Origin: Squalus acanthias
Lineage: Eukaryota
Length of the DNA: 64,000 bases
Direction of reading: 5' to 3'
Assembly (NCBI GenBank): GCA_030390025.1
Contig: JASTWF010000327.1
Coordinates: 434,001-498,000, forward strand
Shown here piece by piece: positions 1 through 64,000 of the stretch; positions within the stretch are counted from its first letter, which is position 1, and each line of letters begins with the position of its first letter. Below the pieces are notes generated by a model that saw only the letters and a program-made list of their open reading frames with translations, was not told the origin of the DNA and searched no databases. The translations under genes were made by a program, and so were the position numbers.

Positions 1-933
1 ACACCAAATTGGGAGTTAGAGTTAATACTGAAAGAAGACAAAATGCAAGAAGACATTAATAAATTTCAGAATGGGCGTGTAATTGGCAAATGAATTTCAC
101 TGTAGATCAGTGTGAGGTGGTGTGTTTTGGTGGGAAGAATAAGGAGGCCACTCACTACTTGGAGAAGGGGGTGAAATTGGGTTGCTTTGTGCCTCCCGCG
201 ATATTCAGCGGGAGGTTAGCGGCGGCGGTAGCCGGTAGCTCCCCGCGGCACTGCACCGCCAGCAATGACGTCATCGCCATGCGCAGCACCCCGGCTGCAA
301 CCTTGGGTTGTGACCCCTGACCTATCGCCGGACGATATGTCCGACAGGGTCAAGGGTCGTTCCTGCAGCCGCGGCGACGCCACTTAAAGGGCAGGTGTCG
401 GGCGGCAACTTTTTATTTTGGCCGACTGCCAGCACCTGCCCCCTTCCCCTTTCTTCTTCGGGGTGTCGGCCACGATCGCTCAGCCCGGCGCTCCTCTTGA
501 TCCGACACCCCGCTCCCCGGTGGTCCAGCAGGGCCCCGGTGTGAGCAGTGCTAGGCCCCTCCCCTTTAATCAGGGAGGGAGGTCTGCTATGACACGGTGC
601 TATGTGCCGACGGGCGTGGTGCTGTTGCACGAAGTGTGCGAAATTCACTGGTAGCGCCCCAAGAGGGAGGGCAGCGCTTCCAATAGCACCCCGCCTCCTG
701 CTTGGGGCGCTACCACTGAATTTAATGCGCAGGGGCGCTAACTTTTTTGGGGCGCTAAAATTAGCTCCGGCGACGTTAGCGACCCAAAGGGGGCGCCACC
801 AAATTTCTCCCCCTGAGAGTCTAAATGGGCTGGAGGAGCAGAGGAATCCAGGGATACAGATACACAAATCACTAAAAGTAGCGACACACGTTAATAAGGC
901 CATTAAAAAAAAAAGCACTGGGGTACATTCCTA
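1..933 (+). mobile_element. Degenerate CR1 LINE RT fragment, split by a Harbinger-type MITE at 167-813
   Basis: The flanks read as CR1 ORF2 (TKLG..., WQMNF...CEVVCFGGKN, ...HKSLKVA) and join across the insert; homologous to the CR1 copy at 11160-16435 (- strand). Confidence 0.8.
167..813. mobile_element. Non-autonomous PIF/Harbinger-type MITE (647 bp)
   Basis: Left TIR GGGGGTGAAATT (167-178); right end AATTTCTCCCCC (802-813), 11/12 match. The right subterminal gcgacccaaagggggcgccaccaaatttctccccc closely resembles the right end of the autonomous element (gcgccccaaatggggcgcgacctaatttctacccc). GC-rich, no credible ORF, TSD not clean (GAA/TGA). Confidence 0.8.
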
Positions 934-1349
934 AAGGAGCCTTCTGTTCCGTGCCTAGGAGCTCTGAACCATGGCAGAGAGCGGCTGGGACACGTTTCTC
1001 ACAGGCCTCGAGATTAACCCGCACGGAGACTTTGCTGTCAGTGAAGAGAGACGAGAAAGACCAAAGTGCCGTTTGCCCCTCTCAGTGTGGCCCTGAAGGA
1101 CTGTGTCCAGGCTGAAGTTCTGTTCCCGCCGTACGATCCTCCCCCAGATTGTCCTTTCTGAGCTCCAGCCAGGTGATGCTAAACACTCAGGTGGGAAAGA
1201 CAAAAATCTACAACAATGTGTTTAAAACAAAGCTGATTTATTTGACATCTATCCAGAATATTAAACTCCAGCCCAGTTACAGGAGTTATTAACATCAGCA
1301 GAAACAAACCCCAACTGTCAGAATGAACATGGTTCAGTCCTGGATGTGA

Positions 1350-2510
1350 TTAACAGCAGCAATAACAGCAGAATCCAACCCCTGCAGTCACTTGTGAACT
1401 CGCTGGTGTCTCAGCAGGTTGGATGACTGAGTGAATCCCTTCCCACACACGGAGCAGGTGAACGGCCTCTCCCCAGTGTGAACTCGCTGGTGTGTCAGCA
1501 GGTTGGATGAACGAGTGAATCCCTTCCCACACACGGAGCAGGTGAACGGCCTCTTTCCCAGTGTGAACTTGCTGGTGTTTCAGCAGGGTGGATGACTGAG
1601 CGAATCCCTTCCCACATACGGAGCAGGTGAACGGCCTCTCCCCAGTGTGAACTCGCTGGTGTCTCAGTAGGTTGGATGACTGAGTGAATCTCTTCCCACA
1701 TACGGAGCAGGTGAATGGCCTCTCTCCAGTGTGAACTCGCTGGTGTACAGTGAGTTCAGATGACTGCCTGAACCCAGTCCCGCAGTGAGAGCACCTGAAC
1801 GGTCTCTCGTCAGTGTGAACACGTTGATGGCACATCAGTTCCCCGGAACTTTTGTAGTACTTCCCACAGTCCGGGCATTTAAAAGGTCTCTCGTCAGTGT
1901 GAGTGCGCTGATGATTCAGCAGGGTGGATGACTGAGTGAATCCCTTCCCACACACAGAGCAGGTGAACGGCCTCTCCCCAGTGTGAACTCTCTGGTGTGT
2001 CAGCAGATGCTTTTTGCTTTTCAATCTCTTCTCACAGTCAGAACATTTAAAAGGTCTCTTATCAGTGTGAACAAGTTGGTGTGCCCGCAGGTGGGATGAA
2101 CGAGTGAAACACGTCCCACACTCAGAGCAGGTGAACGGTCTCTCTCCAGTGTGAGTGCGCTGGTGTACAGTGAGTTCAGATGATCGCCTGAACCCAGTCC
2201 CGCAGTGAGAGCACCTGAACGGTCTCTCCCCAGTGTGAACACGTTGATGGCATGTCAGTTCCCCGGAACTTTTACAGCACTTTCCACAGTCCAGGCATTT
2301 AAAAGGTCTCTCATCAGTGTGAGCGCGCTGATGATTCAGCAGGGTGGATGACTCAATGAATCCTTTCCCACACTCAGGGCAGGTGAACGGCCTCTCCCCG
2401 GTGTGAATGCGCTTGTGTGTCGATAGGCCAGATGATCGGCTGAAGCCTTGTCCACACACAGAACACGTGTACGGTTTCTCTCCGCTGTGAACGGTGCTTT
2501 TTGCTTCCAT
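1350..2510 (-). CDS. C2H2 zinc-finger gene A: 11 intact fingers, then a +1 frameshift near 1555 removes the last 2
   Basis: ATG at 2510 ([16 protein letters not shown]), repeated CxxC-x12-HxxxH motifs with TGERP linkers, acceptor ttttacag near 2620. The family-typical stop (CACAAGTGA) at 1388-1390 is bypassed by the frameshift. Confidence 0.85.
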
Positions 2511-2909
2511 GTTCAGAGGCCGGTGATATTCAGATCCGATGAGTCGAGTGACTCTGTCAGATCTTGACGTGATGTTTGGTTTGAGCTTACCGTCTGTAAA
2601 TCCTCCCCTTCTAAAGCTCTGTAAAATGAATTTAAAACAGGGAGCGTGAGAGAGAACCCAGAAAAACACAAAGGCAGGTTGTGAAATTGAGTTAATGAAT
2701 CTGGTCATTTGTGGGGCCGGCACTAGAAAAAAGTGACCATGAAAGCTGCCGGATTGTCCTAAAAACCCAACTGGTTCACCGAATGTCCTTCAGGGAAGGG
2801 AATCCGCCACCTGGTCTGGGCCTACACAAGACTCTGGCCTCTATGGGAGGAGAGAGAGAGAGGTGGGAGTGGGAGGGGGGGAGGGGGCGAAGGAAAGGAA
2901 CTTTATACA

Positions 2910-3245
2910 TCTGCAACTCGACCAGAACTTTGACGGAACCTCCAAAAGCCGCAACCTCCACCAATGGAAGGACAAGGGCAGCTGTTGCATGGGAGCACCA
3001 TCACCTCCAAGTTCCCCTCCAAGTCACACAGCATCCTGACTCAGATATATATAGTCATTCCTTCATCGTTGCTGGGTCAAAATCCTGGAACTCCTTACCG
3101 AACAGCATTGTGGGAGTACCTTCACCACACGGACTGCAGCAGTTCAAGAAGGTGACTCACCACCACCTTCTCAACAGGCAACTGGGGATTGGCCATATAT
3201 GCTGCTCTTGCGAGCGACGCCCACATCCCAAGAATGAATTAAAAC
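2910..3245 (+). mobile_element. 3' fragment of a CR1/L2-clade LINE (same family as 22485-24710)
   Basis: HHHLQVPLQVT and SWNSLPNS segments match the 22543-23223 ORF and 60560-61520. Confidence 0.7.
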
Positions 3246-3499
3246 AAATCTGTATATGTAAACTGGACTAAAAGCCTCTACAGAAATACTTGTTCCTAAA
3301 ACAATACTCTTTTACATTGTAGGAACAGTGTCTGCTTAACAACCTAATCTCCCCCAGAATTCACCTCCCTTGACAGTCTCACATTGGAAATTGTTGGGCC
3401 CTCCTGGGCTCAGAAGTACTGGGGGTTAAACCCAGCAGCTTCTCCTCCATCTCCACTCCAGCTCAAACTGAAGCAACAAAAAGACCTACACAGGCGGCC

Positions 3500-3812
3500 A
3501 GTGACCTACCTTCCGTCAGCCTGCAATAAAACTCTTCCCGACAGCCGCTGACTAATGGTGGCCACAGCACCCACAATTCCACGCGCCCCAGAAACCGCTC
3601 TATCCAACGCGCTGATTTCCCCGCTGAGAGTGCGCATGCTCCCCGGGGCCGCGGGCCATTCTGGGAGCCTGGCTCCTGTCCTTTGTCCCGAGTCGGACTC
3701 GGTGGAACCGGCTGAAGAAACCGGGAAGCGGCGGCTCGGATGGGGGAGGCGCTGCACCCTGGGTTTCCTGGTGCCGGGGCCCTGGCCGCACGTCCGCCGG
3801 GCCCGGCCGCTC
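3500..3812 (-). promoter_or_regulatory. CpG-rich promoter/first exon of ZNF gene A
   Basis: CpG-rich stretch with an NRF1-like GCGCATGC motif (~3632) and a candidate splice donor GGAAG|GTAGGT at 3510/3509 on the - strand. Confidence 0.5.
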
Positions 3813-3814
3813 TG

Positions 3815-5065
3815 ATTCTGATTGAGTTTTTTGATGAGGTAACAGAGAGGGTTGATGAGGGCAATGCGGTTAACGTGGTGTACATGGATTTCCAAAAGGC
3901 GTTCGACAAGTGCCACATAATAGGCTTGCCAGCAAAGTTGAAGCCCATGGAATAAAAGGGACAGTGGCAGCATGGATACGAAACTGGCTAAGTGACAGAA
4001 AACAGAGAATAGTGGTGAACGGTTGTTTTTCGGACTGGAGGAAGGTATACAGTGGTGTTCCCCAGGGGTCGGTACTAGGACCACTGCTTTTCTTGATATA
4101 TATTAATGACTTAGACTTGGGTGTACAGGGCACAATTTCAAAATTTGCAGATGACACAAAACTTGGAAGTATAGTGAACAGTGGGGAGGATAGTGATAGA
4201 CTTCAAGAGGACATAGACAGGCTGGTGGAATGGGTGGACACGTGGCAGATGAAATTTAATGCAGAAAAGTGCGAAGTGATACATTTTGGTAGGAAGAACG
4301 AGGAGAGGCAATATAAACTAAAGGGTACAATTCTAAAGTGGGTGCATGAACAGAGAGACCTGGGGTATGTGTGCACAAATCGTTGAAGGTAGCAGGACAG
4401 GTTGAGAAAGTGGTTAAAAAAGCATACAGGATCCTGGGCTTTATAAATAGAGGCATAGAGTCCAAAAGCAAGGAAGTTATGATGAACCTTTATAAAACAC
4501 TGGTTCGGCCTCAACTGGAGTATTGTGTCCAATTCTGGGCACCGCACTTTAGGAAGGATGTGAAGGCCTTAGAGATGGTGCAGAAAAGATTCACAAGAAT
4601 GGTTCCAGGGATGAGGGACTTCAGTTACGTGGATAGACTGGAGAAGCTGGGGTTGTTCTCCTTAGAGCAGAGAAGGTTGAGAGGAGATTTGATCGAGGTT
4701 TTCAAAATCATGAGGGGTCTGGACAGAGTAGATAGAGAGAAACTGTTCCCATTGGCGGAAGGGTCGAGAACCAGAGGACACAGATTTAAGGTGATTGGCA
4801 GAAGAACCAAAGGCGACATGAGGAAAAACTTTTTTACGCAGCGAGTGGTTAGGATCTGGAATGCACTGCCTGAAAGGGTGGTGGAGGCAGATTCAATCAC
4901 AGCTTTCAAAAGGGAATTGGATAAGTACCTGAAGTAAAGAAATTTGCAGGGCTACGGGGAAAGGGCGGGGGAGTGGGACTAGCTGAAGTGATCTTGCAGA
5001 GAGCCGGCACGGGCTCGACGGGCTGAATGGCCTCCTTCTGTGCTGTAACCATTCTATGATTCTAT
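3815..5065 (+). mobile_element. 5'-truncated CR1 LINE (RT C-terminus plus 3' UTR)
   Basis: ORFs 3910-4386 and 4371-4937 carry [14 protein letters not shown] and RPQLEYC...WNALP motifs; the 3' tail is ATTCTATGATTCTAT. Confidence 0.92.
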
Positions 5066-5199
5066 AAAATATTAGAAAGTTTGTTCCACAGAAGCACGGG
5101 GTTTATCTGCTTTTATTCATGAATTTAAAAAGTCTGTATTAAAACCTGAGCCAGTGTGTTGTGAGACAAAGAGCCTTGTGTCCAATAAGGGGAATAAAG

Positions 5200-5835
5200 G
5201 CCCACAGCCTCCCCTGGCCCCGGGCCCTGAACAAGGGACTGGAGAAACTCGCTGCCCCGCGGATCAGACAATCAGCCGGCGCTAGTCCCGCCCCTCGGGC
5301 TCCCCGATTGGTTGGAGGACCCGCCGCCGGCTCGCTCTTCCAGCCCCGCCCCACACCTTCCCTATTGGTCGGGAGCTCCCGTCAATCAGGCCGTGGGCCC
5401 GGATCACGCTTCCCCGAGGAGATCACGTGCTCCGTCCAACTGACTCCGCTCGGTCCGGGGCCTCGCGGACTCTGAGGTTTTTCTATTTCTCTTTATTCTC
5501 TCCCGATCCACCCCTCCCCCCCACCCCGCGCGATTCACCACCCAATCGGAGCGGAGAAAACTCACTTTGCGTCACCGATCGCGACTCTGTAACCGACACC
5601 AGGGCCATTCCCCGGAATGCCCCGCGCCGACTCCGTCCGGCAGGATCCGACCGCGCAGGCGCAGCTCCGAGTGGGGGAGGGGATTGGTGTCCTCTGGGCA
5701 TGCGCGGTTGTTACCCTTGGTGACCGAGAGGGGTCGCTGTGCCGGACTCGGCCCCAACCGCCGTTCCGCGTGCGCATGCGCGGACTCTCGGCTGTCAATC
5801 AACCATCAGCCAGAAGAGGTCGCTGGTGAGACCAG
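5200..5835. promoter_or_regulatory. CpG-island promoter with CCAAT/GC-box module and NRF1-like sites
   Basis: gattgg...ccccgccc...ctattgg module (5300-5390) and tgcgcatgcgc (~5770); inverted paralog at 42810-43450. Confidence 0.65.
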
Positions 5836-5839
5836 TGAA

Positions 5840-6418
5840 GAAAGAAAGACTTGCATTTCTATAGCGCCTTTCACCACCACCGGACGTCCCAAAGCGCTTT
5901 ACAGCCAATGAAGTACTTTTCGGAGTGTAGTCATTGTTGTAATGTAGGAAACGAGGCAGCTACTTAGCGCACAGCAAGCTCCCACAAACAGCAATGTGAT
6001 AATGAGCAGATAATCTATCATTTTGTTATGTTAATTGAGGGATAAACATTGGCTAGGACACCAGGGATAATTCCCCTGCTCTTTCCCACATTACAACAGT
6101 GACTACACCTCAAAAGTACTTCAATGGCTGTAAAGCACTTCAAGACATCTGGTGGTCATGAAAGCACGGTATAAATGCAAGTCTTTCTTTCTCGAAATAG
6201 TGTCATGGGATCTTTTATATCCACCTGAGAGAGCAGAGAGGGCCTCAGCTTAAAGTCTCATCCAAAAAACAGCACCTCCGACAGTGTGGCACACTCCCTC
6301 AGCACTGCACTGGAGTGTCAGCCTGGATTCCTGTGCTCAAGTCTCTGGAGTGGGACTTGAACCCACAACTTTCTGACTCAGAGGCGAGAGTGCTACCCAC
6401 TGAGCCACTGGCTGACAC
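5840..6418 (-). mobile_element. tRNA-derived SINE(s) with L2-like 3' tail (nested or partly duplicated)
   Basis: The - strand head has an A-box (TGGCTCAGTGG) and B-box (GGTTCAAGTCC); the tail reads aaaggcgctatagaaatgcaagtctttc; paralog at 39450-40105. Confidence 0.75.
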
Positions 6419-6425
6419 TAAAGAA

Positions 6426-6530
6426 CAAGCAGTTCTGACGAAAGGTCATCGACCTGAAACGTTAACTCTGTTTCTCTCTCCACAGATGCTGCCTGACCTG
6501 CTGAGTATTTCCAGCAGTTTCTGTTTTTAT
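6426..6530 (+). mobile_element. Short Penelope-derived insertion carrying a hammerhead ribozyme
   Basis: TSD TAAAGAA (6419-6425 / 6531-6537); sequence matches the 3' end of the Penelope element at 41854-41890 and 42730-42786. Confidence 0.75.
6431..6467 (+). ncRNA. Minimal type I hammerhead ribozyme
   Basis: Reads agtt-CTGACGA-a-AGGTC-atc-GACCT-GAAA-C-GTT-aact: both core boxes, stem II, stem I (agtt/aact) and a palindromic ACGT stem III. Confidence 0.75.
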
Positions 6531-6559
6531 TAAAGAAACGAGGGAGTGATTGCTGAGAG

Positions 6560-6830
6560 GAAGAATGTTGGGTCGTCCTGCGCATGCGCACCTCCCTGGC
6601 GGCTGAGGTGAAACACAGACTCGCCCCCACCTGAGCCGCGCACACGTACCAGATGTTGCGGCTCCGCATGCGCGCCCGATGTTCCAACCGCGGGGTTTTG
6701 TGCGCTGAGCATGCGCGTTGTGGACCGATCGGGACGGGTGATTGTGGAGCAGGAGGGAGAGCGCGGGGGCCATGAGCACATGGGCGGGACTCAGAGTCAA
6801 CAGAGCGCTTTCTGGAGCGCGGGGGCTTGT
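6560..6830 (+). promoter_or_regulatory. CpG-rich promoter-like region upstream of ZNF gene B with multiple NRF1-like sites
   Basis: TGCGCATGCGCA at ~6579-6590 and further GCATGCGC motifs at ~6667 and ~6709. Confidence 0.55.
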
Positions 6831-7087
6831 GGGTATTACAGCCGCCATTACTGCTGATCCTTTCAACCAACCTGTGCAGCAGCTGGAGCCTGAAAATCAG
6901 CTTCACTGCCCCTAGGTTCGGAAAGGGGAAAATTAAACAACAGTTTGCCTCTGATCCTTTTCTGAACTTGATTTACAGGGTTATAGAAGTGGAGCAGTTA
7001 CAGGCGGGAAGCTCAGACCAAACATCACGTCAAGATCTGACAGAGTCGCTCGATTCATCAGGACCTGAATATCATCGGCCTTTGCAC

Positions 7088-8557
7088 ATGGAAGGAGAAA
7101 GCAGCGATCGCAGCAATGACAAACCGCACACGTGTTCGGTGTGTGGACACGGATTCAGCCGATTGCCTGACCTGGTGAGACACGTGCACCGTCACACCGG
7201 GGAGAAACCGGGTAAAGGTGGGGATGGTGGGAAGGGATTCAGTTCCCCGTCTGCAATAGAAGTTCAACGGCGCAGTCACACCAGGGACAGTCCGTTCACC
7301 TGCTCCGTGTGTGGGAAGGGATTTGTTTGTTCATCCCACCTGCAAACACACCAGCGAGTTCACACTGACAAGAGACCATTTCAATGTTCTGACTGTGGAA
7401 AGAGCTTTAAAATCCCCCAGAATCTGAAGCGACACCAGCTTGTTCACACTGATGAGCGACCGTTTACATGTTCTGACTGTGGGAAGCATTTTAAAGGCCC
7501 CAGGGATCTGAAGGGACACCAGCTTGTTCACACTGACGAGAGACCCTTTAAATGTTCTGACTGTGGGAAGCGTTTTAAAAGCCCCAGGGATCTGAAGGGA
7601 CACCAGCGAGTTCACACTGACGAGAGACCATTCACCTGCTCCGTGTGTGGGAAGGGATTCTTGCAGTCCTCCAACCTGCAGACACACCAGCTTGTTCACA
7701 CTGACGAGAGATCCTTTAAATGTTCTGACTGTGGGAAGAGCTTTAAAAGCTCCGGGGATCTGAAGGGACACCAGCGAGTTCACACTGACGAGAGACCCTT
7801 TAAATGTTCTGAGTGTGGGAAGAGTTTTAAAAGCCCTGGGGAGCTCAAGCAACACCAGCGAGTTCACACCGGAGAGAGGCCGTTCACCTGCTCTGTGTGT
7901 GGGAAGGGGTTCGCTCGGTCCTCCAACCTGCTGGCACATCAGCGAGTTCACACTGGAGAGAACCCCTTTAAATGTTCTGACTGTGGGAAGAGATTTAAAA
8001 GCTCCCGGGAGCTGAAGAGACACCGGCTCTGCCACACTGGTGAGAGGCCATTCACCTGCTCCGTGTGTGGGAAGGGATTCACTCAGTCATCCGCCCTCCT
8101 GTCACACCAGCTTGTTCACACTGGGGAGAGGCTGTTCACCTGCTCCGTATGTGGGAAGGGATTCACTCAGTCATCCGCCCTCCTGTCACACCAGCGAGTT
8201 CACACTGGGGAGAGGCCGTTCACCTGCTCCGTATGTGGGAAGGGATTCACTCAGTCATCCACCCTCCTGACACACCAGCGAGTTCACACTGACGAGAGAC
8301 CCTTTAAATGTTCTGACTGTGGGAAGAGCTTTAAAAGCTCCGGGGAGCTGAAGAGACACCAACACCTATACACTGGGGAGAGACCGTTCACCTGCTCCGT
8401 ATGTGGGAAGGGATTCACTCAGTCATCCACCCTCCTGTCACACCAGCTTGTTCACACTGACGAGAGACCCTTTAAATGTTCTGACTGTGGGAAGAGCTTT
8501 AAAAGTTCGAAGAACCTTAAGAGACACCAGCATGTTCAGACTGATCATAGAATCTAA
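7088..8557 (+). CDS. C2H2 zinc-finger gene B (~489 aa from ATG, about 14 intact fingers plus degenerate ones), C-terminus cut by a CR1 insertion
   Basis: Acceptor atttacag at 6978; ATG at 7088 (MEGESS); tandem fingers. The stop codon lies inside the CR1 tail starting ~8546. Confidence 0.88.
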   Translation: MEGESSDRSNDKPHTCSVCGHGFSRLPDLVRHVHRHTGEKPGKGGDGGKGFSSPSAIEVQRRSHTRDSPFTCSVCGKGFVCSSHLQTHQRVHTDKRPFQCSDCGKSFKIPQNLKRHQLVHTDERPFTCSDCGKHFKGPRDLKGHQLVHTDERPFKCSDCGKRFKSPRDLKGHQRVHTDERPFTCSVCGKGFLQSSNLQTHQLVHTDERSFKCSDCGKSFKSSGDLKGHQRVHTDERPFKCSECGKSFKSPGELKQHQRVHTGERPFTCSVCGKGFARSSNLLAHQRVHTGENPFKCSDCGKRFKSSRELKRHRLCHTGERPFTCSVCGKGFTQSSALLSHQLVHTGERLFTCSVCGKGFTQSSALLSHQRVHTGERPFTCSVCGKGFTQSSTLLTHQRVHTDERPFKCSDCGKSFKSSGELKRHQHLYTGERPFTCSVCGKGFTQSSTLLSHQLVHTDERPFKCSDCGKSFKSSKNLKRHQHVQTDHRI

Positions 8558-8930
8558 CAGCACAGAAGGAGGTGATTCGGCCCATCGTGTCTGTGCCGGC
8601 TCTTTGAAAGAGCTATCCAATTTAGTCCCAAACCCCAGCTTTATCCCCAGAACTCTGCAAACTAGTCCTCTTCAAGTACACGTCCAATCACCGTTTGAAA
8701 GTTCCTGTGGAACCTGATTCCAGCATCCTTTCAGATGGTGCGTTCCAGATCTTAACAACCCTCTGTGTGAAAACAATTCTCCTCATTCACCTCTAGTTCT
8801 TTTAGCAACTATTTTAAATCTGTGACCTTTGGTTACCGACCCACTTGCCAGAGTGAACAGTTTCTCCCTACTTGCTCGATCAAAACCCCTCATCATTTTG
8901 AATATCTCTATTAGGTCTCCTCTTAACCTT
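8546..8930 (-). mobile_element. CR1 3' fragment
   Basis: LRGDLIEIFK...REKLF...GHRFK on the - strand; catagaat tail at ~8546. Confidence 0.85.
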
Positions 8931-9366
8931 CTGAGCTCACTGTACACAAGCGCACTCACACTGGGGCGAGGCCGTTCACTGAGCTCACTGTACACCAGCG
9001 CACTCACACTGGTGAGAGGCCGTTCACTGAGCTCACTGTACACCAGCGCACTCACACTGGTGAGAGGCCGTTCACTGAGCTCACTGTACACCAGCGCACT
9101 CACACTGGGGAGAGACCGTTCACTGAGCTCACTGTACACCAGCGCACTCACACTGGTGAGAGGCCGTTCACTGAGCTCACTGTACACCAGCGCACTCACA
9201 CTGGTGAGAGGCCGTTCACTGAGCTCACTGTACACCAGCGCACTCACACTGGGGGGAGGCCGTTCACTTGAGCTCACTGTACACCAGCGCACTCACACTG
9301 GGGGGAGGCCGTTCACTTGAGCTCACTGTACACCAGCGCACTCACACTGGGGAGAGGCCGTTCACC
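8931..9366 (+). repeat. 48-bp tandem repeat (~9 copies) derived from half a zinc finger
   Basis: Unit ctgagctcactgtacaccagcgcactcacactggtgagaggccgttca encodes [16 protein letters not shown] in the ZNF frame. Confidence 0.92.
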
Positions 9367-9854
9367 TGCTCTGAATGTGGAAAGGGATTTCACTTGTTCA
9401 TCCCACCTGCTGACACACCAGCGGGTTCACACTGATAAGAGACCTTTTAAATGTTCTGACTGTGAGAAGAGATTTAGAAGCAAAAAGGATCTGCTGAATC
9501 ACCAGTGAGTTCACACTGACGAGACCATTTAAATGCCCAGACTGTGGGAAGTGCTATAAAAGTTCCGGGGAACTGACATTCCATCAATGTGTTCACACTG
9601 ACGAGAGACCGTTCAGGTGCTCTCACTGCGGGACTGGGTTCAGGCAGTCATCCAACCTCACTGTACACCAGCGCACTCACACTAGGGAGAGGCCATTCAC
9701 CTGCTCCGTGTGTGGGAAGGGATTCGCACAGTCATCCACCCTGCTGAAAAACCAGCGAGTTCACACTGGGGAGAGGCCATTCACTTGCTCTGAGTGTGGG
9801 AAGGGATTCACTCAGTCATCCAACCTGCTGAATCACCAGCGAGTTCACATGTGA
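9360..9854 (+). pseudogene. ZNF remnant (about 6 fingers) with frameshifts and a stop; inverted paralog of the gene A 3' end
   Basis: Finger motifs with indels and a TGA at 9506-9508; the downstream 9850-10310 matches 935-1390 in inverted orientation. Confidence 0.8.
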
Positions 9855-12480
9855 CTGCAGGGGTTGGATTCTGCTGTTATTGCTGTTGTTAATCACATCC
9901 AGGACTGAACCATGTCATTCTGACAGTTGGGATTTGTTTCTGCTGATGTTAATAACCCCTGTAACTGGGCTGGAGTTGATTTTCTGGATAGATGTTAAAT
10001 AAATCAGCTTTGCTTTGAACAAATTGTTGTAGATTTTTGTCTTTCCCGCCTGAGTGTTTAGCATCACCTGGCTGGAGCTCAGAAAGGACAATCTGGGGGA
10101 GGATCGTACGGCGGGAACAGAACTTCAGCCTGGACACAGTCCTTCAGGGCCACACTGAGAGGGGCAAACGGCACTTTGGTCTTTCTCGTCTCTCTTCACT
10201 GACAGCAAAGTCCCCGTGTGGGTTAATCTTGAGGCGTGTGAGAAACGTGTCCCAGCCGCTCTCTTCCATGGTTCAGAGCTCCTAGGCACGGAACAGAAGG
10301 CTCCTTTACAACTGTGTTTAGAGTCAGGAAGAACAACGGTGAATGCTGAAAACGTGCTGTCAAATCAGAGATTGGTGTCAAACTGCGATCTGTTCCTGAC
10401 TGAAAGTGAAACAGGTTTAAGTTTCCAGTCTAAAAATGACTGGTAATCATTCTATGAATATTTAACGTGTTTGTGTGACAGTCCTGAGTCTACCAGTTTA
10501 AGGCAGGTGTTAACCCATTTAAAATAAACCCGTTTAAAATAAATTGGTTAAAATCTGCATTAAAATAGCAGAGGGAGGAGTTCACAGGAGCCTGTTAACT
10601 GCTGGTACAATTATACAACAGACATTTGATCTCCAGATAAAGAAGGACCTGCAGCGTGTTTCCAGGAATTCCCTGTTTTATTGATGTGTGTGTGTTAGAC
10701 ACCAGGATAACTAAAAATACATGACCTGGAACATCCACAAGGATGAGATCTCGACAGTTTCTCTGGGATCACTCCCGCTGCGGAACTCCACCACTGACCC
10801 TGCTGAAGGTTGTCGGCTCAGGGAGTGGGGCCTCCAGGAGTGGACTGTAAGAAAGCTGGGCTTCAGTATCCTGACAAATATATGGTGAGGAACCAGAGGA
10901 ATCCTTACTGAGGAACCGTGTGGGCTCTTACCTGCCTGCGAAGGTCGAGGGGCGAATGATGCCTGACTCCCCGAAATTTGAACCCAGTTTATAACGAGAT
11001 AAATTGAGTTTACAGAAGAATAGGGACAAATATCACCCACAATTGAGGGAGACAAAAGCAGCCATTAGAGAAGCTCAGAGGGATTTGGAAATGAAGATGC
11101 TGCACAATTGTGGTAATATTAGTAAAATCTTTTCCAGCTACGTCAGGAGTCAGAGGACATAGTTACACAGAGTTACATCGAATTACAGAGTCTACAGCAC
11201 AGGAACAGGCCATTCGGCCCCACTGGTCAATGCCGGTGTTTCTGCTCCACATGAGCCTCCTCCCACCCTCGTGTGGAGCGAAGGGCCAGGCAGCAGAATG
11301 GATAGAAAGATGGCTACAAAATCCGATTAGCATAACCTTCGATTCCTTTCTCCCTCATGCGCTTATCTAGCTTCCCCTTAAATGCAGCTGTGTTATTCCC
11401 CTCGACTACTCCTTGTGGTAGCACGTTCCACATTCTTACCTCTCTTCGGGTAAAGAGGTTTCCCCTGAATTCCCCACTGGATTTATTAGTGACTTTCTTA
11501 TAATTATGACTTCTAGTTTTGGACTCCCACACAAGTGGAAACATTTTCCCGACATCCACCCTATAGAAACATTTCATAACCTTAAAGACCTCTATGAGGT
11601 CACCCATCAACCTTCTCTTTTTTAGACAAAAGAGCCCCAGCCTGTTCAGCCTCTCCTGATAAATATATCCTCTCAGTTCTAGGATCATCCTTGCAAATAC
11701 AATTTGCACCTTCTCCAGTGTCTCTATAATATATAATATTTTATAATATGGAGACCAGAACTGTGCACAGTACTCCAAGTGTGGTCTAACCAAGGTTCGA
11801 TACAAGTTTAACATAACTTCTCTGCTTTTCAATTCTATCCCTCTAGAAATGAGCCCCAGTCCATTGTTTGCTCCTTTTGTGGCCTCATTAACCTGCGTCG
11901 CTACTTTTAGTGATTTGTGTATCTGGACCCCGAGATCCCTTTGCTTCTCTACCCCATTTAGACTCCAAGGGGTAAAAATTCACTTGGTTGCGCCTCCCGT
12001 TAGCGCCTTAAGAGGGCGCTAATGGGGCGTTAAGCCGCTAACGCCCGGGCGCAGCGCTGTTTGCGCCGCTCGAGAACTTAACTTGAGATTGTGCGGCGGC
12101 GCTAAAACTTACCGCTGCGACCACCTGCGCGCGCAGATTGTGACGTCATTCCGTGGTGCAACGCCCTTGGGGCGCCCTGGAGCGGAAATTGAGTGGCGCC
12201 CCCTGCCTTACCGCCTGGCGCTTCCAACGACCGGAAGACTGGAACGTTATCAATCGGTGTGGGGCTGGGGGGGGCGCTATTTAAAGGGGGCCTCTTCCTG
12301 TCTTTTTCTGTGGTCGACATTTATGCACCACTCGTTCTGAGAGAGAGAGAGAGATTCGGAGAGAGAGCGAGAGAGACTTCTACATTGACTCAACGCTTTG
12401 TGAGGTAGTTTGGCCTAGTTCATCCTAACTTTGTTGCTACTTTAGTTGCTGCACCTCATTACTTTTCTGGCAAAGAGAAT

Positions 12481-13639
12481 ATGGGGGCTGCAATGATTGG
12501 GGGCGTCGTCCTGCTCCAGCTGAATCGGAGGATAGTGAGACGCAGACAGAGAGTGGCAATGATGGCCAGACGGAGGAGGGCCATCAGGCGCATGTACAGG
12601 AGAGCTTACCCTCCCAGGGTATATCGTGAACAGCTCTCCTACATCCATATGTCCGAGGAGCTGTGTTTGCGAAGGCTGCGATTCAGCAAAGGAGGTGGTC
12701 ACTGAGCTCTGCCACCTGCTGCAGCCAGATCTGCAGCCTCAGCTGAGGTCCAGGACGTCTCTGTCGGTGGCAGTGAAGGTCACAGTGGCTTTGAACTTCT
12801 ACGCCACTGGCTCATTCCAAGCTGCTGTTGGGGACCTCGCCAATATCTCCCACTTTGCGGTGCATCGCTGCATCCGGCAGGTCACCAATGCCCTCTTCAG
12901 AAGGAGACGAGACTTCATCTCTTTCCCTATGACCCCAGACAAGCAGCATGACCGTGCTATGGGCTTTGCGAGGGTAGCGGGCTTCCCCATGGTGCAGGGC
13001 GCCATTGACTGCACGCATGTGGCTTTGCGTGCTCCGCGAGAGAATGCAGAGGAATTCAGGAACAGAAAGGGGTTCCATTCCTTGAATGTGCAGTTGGTCT
13101 GTGACCACAGACAGGTGATTCTCGCTGTCAATGCCCACTATCCGGGCAGCTGCCACGATGCTTTCATCCTGCGCCAGACTACTGTGGCAGAACTTTTCGA
13201 GGCACCGCATCAGCCAGTTGGTTGGCTTCTGGGGGACAAGGGGTACGCATTGAGCACCTGGCTGATGACACCGCTCCGTACGCCAAACACCCCTGCTGAG
13301 CTGCGGTACCAGGAAAGCCATCAAGCAACCAGGAACATTATTGAGCGCACAATCGGCGTGCTGAAACAACGGTTCCGCTGTCTGGACCATTCCGGAGGAG
13401 CCCTGCAGTACTCGCCTGAGCAAGTTTCGAACTTCGTAGTCGTGTGCTGCATGTTGCACAACATGGCAATCCTCAGGACCCAGCCAATGCCACCAGGCCT
13501 TGTAGCACCACCAGAGGAGGAGGAGGAAGAGGAGGAACAGGACGAGGACGATGATCATCAGCACCAAGGCAGGAGGGCGGCCCACAATGGTCAAACTGCA
13601 AGGGCCGTCCGTCAACGACTAATAGCAAGCCGCTTCTAG
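12481..13639 (+). CDS. Harbinger DDE transposase (HARBI1-like, ~385 aa if repaired) with a single +1 frameshift at ~12688-12690
   Basis: ATG at 12481 gives ...LRRLRFS; an extra A shifts into EVVTELC. Catalytic motifs GAIDCTH, LLGDKGY and IIERTIG are present, as are RNRKGFHSLNVQLVCD and CCMLHN. Confidence 0.92.
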
Positions 13640-13898
13640 GGCCCCTGCCATTGCTACAAACACTAATCAACCCAGCACGCAACCCCTAAGCCGGCCAAGG
13701 CACCAATAATTCCAACCACCAGCCATGTATATTTTGAATACAGAAACTTATTTATTTTACAAACTCTGTGTGTGTCAATTCCTTATGACAAACTCATAGA
13801 AATAAACACAAAAAAACAGTCAATAACATAACTGGTTCTCACAACCTGGAGATAATGTCCAAAACACTAAACAAAAGTTGGACCATGAACCTCGGCCT

Positions 13899-15757
13899 TT
13901 AATAAAAAAATGACCAGCATTTTGGCACACCTCCTACTTTTTGCCCTTCGAGGGTGATCTCCTTCCCTTGCGCACTTCCCCCCCTTCTAACCCTACTGCT
14001 CCTCCGTAATGGGACCTCAGTGGCTGCAGCAAGGCTGGTGGAAGGCTGCTGCTCGTCAGACCCTGACACTGCAGATGCCCCTGAAGGACGGCCTCGACCA
14101 CTTCTGGGCCTGGAGGGCCCGGCTGCAGACTGCACCAACTCTGCATGGGCGGCAGCAGTCTGTCCTACAGGCGGTGGCAAGTGCAGTGGAGAAGTGACAG
14201 TGTTGGCAGCAGGAATGCTGTCATCGTGAGAGAGGACAGCAACTCCCTGCTCGCCCGACACACTGGCACTCCCACGGGGCAGCACTTCAGCATCCGGAGC
14301 AATTTGCCGGAGAACAGATTGCTGGCCTGCTGCGGCGCGGTGACAGCCCCGGGGACATGTGCACGAACCATCGAGGATGGCAGCAGTCAGTGCTCGCGTG
14401 GCCTCAATCTGAGTCTGCATGAGAGCAGTCTCAGATGGGTTCCTGGCAGCCAGTGACTGAATTGCAGCACTAAGCGTTAGTGTGGCATCCGCCTGTGCTA
14501 CAGCGAAGTGCTCCACACTCCTTGCCAGTGCCTCAATGCATTCGGGCACCCTTCCCACTGCACCCATGAGCTCAGTGTGCATGCCCACCGCCTGGCTGTT
14601 CATTTCTGCAATCAGCCGCTCCTCCTCTGCGTCCATTGCAGTAGGAGTGTCTGGCATACTCTCCCTCTGGGGAGAAGGCTCCCGTTCTTCCCTCCCCCCC
14701 CCATGGCGTTGCTGCAGCCCGCTGGGTCCTGGAGCTTCACCATCATCAGCCCCTTCCCCCCTGCTCCCCTCCGGGGAAGGCGTGTTCCCAGTGTGGCCAT
14801 GGGCTTCCTCGGGAGAGGGTGGCACTGATGCTCCGGCTTCCTCTTCCTCCTCAGCTGCAGCATCACTCCCAGTGGCAGCTTCAGGGCCCGTCTCCTCAGC
14901 TGGTGAATCACCATCTGAAAGCAGGGAGGTACAAGAGTGGCTTTAGCGTGAGGACAGGGTGGCAGTAAGGGAGGAATAAGTGCAGCGAGTTAGCAAGTTG
15001 GATTGAAAGTGTCAAAGGCTGGTATTGTGAGGGACAAGTGGAAGGACAGAGGACAAAAAGGTGATGACCTTACCATTGCTGTCCACAACGGGGTCGGCGT
15101 CCCCAGTGGCGACGGGACCGATCACCCGGCTTGCCACAATCCTGTGGACGCGCTCCTCAAGATCGCTGAGGGGTTGCAGCTGAAGCCGCCCTCCACCCGT
15201 CCGTTGCTGCTGTCTCCGATTATGAGCCAGCTTAGCCTGCAAGAAAAAGGACAGCATCTGAGTAAATATACAGCCATGGTCTTGCCTGATGTGCCTCCCA
15301 TAGGTGAATAGCCCTTACAATATGCAGCCATGGTCTTGCCTGATGTGCCTCCCATAGGTGAATAGCCCTTACTGTATGCAAAGTGTGGAATGTGTGTGTG
15401 TGTTTGATGAAAGGGCCATAGGTGTTGCATGAGTGTTGTGCATTGGGGTTTTAAGACCCTCTGGCCATAGAGTGAGGTTGAGATGGAGGGATGGAGAGGT
15501 ATTGAGAAAAAGCCACTCACCCTGACGACCCGAGTGAGGTCGTTGAACTTTTTGCGGCACTGAACATGGGTCCTGGGCACCATGCTCCTGGAGGAGACGC
15601 TCTGAGCCACCTCCCTCCACACTCTTCTGAACTCGCGTGGCAAAGGCCTCCTGCCACTCTCCGGGAACAGCATGCATCGTCTGCGCTCCACTGCGTCAAC
15701 CAGAGCATCCAAGGCCCGCTCGGTGAAGCGATGAGCGCGTTCTCTCACCCTCTCCAT
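13899..15757 (-). CDS. Harbinger Myb/SANT-like DNA-binding protein, 3 exons (15757-15521, 15236-15074, 14914-13899), ~471 aa, intact
   Basis: Exon 1 has RFTERALDALV...W.EVAQSVSS...RTHVQCRKKFNDL (trihelix). GT-AG junctions (GTGAGT, ttgcag, GTAAGG, tttcag) join in frame for 237+163+1016 nt. Exon 2 has RTGGG; exon 3 is acidic/low-complexity. Confidence 0.85.
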
Positions 15758-17039
15758 GCTTGGCAGCAAAATGGATTACAGGTCTCTCCAGGCTGAGATT
15801 CAAGGCTGCAATGAGCAGGGTGTGGCTGGGGAGCAAGTGGCCCCCCCCGCTTTAAGAAGTGTCCGGCGCCAGTGTGTCTGTGTTCCCTCGCTAACTGGCA
15901 GCAGCTGCGCTGCGCTCGTGCGCTGAGGTAGCGCCTCACTCCTAGGCCTTTGCGCCTTAAGAGAGGTGTGCAGCGCCTAATTTAGCGCTCCACTCACCTC
16001 CCGGGGCGGTAAAAGTGAAGTTTCCTGTCAGTGCCGATAATTAGCGCCAGGCGCTAATATTTGCGCTCGGATGATATTTGCGCCCCAAATGGGGCGCGAC
16101 CTAATTTCTACCCCCAAGTAATTTCCCAGTAGTGTGTGGCCTCTTTATTCTTCCTACCAAAACACACCACCTCACACTGATCTACATTGAAATTCATTTG
16201 CTAATTAAACACCCATTCTGCAAATTTATTCATGTCTTCTTCCATTTTCTCGCAGTCTTCCTCATTGTTATCTACACATCTCAATTTGGTGTCATCGCCG
16301 AATTTTGAAATTGTACTTCCGATTCCCAGTGCAAATCGTTTAGATAAATGATGAACAACAGTGATCCCAGCATCGATCCCTGTGGAACACCACTTCCCAC
16401 CTTTTGCCAGTCTGAGTAGCTACTCCCAACCCCTAAGTCTGTAAGATCTAGAAGATGACCCAGGTCAGGCCGTGTGGAGTGAAGGGCCAGGCAGCAGAAT
16501 GGATGGAAAGATGGCTACAAAACAGAAATCAGAGGGTTGGAGTTAAGGGAAGTTTGTTGTGATCTTTCCATCCATTCTGCTGCCTGGCCCTTGACTCCAC
16601 ACGGCCTGACCGTGGTCATCTTGTAGACCGTACATACTGCAGACACAGTGCACCAATGGTGGAGGGGGTGGATATTGAGTCCTGTGGCAGGGCGCTGATG
16701 AAGTGGATTTCTCTGTCCGTGAGTTTTGAGGCATTGCTAGTGGCATTTTTCACCTCTTTCCACCTTTAACATAAAATCTTATTGCCAGTTTATTAAAGCC
16801 TCTCGGGTAGGTCACAAAAAAAATTCAGGCCTCATAAGTTTCCCTCAGAATGACAGGCCTGAACCCGAGTTAGAAAACATTTAGTAATTAAACCAGACTG
16901 GGCGGGGCCTGAGGTGTGAGTTAATAACGGAAAATTAGTGGCCAGCGTACTTCACACCAGGGCTGAGGACCCGGGCACTCGGGTTTCTGTATCATTTATT
17001 GATTAATTTAGTTTATTGCCCAATCTTAATCAGACAGGC

Positions 17040-17585
17040 GAGTCATCTTGCTGTCTGGCGGAGGCGAGGGTCCCCAATGGAGGGCTCTCTACGCGGGGGT
17101 CCTTCCCTGCACCATTGGGGATCTGGGGTGGAGACTGTTGCAAGGAGCTGTCGTGTGCAACAGTTTAAGCTCCTTTCCGAACTCCAAGGCCAGATGTGTT
17201 TTTTGCAGCCTAGAGGAGTCCACGGGCCGTGTATATATTCAGTGTGAGAGGTTGCAGCCCTTGTATAGTTACCTGAAGGGACTGCTCCTCAACTCTTGGT
17301 TACACTTTAGCCCCACGCTCCTAATCTTTGGCCGCCCGGTGCGGAGGGGGGTGGGTAAGTCGGAGGATCTTCTCCTGGACCTGCTCTTGGGCCTGGCGAA
17401 AACAGCAATTTGTAGTTCCAGGATGGGTGGGGCCCATGGGGGGGGGTCACTCTGGCTGCCTGCCTCTCTCCCGTGGTCTTGTCCATGCCCGGGTGGCCCT
17501 GGAGAGGGAGCAGGCGGTGTCCACCGGTTCACTTGATACCTTCCTCGACCGGTGGGCACGGAAGGTATCAAGAGGCGATAATCGA
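17040..17585 (+). mobile_element. L1/Tx1-clade LINE ORF2 C-terminal fragment
   Basis: WRALY...DLGWRLLQGAV...CVFC...EES...IQCERL...LLGLAKTAI resembles the Tx1 C-terminal zinc-knuckle region. Confidence 0.7.
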
Positions 17586-18259
17586 TCCTCAGAATCACAT
17601 TGTGATTTCATTATTAATTGTGTGTGTGTCACAAATACATTTCTTCTAATTTGATACAAAAGCTCTACTAGACATGTTAAACTACTAGTTATTTAATCAG
17701 GGCTGCAGCTGCTGAAAGGTTGACTGTACTGAGGTTTGTGGCCAGAGCTGGCAGACGTGTTGTTCTGAAGTCTGATGTCTCACACCTGAAGAGTCTGTTT
17801 ATGTCGTGTTGTAATTACCTTTTTCTGTTGCCTGGTGTCAGAAATAGAAATCAAAGGGAGATGATGCCTCACTCTGTTAATCAACTCTTTGACACATTTC
17901 CGTGCATTTCCTTTCTTAATTTACAAAGATCACAACTCCATTAGTGAACAATGGATTGCCAGTCTGCCACTTTTTAGTGAGGCTTGAAAGGATTCGCTGT
18001 GAAGCTACACCTGCCCATCTGTCTGTGTGTCACTGTGTTTGGATTGTGTTAGACAATAGTCCTAATATCTCGCCGACATCAATTACAATTTTTGAAATGT
18101 TAGATTGTACTTGGAAGAAGTTGAGTTTGAATCTGACAATTCTGAAATTGGGAGCTGTTAATGATTTCTGTTTTCACATAACTATTTAGTGATGTGATCA
18201 GTCAAAGCAAATTAAAAGATGTTGCTATTTACTGAACACAACTGAATAATTCTACAAGG

Positions 18260-18450
18260 ATGCTATCACAGTCTTCCTCAGTATTAACTACACCCCCCAA
18301 TTTCGTGTCATCAGCAAATTTTGAAATTGTACCTCTGATTCCCAAGTCCAAATCATTCATGTAAATGGTGAACAACAGTGGTCCCAGCACCGATCCCCGT
18401 GGAACACCACTTCCCACCTTCCGCCCATCTGAGTAAATACCTTTAACTCA
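18260..18450 (-). mobile_element. CR1 RT fragment
   Basis: GVPRGSVLGPLLF...FADDTKLG. Confidence 0.8.
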
Positions 18451-18979
18451 TCCCGTTACTATAACTGGACTTGTCTCCATTCCCGTGCCGAGGGGATTGC
18501 TGTACCAGACAGAAGGGGCAACATTTGGGGACTCTCGATTCTCCACCAATTCCCATTCCCCTTCTTTCTGGTGGATAATGGAGGTGCCACTGTGTGTAAT
18601 GTGCAAGTCAGTAAGAATTGTCAGCGAGGATTAATCAGCACTTTCTAATTGGAGATGTTAATCAGTGGAACCTTTTAGGCACTGAATTGTAGATTTTATA
18701 CCAAAGATTAATATACGATTGAAGTAAAAGTTCATAATTTTATTGTAAAATAATTCAGGGACTCTCATCAGAAATTAAGGGGAAAGATCAGACAGCGGTT
18801 CTTAAAGGGACACTGTAGCCCCGACAACTCAATCAGCTATATATCCAGAATATTAAACTCCAGCCCAGTTATAGGGGTTATTAACATCAGCAGAAACAAA
18901 CCCCAACTGTCAAAATGAACATGGTTTAGTCCTGGATGTGATTAACAGCAGCAATAACAGCAGAATCCAACCCCTGCAG

Positions 18980-19822
18980 TCACTTGTGAACTCGCTGGTG
19001 TTTCAGCAGGTGGGATAACTGAATGAATCCCTTCCCACACACGGAGCAGGTGAACGGCCTCTCCCCAGTGTGAACTCGCTTGTGTGTCAGCAGGTTGGAT
19101 GATCGACTGAATTCCTTCCCACACACGGAGCAGGTGAACGGCCTCTCCCCAGTGTGAACTCGCTTGTGTGTCCGAAGGCCAGATGAACGAGTGAATCCCT
19201 TCCCACACACGGAGCAGGTGAACGGCCTCTCCCCAGTGTGAACTCGCTGGTGTGTCTGGAGACTGGACGAGCGAGTGAATCCCTTCCCACACACGGAGCA
19301 GGTGAACTGCCTCTCCCCAGTGTGAACTCGCTGGTGTGTCAGCAGGTGAGATGACTGAGTGAATCCGTTCCCACACACTGAGCAGGTGAACGGCCTCTCC
19401 CCAGTGTGAACTCGCTGGTGTGTCAGCAGGTGAGATGACTGAGTGAATCCGTTCCCACACACGGAGCAGGTGAACGACATCTCCCCAGTGTGAAGTCGCT
19501 GGTGTACAATGAGGTAGGATGACTGCTTGAACCTCTTCCCACAGTGAGTGCAGCTGAATGGTTTTTCATCAGTGTGAACTCGCAGATGTGTCTGGAGAAT
19601 GTGCGGGTGAGTGAATCCCTTCCCACACACGGAGCAGGTGAATGGCCTCTCCCCGGTGTGACAGCGATGATGATTTTTCAGCTCAGACGGGTAATTGAAT
19701 CCTTTCCCACACACGGAGCAGGTGAACAGTCTCTCCCCGGTGTGACCGCGTTGATGAATTTCCAGTTGGGATGGGTAATTGAATCCCTTCCCACAGTCCC
19801 CACATTTCCACGGTTTCTCCGT
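18980..19822 (-). CDS. C2H2 zinc-finger gene C (10 fingers; open frame from ACG at 19822, ~280 aa)
   Basis: Uninterrupted frame EKPWKCGDC...HQRVHK*; upstream in-frame TGAs at 19859-19861 and 20018-20020; exon acceptor near 20185. The start codon is uncertain. Confidence 0.8.
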
Positions 19823-20343
19823 GGTGCGGGTGTCCTTGTGTTTCTCCAGGTTGGACGATCAGTTGAAGCCTCGTCCACACACAGAACACGTGTATGGTTT
19901 CTCCCCGCTGTGAATGGTGCGATGTTTTTTCAGGCTGTGTAACTGGTTAAAGCTCTTTCCACTGTCAGTGCACTGGAACATTCTCACTCGGGTGTGTGTG
20001 TCTCAGTGCTTTTCCAGTCACACTGATGTTTGAAATCTTTCCCCACAGACAGAACAGACAAACATTTCTCCTTCCACATTCAAAGGCCGATGATATTCAG
20101 GTCCTGATGAATGGAGTGACTCTGTCAGATCTTGGTGATGTTTGGTTTGAGTTTCCCGTCTGTAAATCCTCCCCTTCTAATACCCTGTAAAAGGAGTTTA
20201 CAAAAGTTATCACTGTAAGTACAGGATAGAAATTCAGAACAGACAATTCTAGTTTCTATGGAACAATATTTCCTCTCTTGTTTCCCCAAAGCTGTAAATC
20301 CCCGTCCCACACACTCTCCCTCCTCCCTGTGCTGAAATCCAAA

Positions 20344-21037
20344 TCGGTACATCGGCGAGACCATGCAGACACTGAGACAACGTATGAACGAGCACCGCGC
20401 AACAATCGCCAGGCAGGATTGTTCCCTCCCAGTCGGGGAACACTTCAGCAGTCAAGGACATTCAGCCTCGGATCTGCGGGTAAGCGTTCTCCAAGGCAAC
20501 CTTAGAAACACACGACAACGCAAAATCATCGAGCAGAAACTGATAGCCAAGTTCTGCACTCATGAAGACGGTCTCAATCGGGATCTTGGGTTTATGTCAC
20601 GATACATGACGTGATCCGGACTCGAGTCGTCGTTAGCTTGTTCACAGATGTGATTCCCAGTAAAAAAGTAAAAATTTTCCCAGTAAAAAAGTAAATTTTT
20701 TTTTAAAGCTTTTCGTTTTACATACATACGGCAGCTTTTGACACGTTAGAACCCCTGCGACTTCACCTCATTGTCTCAGTTGTATCTTGCTATGTCTTTT
20801 GATGTGGTACCTTCCTGGCTGACTTAATTAACTTTATCACACCTCGGCAGATAGTCAGGATGATTTAATTTATTGGTCTGCAATTGTAAAGTACACATGC
20901 TTTTTTTTCCATCTATATATGCTCTGACGATTCTGTATCCAATTTACTTCACCTGAGGAAGGAGCGATAGTTCCGAAAGCTTGTGATTTCAAATAAAACT
21001 GTTGGACTATAACCTGGTGTTGTGCGACCTCTCAATT
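20344..21037 (+). mobile_element. 5'-truncated Penelope-like element (GIY-YIG C-terminus, 3' UTR, hammerhead)
   Basis: TLRQRMNEH...EQKLIAKF...GLNRD; 12-bp TSD CTGAAATCCAAA (20332-20343 / 21038-21049); empty site in the paralog at ~32935. Confidence 0.85.
20949..20986 (+). ncRNA. Minimal type I hammerhead ribozyme
   Basis: Reads tcac-CTGAGGA-a-GGAGC-gata-GTTCC-GAAA-GCTT-gtga. Confidence 0.65.
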
Positions 21038-21179
21038 CTGAAATCCAAACCCATTGCACCATCTCCAACATTTCTTTCCTCCACTCCCAGTTTTCCCCTC
21101 CCTCTACTCTGGTTGGGTTCAGTTCTACACCCGCTGTGTGCAGAGTGAGAATAAAATCAATGAGTCAATGATTGTCTCT

Positions 21180-21610
21180 CCTGGTCACTGGGACCCTGAA
21201 GCCCCGCCCACTCCCTGTTCCTGGCGAAAAACTGGCCGCGCATGCGCCGTGATCCGGCCCTGTCCAAGATGGCGGCCAGTGACCCCGCTGACCCGGGCGG
21301 CCGGGCCTGTCACCGCGGGGCAAACACGGGGCCTGTGGGCTTCGGGGCCTGAGGCCTACACCAGGTGTTTATGAAGCTTCCCAGCCCAGCCGCGAGTCCA
21401 ATTCCTCTCCGAACTCACAATCTCCTACCGCTTCCCGGGAGCGTGTCTTCCGATACAAACCCATCGAGCTCACTCGCACTACGCATGCTCAGAACACTGC
21501 CCGATCCTGCGCCTGCGCACTGGACTCTTGTAGTCATTGATAGGACACATTCTGCCGCGCGGGGGGTTCTGGGTAAACATCCCGCCATTGAAAGCCCCAA
21601 TTGGTGCGAA
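21180..21610 (-). promoter_or_regulatory. CpG-island promoter of ZNF gene C
   Basis: GCGCATGCGC at ~21238, YY1-like CAAGATGGCGGC at ~21265; inverted paralog of 45950-46380. Confidence 0.6.
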
Positions 21611-21704
21611 GAACATTTTTTATCATCCCATCGAGATTGAGGCCGGAAGGGCAATAAACAAAATTAATTTAAAAAAAGAGCCTGGTCCCTCCGCCGTCGT
21701 GCGA

Positions 21705-22415
21705 CCCTGAAATGAGCTTCCGACCACATATCCGCAGCATAACAAAGACCGCCTACTTCCACCTCCTTAACATCGCCCGTCTCCACCCTTGCCTCCGCTC
21801 ATCCGCTGCTGAAACCCTCATCCATGCCGTTGTTACCTCTAGATTTGACTATTCCAGTGAACTCCTGGCTGGCCTCCCACATTCTACCCTACGTAAACTT
21901 GAGGTCATCCAAAACTCTGCTGCTCCTGTCCTAACTTGCACCAAGTCCCATTCGCCCATCACCCCTGTGCTCGCTGACCTACATTGGCTCCTGGTTAAGC
22001 AACGCCTCAACTTCAAAATTCTCATCCTTGTTTTCAAATCCCTCCATGACCTCGCCCCTTCCTATCTCTGTATCTCCTTCAGCCCCACAACCCCCCGCGA
22101 TATCTGCGCTCCTCTAATTCTGCCCTCTTGAGCATCCCTGATTATAATCGCTCAACCATTGGTGGCCGTGCCTTCTGTTGCCTAGGCCCTAAGCTCTGGA
22201 ATTCCCTGCCTAAACCTGTCCGCCTCGCTACCTCTCTTTCCTTCTTTAAGATGCTCCTTAAAACCTACCTTTTTTACCAAGCTTTTGGTCACCTGCCCTA
22301 ATTTATCCTTATGTGGATCGGTATCAAATTTTTTGTCTTAAAATACTCCTGTGCAGCGCCTTGGGACGTTTTACTATGGTAAAGGTGCTATATAAATACA
22401 AGTTGTTGTTGTTGA
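21705..22415 (+). mobile_element. L2 LINE 3' fragment
   Basis: HIRSITKTAYFHL.NIARL...SRFDY...ITPVLADLHWL; 3' tail gctatataaatacaagttgttgttg. Confidence 0.85.
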
Positions 22416-22484
22416 CGTACGCTGGCCGCCAATTTTCAGTGACCAACTCGTACCTCAGGGCCCGCCCAGTCTGGTGTAATTTTT

Positions 22485-24710
22485 TTTTATTCGTTCATGT
22501 GATCTGGGCGTCGCAGGCAATGCCAGCATTTATTGCCCATCCCTAATTGCCCTTGAGAAGGTGGTGGTGTGCTGCCTTCTTGAACCGCTGCAGTCCGTGT
22601 GGTGAAGGTACACCCACAGAGCTGTTCAGAAGGGACCCAGTGACGATGAAGGATCGGCGATACACTTCTAAGTCAGGATGGTGTGTGACTTGGAGGGGAA
22701 CTTGGAGGTGGTGGTGTTCCCATGCGCCTGCTGCCCTTGTCCTTCCAGGTGGAAGAGGTCGCGGGTTTGGGAGGTGCTGCTGAAGAAGCCTTGGCGAGTT
22801 GCTGCAGTACATCTTGTAGATGGTACACACTGCAGCCACGGTACGTGGGTGGTGGAGGGAGTGAATGTTTAAGGTGGTGGATGGGGTGCCAATCAAGCGG
22901 GCTGCTTTGTCCTGGATGGTGTCAAGCTTCTTGAGTGTTGTTGGAGTTGCACTCATGCAGGCAAGTGGAGAGTATTCCAACACACTCCTTACTTGTGCCT
23001 TGTAGATGGTCGAAAGGCTTTCGGGAGCCAGGAGGTGAGACACTCGCCGCAGAATACCTAGCCTCCGACCTGCTCTTGTTGCCACAGTATTTATGTGGCA
23101 GGTCCAGTTAAGTTTCTGGTCAATGGTGACCCCCAGAATGTTGATGGTGGGGGATTCGGCGATGATAATGCCGTTGAATACCAAGGGGAGCTGGTTAGAC
23201 TCTCGCTTGTTGGAGATAGTCATTGCCTGGCACTTCTATGATGTGAATGTTACCTGCCACTTATCAGCCCAAGCCTGAACGTCATCCAGGTCCTGTTACA
23301 TGTGGGCATGGACTGCTTCATTATCTGAGGAGTTGTGAATGGTACTGAACACTGTGCAGTCATCAGCAATGACCTTATGTTGGAGGGAATGTCATTGATG
23401 AAGCAGCTGAAGATGGTTGGGCCTGGGACACTGCCCTGAGGAACTCCTGCAGCGATGTCCTGTGGATGTGATGATTGACCTTCAACCATCACAACCATCT
23501 TCCTTTGTGCTAGGTATGACTCCAGCCAGTGGAGAGTTTCCACCACCCACCGCCCCCCCCCCCCCCCGCTCCGATTCCCATTGACTTCAGTTTTACTAGG
23601 GCTCCTTGATGCCACACTCGGTCAAATGCTGCCTTGATGTCAAGGGCATTCACTCTCACCTCACCTCTGGAATTCAGCTCCTTTGTTCATGTTTGGACCA
23701 AGGCTGTAATGAGGTCGGGAGCCGAGTGGTCTTGGCGGAACCGAAACTGGGCATCAGTGAGCAGGTTATTGGTGAGTAAGTGCCGGTTGATAGCACTGTC
23801 GATGACACCTTCCATCACTTTGCTGATGATTGAGAGTAGACTGATGGGGCGGTAATTGGCTGGATTTGATTTGTCCTGCTTTTTGTGGACAGGATGTACC
23901 TGGGCTGTTTTCCACATTGTCGGATAGATGCTAGTGTTGTAGCTGTACTGGAACAGCTTGGCTCGAGGCACAGCTAATTCTGGAACACAAGTCTTCAGCC
24001 CAACAGCCGGGATGTTGTCGGGGCCCATAGCCTTTGCTGTATCCAGTGCACTTAGCCGTTTCTTGATATCATGTGGAGTGAATCGAATTGGCTGAAGACT
24101 GGCTTCTGTGATGGTGGGGACCTCAGGAGTAGGCCAATATGAATCATCCACTCGGCACTTCTGGTTGAAGACGGTTGCAAACGCCTCAGCCTTGTCTTTT
24201 GCACTCACGTGCTGGGCTCCACCATCATTGAGGATGGGTATATTCATGAAGCCTACTCCTCCCGTTAGTTGTTTAATGGTCCACCACCATTCGCGACTGG
24301 ATGTGGCAAGACTGCAGAGCTTTGATCTGATCCGTTGATTGTGGGATCGCTTAGCCCTGTCTGTAGCATGCTGCTTCCGCTTTTTAGCATGCATGTAATC
24401 CTGTGTTGCAGCTTCCCCAGGTTGGCACCGCATTTTTAGGTTTGCCTGGTGCTGCTCCTAGCATGCTCTTCCACTGGCAAGGTCTTCCACACTCCTCATT
24501 AAACCAGGGTTGGCCCCTGGCTTGATGGTAATGGTAGATTGAGGGATATGCCAGGCCATGAGGTTACAGATTGTGGTGGAATACAATTCTGCTGCTGCTG
24601 ATGGCCCACTGCGCCTCATGGATGCCCAGTTTTGAGCTGCTAGATCTGTTCTGAATGTATCCCATTTCGCACGGTGGTATTGCCAAACAACACGATGGAG
24701 GGTCTCCTCA
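22485..24710 (-). mobile_element. CR1/L2-clade non-LTR retrotransposon fragment (RT)
   Basis: ORFs 23687-24433 (GPDNIP, NYRPISLLS), 23250-23615 (GVPQGS) and 22543-23223. Confidence 0.88.
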
Positions 24711-24745
24711 TACTGAGTCTTTCTAATTCCTATTTTATAGTCTCA

Positions 24746-24925
24746 GTGTAAGTGGTCCCTGGATTTGGTCTCACAATGTAAATGGTCCCTAGATTTAGTG
24801 TTTCAGTGTAAGTGATAGCTGGATTTAGTGTCTGAGTGTAAGTACTTCCTGGATTTGGTGGCACAATGTAAGTGGTCCCTGCATTTAGTATCAAAGTGTC
24901 AGTGGGCCCTGGATTTGGTCTCAGG
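24746..24925. repeat. Degenerate 30-bp tandem repeat (~6 copies)
   Basis: Recurrent gtgtaagtggtccctggatttggt-like unit. Confidence 0.7.
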
Positions 24926-25291
24926 GAGGAAGCTTGCTGTCTCCATCTCCCCATCCCAGTCCTTCACTCAGCAGCCTTTGATCTTTTCTGGGCTCTCTTT
25001 TCCCAGCCTTGGTGTTTTGCTCCTTTTAATGTGGGTGAATCGGGACCTCTCCCCGCCGAACCCCCTCTGCTGCTCCATTTCCCTGCTGCACCTTTTGTGC
25101 TCAGATATTTCCCATTGAAAAGGGTGTTGAGCTGCAGAGCAGAGGAGCCGAGGCCCCACTGCAGAGTGAGTGAAGGGGACTGCAGGACGGGCGCGGGCTG
25201 AGCGCTCAAACCCCGCGGGGAAAGAAACCGGGAAAAAGTCAGGCTCTGATTGGAGGATCAGCGACCACGTGCAGGAGAGGCAGGTTTCAGT

Positions 25292-28200
25292 GCTCACCCC
25301 AACTCCTCTTTCACCCCAACTCTCCAACCCCCCTCACCCCAACTCCTCTTTCACCCCTACTCTCCAACCCCCCTCACCCCAACTCCTCTTTCACCCCTAC
25401 TCTCCAACCCCCCTCACCCCAACTCCTCTTTCACCCCTACTCTCCAACCCCCCTCACCCCAACTCCTCTTTCACCCCTACTCTCCAACCCCCCTCACCCC
25501 AACTCCTCTTTCACCCCAACTCTCCAACCCCCCTCACCCCAACTCCTCTTTCACCCCAACTCTCCAACCCCCCTCACCCCAACTCCTCTTTCACCCCTAC
25601 TCTCCAACCCGCCTCTCCCCAACTCCTCTTTCACCCCTACTCTCCAACCCGCCTCTCCCCAACTCCTCTTTCACCCCTACTCTCCAACCCCCTCACCCCA
25701 ACTCCTCTTTCACCCCTACTCTCCAACCCCCCTCACCCCAACTCCTCTTTCACCCCTACTCTCCAACCCCCCTCACCCCAACTCCTCTTTCACCCCTACT
25801 CTCCAACCCCCCTCTCCCCAACTCCTCTTTCACCCCTACTCTCCAACCCCCCTCACCCCAACTCCTCTTTCACCCCTACTCTCCAACCCCCCTCACCCCA
25901 ACTCCTCTTTCACCCCTACTCTCCAACCCCCCTCACCCTAACTCCTCTTTCACCCCTACTCTCCAACCCCCCTCACCCCAACTCCTCTTTCACCCCTACT
26001 CTCCAACCCCCTCACCCCAACTCCTCTTTCACCCCTACTCTCCAACCCCCTCACCCCAACTCCTCTTTCACCCCTACTCTCCAACCCCCTCACCCCAACT
26101 CCTCTTTCACCCCTACTCTCCAACCCCCTTCACCCCAACTCCTCTTTCACCCCTACTCTCCAACACCCCTCACCCCAACTCCTCTTTCACCCCTACTCTC
26201 CAACCCCCCTCACCCCAACTCCTCTTCACCCCTACTCTCCAACCCCCCTCACCCCAACTCCTCTTTCACCCCTAGTCTCCAACCCCCTCACCCCAACTCC
26301 TCTTTCACCCCTACTCTCCAACCCCCTCACCCCAACTCCTCTTTCACCCCTACTCTCCAACCCCCCTCACCCCAACTCCTCTTTCACCCCTACTCTCCAA
26401 CCCCCTCACCCCAACTCCTCTTTCACCCCAACTCTCCAACCCCCTCACCCCAACTCCTCTTTCACCCCTACTCTCCAACCCCCCTCACCCCAACTCCTCT
26501 TTCACCCCTACTCTCCAACCCCCCTCACCCCAACTCCTCTTTCACCCCTACTCTCCAACCCCCCTCACCCCAACTCCTCTTTCACCCCTACTCTCCAACC
26601 CCCTCACCCCAACTCCTCTTTCACCCCTACTCTCCAACCCCCCTCACCCCAACTCCTCTTTCACCCCTACTCTCCAACCCCCCTCACCCCAACTCCTCTT
26701 TCACCCCTACTCTCCAACCCCCCTCACCCCAACTCCTCTTTCACCCCTACTCTCCAACCCCCCTCACCCCAACTCCTCTTTCACCCCTACTCTCCAACCC
26801 CCTCACCCCAACTCCTCTTTCACCCCTACTCTCCAACCCCCCTCACCCTAACTCCTCTTTCACCCCTACTCTCCAACCCCCCTCACCCCAACTCCTCTTT
26901 CACCCCTACTCTCCAACCCCCTCACCCCAACTCCTCTTTCACCCCTACTCTCCAACCCCCTCACCCCAACTCCTCTTTCACCCCTACTCTCCAACCCCCC
27001 TCACCCCAACTCCTCTTTCACCCCTACTCTCCAACCCCCCTCACCCCAACTCCTCTTTCACCCCTACTCTCCAACCCCCTCACCCCAACTCCTCTTTCAC
27101 CCCTACTCTCCAACCCCCCTCACCCCAACTCCTCTTTCACCCCTACTCTCCAACCCCCTCACCCCAACTCCTCTTTCACCCCTACTCTCCAACCCCCTCA
27201 CCCCAACTCCTCTTTCACCCCTACTCTCCAACCCCCTCACCCCAACTCCTCTTTCACCCCTACTCTCCAACCCCCCTCACCCCAACTCCTCTTTCACCCC
27301 TACTCTCCAACCCCCTCACCCCAACTCCTCTTTCACCCCTACTCTCCAACCCCCTCACCCCAACTCCTCTTTCACCCCTACTCTCCAACCCCCTCACCCC
27401 AACTCCTCTTTCACCCTACTCTCCAACCCCTCTCCCCAACTCCTCTTTCACCCCTACTCTCCAACCCCCTCACCCCAACTCCTCTTTCACCCCTACTCTC
27501 CAACCCCCTCACCCCAACTTCTCTTTCACCCCTACTCTCCAACCCCCCTCACCCCAACTCCTCTTTCACCCCTACTCTCCAACCCCCCTCACCCCAACTC
27601 CTCTTTCACCCCTACTCTCCAACCCCCTCACCCCAACTCCTCTTTCACCCCTACTCTCCAACCCCCCTCACCCCAACTCCTCTTTCACCCCTACTCTCCA
27701 ACCCCCCTCACCCCAACTCCTCTTTCACCCCTACTCTCCAACCCCCCTCACCCTAACTCCTCTTTCACCCCTACTCTCCAACCCCCCTCACCCCAACTCC
27801 TCTTTCACCCCTACTCTCCAACCCCCCTCACCCCAACTCCTCTTTCACCCCTACTCTCCAACCCCCTCACCCCAACTCCTCTTTCACCCCTACTCTCCAA
27901 CCCCCCTCACCCCAACTCCTCTTTCACCCCTACTCTCCAACCCCCCTCACCCCAACTCCTCTTTCACCCCTACTCTCCAACACCCCTCACCCCAACTCCT
28001 CTTTCACCCCTACTCTCCAACCCCCTCACCCCAACTCCTCTTCACCCCTACTCTCCAACCCCCCTCACCCCAACTCCTCTTTCACCCCTACTCTCCAACC
28101 CCCTCACCCCAACTCCTCTTTCACCCCTACTCTCCAACCCCCTCACCCCAACTCCTCTTTCACCCCTACTCTCCAACCCCCCTCACCCCAACTCCTCTTT

Positions 28201-30465
28201 CACCCCTACTCTCCAACCCCCTCACCCCAACTCCTCTTTCACCCCTACTCTCAACCCCCTCACCCCAACTCCTCTTTCACCCCTACTCTCCAACCCCCCT
28301 CACCCCAACTCCTCTTTCACCCCAACTCTCCAACCCCCCTCACCCCAACTCCTCTTTCACCCCTACTCTCCAACCCCCCTCACCCCAACTCCTCTTTCAC
28401 CCCTACTCTCCAACCCCCTCACCCCAACTCCTCTTTCACCCCTACTCTCCAACCCCCCTCACCCCAACTCCTCTTTCACCCCTACTCTCCAACCCCCCTC
28501 ACCCCAACTCCTCTTTCACCCCTACTCTCCAACCCCCCTCACCCCAACTCCTCTTTCACCCCTACTCTCCAACCCCCCTCACCCCAACTCCTCTTTCACC
28601 CCTACTCTCCAACCCCCCTCACCCCAACTCCTCTTTCACCCCTACTCTCCAACCCCCCTCACCCAACTCCTCTTTCACCCCTACTCTCCAACCCCCCTCA
28701 CCCCAACTCCTCTTTCACCCCTACTCTCCAACCCCCTCACCCCAACTCCTCTTTCACCCCTACTCTCCAACCCCCTCACCCCAACTCCTCTTTCACCCCT
28801 ACTCTCCAACCCCCTCACCCCAACTCATCTTTCACCCCTACTCTCCAACCCCCTTCACCCCAACTCCTCTTTCACCCCTACTCTCCAAACCCCTCACCCC
28901 AACTCCTCTTTCACCCCTACTCTCCAACCCCCCTCACCCCAACTCCTCTTTCACCCCTACTCTCCAACCCCTCACCCCAACTCCTCTTTCACCCCAACTC
29001 TCCAACCCCCTCACCCCAACTCCTCTTTCACCCCTACTCTCCAACCCCCCTCACCCCAACTCCTCTTTCACCCCTACTCTCCAACCCCCTCACCCCAACT
29101 CCTCTTTCACCCCTACTCTCCAACCCCCCTCACCCCAACTCCTCTTTCACCCCACTCTCCAACCCCCTCACCCCAACTCCTCTTTCACCCCTACTCTCCA
29201 ACCCCCTCACCCCAACTCCTCTTTCACCCCTACTCTCCAACCCCCTCACCCCAACTCCTCTTTCACCCCTACTCTCCAACCCCCTCACCCCAACTCCTCT
29301 TTCACCCCACTCTCCAACCCCTCACCCCAACTCCTCTTTCACCCCAACTCTCTAACCCCCTCACCCCAACTCCTCTTTCACCCCTACTCTCCAACCCCTC
29401 ACCCCAACTCCTCTTTCACCCCTACTCTCCAACCCCCTCACCCCAACTCCTCTTTCACCCCTACTCTCCAACCCCGCTCACCCCAACTCCTCTTTCACCC
29501 CTACTCTCCAACCCCCCTCACCCCAACTCCTCTTTCACCCCTACTCTCCAACCCCCTCACCCCAACTCCTCTTTCACCCCTACTCTCCAACCCCCTCACC
29601 CCAACTCCTCTTTCACCCCTACTCTCCAACCCCCCTCACCCCAACTCCTCTTTCACCCCTACTCTCCAACCCCCCTCACCCCAACTCCTCTTTCACCCCT
29701 ACTCTCCAACCCCCTCACCCCAACTCCTCTTTCACCCCTACTCTCCAACCCCCTCACCCCAACTCCTCTTTCACCCCTACTCTCCAACCCCCCTCACCCC
29801 AACTCCTCTTTCACCCCTACTCTCCAACCCCCTCACCCCAACTCCTCTTTCACCCCTACTCTCCAACCCCCTCACCCCAACTCCTCTTTCACCCCTACTC
29901 TCCAACCCCCCTCACCCCAACTCCTCTTTCACCCCTACTCTCCAACCCCCCTCACCCCAACTCCTCTTTCACCCCTACTCTCCAACCCCCTCACCCCAAC
30001 TCCTCTTTCACCCCTACTCTCCAACCCCCCTCACCCCAACTCCTCTTTCACCCCTACTCTACAACCCCCCTCACCCCAACTCCTCTTTCACCCCTACTCT
30101 CCAAACCCCTCACCCCAACTCCTCTTTCACCCCTACTCTACAACCCCCCTCACCCCAACTCCTCTTTCACCCCTACTCTCCAAACCCCCTCACCCCAACT
30201 CCTCTTTCACCCCTACTCTCCAACCCCCCTCACCTCAACTCCTCTTTCACCCCTACTCTCCAACCCCCCTCACCCCAACTCCTCTTTCACCCCTACTCTA
30301 CAACCCCCCTCACCCCAACTCCTCTTTCACCCCTACTCTCCAAACCCCCTCACCCCAACTCCTCTTTCACCCCTTCTCTCCAACCCCCGTCACCCCAACT
30401 CCTCTTTCACCCCAACTCCTCTTTCACCCCTACTCTCCAACCCCCTCACCTCAACTCTCCAACCA
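25292..30465. repeat. 5.2-kb C-rich minisatellite, 39-40-bp unit (~130 copies)
   Basis: Unit ccctcaccccaactcctctttcacccctactctccaaccc, with a variable C-run length. Confidence 0.98.
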
Positions 30466-30608
30466 CACTCTCCTATTTACAAATGATTCTGCAGATTCTT
30501 CTGATTGGGATCTTTCTTTATTCTGTCCACTCGAGGAGTGTGATAACAGACTTTCTCCTGTGAATATGGAGCTGGAGTATTGGGCAGTGATGTGTTTATT
30601 TGTTCATC

Positions 30609-30996
30609 TTGTTGAGTCTAAAGATTGAGTCTTGTGCTTTCAGACACGAGATAATCAAGCTCACAACAGATTGTCTTTCACTGACTTTATTAACAGCACT
30701 GCAAAGATACAGACAGAGTATAGTTACCCGATCCGGAGAACAGGGATAATACAGTGGAATCAGAGCTCTCTTCTCCCCAGGTCTGTTCTAACAAGCTGCG
30801 ACTACACTGGCGATATTTATATTTAACTTGTTTACTACATTATTGACCTGGCCCTGCCCAAACCATAACCACAAGGATATCTGTGCATTGTTCTGACTGT
30901 GACCACAAGGCTGTGTCACTATCACACACACACACCGTTTCCTTCTTTCACATCTCCATACACAGACCATCTCTTTACACATCCCCTTTCTACACA
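30609..30996 (-). mobile_element. Solo-LTR-like repeat (~390 bp)
   Basis: On the - strand it starts TGTGTAG, contains TATAAA and AATAAA, and ends ...TCAACA; copies at 51729-52115 (+) and partially 37778-37975 (+). Confidence 0.55.
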
Positions 30997-31749
30997 ATTG
31001 CAGCCGACATGAGCAAGGACGTGAGGCTCATTAAAAGACACACTCATTTCATGACAGCAAAGGTTACACTGGGACTAATCTTCAGTTATTTTCCATTACA
31101 GGCAAAGTGCAGAACGGTCCAGCAGCACATGGCACCTTAACAGAGTCTCATCGGCCTACAATATAGAGCTGGAGGATGGGCCATGATCTGTTTACTTGTT
31201 CATCTCTTGTACAATACATTTGCTGAGCGCATTTAAATTGAAAACCAGGTTTGCAGGTGTGATTCTCTATTCACACATCGAAGGTGAGAGAGATGCTGTG
31301 GGTCACACGCTAAGTCCAGTAGCTGGCAGTGATTAACAGACTGGGTTTTGTGTTCGTGATCCCAGGCGTGTTACCTGATACCTTCCCCGGATACCAAGGC
31401 TAGGAGAGGCACTCTGGAAGGTATGGGGAGCTGGGACTTGTCCATGAGAGTAACCGAAAGTATGAGAACTGAAATAATCTAAAGTTAGAAAAGAGAAAAG
31501 GCCCCAAAATGGAGCAGTCAGTAACAGGACATCAATTAGTCTCCTCTTAGCTTGGAGAAATCGAATACTCAACACACTGTGTGTTTGAAACAAAGCTGAT
31601 TTATTTGACAGGTATCAAAATATTAAAATCCAGCCCAGTTATAGGGGTTATTAACATCAGCAGAAACAAACCCCAACTGTCAGAATGAACATGGTTCAGT
31701 CCTGGATGTGATTAACAGCAGCAATAACAGCAGAATCCAACCCCTGCAG

Positions 31750-32424
31750 TCACTTGTGAACTCGCTGGTGTTTCAGCAGGTTAGATGACTGAGTGAATCC
31801 CTTCCCACACACAGAGCAGGGAAATGGCCTCTCCCCAGTGTGAATATGCCGGTGTGTCAGAAGGTGGGATGAACGAGTGAATCCCTTCCCACACGTGGAG
31901 CAGGTGAACGGTCTCTCCCCGGTGTGAGTGCGTTGGTGTTTCAGCAGATCCCTTCTGCTTTTAAAGCTCTGCTCACAGTCAGCACATTTAAATGGTCTCG
32001 TATCAGTGTGAACAAGTTGATGTGCAGTGAGGGTGGATGACTGAGTGAATCTGTTCCCACACACGGAGCAGGTGAACGGCCTCTCCCCAGTGTGAGTGCG
32101 TTGGTGTTGCATCAGATGCTTTCTGCTTTTAAAGCTCTTCTCACAGTCAGAACATTTAAACGATCTCTTATTAGAGTGAACAAGTTGGTGTGCAGCGAGG
32201 CTGGAGGAGTTAGTGAATCCCTTCCCACACACAGAGCAGGTCAATGGCCTCTCCCCAGTGTGAATACGCTGGTGTGTCAGAAGGTGGCATAATTTAGTGA
32301 ATCCCTTCCCACACACGGAGCAGGTGAACGGCCTCTCCCCGGTGTGACTGCGTCGATGAGTTTCCAGCTCAGATGGGTAATTGAATCCCTTCCCACAGTC
32401 CCCACATTCCCACGGTTTCTCCGT
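31750..32424 (-). CDS. C2H2 zinc-finger gene D (8 fingers; open frame from ACG at 32424, ~224 aa)
   Basis: Uninterrupted frame EKPWECGDC...HQRVHK*; upstream in-frame TGAs at 32461-32463 and 32620-32622; acceptor near 32790. Confidence 0.8.
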
Positions 32425-33156
32425 GGTGCGGGTGTCCTTGTGTCTCTCCAGGTTGGATGATCAGTTGAAGCCTCGTCCACACACAGAACACGTGTACGGT
32501 TTCTCCCCGCTGTGAACGGTGCGATGTTTTTTCAGGCTGTGTAACTGGTTAAAGCTCTTTCCACAGTCAGTGCACTGGAACACTCTCACTCGGGTGTGTG
32601 TGTCTCGGTGCTTTTCCAGTCACACTGATGTTTGAAATCTTTTCCCACAGACAGAACAAACAAACATTTCTCCTTCCACATTCAAAGGCCGATGATATTC
32701 AGGTCCTGATGAATGGAGTGACTCTGCCAGATCTTGACGTGATGTTTGGTTTGAGTTTCCCATCTGCAAATCCTCCCCTTCTAATACCCTGTAAAAGGAG
32801 TTTAGAAAAGTCATCACTGTAAGTACAGGATAGAAATAAAGAACAGACAATTCTAGTTTCTATGGAACATTCTTTCCTCTCTTGTTCCCCGAAAGCTATA
32901 AATCCCCGTCCCACACACTCTCCCTCCTCCCTGTGCTGAAATCCAAACCCATCGCACCATCTCCAAATTTTTTCCTCTGCTCCCAGTTTTCTTCATCCTC
33001 TGAAGGTGCTGACTCTGGCTGGGTTCAGTTCTACACTCACTGGTTCCCCTCCCTCTCCTCCCGTGAAGGTGCTGACTGAATGGATTCAGTTCTACACTCA
33101 CTGGTTCCCCACCTTATGAACTGCTTCGGGCACTTTGTTTACCACACACACAGCAT

Positions 33157-33410
33157 AAGAACATAAGAATATAAGAAATAGGAGCAGGAGTAGACCAATC
33201 GGCCCCTCGAGCCTGCTCCGCCATTCAATGAGATCATGGCTGATCTGATCCAACCTCAACTCTAAAGAACACAAGAAGTAGGAGCAGGACCCGGCCACTC
33301 GGCCCCTGGGCCCGCTCCGCCACCCACAGGGCCTCGACCGATCTGAACTCAAACTCATGTCCAATTTCCAGCCCGCTCCCCGTAACCCCTGATTCCCTTT
33401 ACTTCTAGCA
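33157..33410 (-). mobile_element. CR1 3' UTR fragment
   Basis: cataagaa tail repeats; matches 42450-42730 and 63225-63500. Confidence 0.75.
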
Positions 33411-33584
33411 GACGCACATTAATCTGATGGGAGATCACTGACACACGAGCAGCCAGCGGTGTGGAGCCTCCCGAGAGTCCGGCCCCTTTCCAGCCAGTAT
33501 TTACAGGAGCTGGGGCACGGAAAACAGTCTAATTGAAATTAGTGATATATTTATTCACACAAACCAAGCCCCAAAATAATAAAT

Positions 33585-34318
33585 AATTTCTCCTTTATTT
33601 ACAGACGCTCCCTGACCAGTCACCATTTCTCCTCCATTTACAGACGCTCCCTGACCAGTCACCATTTCTCCTTTATTTACAGACGCTCCCTGACCAGTCA
33701 CCATTTCTCCTCCATTTACAGACGCTCCCTGACCAGTCACCATTTCTCCTCCATTTACAGACGTTCCCTGACCAGTCTCCATATCTCCTCCATTTACAGA
33801 CGCTCCCTGACCAGTCACCATTTCTCCTCCATTTACAGACGCTCCCTGACCAGTCACCATTTCTCCTCCATTTACAGACGTTCCCTGACCAGTCACCATT
33901 TCTCCTTTAGTTACAGACACTCCCTGACCAGTCTCCATTTCTCCTCCATTTACAGACGCTCCCTGACCAGTCACCATTTCTCCTTTAGTTACAGACACTC
34001 CCTGACCAGTCTCCATTTCTCCTCCATTTACAGACGCTCCCTGACCAGTCACCATTTCTCCTTTAGTTACAGACACTCCCTGACCAGTCTCCATTTCTCC
34101 TCCATTTACAGACGCTCCCTGACCAGTCACCATTTCTCCTTTAGTTACAGACACTCCCTGACCAGTCTCCATTTCTCCTCCATTTACAGACGCTCCCTGA
34201 CCAGTCACCATTTCGCCTCCATTTACAGACGCACCCTGACCAGTCACCATTTCTCCTCCATTTACAGACGCTCCCTGACCAGTCACCATTTCTCCTCCAT
34301 TTACAGACGCTCCCTGAC
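33585..34318. repeat. 39-bp minisatellite (~19 copies) with 78-bp higher-order alternation
   Basis: Unit catttctcctccatttacagacgctccctgaccagtcac alternates with a ...ctttagttacagacactcc... variant in the middle of the array. Confidence 0.95.
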
Positions 34319-34384
34319 TCGCTGGGGATTTCCCAGCACTTCCTGGTTGTCCCGGAGATTGTGTCTTAAACTGGCGGGTAGTTG

Positions 34385-35230
34385 TGGGGAGGCGGATAAT
34401 GTTGAGTGTTTTAATAATGGGGCCTGGGGCCGCACTCGGGGTGTGTGCAGCCCGCGTCCCCCCGGGGTTTATTAACCCGCTCCCTGAGCTCTCTCACCTG
34501 ATGTGTCAGCGGCTGCTGCCAAGGTCCGCGCATGCTCAGCTCACCTTCTGCTGTTCAGGTTCAAAGGTCAAGCCCCGCCCCTCACACACTCCGATTGGTT
34601 GGAGGACCCGCCGCCCGCTCGGTCCTCCAGTCCCGCCCTTCTCTTCCTATTGGTCCGGAGCTCCCGTCAATCACCCGGGCAGTGTGAGCTGAGCATGCGC
34701 GGACACATCAGGTGAGAGAGCTCAGGGATAACAACAGAAAACGCTGGAAAAACTCAGCAGGCCAGACAACATCCGTGGAGAGAGAAAGAGAGTTAACGTT
34801 TCAGGTTGAAACCCTTCGTCGGAACGTTCCGACGAAGGGTTTCGACCTGAAACGTTAACTCTCTTTCTCTCTCCACGGATGTTGTCTCGCCTGCTGAGTT
34901 TTTCCAGCGTTTTCTGTTGTTATTTCGGATTTCCAGCATCCGCAGTATTTTGCTATCGAGAGAGCTCAGGGAGCGGGTTAATAAACCCCGGGGGGACGCG
35001 GGCTGCACACACCCCGAGTGCGGCCCCCGGCCCCATTATTAAAACACCCCACATTATCCGCTTCACAAACACCAGGGGTGGGCCTCAGGCCCCGAACAAG
35101 AGCCTCCGGGCCGGGCGTTTGCCCCGAGCGGGGCGGCAGCTGCGGGGCTTTCTCCCGGTGACAGGCCCGGGTTAACGGCCGCCATCTTGACAGGCTCAGG
35201 GGGCAGCAGGGCGCATGCGCGGCCCCCTTG
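34385..35230. promoter_or_regulatory. Bidirectional CpG-island promoter between ZNF genes D and E, flanked by inverted repeats
   Basis: CCAAT/GC-box core at 34570-34680; inverted arms 34390-34508 and 34702-35061, each with CAG|GTGAGA; YY1-like site at ~35180. Confidence 0.7.
34729..34957. mobile_element. Palindromic Penelope-derived mini-element
   Basis: 15-bp TSD GAGAGAGCTCAGGGA (34714-34728 / 34958-34972); near-perfect ~196-bp palindrome centred at 34825/34826; hammerhead-like core with CCGACGA. Confidence 0.85.
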
Positions 35231-35669
35231 GCCAGGAACCAGGAGGAGAGAATCTTGGCAATTTCTATCCTGGACTCACAGTCATGGCTTTTGGAAACTT
35301 CTTTTACAGGCTGTGAGAAGCGCAGCATTTACACACTGCAAACTCTGACCAAACAACAACAACTTACCTTTATATAGCGCCTTTAAAATGTCACAGTAGT
35401 GCAGTCAGACAATAATCGACACACATACTTTGTTTGTGGTCCAGTGCACTGACACAAAGTTCCTTCACAACTGTAACAATTTTATTGCGGTTGCTGTGAA
35501 GGCTGCGCTCACTCTGCTCGTACACCTGGTCTCCAAAGGATGTTAACAGGACTAATGCTGCCGAGCTCAGCTCTTTTTGATCAGAAAATATCAGCTGTTT
35601 AGTCTCGCCAGGAAATGCACGAAAGAGGCAGCAGTGCTCATTGGCTGCCCAGGAAAGTCCTATTTAGAT

Positions 35670-35918
35670 TAAACTCCTTCACCCAGAGAGTGCTGAGAAT
35701 GTGGAACTTGCTGCCACAGGGAGTAGTTGAGGCGAAGAGCAGGGATGCATTTCAGGGGAAGCTGGATAAACACATGGGAGAAAGGAATAGAAGGAGATGC
35801 TGATAGGGTGAGATGAAGAGAGATGGGAGGAGGCTCGTGTGGAGCATAAACACCGCATGGACCAGTTGGGCTGATTGGCCTGTTTCTGTGCTGTACAATC
35901 TATGTTATTCGATGTAAT
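35670..35918 (+). mobile_element. CR1 3' fragment
   Basis: FTQRVLRMWNLLPQ...KLDKHM followed by a CR1 3' UTR. Confidence 0.75.
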
Positions 35919-36290
35919 AAGAGAGGAAAGAATGTTCCATAGAAACTGGAATTATCTGTTCTGCATTTTAATCCTCAACTTACAGTGATGTCTTTTGTAA
36001 ACTGCTTTTACAGGGAATATCATCAGCCTTTGAATGTGGAAGGAGAAATGTTTGCCTGTTCTGTCTGTGGGAAAAGATTTCAAACATCAGTGTGACTGGA
36101 AAAGCACCGAGACACACACACCCGAGTGAGAGTGTTCCAGTGCACTGACTGTGGAAAGAGCTTTAACCAGTTACACAGCCTGAAAAAACATCGCACCATT
36201 CACAGCGGGGAGAAACCGTACACGTATTCTGTGTGTGGACGAGGCTTCAACTGATCATCCAACCTGGAGAGACACAAGGACACCCGCACC

Positions 36291-37061
36291 ACGGAGAAAC
36301 CGTGGAAATGTGGGGACTGTGGGAAGGGATTCAGTTCCCTGTACCGTCTGGAAACTCATCGGCGCAGTCACACTGGGGAGAGGCCGTGCACCTGCTCTGA
36401 GTGTGGAAAGGGATTCAGTCAGTCATCCCAGCTGGTGAGACACCAGCGAGTTCACACTGGGGAGAGGCCGTTCACCTGCACTGTGTGTGGGAAGGGATTT
36501 GCTCAATTAACCAACCTCACTGAACACCAACTTGTTCACACTGAAAAGAGACCCTTCAAATGTTCTGACTGTGGGAAGAGCTTTAAAAGCGCAAGAGATC
36601 TGCTGACATACCAACAAACTCGCACTGGGGAGAGGCCGTTCACCTGCTCCGTGTGTGGGAAGGGATTCAGTAATTCATCCCACCTGCTGAGACACCAGCG
36701 AGTTCACACTGAGGAGAGGCCGTTCACCTGCTCCGTGTGTGGGAAGGGATTCAGTGATTCATCCAACCTGCTGAAACACCAGCAACTTCACACTGGGGAG
36801 AGGCCGTTCACCTGCTCCGTGTGTGGGAAGGGATTTGCTCGATTAACCAGTCTCACTAAACACCAACTTGTTCACGCTGAAAAGAGACCCATCAAATGTT
36901 CTAAGTGTGAGAAGATCTTTAAAAGCACAAGAGATCTGCTGACACACCAACACACTCACAGCGGAGAGAGGCCATTTACCTGCTCCGTGTGTGGGAAGGG
37001 ATTCACTCAGTCATGCCAACTGCTGAGACACCAGCGAGTTCATACTGGGGAGAGGCCATAA
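36291..37061 (+). CDS. C2H2 zinc-finger gene E (9 fingers, one degenerate, from ACG at 36291); a premature TAA at 37059-37061 removes 2 further fingers (ancestral stop 37215-37217)
   Basis: Open frame from ACG through HTGERP*; upstream TGAs at 36093-36095 and 36252-36254. Confidence 0.75.
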
Positions 37062-37214
<153 letters not shown>

Positions 37215-37979
37215 TGACTGCAGGGGTTGGATTCTGCTGTTTTTGCTGCTGTTAATCACATCCAGGACTGAACCATATTCATTCTGACAGGTGAGGTTTG
37301 TTCCTGCTGATGAGAATACCTCCTGTAACTGGGCTGAAGTTTAATATTCTGGATAAATGTCAAATACACAGTGTGTCGAGTATTTCTTTCCTCCAAGGTA
37401 AGAGGAGACTAATTGATGTCCTGTTACAGACTGTTCCATTTTTGGGCTTTTTCTCCTTTCTAACTCCACATTATCTCAGTTCTAACACCTTCAGTTATTC
37501 TCAAGTCCCAGCTCCCCACACCTTCCAGAGAGCCTGCAATAGAAAATGACTGAAGATTTATCCCAATGTAACTATTGCTGTTATCCAAGGAAACAGGCTT
37601 GTATTTCTGTCGAACCTTTCACAACCTCAGGACGTCCCAAAGTGCTTTACAGACAAGGAAGTACTTTTGAAGTGTAGTCACTGTTCTAATGTAGGAAATT
37701 TGTGCACAGCAAGCTCCCACAAACAGCAGCGTGACATTGACCAGGTAATCTATTTTTCAATGACGTTGATTGAGGATAGAAGGGGATGTGTAAAGAGATG
37801 GTCTGTGTATGGAGATGTGAAAGAAGGAAACGGTGTGTGTGTGTGATAGTGACACAGCCTTGTGGTCACAGTCAGAACAATGCACAGATATCCTTGTGGT
37901 TATGGTTTGGGCAGGGCCAGATCAATAATGTAGTAAACAAGTTAAATATAAATATCGCCAGTGTAGTTGCAGCGAAGAA

Positions 37980-39448
37980 ACATAGAGAAACATAGAAAAA
38001 TAGGAGCAGGAGTAGGCTATTCGGCACTTCGAGCCTGCTCCGCCATTCAATATGATCATGGCTGATCCTCTATCTCAATACCATATTACCGCTCTCTCCC
38101 CATACACCTTGATGCCTTTTGTGTCTAGAAATCTATCTATCTCCTTCTTAAATATATTCAGTGACTTGGTTTCCACAGCCTTCTGTGGTAGAGAATTCCA
38201 CAGGTTCACCACCCTCTGAGCGAAGAAATTTCACCGCATCTCAGTCCTAAATGTCCTATCCCATCTCCTGAGACTGTGACCCCTCGTTCTAGACCCCCCA
38301 GCCAGGGAAACATCCTCCCTGCATCCAGTCTGTCTAGCACTGTCAGAATTTTATACGTTTCAATGAGATCCCCTCTCATTCTTCTAAACTCTAGTGAATA
38401 CAGGCCTAATCTCTCCTCATACGATAGCCCTGCCATCCCAGGAATCAGTCTGGTGAACTTTCGCTGCACTCCCGCTATGGCAAATATATCCTTTCTTAGA
38501 TAAGGAGACCAAAACTGCACACAGTACTCCAGGTGTGGTCTCACCAAGGCCCTGTATAACTGTAGGAAGACATCCTTGCTCCTGTACTCAAATCCTCTTG
38601 CAATGAAGGCCAACATACCATTCGCCTTCCTAACTGCTTGCTGCACCTGCATGTTTGCTTTCAGTGACTGGTGTACAAGTACACCCATGTCCCTCTGTAC
38701 ATCAACATTTCCCAATCTATCACCATTTAAATAATACTCTGCCTTTCTGTTTTTCCTACCGAAGTGGATAACTTCACATTTAGCCACATTATACTGCATC
38801 TGCCATGTATTTGCCCACTCACTCAACTTGTCTAAATCGCCTTGAAGTCTCTTTGCATCCTCCTCACAACTCACAATCCCACCTCGTTTCGTGTTGTCAG
38901 CAAACTTGGAAATATTACATTTGGTTCCCTCATCCAAATCATTGATATATATTGTGAATAGCTGGGGCCCAAGCACTAGTCACCGCCTGCCACCCCGAAA
39001 AAGACCCATTTATTCCTACTCTCTGTTTCCTGTCTGTTAACCAATTTTCAATCCATGCCAGTATATTACCCCCAATCCCAGGTGCTTTAATTTTGCACAC
39101 TAACCTCTTATGTGGGACTTTATCAAAGGCCTTCTAAAAATCCAAATACACTACATCCACTGGTTCTCCCTTATCTATTCTACCAGTTACATCCTCAAAA
39201 AACTCCAGTAGGTTTGTCAAACACGATTTCCCTTTCATAAATCCATGTTGACTTTGTCTAATCCTGTTGATATTTTCTAATAATAATCCTTTATAATAGA
39301 CTCTAGCATTTTCCCTACTACTGATGTTAGGCTAACCAGTCTGTAGTTCCCTGTTTTCTCTCTCCCTCCTTTTTTAAACAGTGGGGTTACATTTGCCACC
39401 CTCCAATCTGCAGGAACTGTTCCATAATCTATAGAATTTTGGAAGATG
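37980..39448 (-). mobile_element. CR1 LINE fragment
   Basis: ORF 38206-38976 carries RT motifs; catagaaa tail at ~37980. Confidence 0.9.
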
Positions 39449-39449
39449 A

Positions 39450-40105
39450 CAGTGGGTAGCACTCTCGCCTCTGAGGCATAGGTTGTCAGTTCAAGTCCCA
39501 CTCCAGAGACTTGAGCACAGAAATCCAGGCTGACACTCCAGTGCAGTACTGAGGCACTGTCAGAGGTGGTGTCTTTCGGATGAGACATTAAACTGAGGCC
39601 CTGTCTGCTCTCTCAGGTGGATGTAAAAGATCCCATGGCACTATTTCGAGAAAGAAAGACTTGCATTTATACCGTGCTTTCATGACCACCAGACGTCCCA
39701 AAGCGCTTTACAGCCAATGAAGTACTTTTGAGGTGTAGTCACTGTTGTAATGTGGGAAAGAGCAGGGGATTATCCCCGGTGTCCAAGCCAATGTTTATCC
39801 CTCAATCAACATAACAAAAGGATAATAGCAAAATACTGTGGATGCTGGAAATCTGAAATAACAACAGAAAATGCTGGAAACACTCAGCAGGCCAGGCAGC
39901 ATCCGTGGAGAGAGAAACAGAGTTAACAAAAAGATTATCTGGTCATTATCAGATTGCTGTTTGTGGGAGCTTGCTGTGCGCTGATTGGCTGCCGCGTTTC
40001 TTACATTACAACAGTGACTACACTTCAAAAGTACTTAATTGGCTGTAAAGCGCTTTGGGACGTCCGGTGGTGGTGAAAGGCGCTATAGAAATGCAAATCT
40101 TTCTT
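39450..40105 (+). mobile_element. tRNA-derived SINE(s), paralog of 5840-6418
   Basis: agtgggtagcactctcgcctctgag...ttcaagtcccactccag head and L2-like tail. Confidence 0.7.
39820..39923 (-). mobile_element. Penelope 3'-repeat fragment inserted in the SINE
   Basis: TSD TAACAAAA (39812-39819 / 39924-39931); matches the sequence downstream of the hammerhead in other copies; empty site at ~6020. Confidence 0.75.
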
Positions 40106-41587
40106 GACTCTATTTTTTCTCCCCTTGTCCAGTCTCTTCCCACCTACATCCGCGACTCTTCCGATGCCCTCCGCCATTTTAACAGTTTCCAGTTTCCCGG
40201 CCCCAACCGTCTCCTCTTCACTATGGACGTACAATCCCTCTACACCTCCATTCCCCATCAGGATGGCCTGAGGGCGCTCCGCTTCTTCCTTGAACAGAGG
40301 CCCAACCAGTCCCCATCCACCACCACCCTCCTCCGCCTGGCTGAACTTGTTCTCACATTGAACAACTTCTCCTTTGACTCTACCCATTTCCTCCAAATTA
40401 AAGGTGTTGCTATGGGTACCCGCATGGGTCCTAGCTATGCCTGCCTTTTCGTGGGATATGTGGAACACTCTTTGTTCCAGTCCTACTCGGGTCCCCTCCC
40501 TCACCTCTTTTTCCGGTACATTGATGACTGTATCGGTGCCGTCTCCTGCTCTCGCCCTGAACTAGAACATTTCATTCACTATGCTTCCAATTTCCACCCT
40601 TCCCTCACCTTCACATGGTCCATCTCCGACTCTTCTCTTCCCTTCCTCGACTTCTCCATCTCCATCTCTGGGGATAGGTTATTGACTAACATTCACTACA
40701 AGCCCACCGACTCCCACAGCTACCTGGACTACACTTCCTCCCACCCCGCCTCCTGTAAGGACTCTATTCCATTCTCCCAGTTTCTCCGTCTCCGCCGCAT
40801 CTGCTCTGATGATGCCACCTTCCATACCAGTGCTTCCGACATGTCTTCCTTTTTCCTCAACCGAGGATTCCCCTCTACCGTGGTCGACACGGCCCTCGAC
40901 CGTGTCCGTTCTATCTCCCGCACATCTGCCCTCACCCCTGCCCCTCCCTCCCGGAACCACGATAGGGTTCCCCTTGTCCTCACCTTTCACCCCACCAGCC
41001 TCCACATTCAACGGATCATCCTCCGCCATTTCCGCCACCTCCAGCGTGATCCCACCACCAAACACATCTTCCCCTCACCTCCCCTTTCAGCATTCCGCAG
41101 GGACCGCTCCCTCCGCGACACCCTAGTCCACTCCTCTACCACCCCCAGCACCCCTTCCCCTTCGCCCGGCACCTTCCCGTGCACGCGCAGGAGATGCAAC
41201 ACATGCCCTTATACCTCCCCTCTTCCCACTGTCCAGGGCCCCAAACACCCCTTCCAGGTGAAACAGCGATTTACTTGTACTTCCTGCAATTTAGTATACT
41301 GTATTCGCTGCTCACGATGTGGACTCCTCTACATTGGGGAGACCAAACGCAGATTGGGTGACCGCTTTGCGGAACACCTCCGTTCAGTCCGTAAGGGGGA
41401 CCCCGAGCTCCCGGTGGCCTGTCACTTTAATTCACCGCTTCACTCCCACTCTGACCTCACCGTCCTCGGCCTAATACACTGTTCCACGGAAGCTCAGCGT
41501 AAGCTCGAGGAACAGCACCTCATCTTTCGTTTAGGCACGCTACAGCCCTCTGGACTCAATATCGAGTTCAACAATTTTAGATCATAA
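40106..41587 (+). CDS. Penelope RT-GIY-YIG endonuclease ORF (N-terminally truncated, otherwise uninterrupted)
   Basis: MDVQSLYT, GVAMGT, FRYIDD, LPFLD, YKPT; LVYCIRC...LYIGET...RFAEH...EQHLI...GLN. Confidence 0.92.
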   Translation, partial: DSIFSPLVQSLPTYIRDSSDALRHFNSFQFPGPNRLLFTMDVQSLYTSIPHQDGLRALRFFLEQRPNQSPSTTTLLRLAELVLTLNNFSFDSTHFLQIKGVAMGTRMGPSYACLFVGYVEHSLFQSYSGPLPHLFFRYIDDCIGAVSCSRPELEHFIHYASNFHPSLTFTWSISDSSLPFLDFSISISGDRLLTNIHYKPTDSHSYLDYTSSHPASCKDSIPFSQFLRLRRICSDDATFHTSASDMSSFFLNRGFPSTVVDTALDRVRSISRTSALTPAPPSRNHDRVPLVLTFHPTSLHIQRIILRHFRHLQRDPTTKHIFPSPPLSAFRRDRSLRDTLVHSSTTPSTPSPSPGTFPCTRRRCNTCPYTSPLPTVQGPKHPFQVKQRFTCTSCNLVYCIRCSRCGLLYIGETKRRLGDRFAEHLRSVRKGDPELPVACHFNSPLHSHSDLTVLGLIHCSTEAQRKLEEQHLIFRLGTLQPSGLNIEFNNFRS

Positions 41588-41853
41588 CCTCAGCTCCAAT
41601 CACATTTATATTTTATTTTATCCACCCTTTTATTTGTCCCCCCCACCTTTTTTTTCCTCCTAGAAGCTGGCAGCTGTCCTTCATTCTGCCAGTAGATTTC
41701 ACACTTCATTCAGCCTTAATCTGTCACATTAACACCACCTCTAGCCTTGCATATCTCTTAATGTCTCTTCATCTCCTCTTTTGTTCCTTTATCCCCTCCC
41801 CCTTTTCCCAGCTTTACCCTGGCCTTAAATCTATTTGATTTCCAGCTCTTCCC

Positions 41854-41890
41854 AGTTCTGATGAAAGGTCATCGACCTGAAACGTCAACT
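41854..41890 (+). ncRNA. Minimal type I hammerhead ribozyme with canonical GUC site
   Basis: Reads agtt-CTGATGA-a-AGGTC-atc-GACCT-GAAA-C-GTC-aact. Confidence 0.8.
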
Positions 41891-42730
41891 CTAAAGGTTA
41901 GTATGCAGGTGCAGCAAGTGATTAAGAAGGCAAATGGAATGTTGGCTTTCATTGCTAGGGGGATAGAATATAAAAATAGGGAGGTATTGCTTCAGTTGTA
42001 CAAGGTATTGGTGAGACCGCACCTGGAATACTGCATACAGTTTTGGTGTCCTTACTTAAGGAAAGACATCCTTGCTCTCGAGGCAGTGCAAAAAAGGTTC
42101 ACTCGGTTAATCCCGGAGATGAGGGGGTGGTCATATGAGGAGAGGTTGGGTAGATTGGGACTCTACTCATTGGAGTTCAGAAGAATGAGAGGCGATCTTA
42201 TTGAAACATATAAGATTGTGAAGGGGTTGGATCGGGTGGATGCGGGGAGGATGTTCCCGATGACGGGTGAGACGAGAACTAGGGGACATAGTCTTAGAAT
42301 AAGGGGCTGCTCTTTCAAAACTGAGATGAGGAGGAACTACTTCACTCAGAGGGTGGTAGGTCCATGGAATATGCTGCCACAAAAAGCTGTAGAAGCTACA
42401 ACATTAATTAAATTTAAAACAGAAATAGACAGTTTCCTAGAAGTAAAGGGCATTAAGGGTTACGGGGAGCGGGCAGGAATTTGGACATGAGTCTAGGTTC
42501 GGATCGGTCATGGCCCTGTGGGTAGTGGAGCGGGCCCAGGGACTGTGTAGCCTGATTCTGCTCCTATTTCGTGTGTGCAATTCTGTTAGATGCAGGAGAT
42601 GTTTCTGTGATAGATAGTAGATTGGCGGTTAGGATCAGATCAGCCATGATCTTATTGAATGGCGGAGCAGGCTCGATGGGCCGATTGGCCTACTCCTGCT
42701 CCTATTTCTTATGTTCTTATGTTCTTATGT
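41891..42730 (+). mobile_element. CR1 3' fragment nested in the Penelope element
   Basis: KANGMLAFI...RPHLEYC ORF to 42490; (TTCTTATG)n tail. Confidence 0.9.
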
Positions 42731-42809
42731 TCTCTCCACGGATGCTGCCTGGCCTGCTGAGTTTTTCCAGCGTTTTCTGTTGTTATTGCAAATCTTTCTT
42801 TCTTCACTG

Positions 42810-43450
42810 GTCTCACCAGCAGCCGCTTCTGGCTGACGTTTGATTGACAGCCGAGAGTCCGCGCATGCGCACCCGGGTCGGCGGTTTGGGCCGAGTCCCG
42901 GCACAGCGACCCCTCCCGGTCACCAAGGGTAATAACCGCGCATGCCCAGAGGACACCAATCCCCCTCCCCCACTCGGAACTGCGCATGCGCATTCGGGTC
43001 CTGTCGGACGGAGTCGGCGCGGGGCATTCCGGGGAAAGGCCTTGGTGTCGGTTACAGGGTCGCGATCGGTGACGCAAAGTGAGTTTTCTCCGCTCCGATT
43101 GGGTGGTGAATCGCGCGGGGTGGGTGGGGGGAGGGGTGGATCGGGAGAGAATAAAGAGAAATAGAAAAACCTCAGAGTCCGCGAGGCCCCGGACCGAGCG
43201 GAGTCATTTGGACGGAGCACGTGATCTCCTCGGCGACACGTGACCCGGGCCCGCGGCCTGATTGACGTGAGCTTCCAACCAATAGGGAGCGAGCGGGGCG
43301 GGGCTGGAGGAGCGAGCCGGCGGCGGGTCCTCCAACCAATCGGGGAGCCCGAGGGGCGGGACTAGCGCCGGCTGATTGTCTGATCCGCGGGGCAGCGAGT
43401 TTCTCCAGTCCCTTGTTCAGGGCCCGGGGCCAGGGGAGGCTGTGGGCCTT
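42810..43450. promoter_or_regulatory. CpG-island promoter, inverted duplicate of 5200-5835
   Basis: Near-identical reverse complement of 5200-5835; the translated ORFs match. Confidence 0.7.
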
Positions 43451-43589
43451 TATTCCCCTTATTGGACACAAGGCGCTTTGTCTCACAACACACTGGCTCA
43501 GATTTTAATAGAGACTTTTTAAATTCATGAATAAAAGCAGATAAACCCCGTGCTTCTGTGGCACAAACTTTCTAATATTTTACAGAATT

Positions 43590-45875
43590 ATAGAATGGTT
43601 ACAGCACAGAAGGAGGCCATTCAGCCCGTCGAGCCCGTGCCGACTCTCTGCAAGAGCACTTCAGCTAGTCCCACTCCCCTGCCCTTTCCCCGTAGCCCTG
43701 CAAATTTCTTTCCTTCAGGTACTTATCCAATTCCCTTTTGAAAGCTGTGATTGAATCTGCCTCCACCACCCTTTCAGGCAGTGCATTCCAGATCCTAACC
43801 ACTCGCTGCGTAAAAAAGTTTCCCCTCACGTCACTAATCTAGTCTCATACTCTCTCTTTGCCCCTCTTATTCCCTTTTAAATCTCCTCTGTACATTCTAT
43901 ATTCAGCTTGGTTCTCTACTGTATTCTGTCATAAGCTTCATTTTCTGTCTCGTTTTAACCTCTCTATATCTTTTGTCATCGAGAGAGCTCTAGCTTTGGA
44001 TGCACCTCCTTTCCCCCTTGTGGGAATGTGTTTACTCTGTACTCGAACTCCTGGTTGAAGGCCTCCCATTGTTCAATTACTGTTTTGCCTACCAATTTTT
44101 GATTCCAATCCACCTGGGCCAGATCCCTTTTTAACTCCTTTAAGTTAGCCCTCCCCCAGTTAAGTATTTTTATGCTTGATTGTTCCTTGTTCTTTTCTGT
44201 AACTATTCTAAACCTGATGACATTATGATCAGTGTTCCTCAAATGCTCCCGCACTGAAACATGCTCCACTTGCCCCATTTCATTCCCCAGAACTAGATCC
44301 AGCACTGCTTCTTTCCTCGTTGGGCTGGAAACAGTGTTTAAGAAAGTTCTCTTGTACACATTTCAGGAATTTCTCCCCCTCTATGTCCTTTACACTGTTA
44401 CTATCGCAGTCTATATTAGGATAATTGAAGTCTTCCATTATCACTACACCGTAGTTCCTGTATCTTTCTGTAATTTGTCTGCAAACTTGCTTCTCTCTCT
44501 CCTTCCCATTGTTTGGCGACCTATAGTATACACCCAGTAGCGTAATAGCTCCTCTATTGTTCCTTAAATCGAACCAAATAGATTCTGTTTTTGACCTCTC
44601 ACATAGAATCATAGAATGGTTACAGCACAGAAGGAGGCCATTTGGCCCGTCGAGCCCATGCTGGCTCTGTGCAAGTGTACTTCAGTTAATCCCACTCCCC
44701 CGCCCTTTCCCCGTAGCCCTGGAAAAAAAATTCCTTCAGGTACTTATCTAATTCCCTTTTGAAAGCCACGATTGAATCTGCCTCCACCACCCTTTCAGGC
44801 AGTGCATTCCAGATCATAACTACTCGCTGTATAAAAAGGTTTTTCCTCATGTTGCCTTTGGTTCTTCTGCCAATTACCTTAAATCTGTGTCCTCTGGTTC
44901 TCGACCTTTCCGCCAATGGGAACAGTTTCTCTCTATCTACTCTGTCCAGACCCCTCGTGATTTTGAACACCTCGATCAAATCTCCTCTCAACCTTCTCTG
45001 TTCTAAGGAGAACAACCCCAGCTTCTCGAGCTTATCCACGTAACTGAAGTCCCTCATCCCTGGAATCATTCTTGTAAATCTTTTCTGCACCATCTCCAAG
45101 GCCTTCACATCCTTCCTAAAGTACAGTGTCCAGAATTGGGCTCAATACTCCAGTTGAGGCAGAACCAGTGTTTTATAAAGGTTCATCATAACTTCCTTGC
45201 TTTTGGACTCTATGCCACTATTTATGAAACCCAGGAACCTGTATGCTTTTTTAACTGCTTTCTCAACCTGCCCTGCCACCTTAATGATTTGTGCACATAT
45301 ACCCCCAGGTCTCTCTGTTCATGCACCCCCTTTAGAATTGTACCCTTTAGTTTATATTGCCTTTCCTCATTCTTTCTACCAAAATGTATTAATTCGCATC
45401 TTTCTGCATTAAATTTCATCTGCCATGTGTCCGCCCATTCCACCAGCCTGTCTATGTCCTCTTGAAGTCTATCACTATCCTCCTCACTGTTACCTATACT
45501 TCCAACTTTTGTGTCATCTGCAAGTTTTGAAATTGTGCCCTGTACAGCCAAGTGCAAGTCATTAATATATATCAGGAAAAGCAGTGGTCCTAGTCCCTCT
45601 CCAGTGCTATAATAGTTTATTTGATCAATACTGCACATCTCCTTTTTTCCTTTCCTATCTTTCCTGAATACCTTGTAGCCAGGAATATCGAGTTCCCAAT
45701 CCTCCCCTTGTTTGAGCCAGCTCTCTGTTATTGCCACTATATCATAGTCCCATGTGGGTACTTGTGCCTGCAGTTCACCAATGTTATGTACCACGCTCGG
45801 TGCATTTACACACATGCACTCCAACTCCATCGTAGAATGCCTCAAACCTGTCTGATCCCTCCTATGTCTGAATAT
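43590..45875 (-). mobile_element. Nested CR1 fragments (endonuclease region plus RT/3' ends)
   Basis: EN motifs (ITESW, YYRSPN, DFNYP, LDLVL, DHN) and RT C-terminal ORF 44686-45108. Confidence 0.85.
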
Positions 45876-45949
45876 TAAAAATTCTTTATATAGTGATTTT
45901 GTTTATTCTCCTCCGGTCCCAACTTCAATGGGATGACAAAAGATCTGTC

Positions 45950-46380
45950 CACCAATTGGGGGTGTAAATGGTGGTAAATTAACCCAGAATCCTCCGCGAG
46001 GTGTAAAGTGCCCCATCAGTGACGACAGGATCCCAGTGCGCCGGCGCAGTAACTGGGTGTGCTCTGAGCATGCGCAGTGCGTGTGGTGCTGTTGGCTTGA
46101 GCGGAACAGGCGGGACAGCGGCCGGGAGGCGGGAGGAGATTGTGGTCGCAGGGGATGGATTGGACCAGCGCGTGAGTTTAAAAGCTTTATAAACACCTGG
46201 TGTAGGCCTGAGGCCCCGAATAAGAGCCACAAGCCCCGTGTTTTCCCCGGTTACAGGCCCGGTCCGTGACCGCCCGGGTGATCCGGGTCACTGGCTGCCA
46301 TCTTGGACAGGCGGGTCTCACGGCACATGCGCGGTACATTAGCCAGGAACAAAGAGTGGGCGGGGCTTCAGGGTCTCTGT
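45950..46380 (+). promoter_or_regulatory. CpG-island promoter of ZNF gene F
   Basis: CCAAT, GCATGCGC, YY1-like GCCATCTTG (~46297) and a GC box; paralog of 21180-21610. Confidence 0.6.
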
Positions 46381-46524
46381 CAGTTTGATTGGACCACATG
46401 TTTCTCCCATATTAGTGGCCCCTGAAAGGGAGCCTTGTTGGGCTGATTCTTGTTTGGTGACCCTGGGGCAACCCAGTCTCACCCTATTGGTCCATCCAAA
46501 AAGGCCCAGTGACCAGGAGAGACA

Positions 46525-46674
46525 CAACACCAGGTTATAGTCCAACAGATTTACCTGAAGAAGGGGCGATAGCTCCGAAAGCTTGTAATTTTAAATAAAT
46601 CTGTTGGACTATAACCTGGTGTTGTGCGACTTCTCATTTTTGTCCACCCCAGTCCAACGCCGGCATCTCCGCAT
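46525..46674 (+). mobile_element. 150-bp Penelope-derived hairpin element with a hammerhead ribozyme
   Basis: 11-bp TSD CAGGAGAGACA (46514-46524 / 46675-46685); 31-bp inverted repeat 46523-46553 / 46596-46626; empty site at ~21170-21190. Confidence 0.85.
46551..46588 (+). ncRNA. Minimal type I hammerhead ribozyme
   Basis: Reads ttac-CTGAAGA-a-GGGGC-gata-GCTCC-GAAA-GCTT-gtaa. Confidence 0.65.
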
Positions 46675-47446
46675 CAGGAGAGACAATCATTGACTCATTG
46701 ATTTTATTCTCACTCTGCACACAGCGGGTGTAGAACTGAACCCAACCAGAGTAGAGGGAGGGGGAAAACTGGGAGTGGAGGAAAGAAATGTTGGAGATGG
46801 TGCGATGGGTTTGGATTTCAGCACAGGGAGGAGGGAGAGTGTGTGGGACGGGGATTTACAGCTTTGGAGGAACAAGAGAGGAAAGAATGTTCCACAGAAA
46901 CTAGAATTGTCTGTTCTGAATTTCTAGCCTGTACTTAGTGATGATTTTGTAAATTCCTTTTACAGGGTATTAGAAGGGGAAAATATGCAAACAGGAAACT
47001 CAAACCAAACATCATGTGAAGAGCTGACAGATTCACTCGATTGATCAGGACCTGAATATCATCGCGCTTTGAATGTGGAAGGAGAAATGTTTGCTCTGTC
47101 TGTGGGAAAAGATTTCAAACATCAGTGTGACTGGAAAAGCACCGAGACACACACACCCGAGTGAGAGTGTTCCAGTGCACTGACTGTGGAAAGAGCTTTA
47201 ACCAGTTACACAGCCTGAAAAAACATCGCACCATTCACAGCGGGGAGAAACCGTACACGTGTTCTGTGTGTGGACAAGGCTTCAACTGATCGTCCAACCT
47301 GGAGAGACACAAGGACACCCGCACCACGGAGAAACTATGGAAATGTGGGGACTGTGGGAAGGGATTCAGTTAACAGTCCCAGCTGGAGACCGGGGATAGG
47401 CTGTTCACCTGCTCTCTCTCGGAAGGGATTCACTCAATTGTCTAGC

Positions 47447-49294
47447 ATGCTGACACGCCAGCGAGCTCGCAATAGGGAGAGGCCGTTCTCCTGCTCTGTG
47501 TGTGGGAAGGGATTCACTTGTTCATCCCACCTCACTGCACACCAACTTGATCATGCTGATGAGAGACCTTTTAAATGCTCTGACTGTGGGAACAGCTTTA
47601 AAACCTCTGAGGAGCTGATTGAACACCAGCGAGTTCACACTGACGAGAGACCGTTCTGTTGCTCTCACTGCGGGAAGAGGTTCCAGCAGTCATTCCGTCT
47701 GGCTGAACACCAGCTCCTTCACACTCATGAGAGTCCATTCAGTTGCTCTCACTGTGGGGAGAGGTTCACCCAGTCATTGCAACTCGCTGAACACCAGCAA
47801 GTTCACATCAAGGAGAGACCGTTCAACTGCTTCGTGTGTGGGAAGGGATTCACTCGTTTAGCCCAACTTATGTCACATGAGGACATTCACACGAGGGAAT
47901 GGCCATTCTACTGCTCCGTGTGTGGGAAGGGATTCACTCGTTTCGTCCGCCTTTTGACACACAAGCGAGTTCACACAGGGGCGAGGCCGTTCCCATGTTC
48001 AGTGTGTGGGAAGAGATTTACTTGTTCAAGCCACCTTTTGGAGCACAAGCGAATTCACACCGGGGAGAGGCCGTTCACCTGTTCCGTCTGTGGGAAGAGT
48101 TTCCCTTGTTCATCCCACCTCTTGATACACCAGCGAGTTCACACTGGGGAGAGGCCATTTACCTGCTCCGTGTGTGGGAAGAGATTCATTGAATCATCCC
48201 ACCTACTGAGACACCAGCGTGTTCACTCTGGGGAGAGACCATTCACCTGCTCCGTGTGTGGGAAGGGATTCAGTCTGTCATCCAGCCACCAGAGACACCA
48301 ACTCACTCACACTGGTGAGAGGCCGTTCACCTGCTCCGTGTGTGGGAAGGGATTCACTTGTTCATCCCACCTACTGACCCACCAGCGAGTTCACACTGGT
48401 GAGAAGCCGTTCACCTGCTCCGTGTGTGGGAAGAGATTCGCTCAGTCATCAACCCTGCTGAGACACCAGCAAGTTCACTCTGATAAGAGACCTTTGAAAT
48501 GTTCTGACTGTGAGAAGACCTTTAAAAGCAGCAGAGATCTGCTGAGACACCAACGCACTCACACCGGGGAGAATCCGTTCACCTGCTCCGTGTGTCAGAA
48601 GGGATTCACTGATTCATCCCATCTAAAGATACACCAGCGAGTTCACACTGGGGAGAGGCCGTTCACCTGCTCCGTGTGTGGGAAGGGATTCACTGATTCA
48701 TCCCACCTCTTGATACACCAGCGAGTTCACACTGAGGAGAGGCCGTTCACCTGCTCCGTGTGTGGGAAGAGATTCGCTCAGTCATCAACCCTGCTGAGAC
48801 ACCAGCAAGTTCACTCTGATAAGAGACTTTTTAAATGTTCTGACTGTGAGAAGACCTTTAAAAGCAGCAGAGATCTGCTGAGACACCAACGCACTCACAC
48901 CGGGGAGAATCCGTTCACCTGCTCCGTGTGTCAGAAGGGATTCACTGATTCATCCCACCTAAAGATACACCAGCGAGTTCACACTGGGGAGAGGCCGTTC
49001 ACCTGCTCCGTGTGTGGGAAGGGATTCACTGATTCATCCCACCAACGGAGCCACCAGCGCACTCACACTGGGGAGAGGCCGTTCACCTGCTCCGTGTGTC
49101 GGAAGAGATTCAGTGAATCATCCCACCTAAAGATACACCAGCGAGTTCACACTGGGGAGAGGCCGTTCACCTGCTCCGTGTGTGGGAAGGGATTCATTCA
49201 GGCATCCAACCTGCGGACACACCAGCGAGTTCACACGTTACTGCTGAAATTGGATTCTGCTGTTATTGCTGCTGATAATCACATCCAGGACTGA
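47447..49294 (+). CDS. C2H2 zinc-finger gene F (21 fingers, ~615 aa from ATG at 47447)
   Basis: Long uninterrupted finger array; acceptor ttttacag near 46964; the upstream leader fingers are disrupted. Confidence 0.9.
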   Translation: MLTRQRARNRERPFSCSVCGKGFTCSSHLTAHQLDHADERPFKCSDCGNSFKTSEELIEHQRVHTDERPFCCSHCGKRFQQSFRLAEHQLLHTHESPFSCSHCGERFTQSLQLAEHQQVHIKERPFNCFVCGKGFTRLAQLMSHEDIHTREWPFYCSVCGKGFTRFVRLLTHKRVHTGARPFPCSVCGKRFTCSSHLLEHKRIHTGERPFTCSVCGKSFPCSSHLLIHQRVHTGERPFTCSVCGKRFIESSHLLRHQRVHSGERPFTCSVCGKGFSLSSSHQRHQLTHTGERPFTCSVCGKGFTCSSHLLTHQRVHTGEKPFTCSVCGKRFAQSSTLLRHQQVHSDKRPLKCSDCEKTFKSSRDLLRHQRTHTGENPFTCSVCQKGFTDSSHLKIHQRVHTGERPFTCSVCGKGFTDSSHLLIHQRVHTEERPFTCSVCGKRFAQSSTLLRHQQVHSDKRLFKCSDCEKTFKSSRDLLRHQRTHTGENPFTCSVCQKGFTDSSHLKIHQRVHTGERPFTCSVCGKGFTDSSHQRSHQRTHTGERPFTCSVCRKRFSESSHLKIHQRVHTGERPFTCSVCGKGFIQASNLRTHQRVHTLLLKLDSAVIAADNHIQD

Positions 49295-49999
49295 ACCATG
49301 TTCATTCTGACAGTTGGGGTTTGTTTCTGTTGATGTTAATGACCCTATAACTGGGCTGGAGATTAAGATTCTGGATCAATGCCAAATAAATTGGCATTGT
49401 TTCAAACACACAGTGTGTCGAGTATTTGTTTCCTCCAAGATAAGAGATTAATTGATGTCTTGTTACAGACTGCTCCATTTTTGGGCCTTGCCTTTTCTCC
49501 TTTCTAACTCTAGATTATTTCAGTTCTCATACCTTCGGTTACTCTCATGGACAAGTCCAGCTCACCCCATACATTCCAGAGTGCCTCTCCTAGCCTTGGT
49601 ATCCAGGGAAGGTCTCGGTAACACGCCCGGGATCACTAAACACAAAACCCAGTCTGTTAATCACTGTCAGCTACTGGGCTTAGCGTTTGCCCCACAGCAT
49701 CTCTCTCACCTTCGACGTGTGAATAGAGCATCACGCCTGCAAACCTGGTTTTAAATTTGAATCCACTCAGCAAATGTATTGAACAAGAGATGAACAAGTA
49801 AACAGATCACGGCCCATCCTCCAGCTCTATATTGTAGGCCGATGAGACTCTGTTAAGGTGCCATGTGCTGCTGGACCGCTCTGCATTTTGCCTGTAATGG
49901 AAAATAACTGAAGATTTGTCCCAGTGTAACCTTTGCTGTCATGAAATGACTGTGTCTTTTAATGAGCCTCATGTACTTGCTCAAGTTGGCTGCAATTGT

Positions 50000-51616
50000 C
50001 AAATCTCAGAGATGCCGTAATTGTGACCATCTTCAAGAAAGGTGACAAGTCCGATTGCGGTAATTACAGAGGAGTTTCCCTGCTGTCTGTCACAGGAAAA
50101 GTCATCGCAAGAATCCTCAATTGCCTTCTCCCAGTGGCTGAAGAGCTCCTCCCAGAGTGGCAATGCAGATTCTGCCCACTAAGGGGCACAATGGACATGA
50201 TCTTCCCTGCATTTCTCTTGTATTTGACGCGCGGTGAACAGCACCAACCGCTGTACATGGCCTTCTTTGACCTCACAAAGGCCTTCGGCACTGTCAACTG
50301 TGTGGGATTATGGAGTGTCCTCCTCAAATTCGGCTGCCCTCAAAAGTTTGTCACCATCCTCTGCCGGCTTCACAATGATATGCAAGCTGTGATCCTGACC
50401 AACGGATCCACCACAGACCCAATTCACGTATAGACCAGGGTCAAGCAAGGCTGTGTCATCGAACCAACACTCTTCTTGATCTTCCTGGCTGCAATGCTCC
50501 ATCTTACCCTCAGTAAGCTCCCTGCTGGAGTGGAGCTAATCTACAGAACAAACGGGGAAACTGTTCAACCTCCGTCGCCTCCAGTCCAGATCCAAGGTCG
50601 TCCCATCCTCTGTCATCGAATTACAGTATGCAGACGATGCTTGCGTCTGGGCACACTCGCAGGTCGAACTCCAAGCCATTGTCAACACCATCACTGAAGC
50701 GTACGAGAGTATGGGCCTTACACTAAACATCCATAAGACAAAGGACCTCCACCAACCTGCCCCCGCCACACAATACTGCCCCCCCGATTATCAAAATCCA
50801 TGACAAGGCCTTGGACAACGTGGACCACTTTCCATACCTCGGGAGCCTACTGTCATCAAGGGCAGACGTCGATGACGAAGTCCAACACTGCCTTCAGTGT
50901 GCCAGTGCAGCCTTCAGTTGCCTGAGGAAGAGAGTGTTTGAAGACCAGGACCTCAAACCTGGCACCAAGCTCATGGTCTACAGAGCAGTAGTGATATGCT
51001 TCAGAGACATGGACCATGTACAGCAAGCACCTCAAAGCACTGGAGAGGTACCACCAACGCTGCCTCCGCAAGATCCTGGAAATCCATTGGCAGGATAGGC
51101 GCACCAACGTCAGTGTTCTCACTCAGGCCAACATCCCCAGCATCGAAGCTTTGACCACGCGAGATCAGCACCGATGAACGGGCCACATCGTCCACATGCC
51201 TGATACGAGACTCCCAAAACAAGTGCTCAACTCGGAGCCCCGACACGGCAAGAGAGCCCCAGGTGGGCAGAGGAAACGCTTCAAGGACACCCTCAAAGCC
51301 TCCTTGAAAAAGTGCAACATCCCCACCGACACCTGGAAATCCCTGGCCCAAGACCGCTCAAAGTGGAGGAGAAGCATCCGGGAAGGCCCGAACACGTTGC
51401 GTCTCTTCGCCGGGAGCAAGCGGAAGCCAAGCGCAAACAGCGGAAGGAGCGCACGTCAACCCAAGCACCCCACCCACCCGCCCCTTCAACCACCGTCTGC
51501 CCCACCTGTGACAGGGACTGTAGGTCCCGCATTGGACTCATTAGTCACCTGAGAACTCATTGTTAGTGTGGAAGCAAGTCATCCTCGGTTCCCAGGGACT
51601 GCCTAAGAAGATGATG
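50000..51616 (+). mobile_element. RTE-clade LINE, 5'-truncated and degenerate
   Basis: KKGDKSDCGNYRGVSLLS, FFDLTKAF, MPDTRLPKQ...GGQRKRFKD and a terminal CPTC...H finger; short-repeat tail aagaagatgatgat; 115-bp flanking duplication. Confidence 0.9.
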
Positions 51617-51728
51617 ATTTTGCCTGTAATGGAAAATAACTGACGATTAGTCCCAGTGTAACCTTTGCTGTCAGGAAATCAGTGTGTATTTTAATGAGCC
51701 TCGCGTCCTTGCTCAAGTCGGCTGCAAT

Positions 51729-52115
51729 TGTGTAGAAAGGGGATGTGTAAAGAGATGGTCTGTGTGTGGAGATGTGAAAGAAGGAAACGGTGTGTGTGTG
51801 TGATAGTGACACAGCCTTGTGGTCACAGTCAGAACAATGCACAGATATCCTTGTGGTTATGGTTTGGGCAGGGCCAGGTCAATAATGTCGTAAACAAGTT
51901 AAATATAAATATCGCCAGTATAGTCGCAGCTTGTTAGAACAGACCTGGGGAGAAGAGAGCTCTGAATCCACTGTATTATCTCTGTTCTCCGGATCGGGTA
52001 ACTATACTCTGTCTGTATCTTTGCAGTGCTGTTAATAAAGTCAGTAAAATACAATCTGTTGTGAGCTTGATTATCTGGTGTCTGAAACCACAAGACTCAA
52101 TTTTTAGAGTCATCA
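51729..52115 (+). mobile_element. Solo-LTR-like repeat (copy of 30609-30996)
   Basis: TG start, TATAAA at ~51904, AATAAA at ~52034, CA end. Confidence 0.55.
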
Positions 52116-52139
52116 AGATGAACAAGTAACCACATCACA

Positions 52140-52945
52140 AATGTGAAGTTATCCACTTTGGTAGAAAAAGCAGAAAGGCAGAGTGTTTCCTAAATGGTGA
52201 AAGATTGGGGAATGCAGATGCTCAAAGGGTCCTGGGTGTCCTTGTACATGAGCCACTGAAAGTGAATGTGCAGGTGCAGCAAGCCATTAGGAAGGCAAAT
52301 GGTATGCTGGCCTTCATTGCAAGAGGATTTGAGTACAGGAGTAAAGAAGTCTTACTCCAATTATATAGGGCCTTGGTGAGACCACACCTGGAGTACTGTG
52401 TACAATTTTGGTCTCCTTACCTAAGGAAGGATATACTTGCCATAGAGGGAGTGCAACGAAGGTTCACGAGATTGATTCCTGGGATGGCGGGACTGCCGTA
52501 TGAGAAGAGATTGAGTAAACTAGGCCTGTATTCTCCTGAATTCAGAAGAATGAGAGGGGATCGCATTGAAGCATACAAAATGATTACAGGGCTTGATGGG
52601 GTGGATGCTGGGAGAATGTTTCCCCTGGCTGGAGAGTCTAGAACCAGGGGCCACAGCCTCAGGATAAAGGGTAGGCCATTCAGGACTGAGATGAGAAGAA
52701 ATTTGTTCACACAGAGGGTGGTGAATCTTTGGAATTCTCTACCCCAGAGGGCTGTGGAGGCTCAGTCATTGGGTATATTCAAAACAGAAGTCGATAGATT
52801 TCTGACTAGTAAGGGCATCAAGGGATATGGCGATAGGGCCGGTGAATGGAATTGAGGCAGAAGATCAGCCATGATCTCATTGAATGGCGGAGCAGGCTCG
52901 AAAGGCCGAATGGCCTACTCCTGCTCCTATTTCTTATGTTCTAAT
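52140..52945 (+). mobile_element. CR1 3' fragment
   Basis: ORF 52205-52855 is an RT C-terminus, followed by a CR1 3' UTR. Confidence 0.9.
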
Positions 52946-53009
52946 CCCCATGTACAGTCCCAAGGTTGGAATCCCCCATATACAGTCCCAGAGTTGGAAT
53001 CCATGCTTT

Positions 53010-54925
53010 CGCCCCTCGAGCCTGCTCCACCATTCAATAAGATCATGGCTGATCATCGACCACAACTCCACTTTCCTGCCCGATCTCCATATCCCTTGAT
53101 TCCCCGAGAGTGCAAAAATCTATCTATCTTAGCCTTGAATATACTGAAAGACTAGCATTCACAGCCCTCTGGGGCAGAGAATTCCAAACATTCACAACCC
53201 TCTGAGTGAAGAAATTCCTCCTCATCTCAGTCTTAAATGGCCGACCCCTTATCCTGAGACTATACCCCCTAGTTCTAGACACTCCAGCCAGGGGAAACAA
53301 CCTCGCAGCATCTACCCTGTCAATCCCCTTCAGAATCCTGTATGTTTCAATGAGATCACCTCTCATTCTTCTGAACTCCAGAGAGTATAGGCCCATTCTA
53401 CACAATCTCTTATCATAGGACAGCCCTCTCATCCCAGGAATCAATCTAGTGAACCTTCATTGCACTGCCTCCAAGGCAAGTATATCCTTCCTCAGATAAG
53501 GAGGCCAAAACTGTGCACAGTACTCCAGGTGTGATCTCACCAAGGCCCTGTACAATTGTAGCAAGACTTCATTACTCTTATACTCCAACCCCCTTGCAAT
53601 AAAGGCCAACATGCCATTTGCCTTCCTTATTGCTTGCTGTACCTGCATGCTAGCTTTCTGTGTTTCTTGCACGAGGACACCCAGATCTCTCTGAACACCA
53701 ACATTTGAAAGTTTCTCACCATTTAAAAAATATTCCGTTTTTCTATTCTTCCTACCAAAGTGAATAACCTCACATTTCCCTACATTATACTCCATCTGCC
53801 ACCTTACTGCCCACTCACTTAGTCTATCTATATCCCTTTGCAGACTCTGTGTTCTCCTCACAGCTTACTGTCCCACCTAGCTTTGTATCATCAGCAAACT
53901 TGGATACATTACACTCGGTCCCTTCATCTAGGTCATTAATATAGATTGTAAATAGCTGAGGCCCCAACACTGATCCTTGCGGCACCCCACTAGTTACAGC
54001 CTGCCAACCTGAAAAAGATCCGTTTATCCCTACGCTCTGTTTTCTGTCCGTTAACCAATCCTCTATCATGCTACTATATTACCCCCATGCCCATGAGCCC
54101 TAATCTTGTGTAATAACCTTTTATGTGGCACCTTATCGAATGCCTTTTGGAAATCCAAATATACTACATCCACTGACTCCCCTTTATCTACCCTGCTAAT
54201 TACATTCTCAAAAAACTCTAATAAATTTGTCAAACACGATTTCCCTTTCATAAAACCATGTTGACTCTGCCTAATCATGTTATGATTTTCTAAGTGACTT
54301 GATACCACTTCCTTAACAATGGATTCCAGCATTTTCCTGACGACTGATGTCAGGCTAACTGGCCTGTAGTTCCCTGTTTTTTCCCTCCCTCCTTTCTTGA
54401 ATAGCGGTGTTACATTTGCGACCTTCCAATCCGCTGGGACCATTCCAGAATCCAGGGAATTTTGGAAGATCAAAACCAATGCCTCCACTATCTCTCCAGC
54501 CACCTCTTTTAGAACCCTAGGATGTAGGCCGTCAGGTCCAGGGGATTTGTTGGCTTTTAGTCCCATTAGTTTCTCTAGTACTTTTTGTCTACTTATATGA
54601 ATTACGTTAAGTTCCCCACCCTCATTAGACCCTTGGTTCCCCACCATTTTTGGTATGCTTTTTGTGTCTTCTACTGTGAAGACAGATACAAAATATTTGT
54701 TTAACATTTCTGCTATGATCACTCTGCCCCAGAGGATCCTTTACTATGAGATTGCTAATTAACCCTGTCTCATTACACAATACAAGATCTAAAATAGCCT
54801 GTTCCCTGGTTGGTTCCTTGACATATTGTTCTCAGAAACTGTCCCGAATGCATTCCATGGACTCGTCCTCCAGACTACCTTTGCCAATTTGATTTGTCCA
54901 GTCTATCTGAAGATTAAAGTCCCCC
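53010..54925 (-). mobile_element. CR1 fragments (RT, plus a short EN piece)
   Basis: ORFs 54066-54722 (KSPGPDG, NYRPVSLTS, LDFQKAFD), 53824-54069, 53457-53861 and 53124-53444. Confidence 0.9.
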
Positions 54926-54929
54926 AACC

Positions 54930-57300
54930 TTGTACATCCTCTTCATCTATTTTTATCCTATGCAATATTACTACTGCCTCCTCCTTTACTGCTACATTGG
55001 CAGCATCCTCTTCTCTCGTGAAGACTGAAGTAAAGTACTCATTTAGTACCTCAGCCATTGCCCTCTGCCTCCACAAGATGATGTTTTTGGTCCCGAATCG
55101 GCCCCAGCCTTCCTTTGACTACCCTTTTACTATTTATGTGTTTATAAAAGACTTTTGGGTTCCCTTTTATGTTAGCCGCTAATCTATTCTCATACTCTCT
55201 CTTTGCCCCTCTTATTCCTTTTTTATATCTCCTCTGTACTTTCTATATTCAGCTTGGTTTTCTACTATCTTATTAACCTTAGAATTGTCATAAGCCTCCT
55301 TTTCCTGTTGTATTTTAACCTCTATATCTTTAGTCATCCAGGGAGCTCTAGCTTTGGATGCCCTTCCTTTCCCCCTCATGGCAATGTGTCTACTCTGTAC
55401 ACAAACCATCTCCTCTTTGAAGCCCTCCCATTGTTCAATTACTGTTTTGCCTACCAACTTTTGATTCCAATCCACCTGGGCCAGATCCCTTTTCAACTCA
55501 CTGAAGTTAGCCCTCCTCCAGTTAAATATTTTTACACTTGTCCTTTTCCATAACTATTTTTAAGCTGACGACATTCTGATCACTGTTCCCCAAATGCTCT
55601 TCCACTGAAATATGCTCCACTTGCTCCACTTCATTCCCCAGAACTAGATCCAGCTCTGCTTCCTTCCTCGTTGGGCTGGAAACAGTGTTCAAGAAAATTC
55701 TCTTGTACGCATTTCAGGAATTCCTCCCCCTCTTTGCCCTTCAGACTGATGCTATCCCAGTCTATATTAGGATAATTGAAGTCTCCCATTATCACTACTC
55801 TGCAGTTCCTGTATCTTTCTGTAATTTGCCTGCAAATTTGCTCCATTATCTCCTTCCCATTATTTGGTGGCCTACAGTATGCACCCTGTAGCGTAATAGC
55901 TCCTCTACTGTTCCTTAATTCAAACCAAATAGATTCTGTCTTTCACCCCCTCAACTACATCATCCCTCTCCAGTGCTAGAATAGTTTCATTGATCAGTAT
56001 TACCACCGCCTCCTTTTTTTCCCCTTCCCTCTCTTTCCTGAATACCTTGTAGCCAGAAATATTAAGTTCCCAATCCTCCCCTTCTTTGAGCCAGGTCTCT
56101 GTTATTCCCACTATTTCATTGTCCCATGTGGTGACTTGTGCCTGTGGCTCACCAACCTTATTTCTCACGCTCCGTGCATTTACACACATGCACTCCAAAC
56201 CCATCTTAGACTGCTTCGCATTTGCCCCCCCTGTCTGATCCCTCCCATTTCTGAACTATTCTTTAATCTAGTGCTATTTGCCTCTCCATGTCCTCTGTGC
56301 ACCTTGTTTCTCCTCTCTGATGTTTCATCCTGGAGCACACCCCCTGCCAAATTAGTTTAAACCCTCCCCCACAGCACCAGTTAACCTTCCCGTGAGGGCG
56401 TTGGTCCCAGCTCTGTTGAGGTGCAACCCGTCCACCTTGGACAGGTCCCTCCTGCCCCAGAACTGGTCCCAATGCCCCAGGAATCTGAAGTCCTCCTTCC
56501 TGCTTCATTTCTCCAGCCATATGTTAACCTGTCTTATCCGACTATTCCTATACTCACTAGTGCATGGCACTGGGAGTAATCCAGAGATTGCTATTTTTGA
56601 GGTCCTGCTCTTTAATTTCCTCCAGAGTTCCTGAAACACTGACTGCAGGACCACAACCCTTTTCTTTCCTGTGTCATTGGTTCCCATATGGACTACAACT
56701 CCTAGCTGTTCAACTCCCCCCCCCATAAAATGTTCTGCACCCTCTCCGTGATGTCCTTTACCCTGGCACCAGGGAGACAACACACCGTGCGGGACTCACA
56801 TCCGGGGTTGCAGAAACACCTGTCTAATCCCCTGACTATTGAATCCCCGATGACCACTGCATTTCTACACTTTGCTGTGCCCCCCTGTGCAGTCAATTGC
56901 CCCACAGTGCAGTGGATGTGCTCCAGACTGCACTCCCCCGAGGTGTTGTCACCCTCACCATTGGTCAGCACTGAAAACCGGTTTGAGAGTGCCACACTCC
57001 CGGAGGATTCCTGCACTGCCTGCCTCTTCCTACCCTGCCGGACGGCCACCCAGTTACAATTCCCATGAACTCTCCGTAGCTGCGGGGTGACCACCTCCTG
57101 CAACGTGGACTCCGGGAAATTCTCAGCCTCCCGTCTGCCCTGCAGTGACTCCAGCCGCTCCTCAAGCTCAGAAACCCTGAGCTCGAGTTCCAGCCACTGG
57201 AGGCACTTCCTGCACCCGCAGTTATCCGGGACACGTGAAGCGTCCTGAAAGTTCCCACATGGCACAGGAATTGCAGCAATCGGTCCCATCATTTCGCTTA
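54930..57300 (-). mobile_element. CR1 5' portion: ORF1 (zinc-finger/coiled-coil plus SGNH esterase) and ORF2 endonuclease, degenerate
   Basis: C..C...CRKC..LELRVSELE, IGDSIVRG, CLPGARV, HMGTND; then NARS, ITETW, GDFNYP. Confidence 0.85.
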
Positions 57301-57469
57301 AAAGTCTATCTACCTGAGCTATAGATATGACGTTAGGTTAGTATCCCCTTATCCCTACCATTCAATCAGTGACTGGCCCTTTGCCAGGCCCGCTGACTGT
57401 GGCCCCTCTCCCAGATTCCAGCCCCAGCTCTGTGCTGACTGAGCTGCTCTCACCTGGGGACAGCGCGTC

Positions 57470-57965
57470 ACAATCGGCCCCAGCGCACCTGAGCTGGTCA
57501 CCAGGCCCCGCCCCCTTGCTGCGCCGCCATTGGTAGGAGGACCCACCGCCCGCTCGGTCCTCCAGCCCCGCCTCCTCTTCCTATTGGTCCGAGCTCCCGT
57601 CAGTCAGGCCGCTCCCCGCGGTCACGTGCTCCAGTTCACTCCGCCCCCTCGCCACCCCGAGTGATGGACGCGGCTGAATCCGCTCCATTCGGTGTCCGGG
57701 GAGCTCCTGCCCGACTCTCGGGTTTGTATTTTACTTTATTCTCTCTCTCTTCGCCCCCTGTACCATCTCCCCGCCCAACCGCCAGCTAACTCGGTGCAGC
57801 AAACTCACTTTCCGTCGGTGACTCGGCCTCAACGGCCGTCCGTCCGCCTTCCCCAGGAGCCCCCGCGCGGTTGCCCCGGTGACCCCAGCCCAGCGCGCAG
57901 GCGCAGCAGCGGCCGGATTGTCGGCCTGAGTTCTGCCTCCTGAGCATGCGCGGCGCCCAGCCGGT
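57470..57965. promoter_or_regulatory. CpG-island promoter module with no ZNF exon identified nearby
   Basis: Same attgg...ggaggaccc...ccccgcc...cctattggtcc...gctcccgtca module as 5300, 34590 and 43260; GCATGCGC at ~57944. Confidence 0.55.
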
Positions 57966-57974
57966 GACCTCATC

Positions 57975-60900
57975 AGAACAAAAGGACCTGGAGCAGGAGT
58001 GGGCCATTCGGGCCCTCGAGCCTGCTCCACCATTCAATAAGATCATGGCTCATCTTCCTCATCTCCACTTTCCTGCACTATCCCCATATCCCTTGGTTCC
58101 CTTAATATCCAACAATCTATCGATCTGGGTCTTGAATATACTCAATGACTGAGCCTCCACAGCCCCCTGGGGTAGAGAATTCCACAGGTTCACCACCCTC
58201 TGAGTGAAGACATTCCTCCTCATCTCAGTCCCAAATGGCCGACCCCTTATCCTGAGACTGTGACCCCTGGTTCTGGATTCCCCAGCCAGGGGAAACATCC
58301 TCCCTGCATCTACCCTGTCAAGCCCTGTAATAATTTTGTTTGTTTCAAAGAGATCAACTCTCATTCTTCTAAACTCTGGTGAATACAAGCCTAGTCGACC
58401 CAATCTCTCCTCATACGACAGTCCTGCCATCCCAGGAATCAGTCTGATGAACCTTCATTGCACTCCCTTTATGGCAAGTATATCCTTCCTTAGGTAAGGA
58501 GACCAAAACTGTGCACAATACTCCAGGTGTGGTCTCACCAGGGCCCTATATAATTGCAGTAAGACGTCTTTACACTTATACCCAAATCCTCTTGTAATAA
58601 AGGCCAACATACCATTTGCTCTCCTAATTGCTTGCTGTACCTGCATGTTAACTTTCAGTGATTCGTGTACAAGGACACCCAGGTCCCACTGAACACCAAC
58701 ATTTCCCAATCTCTCACCATTTAAAAAATACTCTGCTTTTCTATTTTTCCGACCAAAGTGGATAACTTCACATTTCTCCACATTATATTCCATTTGTCTT
58801 GTTCTTGCCCACTCACTTAGCCTGTCTATTTCCCCTTGAAGCCTCTTTGCATCCTCCTCACAACTTACATTCCCACCCAGCTTTGTATCATCAGCAAACT
58901 TGGATATATTGGGCCGTATTTTGCGACCCCTACGGGTGCGTACGAGGTGCGCATGTGCCCGGAGGGGCCGCACACCTGCCGGGTTTAGGCATACATAGCG
59001 CATGCACTAAAACCCGGCAATTGCGATCTGTCAAGAATTCTCTTGACAGATCCGCCACATCCCCAGGAAAAGGGCGCTATTGGCCCAACCTCCGCCCGCT
59101 GAAAGGCTGTGGAATTCTTACGCCTGGTTTACCAGCATAAGAGTTTTAAAAAATAGAAAAATAACATTTTATCACTCATTTATACATTAAAAACCCTGTC
59201 CAATAAGGGAAGTTTATTTTTAGCCCCGTTAAAGCATATACATTTTTTCCCCCCAAAATTAAATTTTTGTTTAAAATATTTAATTAAATGCCATTTTAAT
59301 TAATTTTATATATGTAATGTTTATTTTAAATTTATTTCACGTGTTCGGGTATTTTTTTAGTCATTCCCACTCATACTTATGACAGTTCCGTACAAATCAT
59401 TGATCCAGATGTGAATAGCTGAGGCCCAAGCACTGATCCTTGCGGTACCCCACTAGTTACAGCCTGTCAACCCGAAAATGACCCGTTTATTCCTACTCTC
59501 TGTTTTCTGTCCGTTAACCAATCCTCAATCCATGCTAGTATATTACCCCCAATCCCATGAGCCCTAATTTTGTTTAATAACCTCTTGTGTGGCACCTTAT
59601 CGAATGCCTTCTGAAAATCCAAATACACCACATCTACTGGTTCCCCCTTATCTATTCTACTAGTTCGAACCTCAAAAAACTCTTAACAGATTTGTCAAAC
59701 ATGATTTCCCTTTCATAAATCCGTGTTGACTCTGCCCAATCCTATTATTATTTTCTACGTGCCCTGTTACCAGGTCCTTAATAATAGATTCTAGCATTTT
59801 CCCTGCTACTGATGTCAGTCTAACTGGTCTGGAGTTCCCCGTTTTCTCTGTCCCTCCTTTCTTAAATAGTGGGGTTACATTTGCCACCTTCCAATCCGCG
59901 GGAACCGTTCTAGAATCAATGGCATTTTGGAGGATGACAACCAATGCATCCACTATCTCTATAGCCACCTCTTTCAAAACCATAGGATGTAGGCCATCAG
60001 GTCCAGGGGATTTATCGGCTTTCAGTCCCATTAATTTCTCCAGTACTATTTTTTTTACTAATACTAATTTCTTTCAGTTCCTCATTCTCACCAGACCCGT
60101 GGTTCTCCAGTATTTCTGGGAGGTTTTTTGCATCTTCTTCCGTGAAGACAGACACAAAAGTATTTGTTTAATTTCTCTGCCATTTCCTTATTCCCCATTA
60201 TAATTTCTCCAATCTCAGCCTGTAAGGGACCCACATTTACTTTCGCTAATCTTTTCCTTTTTACATACCTAGAGAAGCTTTTACAGTCTGTTTTTATGTC
60301 TCTCGCCAGTTTACTCTCATTCTATTTACTCTTTATTAATTTCTTGGTCCTCCTTTACTGAATTCTAAAATTTCTCCCAATCCTCAGGCTTACTGCTCTT
60401 TTTGGCAACATTATAAGCCTCTTCCTTTGATCTAATACTATCTTTAACTTCTCTTGTTAGCCACGATTGGACCACTTTTCCTGTGGGGCTTTTGTGCCTT
60501 AAAGGAATGTATATTTGTTGTAAATTATATATTACTTCTTTAAATGCTAGCCATTGCTTTGTTTTATTTGTTCATGGGATGTGGGCGTCACTGGTAAGGC
60601 CAGCATTTATTGCCCATCCCTAATTACCCTTGGGAAGGTGGAGGTGAGCCGCCGCCTTGAACCGCTGCAGTCCGTGTGGTGAAGGTGCTCCCACAGTGCT
60701 GTTAGGGAGGGAGTTCCAGGATTTTGACCCAGCGACGATGAAGGAACGGCTGGTATACTTCTAAGTTAGGATGGTGTGTGAATTGGAGGAGAACTTGGAG
60801 ATGGTGGTGTTCCCCTGCACCTGCTGCCCTTGTCCTACTCGGTGGTAGAGGTTTGGGAGGTGCTGCCGAAGAAGCTTGGCGAGTTGCTGCAGTGCATCTT

Positions 60901-63900
60901 GTAGATGGTACACACTGCAGCCACGGTACGCCGGTGGTGGAGGGAGTGAATGTTTAAGGTGGTGGATGGGGTGCCAATCAAGCGGGCTGCTTTGTCCTGG
61001 ATGGTGTCGAGCTTCTTGAGTGTTGTTGGAGCTGAACTCATCCAGGCAAGTGGAGAGTATTCCATCACACTCCTGACTTGTGCCTTGTAGATGGTGGAAA
61101 GGCTTTGGGGAGTCAGGAGGTGAGACACTCGCCGCAGAATACCCAGTCTCTGACTTGCTCTTGTTGCCACAGTGTTTATGTGGCTGGTCCAGTTAAGTTT
61201 CTGGTCAATGGTGACCCCCAGGATATTGATGGTGGGGGATTCGGCGATGGTAATGCCGTTGAATGACAAGGGGCGGTGGTTAGACGCTCGTTTGTTGGAG
61301 ATAGTCATTGCCTCGCACTTGTGTGGCGCGAATGTTACCTGCCACTTATCAGCCCTAGCCTGAATGTCGTCCAGGTCTTGCTGCATGCAGGCATGGACTG
61401 CTTCATTATCTGAGGAGTTGTGAATGGCACTGAACACAGTGCAATCATCAGTGAACATCCCCACTTCTGATGTTATGATGAAGGGAAGGTCATTGATGAA
61501 ACAGCTGAAGATGGTTGGGCCTTGTCTACCGTCATACCTTTTAATGTAGTTTCCCAATCTACCTTAGCCCACTCGCCCCTCATACCTATGTAGTTTGCTT
61601 TGTTTAGATTTAAGACCCTAGTTTTGGATTTAACGAAATCACTTTCAAACTTAATATAAAATTCTATCATATTATGGTCACTCTTCTCTAAGGGCCCCTT
61701 TACTAAAAGGTTATTAATTAACCCTTTCTCATTGCACAATACTAGATCTAAAATAGCCTGTTCCCTAGTTGGTTCCTCAACACACTAATCTAAAAAACTA
61801 TGTTGTATAATTTCCATGAATTTATCCTCCACACTATTACTGCAAATTTGGTTTGCCCAGTCTATATGTCGATTAAAGTCCCCAATGATTACTGTATTAC
61901 CCTTGTTACATGCGCCTCTAATTTCCTGATTTATACTCTGCCCTACATTACAGCTACTGTTTGAGGGCCTATAAACAACTCCCACCAATGTTTGCTGCCC
62001 CTTGCTGTTTCTTAGCTCCACCCAAACTGATTCTAATTCTTGATTTTTGGAGCTAAGATCCTTTCTCTCTCCTGTCTTTATCCCATCCTTTATTATCATG
62101 GCTTCCCCTCCTCCTTTTCCATTTTGCCTATTTCTTCTAAAAGTTAAGTATCCTGAAATATTTAGTTCCCAACTTTGCAACCACGTTTCCGTAATTGCTA
62201 TTAGATCAAACCTATTAATTTCTACCTCCGCTATTAATTCATCTGCTTTGTTGCATAGAATCATAGAAGATAGGAGTAGGAGTAGGCCATTCGGCCCCTC
62301 GAGCCTGCTCCGCCATTTAATGAGATCATGGCTGATCATCCAAATTCAGTACCCTGTCCCTGCTTTCTCCCCATATCCCTTGATCCCTTTAGCCTTAAGA
62401 AATATACCTAACTCCTTCTTGAATATATTTAATGAATTGGCCTCTACTGCCTTCTGTGGTAGAGAATTTCACAGGTTCACCACTCTCTGGGTGAAGAAAT
62501 TCCTCCTCATCTCAGTCCTAAATGGCTTACCCCTTATCCTTAGACTGTGACCCCTGGTTCTGGACTCCCCGCCATCGGGAACATCCTTCCTGCATCTAGT
62601 CTGTCTAGTCCTGTTAGAATTTTATAAGTTTCAATGAGATCTCCTCTCATTCTTCGAAACGCTAGCGAATATAAGCCTAATCGACCCAATCTCTCTTCAT
62701 ACGTCATTCCTGCCATCCCAGGTATCAGTCTGGTAAATCTTCGCTGCACTCCCTCCATGGCAAGAACATCCTTCCTCAGATAAGGCGACCAAAACTGCAC
62801 ACAATACTCAAGGTGTGGTCTCACCAAGGCCCTGTACAACTGCAGCAAGACATCCTTGCTCCTGTACTCGAATCCTCTCGCTATGAAGGCCAACATACCA
62901 TTTGCCTTCTTAACCGCCTGCTGCACCTGCATGTTTACCTTCAGCGACTGGTGCACAAGGACTCCCAGATCTCGTTGCACTTCCCCTTTTCCCAATCTAT
63001 TGCCGTTCAGATAATAATCTGTCTTCCTGTTTTTGCCACCAAAGTGGATAACCTCGCATTTATCCACGCGCATTCAGATAGAGTGCCTTTAGCTTTGATT
63101 TTTTTCTATTTTTCCCTGATGTCACCTTAGTCACTGATGCTGTATTACCTTTGTTACTCACTATGTCCCTTCCTGACCCACTCTGTTTATTTTTACCCAA
63201 AACTCTGCTCTGCGCTAGAGCCTTGTCATAAGAACATAAGAACATAAGAAATAGGAGCAGGAGTCGGCCAATTTGCCCCTCGAGCCTGCTCCGCCATTCA
63301 ATAAGATCATGGCTGATCTGATCCTAACCGCCAATCTACTATCACAGAACCATCTCCTGAACCTAACAGAATTGGACACACGAAATAGGAGCAGGATCAG
63401 GCTACACGGCCCCTGGGCCCGCTACGTTACCCACAGGGCCATGACCGATCCGAACTTAGACTCATGTCCAAATTCCTGCCCGCTCCCCGTAACCCTTAAT
63501 TCCCTTTACTCCTAGGAAACTGTCTATTTCTGTTTTAAATTTATGTAATGATGTAGCTTCTACAGCTTTTTGGGGCAGCATATTCCATGGACCTACCACC
63601 CTCTGAGTGAAAAAGTTCCTTATTCTAAGACTATGCCCCCTAGTTCTAGTTTCACCCATCATCGGGAACATCCTCCCCGCATGCACCCGATCCAACCCCT
63701 TCACAATCTTATATGTTTCAATAAGATCGCCTCTCATTCTTCTGAACTCCAATGAGTAGAGTCCCAATCTACCCAACCTCTCCTCATATGTCCATCCCCT
63801 CATCCCCGGGATTAACCGAGTGAACCTTTTTTGCACTGCCTCGAGAGCAAGGATGTCTTTTCTTAAGTATGGACACCAAAACTGTATGCAGTATTCCAGG

Positions 63901-64000
63901 TGCGGTCTCACCAATACCTTGTACAACTCAAGCAATACCTCCCTATTTTTATATTCTATCCCCTTAGCAATGAAAGCCAACATTCCATTGGCCTTCTTAA
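57975..64000 (-). mobile_element. Stack of nested CR1 elements (at least 3 copies), with an L2/CR1-clade fragment inserted at ~60560-61520
   Basis: Multiple RT/EN ORFs (58059-59003, 59672-60031, 60835-61557, 61785-62339, 62540-63073, 63462-63983) and CR1 tails at ~62255 and ~63225. Confidence 0.88.
58911..59395. mobile_element. Truncated non-autonomous DNA-transposon-like insert in CR1
   Basis: Interrupts the CR1 RT; starts GGGCCGTATTTTGC, GC-rich then AT-rich; no matching right TIR found. Confidence 0.45.

Follow-up and report, generated by a model that had tools for sequence, protein, structure and literature searches.

Results

Elements at the locus

The window, i.e. the whole 64,000-nucleotide stretch of Squalus acanthias DNA analysed here, holds two fragments of a LINE on opposite strands, each interrupted by an element with Harbinger-like termini (Table 1). 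The word GAGTCTAAATGGG has two occurrences in the window, 817-829 (+) and 11953-11965 (-), both of them 3 nt off an element end. A window search for the terminal motif GGGG[GT][AT][AG]AAATT returned 167-178, 802-813, 11969-11980 and 16103-16114. A third TIR-like word at 44368-44379 was rejected as a chance match within another repeat.

Table 1 Features of the two insertions and of their host LINE copies in the window
Feature	Position	Strand	Basis or remark
Host LINE (CR1-like) copy 1, upstream part	1..166	+	Aligns with reverse complement of 16115-16400; extends left beyond the window
Harbinger-type MITE, non-coding, 647 bp	167..813	+	Imperfect TIRs GGGGGTGAAATT / GGGGGAGAAATT; Harbinger-like termini
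Putative right TSD copy of MITE, decayed, TGA	814..816	+	TAA or CAA in most paralogues
Host LINE copy 1, downstream part	817..935	+	LINE homology stops near 935
GAGTCT, perfect GWSTYT half-site, copy 1	817..822	+	
C2H2 zinc-finger ORF	1350..2723	-	Many C2H2 finger repeats
Host LINE copy 2, downstream part (LINE sense)	11500..11965	-	Homology and empty-site comparison
GAGTCT half-site, copy 2	11960..11965	-	
Left TSD copy CAA (TTG in LINE sense)	11966..11968	+	Empty-site comparison
Autonomous-type Harbinger, 4,146 bp, two genes	11969..16114	+	Young, abundant family
Left TIR GGGGTAAAAATT	11969..11980	+	Terminal motif search, alignment
Transposase gene (DDE_Tnp_4)	12481..13639	+	PF13359, E 1.3e-38, profile positions 1-158 of 158
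Myb/SANT-like DNA-binding protein gene	13899..15757	-	Three exons predicted by eye from GT/AG sites
Right TIR GGGGTAGAAATT	16103..16114	-	Terminal motif search
Right TSD copy CAA	16115..16117	+	Empty-site comparison
Host LINE copy 2, upstream part (LINE sense)	16118..16400	-	Homology to copy 1

The host LINE fragments gave no match in a Pfam scan. A neighbouring LINE matches RVT_1 (E 5e-18) in its upstream part, and the C-terminal part of its ORF2 shares 53% identity (E 4e-71) with the ORF of an uninterrupted paralogue. The host is called CR1 here after the first-pass annotation, a putative assignment that agrees with the C-termini of CR1-like ORF2 proteins. In a genome search, the upstream part of copy 2 was found with 91-100% identity over 216 bp at all 40 places scored.

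The 4,146-bp element has the DDE_Tnp_4 transposase, the Myb/SANT-like gene, the 3-bp TSD, the TIRs (11 of 12 positions agree) and the extended target preference of PIF/Harbinger. The vertebrate gene HARBI1 is related to the Harbinger transposases. The first exon of the second gene, within the minus-strand ORF 15122-15769, contains Myb_DNA-bind_5 (PF13873, E 9.6e-9). The transposase gene is frameshifted by a 1-bp insertion in the A run 12688-12690, with ORFs 12481-12705 and 12626-13639 in different frames; the extra A is absent from all ten other copies compared and is hence private to the window copy. For the terminal 200 bp, 40 places per end were scored among 769 and 1,489 first-look candidates, and all of them were 99-100% identical. 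This 4.1-kb copy, with its private transposase frameshift, inserted recently.

The MITE belongs to a unit of more than 3 kb, which comprises the zinc-finger ORF, the LINE fragment and the MITE and is repeated elsewhere in the genome. In Blast, most of 58 loci matched the unit at 92-97% identity over the span -1499 to +1666, and all 29 left-flank and all 29 right-flank paralogues carry the same MITE insertion. This insertion is old, and it multiplied passively through duplication of the zinc-finger gene unit.

Independence of the two insertions

The upstream LINE flanks of copies 1 and 2 share 141 of 166 aligned bases, on opposite strands, and the downstream flanks share 96 of 120 within the first 125 alignment columns. 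Overall, the hosts are about 80-85% identical, with a 3-nt indel between them at the insertion site. When the MITE was aligned with the full element, likeness was limited to the termini: no coding similarity was detected, the interiors are unrelated, and the right-end 65 bp are 78% identical with both elements in + orientation. The first-pass annotation had described two inserts 3 nt from the same LINE word on opposite strands, both running left to right on the + strand in oppositely oriented hosts, different inside and independently inserted. The coordinates, sequences and alignments bear out each of these statements, and the MITE and the 4,146-bp element are independent events.

A single insertion that was later duplicated would make the MITE an inverted internal-deletion derivative of the full element, arising through segmental duplication. 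Heavy duplication of the MITE-bearing unit would favour this, but besides the divergent hosts with their indel, the unrelated interiors and a common right terminus of such low identity, the TSDs in LINE sense apparently differ (YAA vs TTG), and dispersed copies match the ends of the full element at 99-100% identity, as against 92-97% among the MITE-unit paralogues. The flank, TSD and interior alignments refute this derivation, which retains practically no probability.

Irregular flanks of the inserts

The inserts had been noted for irregular flanks, read as possible footprints of earlier insertion and excision. Neither copy upholds this. All seven empty paralogous CR1 sites that were fetched read ...GGGAAATTACTTGGAGTCTAAATGGGG, with a single TTG. 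Hence, the "extra" bases of copy 2 are CR1 sequence, and its TSD is clean, TTG in CR1 sense. At copy 1, the MITE is flanked by GAA and TGA. Among 29 paralogues, the left flank is CAACAA in 18 (reading TTGGACAACAA directly before the MITE) and CAA in 8, and the MITE is mostly followed by TAA or CAA and then GAGTC. The MITE flanks would fit a YAA duplication blurred by mutation, and the odd flank of copy 1 is, judged from its paralogues, apparently private decay. The irregular flanks at both copies are thus best read as ordinary mutation and CR1 subfamily sequence. Precise excision is usual for PIF/Harbinger according to PMC2836001.

Target motif of the young family

The 75 ends behind the target logo (36 left, 39 right) came solely from the youngest copies with the best scores, and the logo of older subfamilies may be different. 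It yields a roughly palindromic 15-mer, ARASWC-WWW-GWSTYT. Counted outward from the element, G stands at position 4 in 51 of the 75 ends, T at 7 in 68, Y at 8 in 67 and T at 9 in 46. The TSDs are A/T-rich (TAT, ATA, AAA, TTT, TTG, TTA and others), and information wanes past positions 9-11. As sequence-specific targeting had predicted, the flanks are non-random beyond the 3-bp TSD in this logo.

At the CR1 position, TAA or TTG precedes GAGTCT, which matches the half-site perfectly. A full GWSTYT match is present at 10 of 74 ends, and exact GAGTCT at none of the 74. On its other side the CR1 site matches poorly: it has A at -4, a base found there in none of the 36 left flanks. We built a matrix from 74 ends, omitting L099 and the lone end located at the CR1 site. 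With this matrix, the CR1 site has the highest best-half-site score among 3,192 positions in all five empty CR1 loci; by the sum of both halves, the site comes second to third in the same loci. A single good half-site would appear to be sufficient, in a sample whose left and right flanks come mostly from different insertions.

Recurrence at the LINE site

Exact CCCC-TAA-GAGTCTAAATGG junctions (CCCCTAAGAGTCTAAATGG) number 242 genome-wide (control 0). Of these, the first 100 are listed, running as far as C29, and 94 of the 100 lie on C1-C28. The looser pattern CCATTTAGACTC-NNN-GGGGKWRAAATT with at most one mismatch gave 398 matches, against 0 in the reversed control. Another pattern, TNNNNGAGTCTAAATGG, gave 178 matches vs 94 in its control and is uninformative on the site. 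In 20 of 20 sampled junctions, the LINE runs past the site, for at least 120 nt in 19, whereas in L155 homology can be followed for only 64 nt. The element ends of these 20 fall into 14 clusters, and TAA stands on both sides in 5. The CR1 position is hence a recurrent target, as the first-pass annotation had surmised. A pure coincidence of two insertions in a LINE-rich window might be entertained, since the window has just two LINE copies with the target segment, but 398 junctions against none in the control and the non-random flanks refute it, so that virtually nothing speaks for chance.

The opposite orientation of the inserts relative to their hosts, to which meaning had been attached, carries none, as neither orientation clearly predominates at the LINE site (approximately 9 forward to 9 reverse among the 20 sampled junctions). 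Some right ends also read GGGGTAAAAATT, and a 12-nt end alone gives no orientation. Hence, the 17-to-3 split among the listed matches to the 398-match pattern is not an orientation bias.

We further considered that one MITE-bearing LINE copy kept retrotransposing, so that the many occupied sites go back to one event. Most junctions do have a TAA TSD and a GGGGGAAAAATT-type end, and the LINE subfamily is young, with copies 97-99% identical. However, TAA is the LINE's own sequence at the site, the 20 sampled junctions comprise 14 end types in both orientations, and deletion derivatives of autonomous elements occur at the site as well as MITEs. The elements are also younger than their hosts: in five of eight pairs with similar ends, the elements are 91.6-98.5% alike and the CR1 flanks 81-83%. 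L157 and L158, with 98.5% identical CR1 flanks, are the sole pair that looks like a duplicate, and the sample indicates that occupied copies are scattered among empty ones. Retrotransposition of a composite is therefore very improbable.

Preference for the LINE or for the motif

The CR1 site is used by 1 of the 75 sampled young-family ends (L122). A different repeat contains 1,445 CCCC-ATA-GAGTYATRCAGCACAG junctions genome-wide (control 0), and all 20 that were sampled are true Harbinger ends (11 left-type, 9 right-type). The CR1-type TAAGAGTCT sites are occupied in 242 of 1,643 cases (14.7%), compared with 224 of 12,893 (1.7%) for other TAAGAGTCT sites, or about 1.2% once the control is subtracted. 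This corresponds to an excess of about 4-12 fold; duplicates of the zinc-finger unit inflate the CR1 numerator, to an extent that was only estimated. The higher occupancy points to some preference outside the 9-mer. The matrix forecasts an extra 0.9-3.4 bits, or about 2-10 fold, which overlaps the observed excess and could account for it at least in part.

In true homing, the transposase or its Myb-like partner would recognise LINE sequence beyond the generic motif, and the LINE would be a dedicated landing pad. A candidate signal is AAATGGGG, which follows GAGTCT and resembles CCAAATGGGGCG near the elements' own right ends; many elements also contain a word like AAATGGGG at 12-24 nt in from their ends, and the 4-12 fold occupancy excess points the same way. 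Against this, the 75-end logo is without information past positions 9-11, the site already comes out on top under the generic matrix, which forecasts a 2-10 fold excess, the site holds only 1 of 75 young-family ends, and the different repeat is struck roughly six times as often. We regard homing as quite unlikely. The preference for CR1 itself that the first-pass annotation had suggested is not sustained, the matrix of 74 ends from outside the CR1 site being enough to predict that site.

Discussion

The two insertions at the same nucleotide were very probably caused by the family's own target choice beyond the 3-bp duplication, because the spot carries a short motif that this Harbinger family prefers genome-wide. 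The independence of the two events, the motif, its predictive power and the junction counts were observed directly. The following mechanism would account for them. Two related PIF/Harbinger elements entered one nucleotide of a CR1-like LINE by separate cut-and-paste events. Most copies of the LINE carry TAA and then GAGTCTAA at this position, which makes a perfect half-site and the top-scoring one in the LINE region tested, and the transposase with its Myb-like partner may read such half-sites directly. A near-palindromic motif can be approached by either end of the element, which leaves the orientation arbitrary. The LINE is abundant, and thus more than 1,000 copies of a good target are on offer. 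Many Harbinger subfamilies have struck the LINE site across a long period, and the same target rule makes hot spots in other repeats. The safe-harbour role that had been proposed for the LINE is not needed in this explanation.

Target preference beyond the TSD is a known habit of such transposons. PMC2836001 gives the extended preference of PIF/Harbinger as 9 bp for plants and 15 bp for vertebrates, and PMC3016246 describes integration of the reconstructed zebrafish Harbinger3_DR into the palindromic AAACACCWGGTCTTT. As far as these texts go, the shark family resembles Harbinger3_DR in its DDE transposase and Myb-like gene, its 3-bp TSD and its 15-bp near-palindromic target, and the outer half-sites AAACAC / GTCTTT of AAACACCWGGTCTTT fit ARASWC / GWSTYT. 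In contrast, the central triplet is CWG in Harbinger3_DR and A/T-rich in the shark family, whose preference is looser (10 of 74 with full GWSTYT) and whose TIR sequence differs; the likeness is one of architecture and target. Maize PIF and rice mPing/Ping (Tourist-like MITEs), as covered in PMC2836001, likewise have a preference extending around a 3-bp TSD of the TWA type, MITE derivatives that move in trans and excision that is precise as a rule, but they have plant hosts and a 9-bp preference, unlike the approximately 15 bp of the shark family. A literature search by title and abstract found no Harbinger hot spots in shark LINEs.

One speculative extension, which we consider unlikely, is that recognition of AAACAC-like / GTSTTT-like half-sites is ancient and conserved in vertebrate Harbinger transposases (this shark family and Harbinger3_DR), with the central triplet shifted from CWG to WWW, and that the 4-12 fold LINE excess over other TAAGAGTCT sites comes from the TIR-like AAATGGGG being bound by the Myb-like protein. 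Such capture would turn an abundant LINE into a semi-dedicated landing pad.

Homing is not required for insertions to coincide at a single nucleotide of a repeat; a 15-bp preference and an abundant repeat bearing the motif suffice. Shared insertion sites of this Harbinger family are then open to homoplasy and unusable as evidence of common ancestry, and LINE-plus-MITE composites could be misannotated as new repeat families. The hundreds to thousands of recent insertions with a measurable motif may be used to map the determinants of Harbinger target specificity.

The rDNA-specific R2 retrotransposons and the Pokey transposon are essentially restricted to a target in repeated genes. They likewise use one position of a multicopy sequence repeatedly, whereas about 1 in 75 of the sampled shark-family insertions fall at the LINE site, and many other sequences are used.

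Two Harbinger-type elements at one LINE position

The window, drawn from a 3.7-Gb assembly, contains a non-coding MITE and a long two-gene element which interrupt one LINE, whose two copies (copy 1 with the MITE, copy 2 with the long element) lie on opposite strands. The word GAGTCTAAATGGG is found exactly twice in the window, both times 3 nt from an element end. The host copies are identical at 141/166 aligned bases upstream of the site and at 96/120 downstream (first 125 alignment columns). Word placement and flank alignments thus bear out the first-pass annotation, which had put two Harbinger-type inserts at the same position of homologous LINE copies. CR1, the clade named there, is a putative assignment for this LINE. 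A Pfam scan of the host LINE fragments gave no match. An uninterrupted host paralogue carries an ORF that matches the C-terminal portion of ORF2 in a neighbouring LINE at 53% identity (E 4e-71); that LINE has an RVT_1 match in its upstream part.

Features of the window
Feature	Coordinates	Strand	Remarks
Non-coding MITE, 647 bp	167-813		Ends GGGGGTGAAATT and GGGGGAGAAATT
C2H2 zinc-finger ORF	1350-2723	-	84-bp finger repeats; copy 1 homology passes through them
Further LINE copy, related family	3910-4937	+	RVT_1 match; GAGTCTAAATGGG absent at homologous place
Long two-gene element, 4,146 bp	11969-16114		Ends GGGGTAAAAATT and GGGGTAGAAATT
DDE_Tnp_4 transposase gene	inside 11969-16114	+	Pfam E 1.3e-38
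Transposase ORFs	12481-12705 and 12626-13639		Frame broken in two
Run with extra A	12688-12690		Private to window copy
Myb/SANT-like DNA-binding domain gene	inside 11969-16114		Converges on transposase; domain is first exon; Pfam E 9.6e-9
62-bp tandem duplication	15265-15380		95% identical; within presumed intron of Myb-like gene
Copy 2 LINE subfamily sequence	16118-16127		AAATTACTTG ahead of GAGTC
Copy of second hot-spot repeat	43590-43640		Host repeat

The gene layout of the long element is the classic PIF/Harbinger two-gene arrangement. Its transposase frame is split because of one additional A, which is absent from 10/10 other sampled copies. The MITE and the long element have only their termini in common (right 65 bp 78% identical, same + orientation). 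The short element is therefore a related MITE rather than a deletion derivative of the window's long copy.

The alternative raised at first pass was a single insertion, later duplicated. This is excluded: the host copies are 15-20% divergent, with a 3-nt indel at the insertion point, the triplets duplicated on insertion are unlike in LINE sense, and the two elements have unrelated interiors. The elements are also of different age: the terminal 200 bp of the long element have 99-100% identity to other copies at 40/40 scored places per end, among 769 and 1,489 first-look candidates, vs 92-97% for the paralogues of the MITE unit. Hence, the two insertions are independent.

Origin of the irregular flanks

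The irregular flanks had been read as possible excision footprints. For copy 2, the 216 bp adjoining the insert show 91-100% identity at 40/40 scored places, and 7/7 fetched paralogous loci (L002-L008) are empty sites reading ...CACTACTGGGAAATTACTTGGAGTCTAAATGGGG. Insertion of the long element thus duplicated TTG cleanly (CAA on the + strand), and the bases called irregular are the plain sequence of that LINE subfamily. Most occupied LINE copies have GGAAAATAA ahead of GAGTC, where the copy 2 subfamily is 3 nt longer.

For copy 1, the same MITE sits at the same place in 29/29 other best left-flank matches and 29/29 right-flank matches. Homology at 92-97% identity covers more than 3 kb, beginning 1.5 kb or more beyond the window's left edge and reaching position 1666. 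Since the MITE and its surroundings are kept across paralogues, this is a single old insertion, passively copied within a duplicated zinc-finger gene unit. The left junction of the paralogues is TTGGA-CAACAA followed by the MITE in 18/29 and CAA in 8/29; the right junction in most has TAA or CAA ahead of GAGTC. The triplets of the window copy (GAA / TGA) reflect loss of a CAA unit and gain of point changes relative to the paralogues. With subfamily sequence at copy 2 and mutation at copy 1, footprints are not supported. That excision in the superfamily is usually precise, as stated in PMC2836001, is a further argument against them. The unit extends about 1.5 kb in each direction from position 1 and includes the LINE fragment and the MITE. 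It occurs at 58 or more further places, mainly on small contigs and contig C29, and is a zinc-finger gene family amplified recently.

Recurrent insertion at the LINE site

Genome-wide matches to junction and site patterns
Pattern	Matches	Reversed control
CCATTTAGACTC-NNN-GGGGKWRAAATT, at most 1 mismatch	398	0
CCCCTAAGAGTCTAAATGG, exact	242	0
TAAGAGTCT	14,536	45,675
TAAGAGTCTAAATGG	1,643	6
CCCCTAAGAGTCT	466	67

Among the first 100 listed of the 242 exact junctions, 94 lie on the large contigs C1-C28, followed by C29 with zinc-finger unit copies. We sampled 20 dispersed junctions. The LINE extends beyond the site in all of them, by only 64 detectable nt in L155 and by 120 nt or more in the remaining 19, which sets every one apart from the zinc-finger unit. 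They comprise 14 insert end types, including MITEs and deletion derivatives 72-93% identical to the window's elements, in both orientations (about 9 each way), and five have TAA on both sides of the insert. Eight pairs have similar element ends; in five of them the elements agree at 91.6-98.5% and the LINE flanks at 81-83%, so these elements inserted after their hosts had diverged. L157 and L158 are a local duplicate pair, and one trio is ambiguous. The varied end types and orientations and the younger inserts thus indicate that the site was struck independently many times.

Target motif and its match to the LINE site

We took 60-bp junctions at 38 left-end and 39 right-end matches of the young family to which the long element belongs. 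L075 could not be parsed, and the L099 match belonged to the other end of a neighbouring element; without these two, usable flanks from 36 left and 39 right ends remained. Read outward, the duplication is A/T-rich (TAT 10, ATA 9, AAA 9, TTT 8, TTG 8, TTA 7, TAA 6, others 18). Beyond it come G at position 4 (51/75 ends), W at 5, S at 6, T at 7 (68/75), Y at 8 (67/75) and T at 9 (46/75), with little information past positions 9-11. The full target is thus ARASWC-WWW-GWSTYT, and flanks random apart from the TSD are excluded. Its outer halves are compatible with the consensus AAACACCWGGTCTTT given for zebrafish Harbinger3_DR in PMC3016246. A target preference of 9 bp in plants and 15 bp in vertebrates is described as a superfamily hallmark in PMC2836001.

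The site is TTG+GAGTCT in the copy 2 subfamily, whereas most other copies have TAA+GAGTCT; each is a perfect half-site. A log-odds matrix was derived from 74 ends, with L099 and the one end located at the LINE site excluded. In 5/5 empty 3.2-kb LINE loci, this site came 1st among 3,192 positions when scored on the best half-site and 2nd-3rd when the two halves were summed. With TAA the site outscores the TTG version. The other half matches poorly, so one good half-site seems enough for insertion. The same-site insertions are accounted for by a target preference that reaches beyond the TSD, a known property of PIF/Harbinger elements; what is new here is a very active family. The same-position observation is real, and independent insertions at a preferred site, as first proposed, is the right reading.

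Specificity for the LINE

The LINE had also been proposed as a safe harbour, which is not supported. Only 1/75 sampled young-family ends (L122) uses the LINE position, and about 12 of the 75 lie in another repeat, at ...CATAGAGTC-ATA-GAGTTATACAGCACAG. The CCCC-ATA-GAGTYATRCAGCACAG junction of this second and busier hot spot, in a different interspersed repeat, has 1,445 exact matches genome-wide (control 0); 20/20 sampled junctions are true Harbinger ends (11 left-type, 9 right-type, both orientations). A LINE-specific harbour is contradicted by these counts. Examples of the second hot spot are L108, L113, L138, L146, L092 and L098.

Occupancy of LINE-type sites is 242/1,643 = 14.7% with the duplicated zinc-finger unit included, roughly 6-8% without it (on contig C1, 9 of about 110), and 224/12,893 = 1.7% for other TAAGAGTCT sites. 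From AA at positions 10-11 and the left flank, the excess expected under the matrix at the LINE site is 2-10 fold; the observed excess is therefore plausibly generic, arising from the target motif, and a modest additional attraction to LINE sequence is improbable.

Two insertions, L073 (C24) and L106 (C1), share one spot of a further repeat (...CACCAGGTTATAGTC-CAA). In L107 (C7:148718560-148718700), two Harbinger left ends stand face to face with TTA alone between them (...GAATTTTTACCCC TTA GGGGTAAAAATTCAG...), either because one copy inserted directly against the end of another or through inverted duplication.

Follow-up and report, generated by a model that had tools for sequence, protein, structure and literature searches.

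NuwaII, a member of the PHIS superfamily, is described as carrying two ORFs, one for a DDE transposase and one for a Myb/SANT protein, at an average length of about 4.7 kb, with TIRs of 13-46 bp that start with GG and a 3-bp target (the triplet TNA) inside a C...G context; the 12 species listed for it include no cartilaginous fish (Han et al. 2015, PMC4482050). Harbinger3_DR from zebrafish is also a vertebrate Harbinger with two proteins, non-autonomous derivatives and an extended target preference, in its case for AAACACCWGGTCTTT, a palindrome centred on CWG, and has been shown to transpose (PMC3016246, PMC2836001, PMC9392472) after it was rebuilt from a consensus (PMC2836001, PMC3016246). 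A third system, Harbinger-Snek of the sea kraits, likewise combines high copy number, two genes and short non-autonomous derivatives, and horizontal transfer is a demonstrated feature of it (PMC8437027). As for cartilaginous fish, Harbingers were reported as absent from the elephant shark and the study of other members of the group was recommended (PMC9179366), and the genome papers on the whale shark and the grey reef shark list Harbinger as a class only (PMC8455134, PMC12498223). To describe one family in these animals and define its target motif would fill a small gap.

Our analysis concerns a stretch of 64,000 nucleotides from Squalus acanthias, hereafter the window, and in it an element of 4.1 kb (11969..16114; Table 1). 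We put the probability at roughly 0.7 that this is a full-length, defective member of an abundant PIF/Harbinger family (PHIS, NuwaII-like) of elasmobranchs, lying within an older LINE in a zinc-finger cluster. It is a structurally complete cut-and-paste Harbinger transposon with more than one private defect. The left TIR GGGGTAAAAATT (11969-11980) and the right TIR GGGGTAGAAATT (16114-16103) are identical at 11 of 12 bases and CAA flanks both. Among 538,200 end pairs around the genes, only 11969/16114 unites an inverted match of at least 11/12 with an exact 3-bp direct repeat, the naive expectation for such a pair being 0.02. In addition, a scan of the window for GGG-starting inverted pairs (12-bp TIRs, with the tandem array 25293-30418 masked) gave 57 pairs, of which only the focal element has an exact 3-bp duplication and only this element and a small relative at 167-813 are of Harbinger type. 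A TIR register with five Gs was dropped here, as the focal element would then lack a duplication. Among the family contigs, loose ends that start before 11969 were found four times in run X17 and five times in run X19.

Table 1. Features of the focal element, its insertion site and a small relative in the window
Feature	Position	Strand	Remarks
Related non-autonomous Harbinger-type element, 647 bp	167..813	+	12-bp TIRs, 11/12
Host LINE, part downstream of insertion	11314..11965	-	
Left target-site duplication CAA	11966..11968	.	context C-CAA-G, AGACTC directly before
Left TIR, 12 bp	11969..11980	+	11/12 match to right TIR
Left subterminal region, CpG-rich	11981..12270	.	GCGCTAA/TTAGCGC motifs at 12000, 12016, 12099
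Harbinger transposase gene, single exon	12481..13639	+	385 aa on read-through; Pfam DDE_Tnp_4
AAA run with one extra A	12688..12690	+	shifts the frame by +1 behind residue 69; stop codon 12703-12705
His124, private to focal copy	12851..12853	+	Gln in family and in 43/45 aligned homologues
Acidic residues D176, D252, E288	13007..13345	+	13007-13009, 13235-13237, 13343-13345
Convergent poly(A)-type motifs	13751..13806		TTTATT at 13751 (minus-strand gene), AATAAA at 13801 (plus); motifs alone
Myb-like gene, exon 3	13899..14914	-	parts of 14816-14007 align with five homologues in a single frame
C7 run	13978..13984	-	one-base-shorter form in family contigs
Myb-like gene, exon 2	15074..15236	-	
54-bp tandem duplication within intron 1	15265..15372	.	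copies 98% identical
Myb-like gene, exon 1	15521..15757	-	Pfam Myb_DNA-bind_5
Right TIR	16103..16114	-	11/12 match to left TIR
Right target-site duplication CAA	16115..16117	.	
Host LINE, part upstream of insertion	16118..16436	-	reverse-transcriptase region

The original prediction of a two-gene PIF/Harbinger element was borne out in its TIRs and perfect CAA duplication, in the DDE transposase and Myb gene between them and in the poly(A)-type motifs on both strands. Indeed, the features of the PHIS or PIF/Harbinger superfamily in the broad sense are all present: short TIRs with G or A as their first base (12 bp, 11/12), a DDE_Tnp_4-type DDE transposase, though frameshifted in the focal copy, a second ORF with a Myb/SANT domain (PF13873, 74 relatives, a homology-backed gene model) and a 3-bp duplication, CAA, which is known from one insertion, since no clean duplication flanks the small relative and a LINE reference is 3 bases shorter than the focal empty site with a single CAA. 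By its ORFs, its TIRs starting with GG, its length and a target readable as 3 bp inside C...G the element appears NuwaII-like, an assignment by features; its TIRs of 12 bp fall short of the NuwaII range and its triplet differs from TNA (PMC4482050). CAA had been called atypical, and it is neither the TWA of the strict PIF/Harbinger group (Han et al. 2015) nor, read as CAA/TTG, the CWG of NuwaI. This stands only in part, as the focal site C-CAA-G, equally readable as a 5-bp CCAAG, is one base off the NuwaII target C-TNA-G as described (PMC4482050), and so is the site of the small relative, C-TCA-T, which makes two sites.

The surroundings of the insertion consist of an older LINE inside a duplicating zinc-finger gene cluster. 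We take this LINE to be of CR1 type by its motifs; its paralogue at 4030-4383 matches RVT_1 (E 5.8e-14), the focal-side piece 16284-16514 does so weakly (E 0.027), and at E 0.01 the LINE pieces on either side had no Pfam family. Some contigs run from one LINE flank directly into the other, bypassing the element, e.g. 11965 to 16122 in X2, X17 and X19, so empty paralogues exist.

For a survey of the family, contigs from four public runs (X1, X2, X17 and X19) were placed on the element; the depths given below are summed contig depths and not copy numbers. Family contigs cover 30 of 30 bins of the element in all four runs, and the element belongs to a multi-copy, abundant family. Contigs at least 99% alike to it number 7,100 of 39,049 in X1 and 11,610 of 58,255 in X2, thousands in each. 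There is nevertheless an appreciable chance, short of even, that the family is old and extinct and that its copies are similar only through the slow change of shark genomes. This would account for the contigs less than 95% alike, taken as the majority and counted against youth (19,906/39,049 in X1; 27,943/58,255 in X2), and for the 17 listed runs, under seven organism labels, that hold at least half of the sampled window words, which fits a spread before the species split. It accounts poorly for the thousands of contigs at the 99% level, for a CpG o/e that is 1.01 at the left end but 0.46 over the window and 0.43 in the LINE alongside, and for the two host LINE copies being about 15% different whereas the longest close family contigs match the element at about 98-99%. 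These three observations mark relative youth, not present activity. Searches with the right-end pattern returned 0 matches in viral contigs; among metagenome contigs it matched only L001, which was dropped because the match extends over 24 bases only.

Within this relatively young family, the focal copy is marked by its defects. Its transposase matches DDE_Tnp_4 (PF13359, E 1.5e-38), and a comparison with solved structures gave no match (3 hits, best E 0.017). D176, D252 and E288, which we take to be the catalytic triad, are present as the prediction of an intact D-D-E had it, and D226 (13157-13159) is likewise there. As also predicted, the gene is split over two frames that join at AAA 12688-12690 (tblastn of P0001 and P0009), so the focal copy, as assembled, cannot make transposase. 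In family contigs of three of the four runs, the extra A is missing from 94-100% of the local depth (126,496/133,851 in X2, 165.9/165.9 in X17 and 90.8/96.5 in X19). Most depth thus lacks it, and the usual transposase frame of the family is open at this point; in X1 the shorter run accounts for only 717 of 1,968, and the remainder may be the three-A form or contig ends. The claim that the gene is broken only by one extra A was not confirmed, since His124 is private as well: each of the four runs has G at base 12853, giving the Gln of the family, throughout its depth (100%). Further private substitutions against the family contigs lie at 12057, 12452, 13784 and 14304.

The predicted Myb gene is made up of three exons with GT-AG borders (15757-15521, 15236-15074 and 14914-13899) in an open frame of 471 aa, with a match to Myb_DNA-bind_5 (PF13873, E 9.7e-09). 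Exon 1 as query found 1 of 158 in a word search and 74 relatives in a full search; blastp hits were obtained for 70 Myb homologues, of which 45 span the exon 1/2 junction and 8 extend beyond residue 230. With exon 3 alone as query, 8,000 candidates were screened and none was a homologue. None of the 15 contig joints shown, out of 126, matches a predicted Myb intron, and three contigs cross splice sites unspliced, two at the exon 1 donor (X17 no. 16, 15351-15808; X19 no. 23, 15429-15806) and one at the exon 3 acceptor (X19 no. 22, 14709-14947). These were counted neither for nor against splicing, because X17 and X19, which are RNA by guess only, may contain DNA and passive copies are many. The description of a fully in-frame three-exon gene is correct for the exons and the open frame, but the last ~27 residues of the window's protein are probably read in a shifted frame. 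In detail, the C7 run at 13978-13984 is probably a second +1 slip altering the Myb tail; a form one base shorter occurs in all four runs and would stop the protein at 13936-13934 with a basic tail. The second slip is likely, but the shorter form makes up only 2% (X1) and 28% (X2) of the depth in the two DNA runs, the other two giving 98% and 41%, so it may not be the majority state of the family.

An autonomous element has both ORFs intact, and here, as assembled, the slip at 12688-12690, His124 and the probable slip at 13978-13984 interrupt or alter them. Errors in homopolymers are familiar: a +1 indel in such a run is a typical error of long reads, although a run of three bases is short for it. 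We consider it unlikely that the locus is intact and autonomous, with both slips as assembly errors and His124 as a tolerated substitution. Both indels are indeed +1 in homopolymer runs and the extra A is usually missing in the family; that at most 0.90 of the sampled window words occur in any one run fits errors in the window and absence of this copy from the samples alike. However, the A run is only three bases long, part of the depth at 12688 lacks the shorter run, 12853 is a substitution at a position where 43 of 45 homologues carry Gln, and the other private substitutions argue that the copy has aged. The focal element is an ordinary young copy and not one base from working. "One base from autonomous" was an overstatement, given the private His124 at a near-invariant Gln and the probable second slip in the Myb tail. 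With its intact ends, the copy would at best be mobile in trans.

A mechanism in which a Myb protein and a transposase act together is established for Harbinger3_DR and Ping/Pong. By analogy, the Myb protein of this family would bind the GC-rich ends of the element, help the DDE transposase to enter the nucleus and direct it to the TIRs; the transposase would then cut the element out and reinsert it with a 3-bp stagger. GCGCTAA/TTAGCGC motifs, putative Myb binding sites, occur nine times in the window, six of them in the ends of the focal element and two in those of the small relative, with none in the interior.

The small relative sits in another copy of the same host LINE, at the same LINE position and in the orientation opposite to that of the focal element, without a clean duplication (GAA vs TGA). 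This second insertion points to an extended target preference, AGACTC-NNN in a C-NNN-G context, which would be the preferred insertion site of the family; the motif was chosen after the fact from three events. Extended preferences of this sort are an established feature of the superfamily (PMC2836001, PMC3016246), and the tentative half-site AGACTC beside CAA, TCA or TTT differs from the palindromic target described for Harbinger3_DR (PMC3016246, PMC2836001, PMC9392472). The third event is a consensus of five loose ends in X19 (agreement only 0.65), which finishes with AGACTC followed by three bases, and the LINE position that it resembles is another one, found in the window at 53833; the consensus from X17 (agreement 0.57) has no AGACTC. 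That both elements are one insertion, duplicated with the zinc-finger cluster and free of any target preference, is most improbable: they do share the duplicating cluster and the LINE junction, but their orientations relative to the LINE are opposite, their ends are just 78% alike over 65 bases, and the third AGACTC flank resembles another LINE position.

We describe this element as a member of the known PIF/Harbinger superfamily; no new mechanism or activity follows from this single copy. It seems doubtful that the family is still transposing in sharks, with intact natural copies (possibly the focal locus, if its slips are assembly errors), an extended target AGACTC-TNA unlike that of Harbinger3_DR and up to 99-100% local identity between species. 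If true, this would be a vertebrate Harbinger that is active in nature and prefers certain sites, which could usefully be set against the reconstructed Harbinger3_DR and might serve for gene delivery. As a candidate for reconstruction the focal element is not unusual, since this has already been done from a consensus for Harbinger3_DR.

The transposase homologues come almost entirely from sharks and rays (120 listed matches), the best of those listed, a shark protein, having 66% identity over the whole 316-aa query. Their name, 'putative nuclease HARBI1', could hint at two host genes domesticated as a pair, like HARBI1/NAIF1, a reading we dismiss in view of the TIRs, the TSD, the LINE insertion, the empty paralogues, the frameshift and the many copies seen in the contig coverage. 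Among the matches listed, none of these proteins (from Pristiophorus, Heptranchias, Narcine, Mobula and others) is of the same family as the focal transposase. They share its N-terminal layout and acidic tail, and some of them may be domesticated genes or decayed copies.

The element is a real and well-preserved, but not intact, Harbinger copy. The TIRs and perfect CAA duplication of the original prediction were confirmed: the TIRs measure 12 bp with one mismatch, and CAA stands on either side. Of the 538,200 end pairs that were tested, no other showed this layout of TIRs and triplet (0.02 expected naively), and of the window's 57 inverted pairs starting with GGG, only the focal element had an exact triplet duplication. 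The left boundary is supported by family contigs whose loose ends start at 11969 (n=4 in X17 and n=5 in X19, two of four public sequencing runs aligned to the element). Six of the window's nine GCGCTAA/TTAGCGC motifs lie in the focal element's ends and two in a small relative, while none of the nine was found in the focal element's interior; they are plausible as putative Myb binding sites. One X1 contig links the right end (16114) to the left end (11969) with a lone T between them at a depth of 45, representing either two copies in head-to-tail tandem or a circle closed by joining the ends.

Features of the Harbinger copy and of its small relative
Feature	Positions	Strand	Basis
Focal Harbinger element	11969-16114		TIRs and flanking duplication
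Transposase gene	12481-13639	+	start at 12481 coincides with the homologues' starts
Myb-like gene	15757-15521, 15236-15074, 14914-13899	-	predicted GT-AG exons
Small non-autonomous relative (647 bp)	167-813		TIRs match the focal ones

The transposase matches DDE_Tnp_4 (E 1.5e-38), and among the 120 matches listed its homologues come nearly throughout from sharks and rays, which makes an elasmobranch the most likely host. It had been described as broken only by one extra A, with the D-D-E triad intact. Homologue alignments follow frame 1 as far as about 12690 and frame 2 starting at about 12689, which places a +1 slip in the assembled AAA at 12688-12690, and D176, D226, D252 and E288 are all present; the slip and the triad (D176, D252, E288) therefore stand, whereas the word "only" does not, as His124 is private as well. 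In a comparison with 45 homologues of 340–445 aa drawn from the 120, 6 of the 124 conserved columns hold a non-consensus residue in the focal transposase, whose His124 and Gln277 occur in none of the 45. His124 is private to the focal copy because base 12853 reads G (giving Gln) in all depth of all four runs; Gln277 does not figure in the 40 variant rows listed out of 270. Contigs lack the extra A over 94.5% (X2), 100% (X17) and 94% (X19) of the depth, whereas in X1, where the depth is very small, the share is only 36%; the family's usual transposase frame is open at 12688. In a shark database gene model, P0006, a Myb start is fused to a Harbinger transposase, probably because neighbouring elements were wrongly joined during annotation.

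The three predicted exons of the Myb gene yield an open frame of 471 aa, matching Myb_DNA-bind_5 (E 9.7e-09). Seventy of 75 homologues compared gave a blastp match, with 45 of the 70 spanning the exon 1/2 junction and 8 extending past residue 230; five homologues align in a single frame over parts of exon 3 that lie within 14816-14007. The claim of a fully in-frame three-exon gene thus holds for the open frame, but not securely for the tail after the RRSSR motif. There the window protein runs on for 35 residues, and its first stop, at 13901-13899, already lies in the AT-rich gap. By contrast, the three homologues aligning to the tail end 10–21 residues past the motif. A C run shorter by one at 13978 would give a stop at 13936-13934, after a basic tail, and accounts for 5,830 of 260,602 depth in X1, 130,451 of 461,177 in X2, 319.5 of 325.6 in X17 and 141 of 341 in X19, shares which contigs ending inside the run may lower. 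A second slip in this C run is rather probable in the focal copy as assembled; the Myb domain lies at the opposite end of the protein.

The element is present in 20 of 24 listed runs. In 17 of them, half or more of the 424 sampled words were present; these 17 carry seven organism labels and come from 11 studies. The best share of words is 0.90, in a run that may be the assembled sample; if the missing 10% are private, the focal copy carries roughly 14 or more private differences. It has aged a little. Contigs cover all 30 bins of the element in each of the four aligned runs (two DNA of organism A, two presumed RNA of A and B). In X1, 7,100 of 39,049 aligned contigs are at least 99% alike and 19,906 less than 95%; the corresponding figures for X2 are 11,610 and 27,943 of 58,255. 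This spread indicates a multi-copy family with both young and older members.

According to PMC9392472 and PMC2836001, relatives require both proteins, the Myb protein binding the ends and carrying the transposase into the nucleus. By homology, the focal Myb protein would likewise bind the element ends and bring the transposase into the nucleus. The focal copy as assembled yields no transposase; it could move in trans, since its ends are kept intact.

The flanks of the focal element are two halves of one minus-strand LINE, presumably CR1 from its motifs, whose reading frames join across the site; a paralogue at 4030-4383 matches RVT_1 (E 5.8e-14). Contigs without the element connect both flanks, which shows that there are empty paralogues. 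Even after one CAA is taken out, the focal site exceeds a LINE reference by 3 bases, and a paralogue has TTAT in place of the window's CAAGTAA (16115-16135). The extra letters duplicate nearby sequence, as in the repair of a break, and are perhaps, speculatively, the trace of an earlier excision at this site. At 16436-16638 and 11270-11321 there are a fold-back of LINE sequence, whose 86-nt arms are 88% complementary, and a direct repeat of 52 nt (96%) bracketing the LINE and the inserted element.

The small relative, whose ends are 78% alike to the focal ones over 65 bases, sits in another copy of the host LINE (about 85% identical). Its junction is at the focal element's LINE position, 3 bases from AGACTC, in opposite orientation and without a clean target-site duplication; it has an internal inverted repeat at 641-723. 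The X19 loose-end consensus (n=5, agreement only 0.65) has AGACTC and three bases at its end and is similar to another LINE position, seen at 53833; AGACTC was not found in the X17 loose-end consensus. Counting both strands, the window holds 21 occurrences of the motif, which was picked post hoc; the chance expectation is about 3e-4 per insertion. A single base separates C|TNA|G, the target of NuwaII (PMC4482050), from the focal C|CAA|G and likewise from the small element's C|TCA|T. Extended target preference is an established trait, with targets of 9 bp for plant elements and 15 bp for vertebrate ones (PMC2836001), and PMC3016246 gives AAACACCWGGTCTTT for Harbinger3_DR.

No description of the present shark family was found in the literature covered, to which most subscription journals and the repeat databases did not belong, and its novelty is hence unproven. 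Harbingers are listed for whale shark (PMC8455134) and grey reef shark (PMC12498223) and were not found in elephant shark (PMC9179366).

Overall, the window forms a C2H2 zinc-finger cluster with 84-bp arrays, rich in LINE fragments. A tandem array at 25293-30418 consists of about 130 copies of a C-rich 40-bp unit (97% match) with extreme strand skew. Long inverted repeats at 34419-35034, 32430-36285 and 52368-58433 are apparently inverted duplications within the cluster.

Follow-up and report, generated by a model that had tools for sequence, protein, structure and literature searches.

A shark zinc-finger gene family with a dead-finger leader and a candidate ACG start codon that repeatedly changes to ATG

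Four zinc-finger genes, termed C, D, E and F, in a stretch of 64,000 nucleotides of Squalus acanthias DNA (the window; contig JASTWF010000327.1) are members of a C2H2 subfamily of shark type, of which exact-flank matches reveal at least 1,546 copies in the genome. Where the intact fingers begin and an ATG would be expected, about two thirds of the copies have ACG. We think it somewhat more probable than its opposite that a non-coding leader with short upstream open reading frames (uORFs) is followed by weak initiation at the ACG, perhaps also at a CUG at position -27, and that CpG decay of the ACG to ATG acts as a repeated up-switch. A bolder version, which we put forward tentatively and with slightly more doubt than belief, is that a pan-shark family of more than 1,000 genes might use as its default start a non-AUG codon that originated in a finger linker, and that the CpG within this codon would serve as a volume switch set by mutation: copies would be quiet when new, and one deamination would turn up a useful copy by providing a full AUG.

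In all four genes, one TGA lies at -198 (TGA1) and another at -39 (TGA2), relative to the ACG at 0. On recheck, all 12 coordinates given for these codons in the original prediction are correct: TGA1, TGA2 and ACG are located at 20020, 19861 and 19822 in gene C and at 32622, 32463 and 32424 in gene D (both on the minus strand), and at 36093, 36252 and 36291 in gene E and 47128, 47287 and 47326 in gene F (both on the plus strand). The GCACC-ACG-G context claimed for the ACG is likewise found in four of four genes. The candidate start of gene C (19820..19822) heads an open array of ten C2H2 fingers (18980..19822, minus strand, 280 amino acids) and that of gene D (32422..32424) an array of eight (31750..32424, minus strand, 224 amino acids); both arrays are intact. 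Gene E is stopped prematurely: its plus-strand frame (36291..37061, 256 amino acids) runs from the ACG through eight canonical fingers to a premature TAA, behind which lie two further fingers and the usual stop of the family (37215-37217). Gene F is broken, as a TAA ends the ACG frame after 15 codons (47326..47373, plus strand), and 21 fingers are encoded in a different frame opened by an ATG (47447..49294, plus strand, 615 amino acids). The finger frames of C, D and E indeed stay open from the ACG without an early ATG; the earliest methionine is residue 115 in gene C and residue 105 in gene D, and the frame of gene E contains none. The window genes comprise 8-21 fingers (Pfam PF00096 and PF13465), and the Pfam matches listed for them include neither KRAB nor SCAN nor any other effector domain; nor can an upstream exon be joined in frame through the leader. 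An N-terminal effector domain and the binding and repression of transposons are hallmarks of KRAB-ZNF and FiNZ-ZNF genes. The divergent genes D and E are separated by a GC-rich stretch (34300..35310, no strand), which is likely their shared promoter and harbours motifs that we take to be CCAAT-like boxes and, at 35188 on the minus strand, a presumably YY1-like AAGATGGCGGC. Rfam matches at 34774-34877 score below the gathering threshold.

Judged by its sequence, the leader is a set of three dead N-terminal fingers that are now untranslated. It spans 19823..20184 in gene C (minus strand), starting from a predicted acceptor (CTTTTACAG|G), 32425..32788 in gene D (minus strand), 36014..36290 in gene E (plus strand) and 46966..47325 in gene F (plus strand), where it has suffered a 4-nt deletion. 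The short ATG-initiated frame that was said to run up to TGA1 is present in genes C, D and E, with its ATG at -243 (20065, 32667 and 36048, respectively; in gene D also 32763); the ATG of gene F is at -239 and out of frame. Gene C contains a third in-frame TGA at -183 (20005). Missed in the original prediction was an in-frame CTG at -27, downstream of TGA2 and in the context TCCAAC-CTG-G, which occurs in all four genes (19849, 32451, 36264 and 47299). Since C, D, E and F are members of the 1,546-copy family, their sharing of the leader reflects descent and not convergence.

The leader is under no protein constraint. Among filtered private de novo changes counted in 314 sampled copies, its dN/dS is 1.27 (CI 0.87-1.78), and 7 nonsense changes compare with 7.5 expected; frameshifts affect 111 of 285 sampled copies, and 50 of 52 distinct indels shift the frame. 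The uORFs show no peptide constraint, avoidance of new upstream ATGs is not clear, and 2 of 141 ACG copies have an in-frame upstream ATG that is open into the array. The view of the leader as a 5' UTR-like region is borne out in that it is non-coding and holds short uORFs, and its claimed near-identity between copies is reflected in a divergence (3.9%) about half that of the 3' UTR (9.0%), making it more uniform than the other non-coding parts of the genes. The upstream exon pieces to which it is joined are of more than one type. Decay of arginine CGA codons to TGA, proposed as the null explanation, fits TGA2 well, where CGA is found in 39 of the 314 sampled copies, and TGA1 weakly, where it is found in 1 of 314; we take TGA2 and TGA1 to occupy helix positions -1 and +3, respectively. 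The inherited scar and the untranslated leader are both true together.

Constraint switches on at the site. Compared with the leader, the arrays behind the ACG have a dN/dS of 0.63 (CI 0.49-0.84) and 9 nonsense changes against 22.8 expected (private changes, 314 copies), which supports the predicted purifying selection and rejects a neutral pseudogene family, even with some copies broken. At framework residues, the ratio is 0.40 (0.23-0.59) for ACG arrays; ATG arrays have 0.42 (0.30-0.63) overall and 0.15 at framework residues, where constraint is weaker in ACG than in ATG arrays (bootstrap 0.015). ACA arrays, at 0.84 (CI 0.43-1.87), are indistinguishable from ACG arrays. In 22 recent collinear pairs of ACG copies, nonsense changes number 1 against 7.0 expected; the dN/dS of strict ACG pairs is 0.71 with an interval that spans 1 (0.42-1.26), and strict ATG and ACA pairs hold too few changes for use. 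Tree-based branch estimates at framework residues (0.08 for ACG but 0.17 for ACA) were set aside in favour of the filtered counts, because recombination inflates synonymous homoplasy. Arrays are intact in 85 of 146 ACG copies, 76 of 110 ATG copies and 36 of 50 ACA copies, with no significant pairwise difference. Among the 78 intact ACG arrays with at least four fingers, 25 contain no methionine and just 7 have one within the first 56 residues; a near-cognate codon in strong context heads a constrained reading frame without an early AUG.

The marked site reads ACG in 1,058, ATG in 424, ACA in 47 and another codon in 17 of the 1,546 copies. A control CpG 6 nt upstream has undergone 109 C>T and 79 G>A changes. 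The genome-wide tally of ACG and ATG suggested as a check gave a divided answer: gain of ATG is strongly enriched, about fourfold above control CpG decay, but loss of ACG to ACA (3.0%) is barely depleted relative to control G>A decay (4.6%), and the skew therefore stems chiefly from the gain of ATG and not from ACG being protected. Skews are seen at further CpGs of the leader too, reaching 36:8 and 11:55. On trees of 284 copies, 44-50 changes from ACG to ATG and 22-28 from ACG to ACA are reconstructed, and the codon state requires 77-81 steps versus about 122 when shuffled, in agreement with the trees of both leader and array. ACG forms the backbone of these trees, and the 102 sampled ATG copies trace back to about 50 separate gains of ATG; most ATG lineages sit at tips or in small clades, with 29 internal ATG branches versus 218 for ACG. 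ATG is not a mere mark of age, as ATG leaders are 2.1% and ACG leaders 2.6% diverged. A count for an ATG-led relative type (3 versus 136) used an approximate motif and loci picked for this subfamily and is not evidence.

Relatives were found in five shark genera, and the expansion is clustered and lineage-wide. Database proteins have threonine at the site in Heterodontus and Pristiophorus, and methionine in Heterodontus, Mustelus and Cetorhinus, where it is N-terminal in the latter two. Contigs of four other organisms contain both ACG and ATG, and ACA is rare.

Around the site, the A at -3 is changed in 2 copies and unchanged in 1,482, and the A of the codon itself is altered in 5 of 1,546 copies, as compared with 27 and 6 for control A sites. 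Yet the -3 A is not unique in this respect, as 28 of the 75 A sites in the leader show no more than one variant across about 285 copies. The G at +4 is lost more often in ATG copies (14 of 27), but this does not discriminate, since neighbouring CpG changes are likewise commoner there (about 49 of 100 listed, by hand count). Six 60-nt folds (-8 to -17 kcal/mol, without shuffle control) revealed no shared stable hairpin behind the ACG.

A start at ACG is weakened by the facts that ACA is barely purged, that copies with ACA are intact just as often, and that conversion from ATG copies could lend constraint to the arrays. It is conceivable, though rather unlikely, that ACG copies are an untranslated reservoir, protein being made only from copies decayed to ATG, while gene conversion resets leaders to ACG and lends arrays selected under ATG. 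This would suit the ATG excess with ACA near control, the strongest constraint in ATG arrays, the 61 of 146 ACG arrays that are broken, and a uniform leader attached to more than one kind of upstream exon piece, as conversion would give. According to our own arithmetic from the framework dN/dS values, however, about 70% of the ACG branch length would have to be under ATG-like constraint to give the ratio of 0.40, and only 27% of copies have ATG; the concordance of codon state with both trees, the depletion of nonsense changes in recent ACG pairs and the position of ATG near the tips also argue against it. Less probable still is a main start of non-ATG copies at the in-frame CUG, with the ACG a plain threonine codon in a short N-terminal tail. 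The CTG is present in 293 of 311 copies, with a purine at its -3 in 311 of 311 and an ATG in its place in one ACG copy, and no in-frame stop occurs from -36 to -18 in 314 copies; such a start would account for intact ACA copies, and CUG generally is the most efficient near-cognate codon, according to PMC5666671. Then again, conservation of the CTG does not exceed that of typical codons in the leader, few single changes between -36 and -18 are able to create a stop, and a synonymous ACG>ACA change should be at least as frequent as control decay, yet it is slightly rarer.

It is very improbable that an upstream ATG exon is spliced into the array behind TGA2, rendering the TGAs and the ACG irrelevant. 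Database gene models (P0086, P0128, P0145) splice upstream exons into the region, and the YY1-like motif is found upstream of some copies; but these models are automated and mutually discordant, no polypyrimidine tract lies from TGA2 to the ACG, and the sole clear acceptor is 277-364 nt upstream of the ACG. Among the sequencing runs listed, of which 18 of 24 are guessed to be RNA and none is RNA on record, a single listed joint of a kind not given crosses 36225-36335 in run X18, and none does so in two guessed RNA runs; no splice joint is readable among the 15 of 440 joints listed for guessed RNA runs. In four such runs, contig depth is lower upstream of the predicted acceptor of gene D than in the leader, a contrast that was not counted, as contig depth cannot rank gene parts and introns diverge faster. 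C-to-U editing, known in plant organelles, could convert the ACG to AUG in the mRNA and explain array constraint without a genomic ATG, an idea to which we give scant credence: two guessed RNA runs show no T excess (12% and 22% of summed contig depth), and T reaches 48% and 61% in two other runs compared with 27% of copies here, a weak comparison between different organisms that relies on contig depth. Readthrough of the TGAs, or their decoding as selenocysteine, would yield a protein with three extra fingers and has next to no probability; for this family, the idea is refuted by the sequence. TGA1 is retained in nearly all copies with a CUG right after it, but the leader frameshifts, the dN/dS of 1.27 with new stops at a neutral rate, changes of TGA2 to TAA, CGA, AGA, GGA and TCA, and leader-region identities of at most 52% among the 120 database hits listed of 256 contradict such a protein. 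No SECIS family is among the four Rfam matches in 18000-50500, and a crude SECIS core motif, found in 56 of 214 UTRs versus 38 shuffled ones, is not specific.

According to the preferred reading, with initiation at the ACG, a shark zinc-finger gene would have lost its first three fingers to decay; these would have turned into an untranslated leader, and the gene would then have been copied at least 1,546 times. Ribosomes would scan past two or three short uORFs ending 160-200 nt upstream, or reinitiate after them, and start with an initiator methionine at the ACG, whose strong Kozak context likely supports low-level translation of the intact fingers; the CUG at -27 (TCCAAC-CUG-G) may be a second entry. 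CpG deamination within the ACG would amount to a one-step switch to higher output, and the resulting ATG would be kept much more frequently than the ACA that results from the mirror change. Speculatively, a weak start might hold down the combined dose of a very large family that lacks effector domains, and reduce ribosome collisions on tandem fingers.

Control by uORFs and reinitiation is known for transcription-factor mRNAs of the ATF4/GCN4 type. As in these mRNAs, short AUG uORFs of the shark genes end well upstream of the main, here candidate, start; unlike them, the shark uORFs are dead-finger remnants free of peptide constraint. In PMC5666671, ACG and CUG are described as near-cognate starts using Met-tRNAi, and GUG of eIF4G2/DAP5 and ACG of the FMR1 polyG frame as near-cognate main starts in vertebrates. 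The shark site shares with these a near-cognate codon in strong Kozak context and no nearby in-frame AUG, but those are single genes, whereas about a thousand shark paralogs share a candidate site that derives from a finger linker and toggles to ATG via CpG decay. Tetrapod KRAB-ZNFs and cyprinid FiNZ-ZNFs are lineage-specific tandem C2H2 families (Wells et al. 2023, PMC10547256), which resemble the shark genes in their clustered, fast-turnover arrays, TGERP-type linkers, single exon and hundreds to thousands of copies. The shark genes differ in showing no effector domain among the Pfam matches listed for C, D, E and F, in N-terminal fingers that became a shared non-coding leader, and in the absence of an AUG at the array head of most copies. 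In zebrafish, mRNAs for tandem C2H2 fingers undergo Znf598-dependent no-go decay and were stabilised when initiation was blocked (Ishibashi et al. 2024, PMC11620358); the shark mRNAs would likewise encode tandem fingers, which might explain a weak start.

Single genes whose main start is not AUG are known, but a family this large that uses such a start by default is not. If the ACG is indeed the start, AUG-based annotation would overlook or misrepresent the greater part of a very large family of shark transcription factors, which would show how a genome could trial new DNA-binding arrays at low dose before commitment. If instead the ACG copies are an untranslated reservoir, the family would be a large store of genes that stay silent until CpG decay activates them, which would be less surprising, yet still unusual.

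The dead-finger leader with its shared TGAs and ACG is a real feature. As the original prediction had it, genes C and D (minus strand) and E and F (plus strand) carry TGA codons at -198 (TGA1) and -39 (TGA2), counted from an ACG at the head of the intact fingers (position 0, termed "the site") in the context GCACC-ACG-G. The frame is open from the ACG to the usual family end in gene C (280 aa, 10 fingers, first Met at residue 115) and gene D (224 aa, 8 fingers, first Met at residue 105). The ACG frame of gene E lacks Met and meets a premature TAA after 256 aa, and that of gene F ends after 15 codons; its 21 fingers occupy a different frame, with an ATG at 47447 as its opening codon. Upstream, a uORF from an ATG at -243 terminates at TGA1, a second ATG at -257 opens a 31-codon frame, and a splice acceptor is predicted 277-364 nt before the ACG. 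The Pfam matches listed for these four genes are all finger domains, and their closest proteins are from sharks (80-90% across the first finger). Gene E also has two acceptor-like stretches of differing type (35260-35355 and 35910-36014) with repeat DNA between them, a sign of a leader joined to different upstream pieces.

The leader is not protein-coding. Frameshifting indels between -243 and -19 occur in 111 of 285 full-leader copies, and 50 of the 52 distinct leader indels shift the frame. Private changes yield a dN/dS of 1.24 and 19 new stops where 19.4 would be expected; once states present in any other copy are removed, dN/dS is 1.27 (CI 0.87-1.78). Among 314 sampled copies TGA1 is almost fixed, and TGA2 is CGA in 39 and elsewhere TAA, AGA, GGA or TCA. 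An Rfam search of 18000-50500 returned no SECIS, and none of the 120 listed of 256 protein matches to the leader region (proteins of 167-534 aa) exceeded 52% identity. Readthrough or selenocysteine insertion at the TGAs, an option of the original prediction, is rejected on the frameshifts, the neutral dN/dS, the variable TGA2 and the Rfam result. At the nucleotide level the leader is more uniform than other non-coding gene parts (mean pairwise divergence 3.9%, 500/500 pairs aligned; 3' UTR 9.0%, 387 pairs; first exon part 10.7%, 305 pairs; intron 6.1%, 169 pairs), for which either nucleotide-level constraint or conversion could be the cause.

Downstream of the site the arrays are constrained. 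Under the same filter, dN/dS is 0.42 (0.30-0.63) in copies with ATG at the site, 0.63 (0.49-0.84) in ACG copies and 0.84 (0.43-1.87) in ACA copies; for the Cys/His/Phe/Leu framework the values are 0.15, 0.40 and 0.59. New stops number 5 against 21.2 expected (ATG), 9 against 22.8 (ACG) and 2 against 2.6 (ACA). Framework constraint is tighter in ATG than in ACG copies, and ACG and ACA are inseparable. Twenty-two recent collinear ACG/ACG pairs give a dN/dS of 0.71 (0.42-1.26) and a single stop where 7.0 would be expected. Arrays are intact in 85/146 ACG, 76/110 ATG and 36/50 ACA copies (differences not significant), and a usable Met is rare in intact ACG arrays.

A DNA search of the genome returned 1,861 candidates (the 40 scored had 97-100% identity), and 1,546 copies match the exact 29-letter pattern, with ACG at the site in 1,058, ATG in 424, ACA in 47 and other codons in 17. 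At a control CpG 6 bases upstream, C>T occurs in 109 copies (~6.3%) and G>A in 79 (~4.6%). The ATG share (27.4%) is thus about four times control decay, and that of ACA (3.0%) lies slightly under control. The 314 distinct copies, drawn from the window plus 300 fetched loci, were deliberately enriched in ATG and ACA (151 ACG, 110 ATG, 50 ACA, 3 other) and exclude those whose locus ends within 450 nt on the upstream or 700 nt on the downstream side. Many copies stand head to head, 2-4 kb apart (32424/36291 in the window; C133:101016/103238, C195:23495/25718 and C297:84188/86410 on contigs of the same genome, G000). Of 128 copies, 89 have a YY1-like motif in antisense orientation within 5 kb upstream and 33 have it in sense orientation.

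Trees for 284 copies, based on the leader, the array or the two combined, place ACG on the backbone and require 44-50 changes to ATG plus 22-28 to ACA; codon states cost 77-81 steps, against ~122 with labels shuffled, and the midpoint-based root preference is slight (1-2 steps). Among 25 database proteins examined, subfamily members covering the site carry Thr (Heterodontus P0086, Pristiophorus P0128), Met (Heterodontus P0124, Mustelus P0138, Cetorhinus P0141) or Val or Ile (Scyliorhinus P0134, P0145), and both states also occur in four other organisms, whose contigs have T at the site in 8, 61, 62 and 73 cases and ACA in 0, 9, 15 and 12. The ACG/ATG dimorphism is therefore an old, shared one. 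An ATG-led relative without the extra fingers (locus L213) has Gly (GGG) at the corresponding position, which marks the site as a former finger-linker codon.

The window holds further features. The usual terminal TGA, kept in 220/251 sampled copies and CGA in 14, is probably another CGA-to-TGA scar; a 17-codon tail follows in frame in 220/251 copies (37215-37270 (+), 31696-31752 (-), 18926-18982 (-), 49234-49294 (+)) and is encoded by gene F and some other copies, and the UGA-CUG context could be leaky. Two relatives carry an ATG (MEAKS, MEGES) at the position of the subfamily's GTG (1350-2789 (-), with a frameshift close to its end, and 6776-8557 (+)), and a broken array with one stop and one frameshift lies at 9452-9848 (+). 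A 358-aa transposase (Pfam DDE_Tnp_4; 12563-13639 (+)) and a facing ORF (13899-15775 (-)) presumably represent a PIF/Harbinger-like element, and a 512-aa frame resembling a reverse transcriptase with C-terminal nuclease (40049-41587 (+)) we take to be Penelope-like. A tandem repeat of ~5 kb, G-free on the plus strand and open in several frames, spans 25170-30628; a ~39-nt minisatellite (33560-34320) and a 100-nt near-palindrome (34774-34877) lie between genes D and E, and CR1-like LINE fragments are numerous elsewhere.

The A at -3 differs in 2 copies and that of the codon itself in 5 (TTG in two of these), against 27 and 6 copies at two control A sites; this rarity leans towards selection, yet falls inside the spread of leader sites. 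The +4 G is lost in 14 ATG and 13 ACG copies, but variants at neighbouring positions, too, fall in ATG copies more often than their share. A candidate second start is the in-frame CTG at -27 (19849, 32451, 36264, 47299), whose context is as strong as that of the ACG and which is retained in 293/311 copies; one ACG copy (L209) has ATG in its place. This CUG could account for the intact ACA copies; its use as the main start of non-ATG copies seems improbable to us.

In the main rival account ACG copies would be silent, their constrained arrays borrowed by conversion; the near-neutral ACA rate fits, but more ATG ancestry would be required than 27% of copies easily provide, and we regard this account as unlikely, if clearly less so than a main CUG start. 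Splicing around the leader, RNA editing of the ACG and TGA readthrough are minor alternatives. Of the proposed uORF leader with ACG initiation, the non-coding leader and the constrained arrays stand; initiation itself we infer, and the near-control ACA rate tells against it. On balance we favour, with some reserve, a scheme in which weak initiation at the ACG, perhaps at the CUG as well, would follow the short uORFs.

CUG, GUG, ACG and AUU initiate at lowered efficiency with Met-tRNAi (PMC5666671), and in zebrafish tandem fingers lead to ribosome collisions and decay, a block of initiation stabilising the mRNA (PMC11620358). The main text of an ORF-based finger-gene survey (PMC10547256) contains neither "shark" nor "start codon", and its supplements may list shark counts; literature covering few subscription journals yielded nothing on the start codon of the shark-type subfamily. 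The genomic copies of this subfamily show a dead leader, constrained arrays, an ACG backbone and recurrent gain of ATG, and non-AUG initiation is its likely mode of translation.
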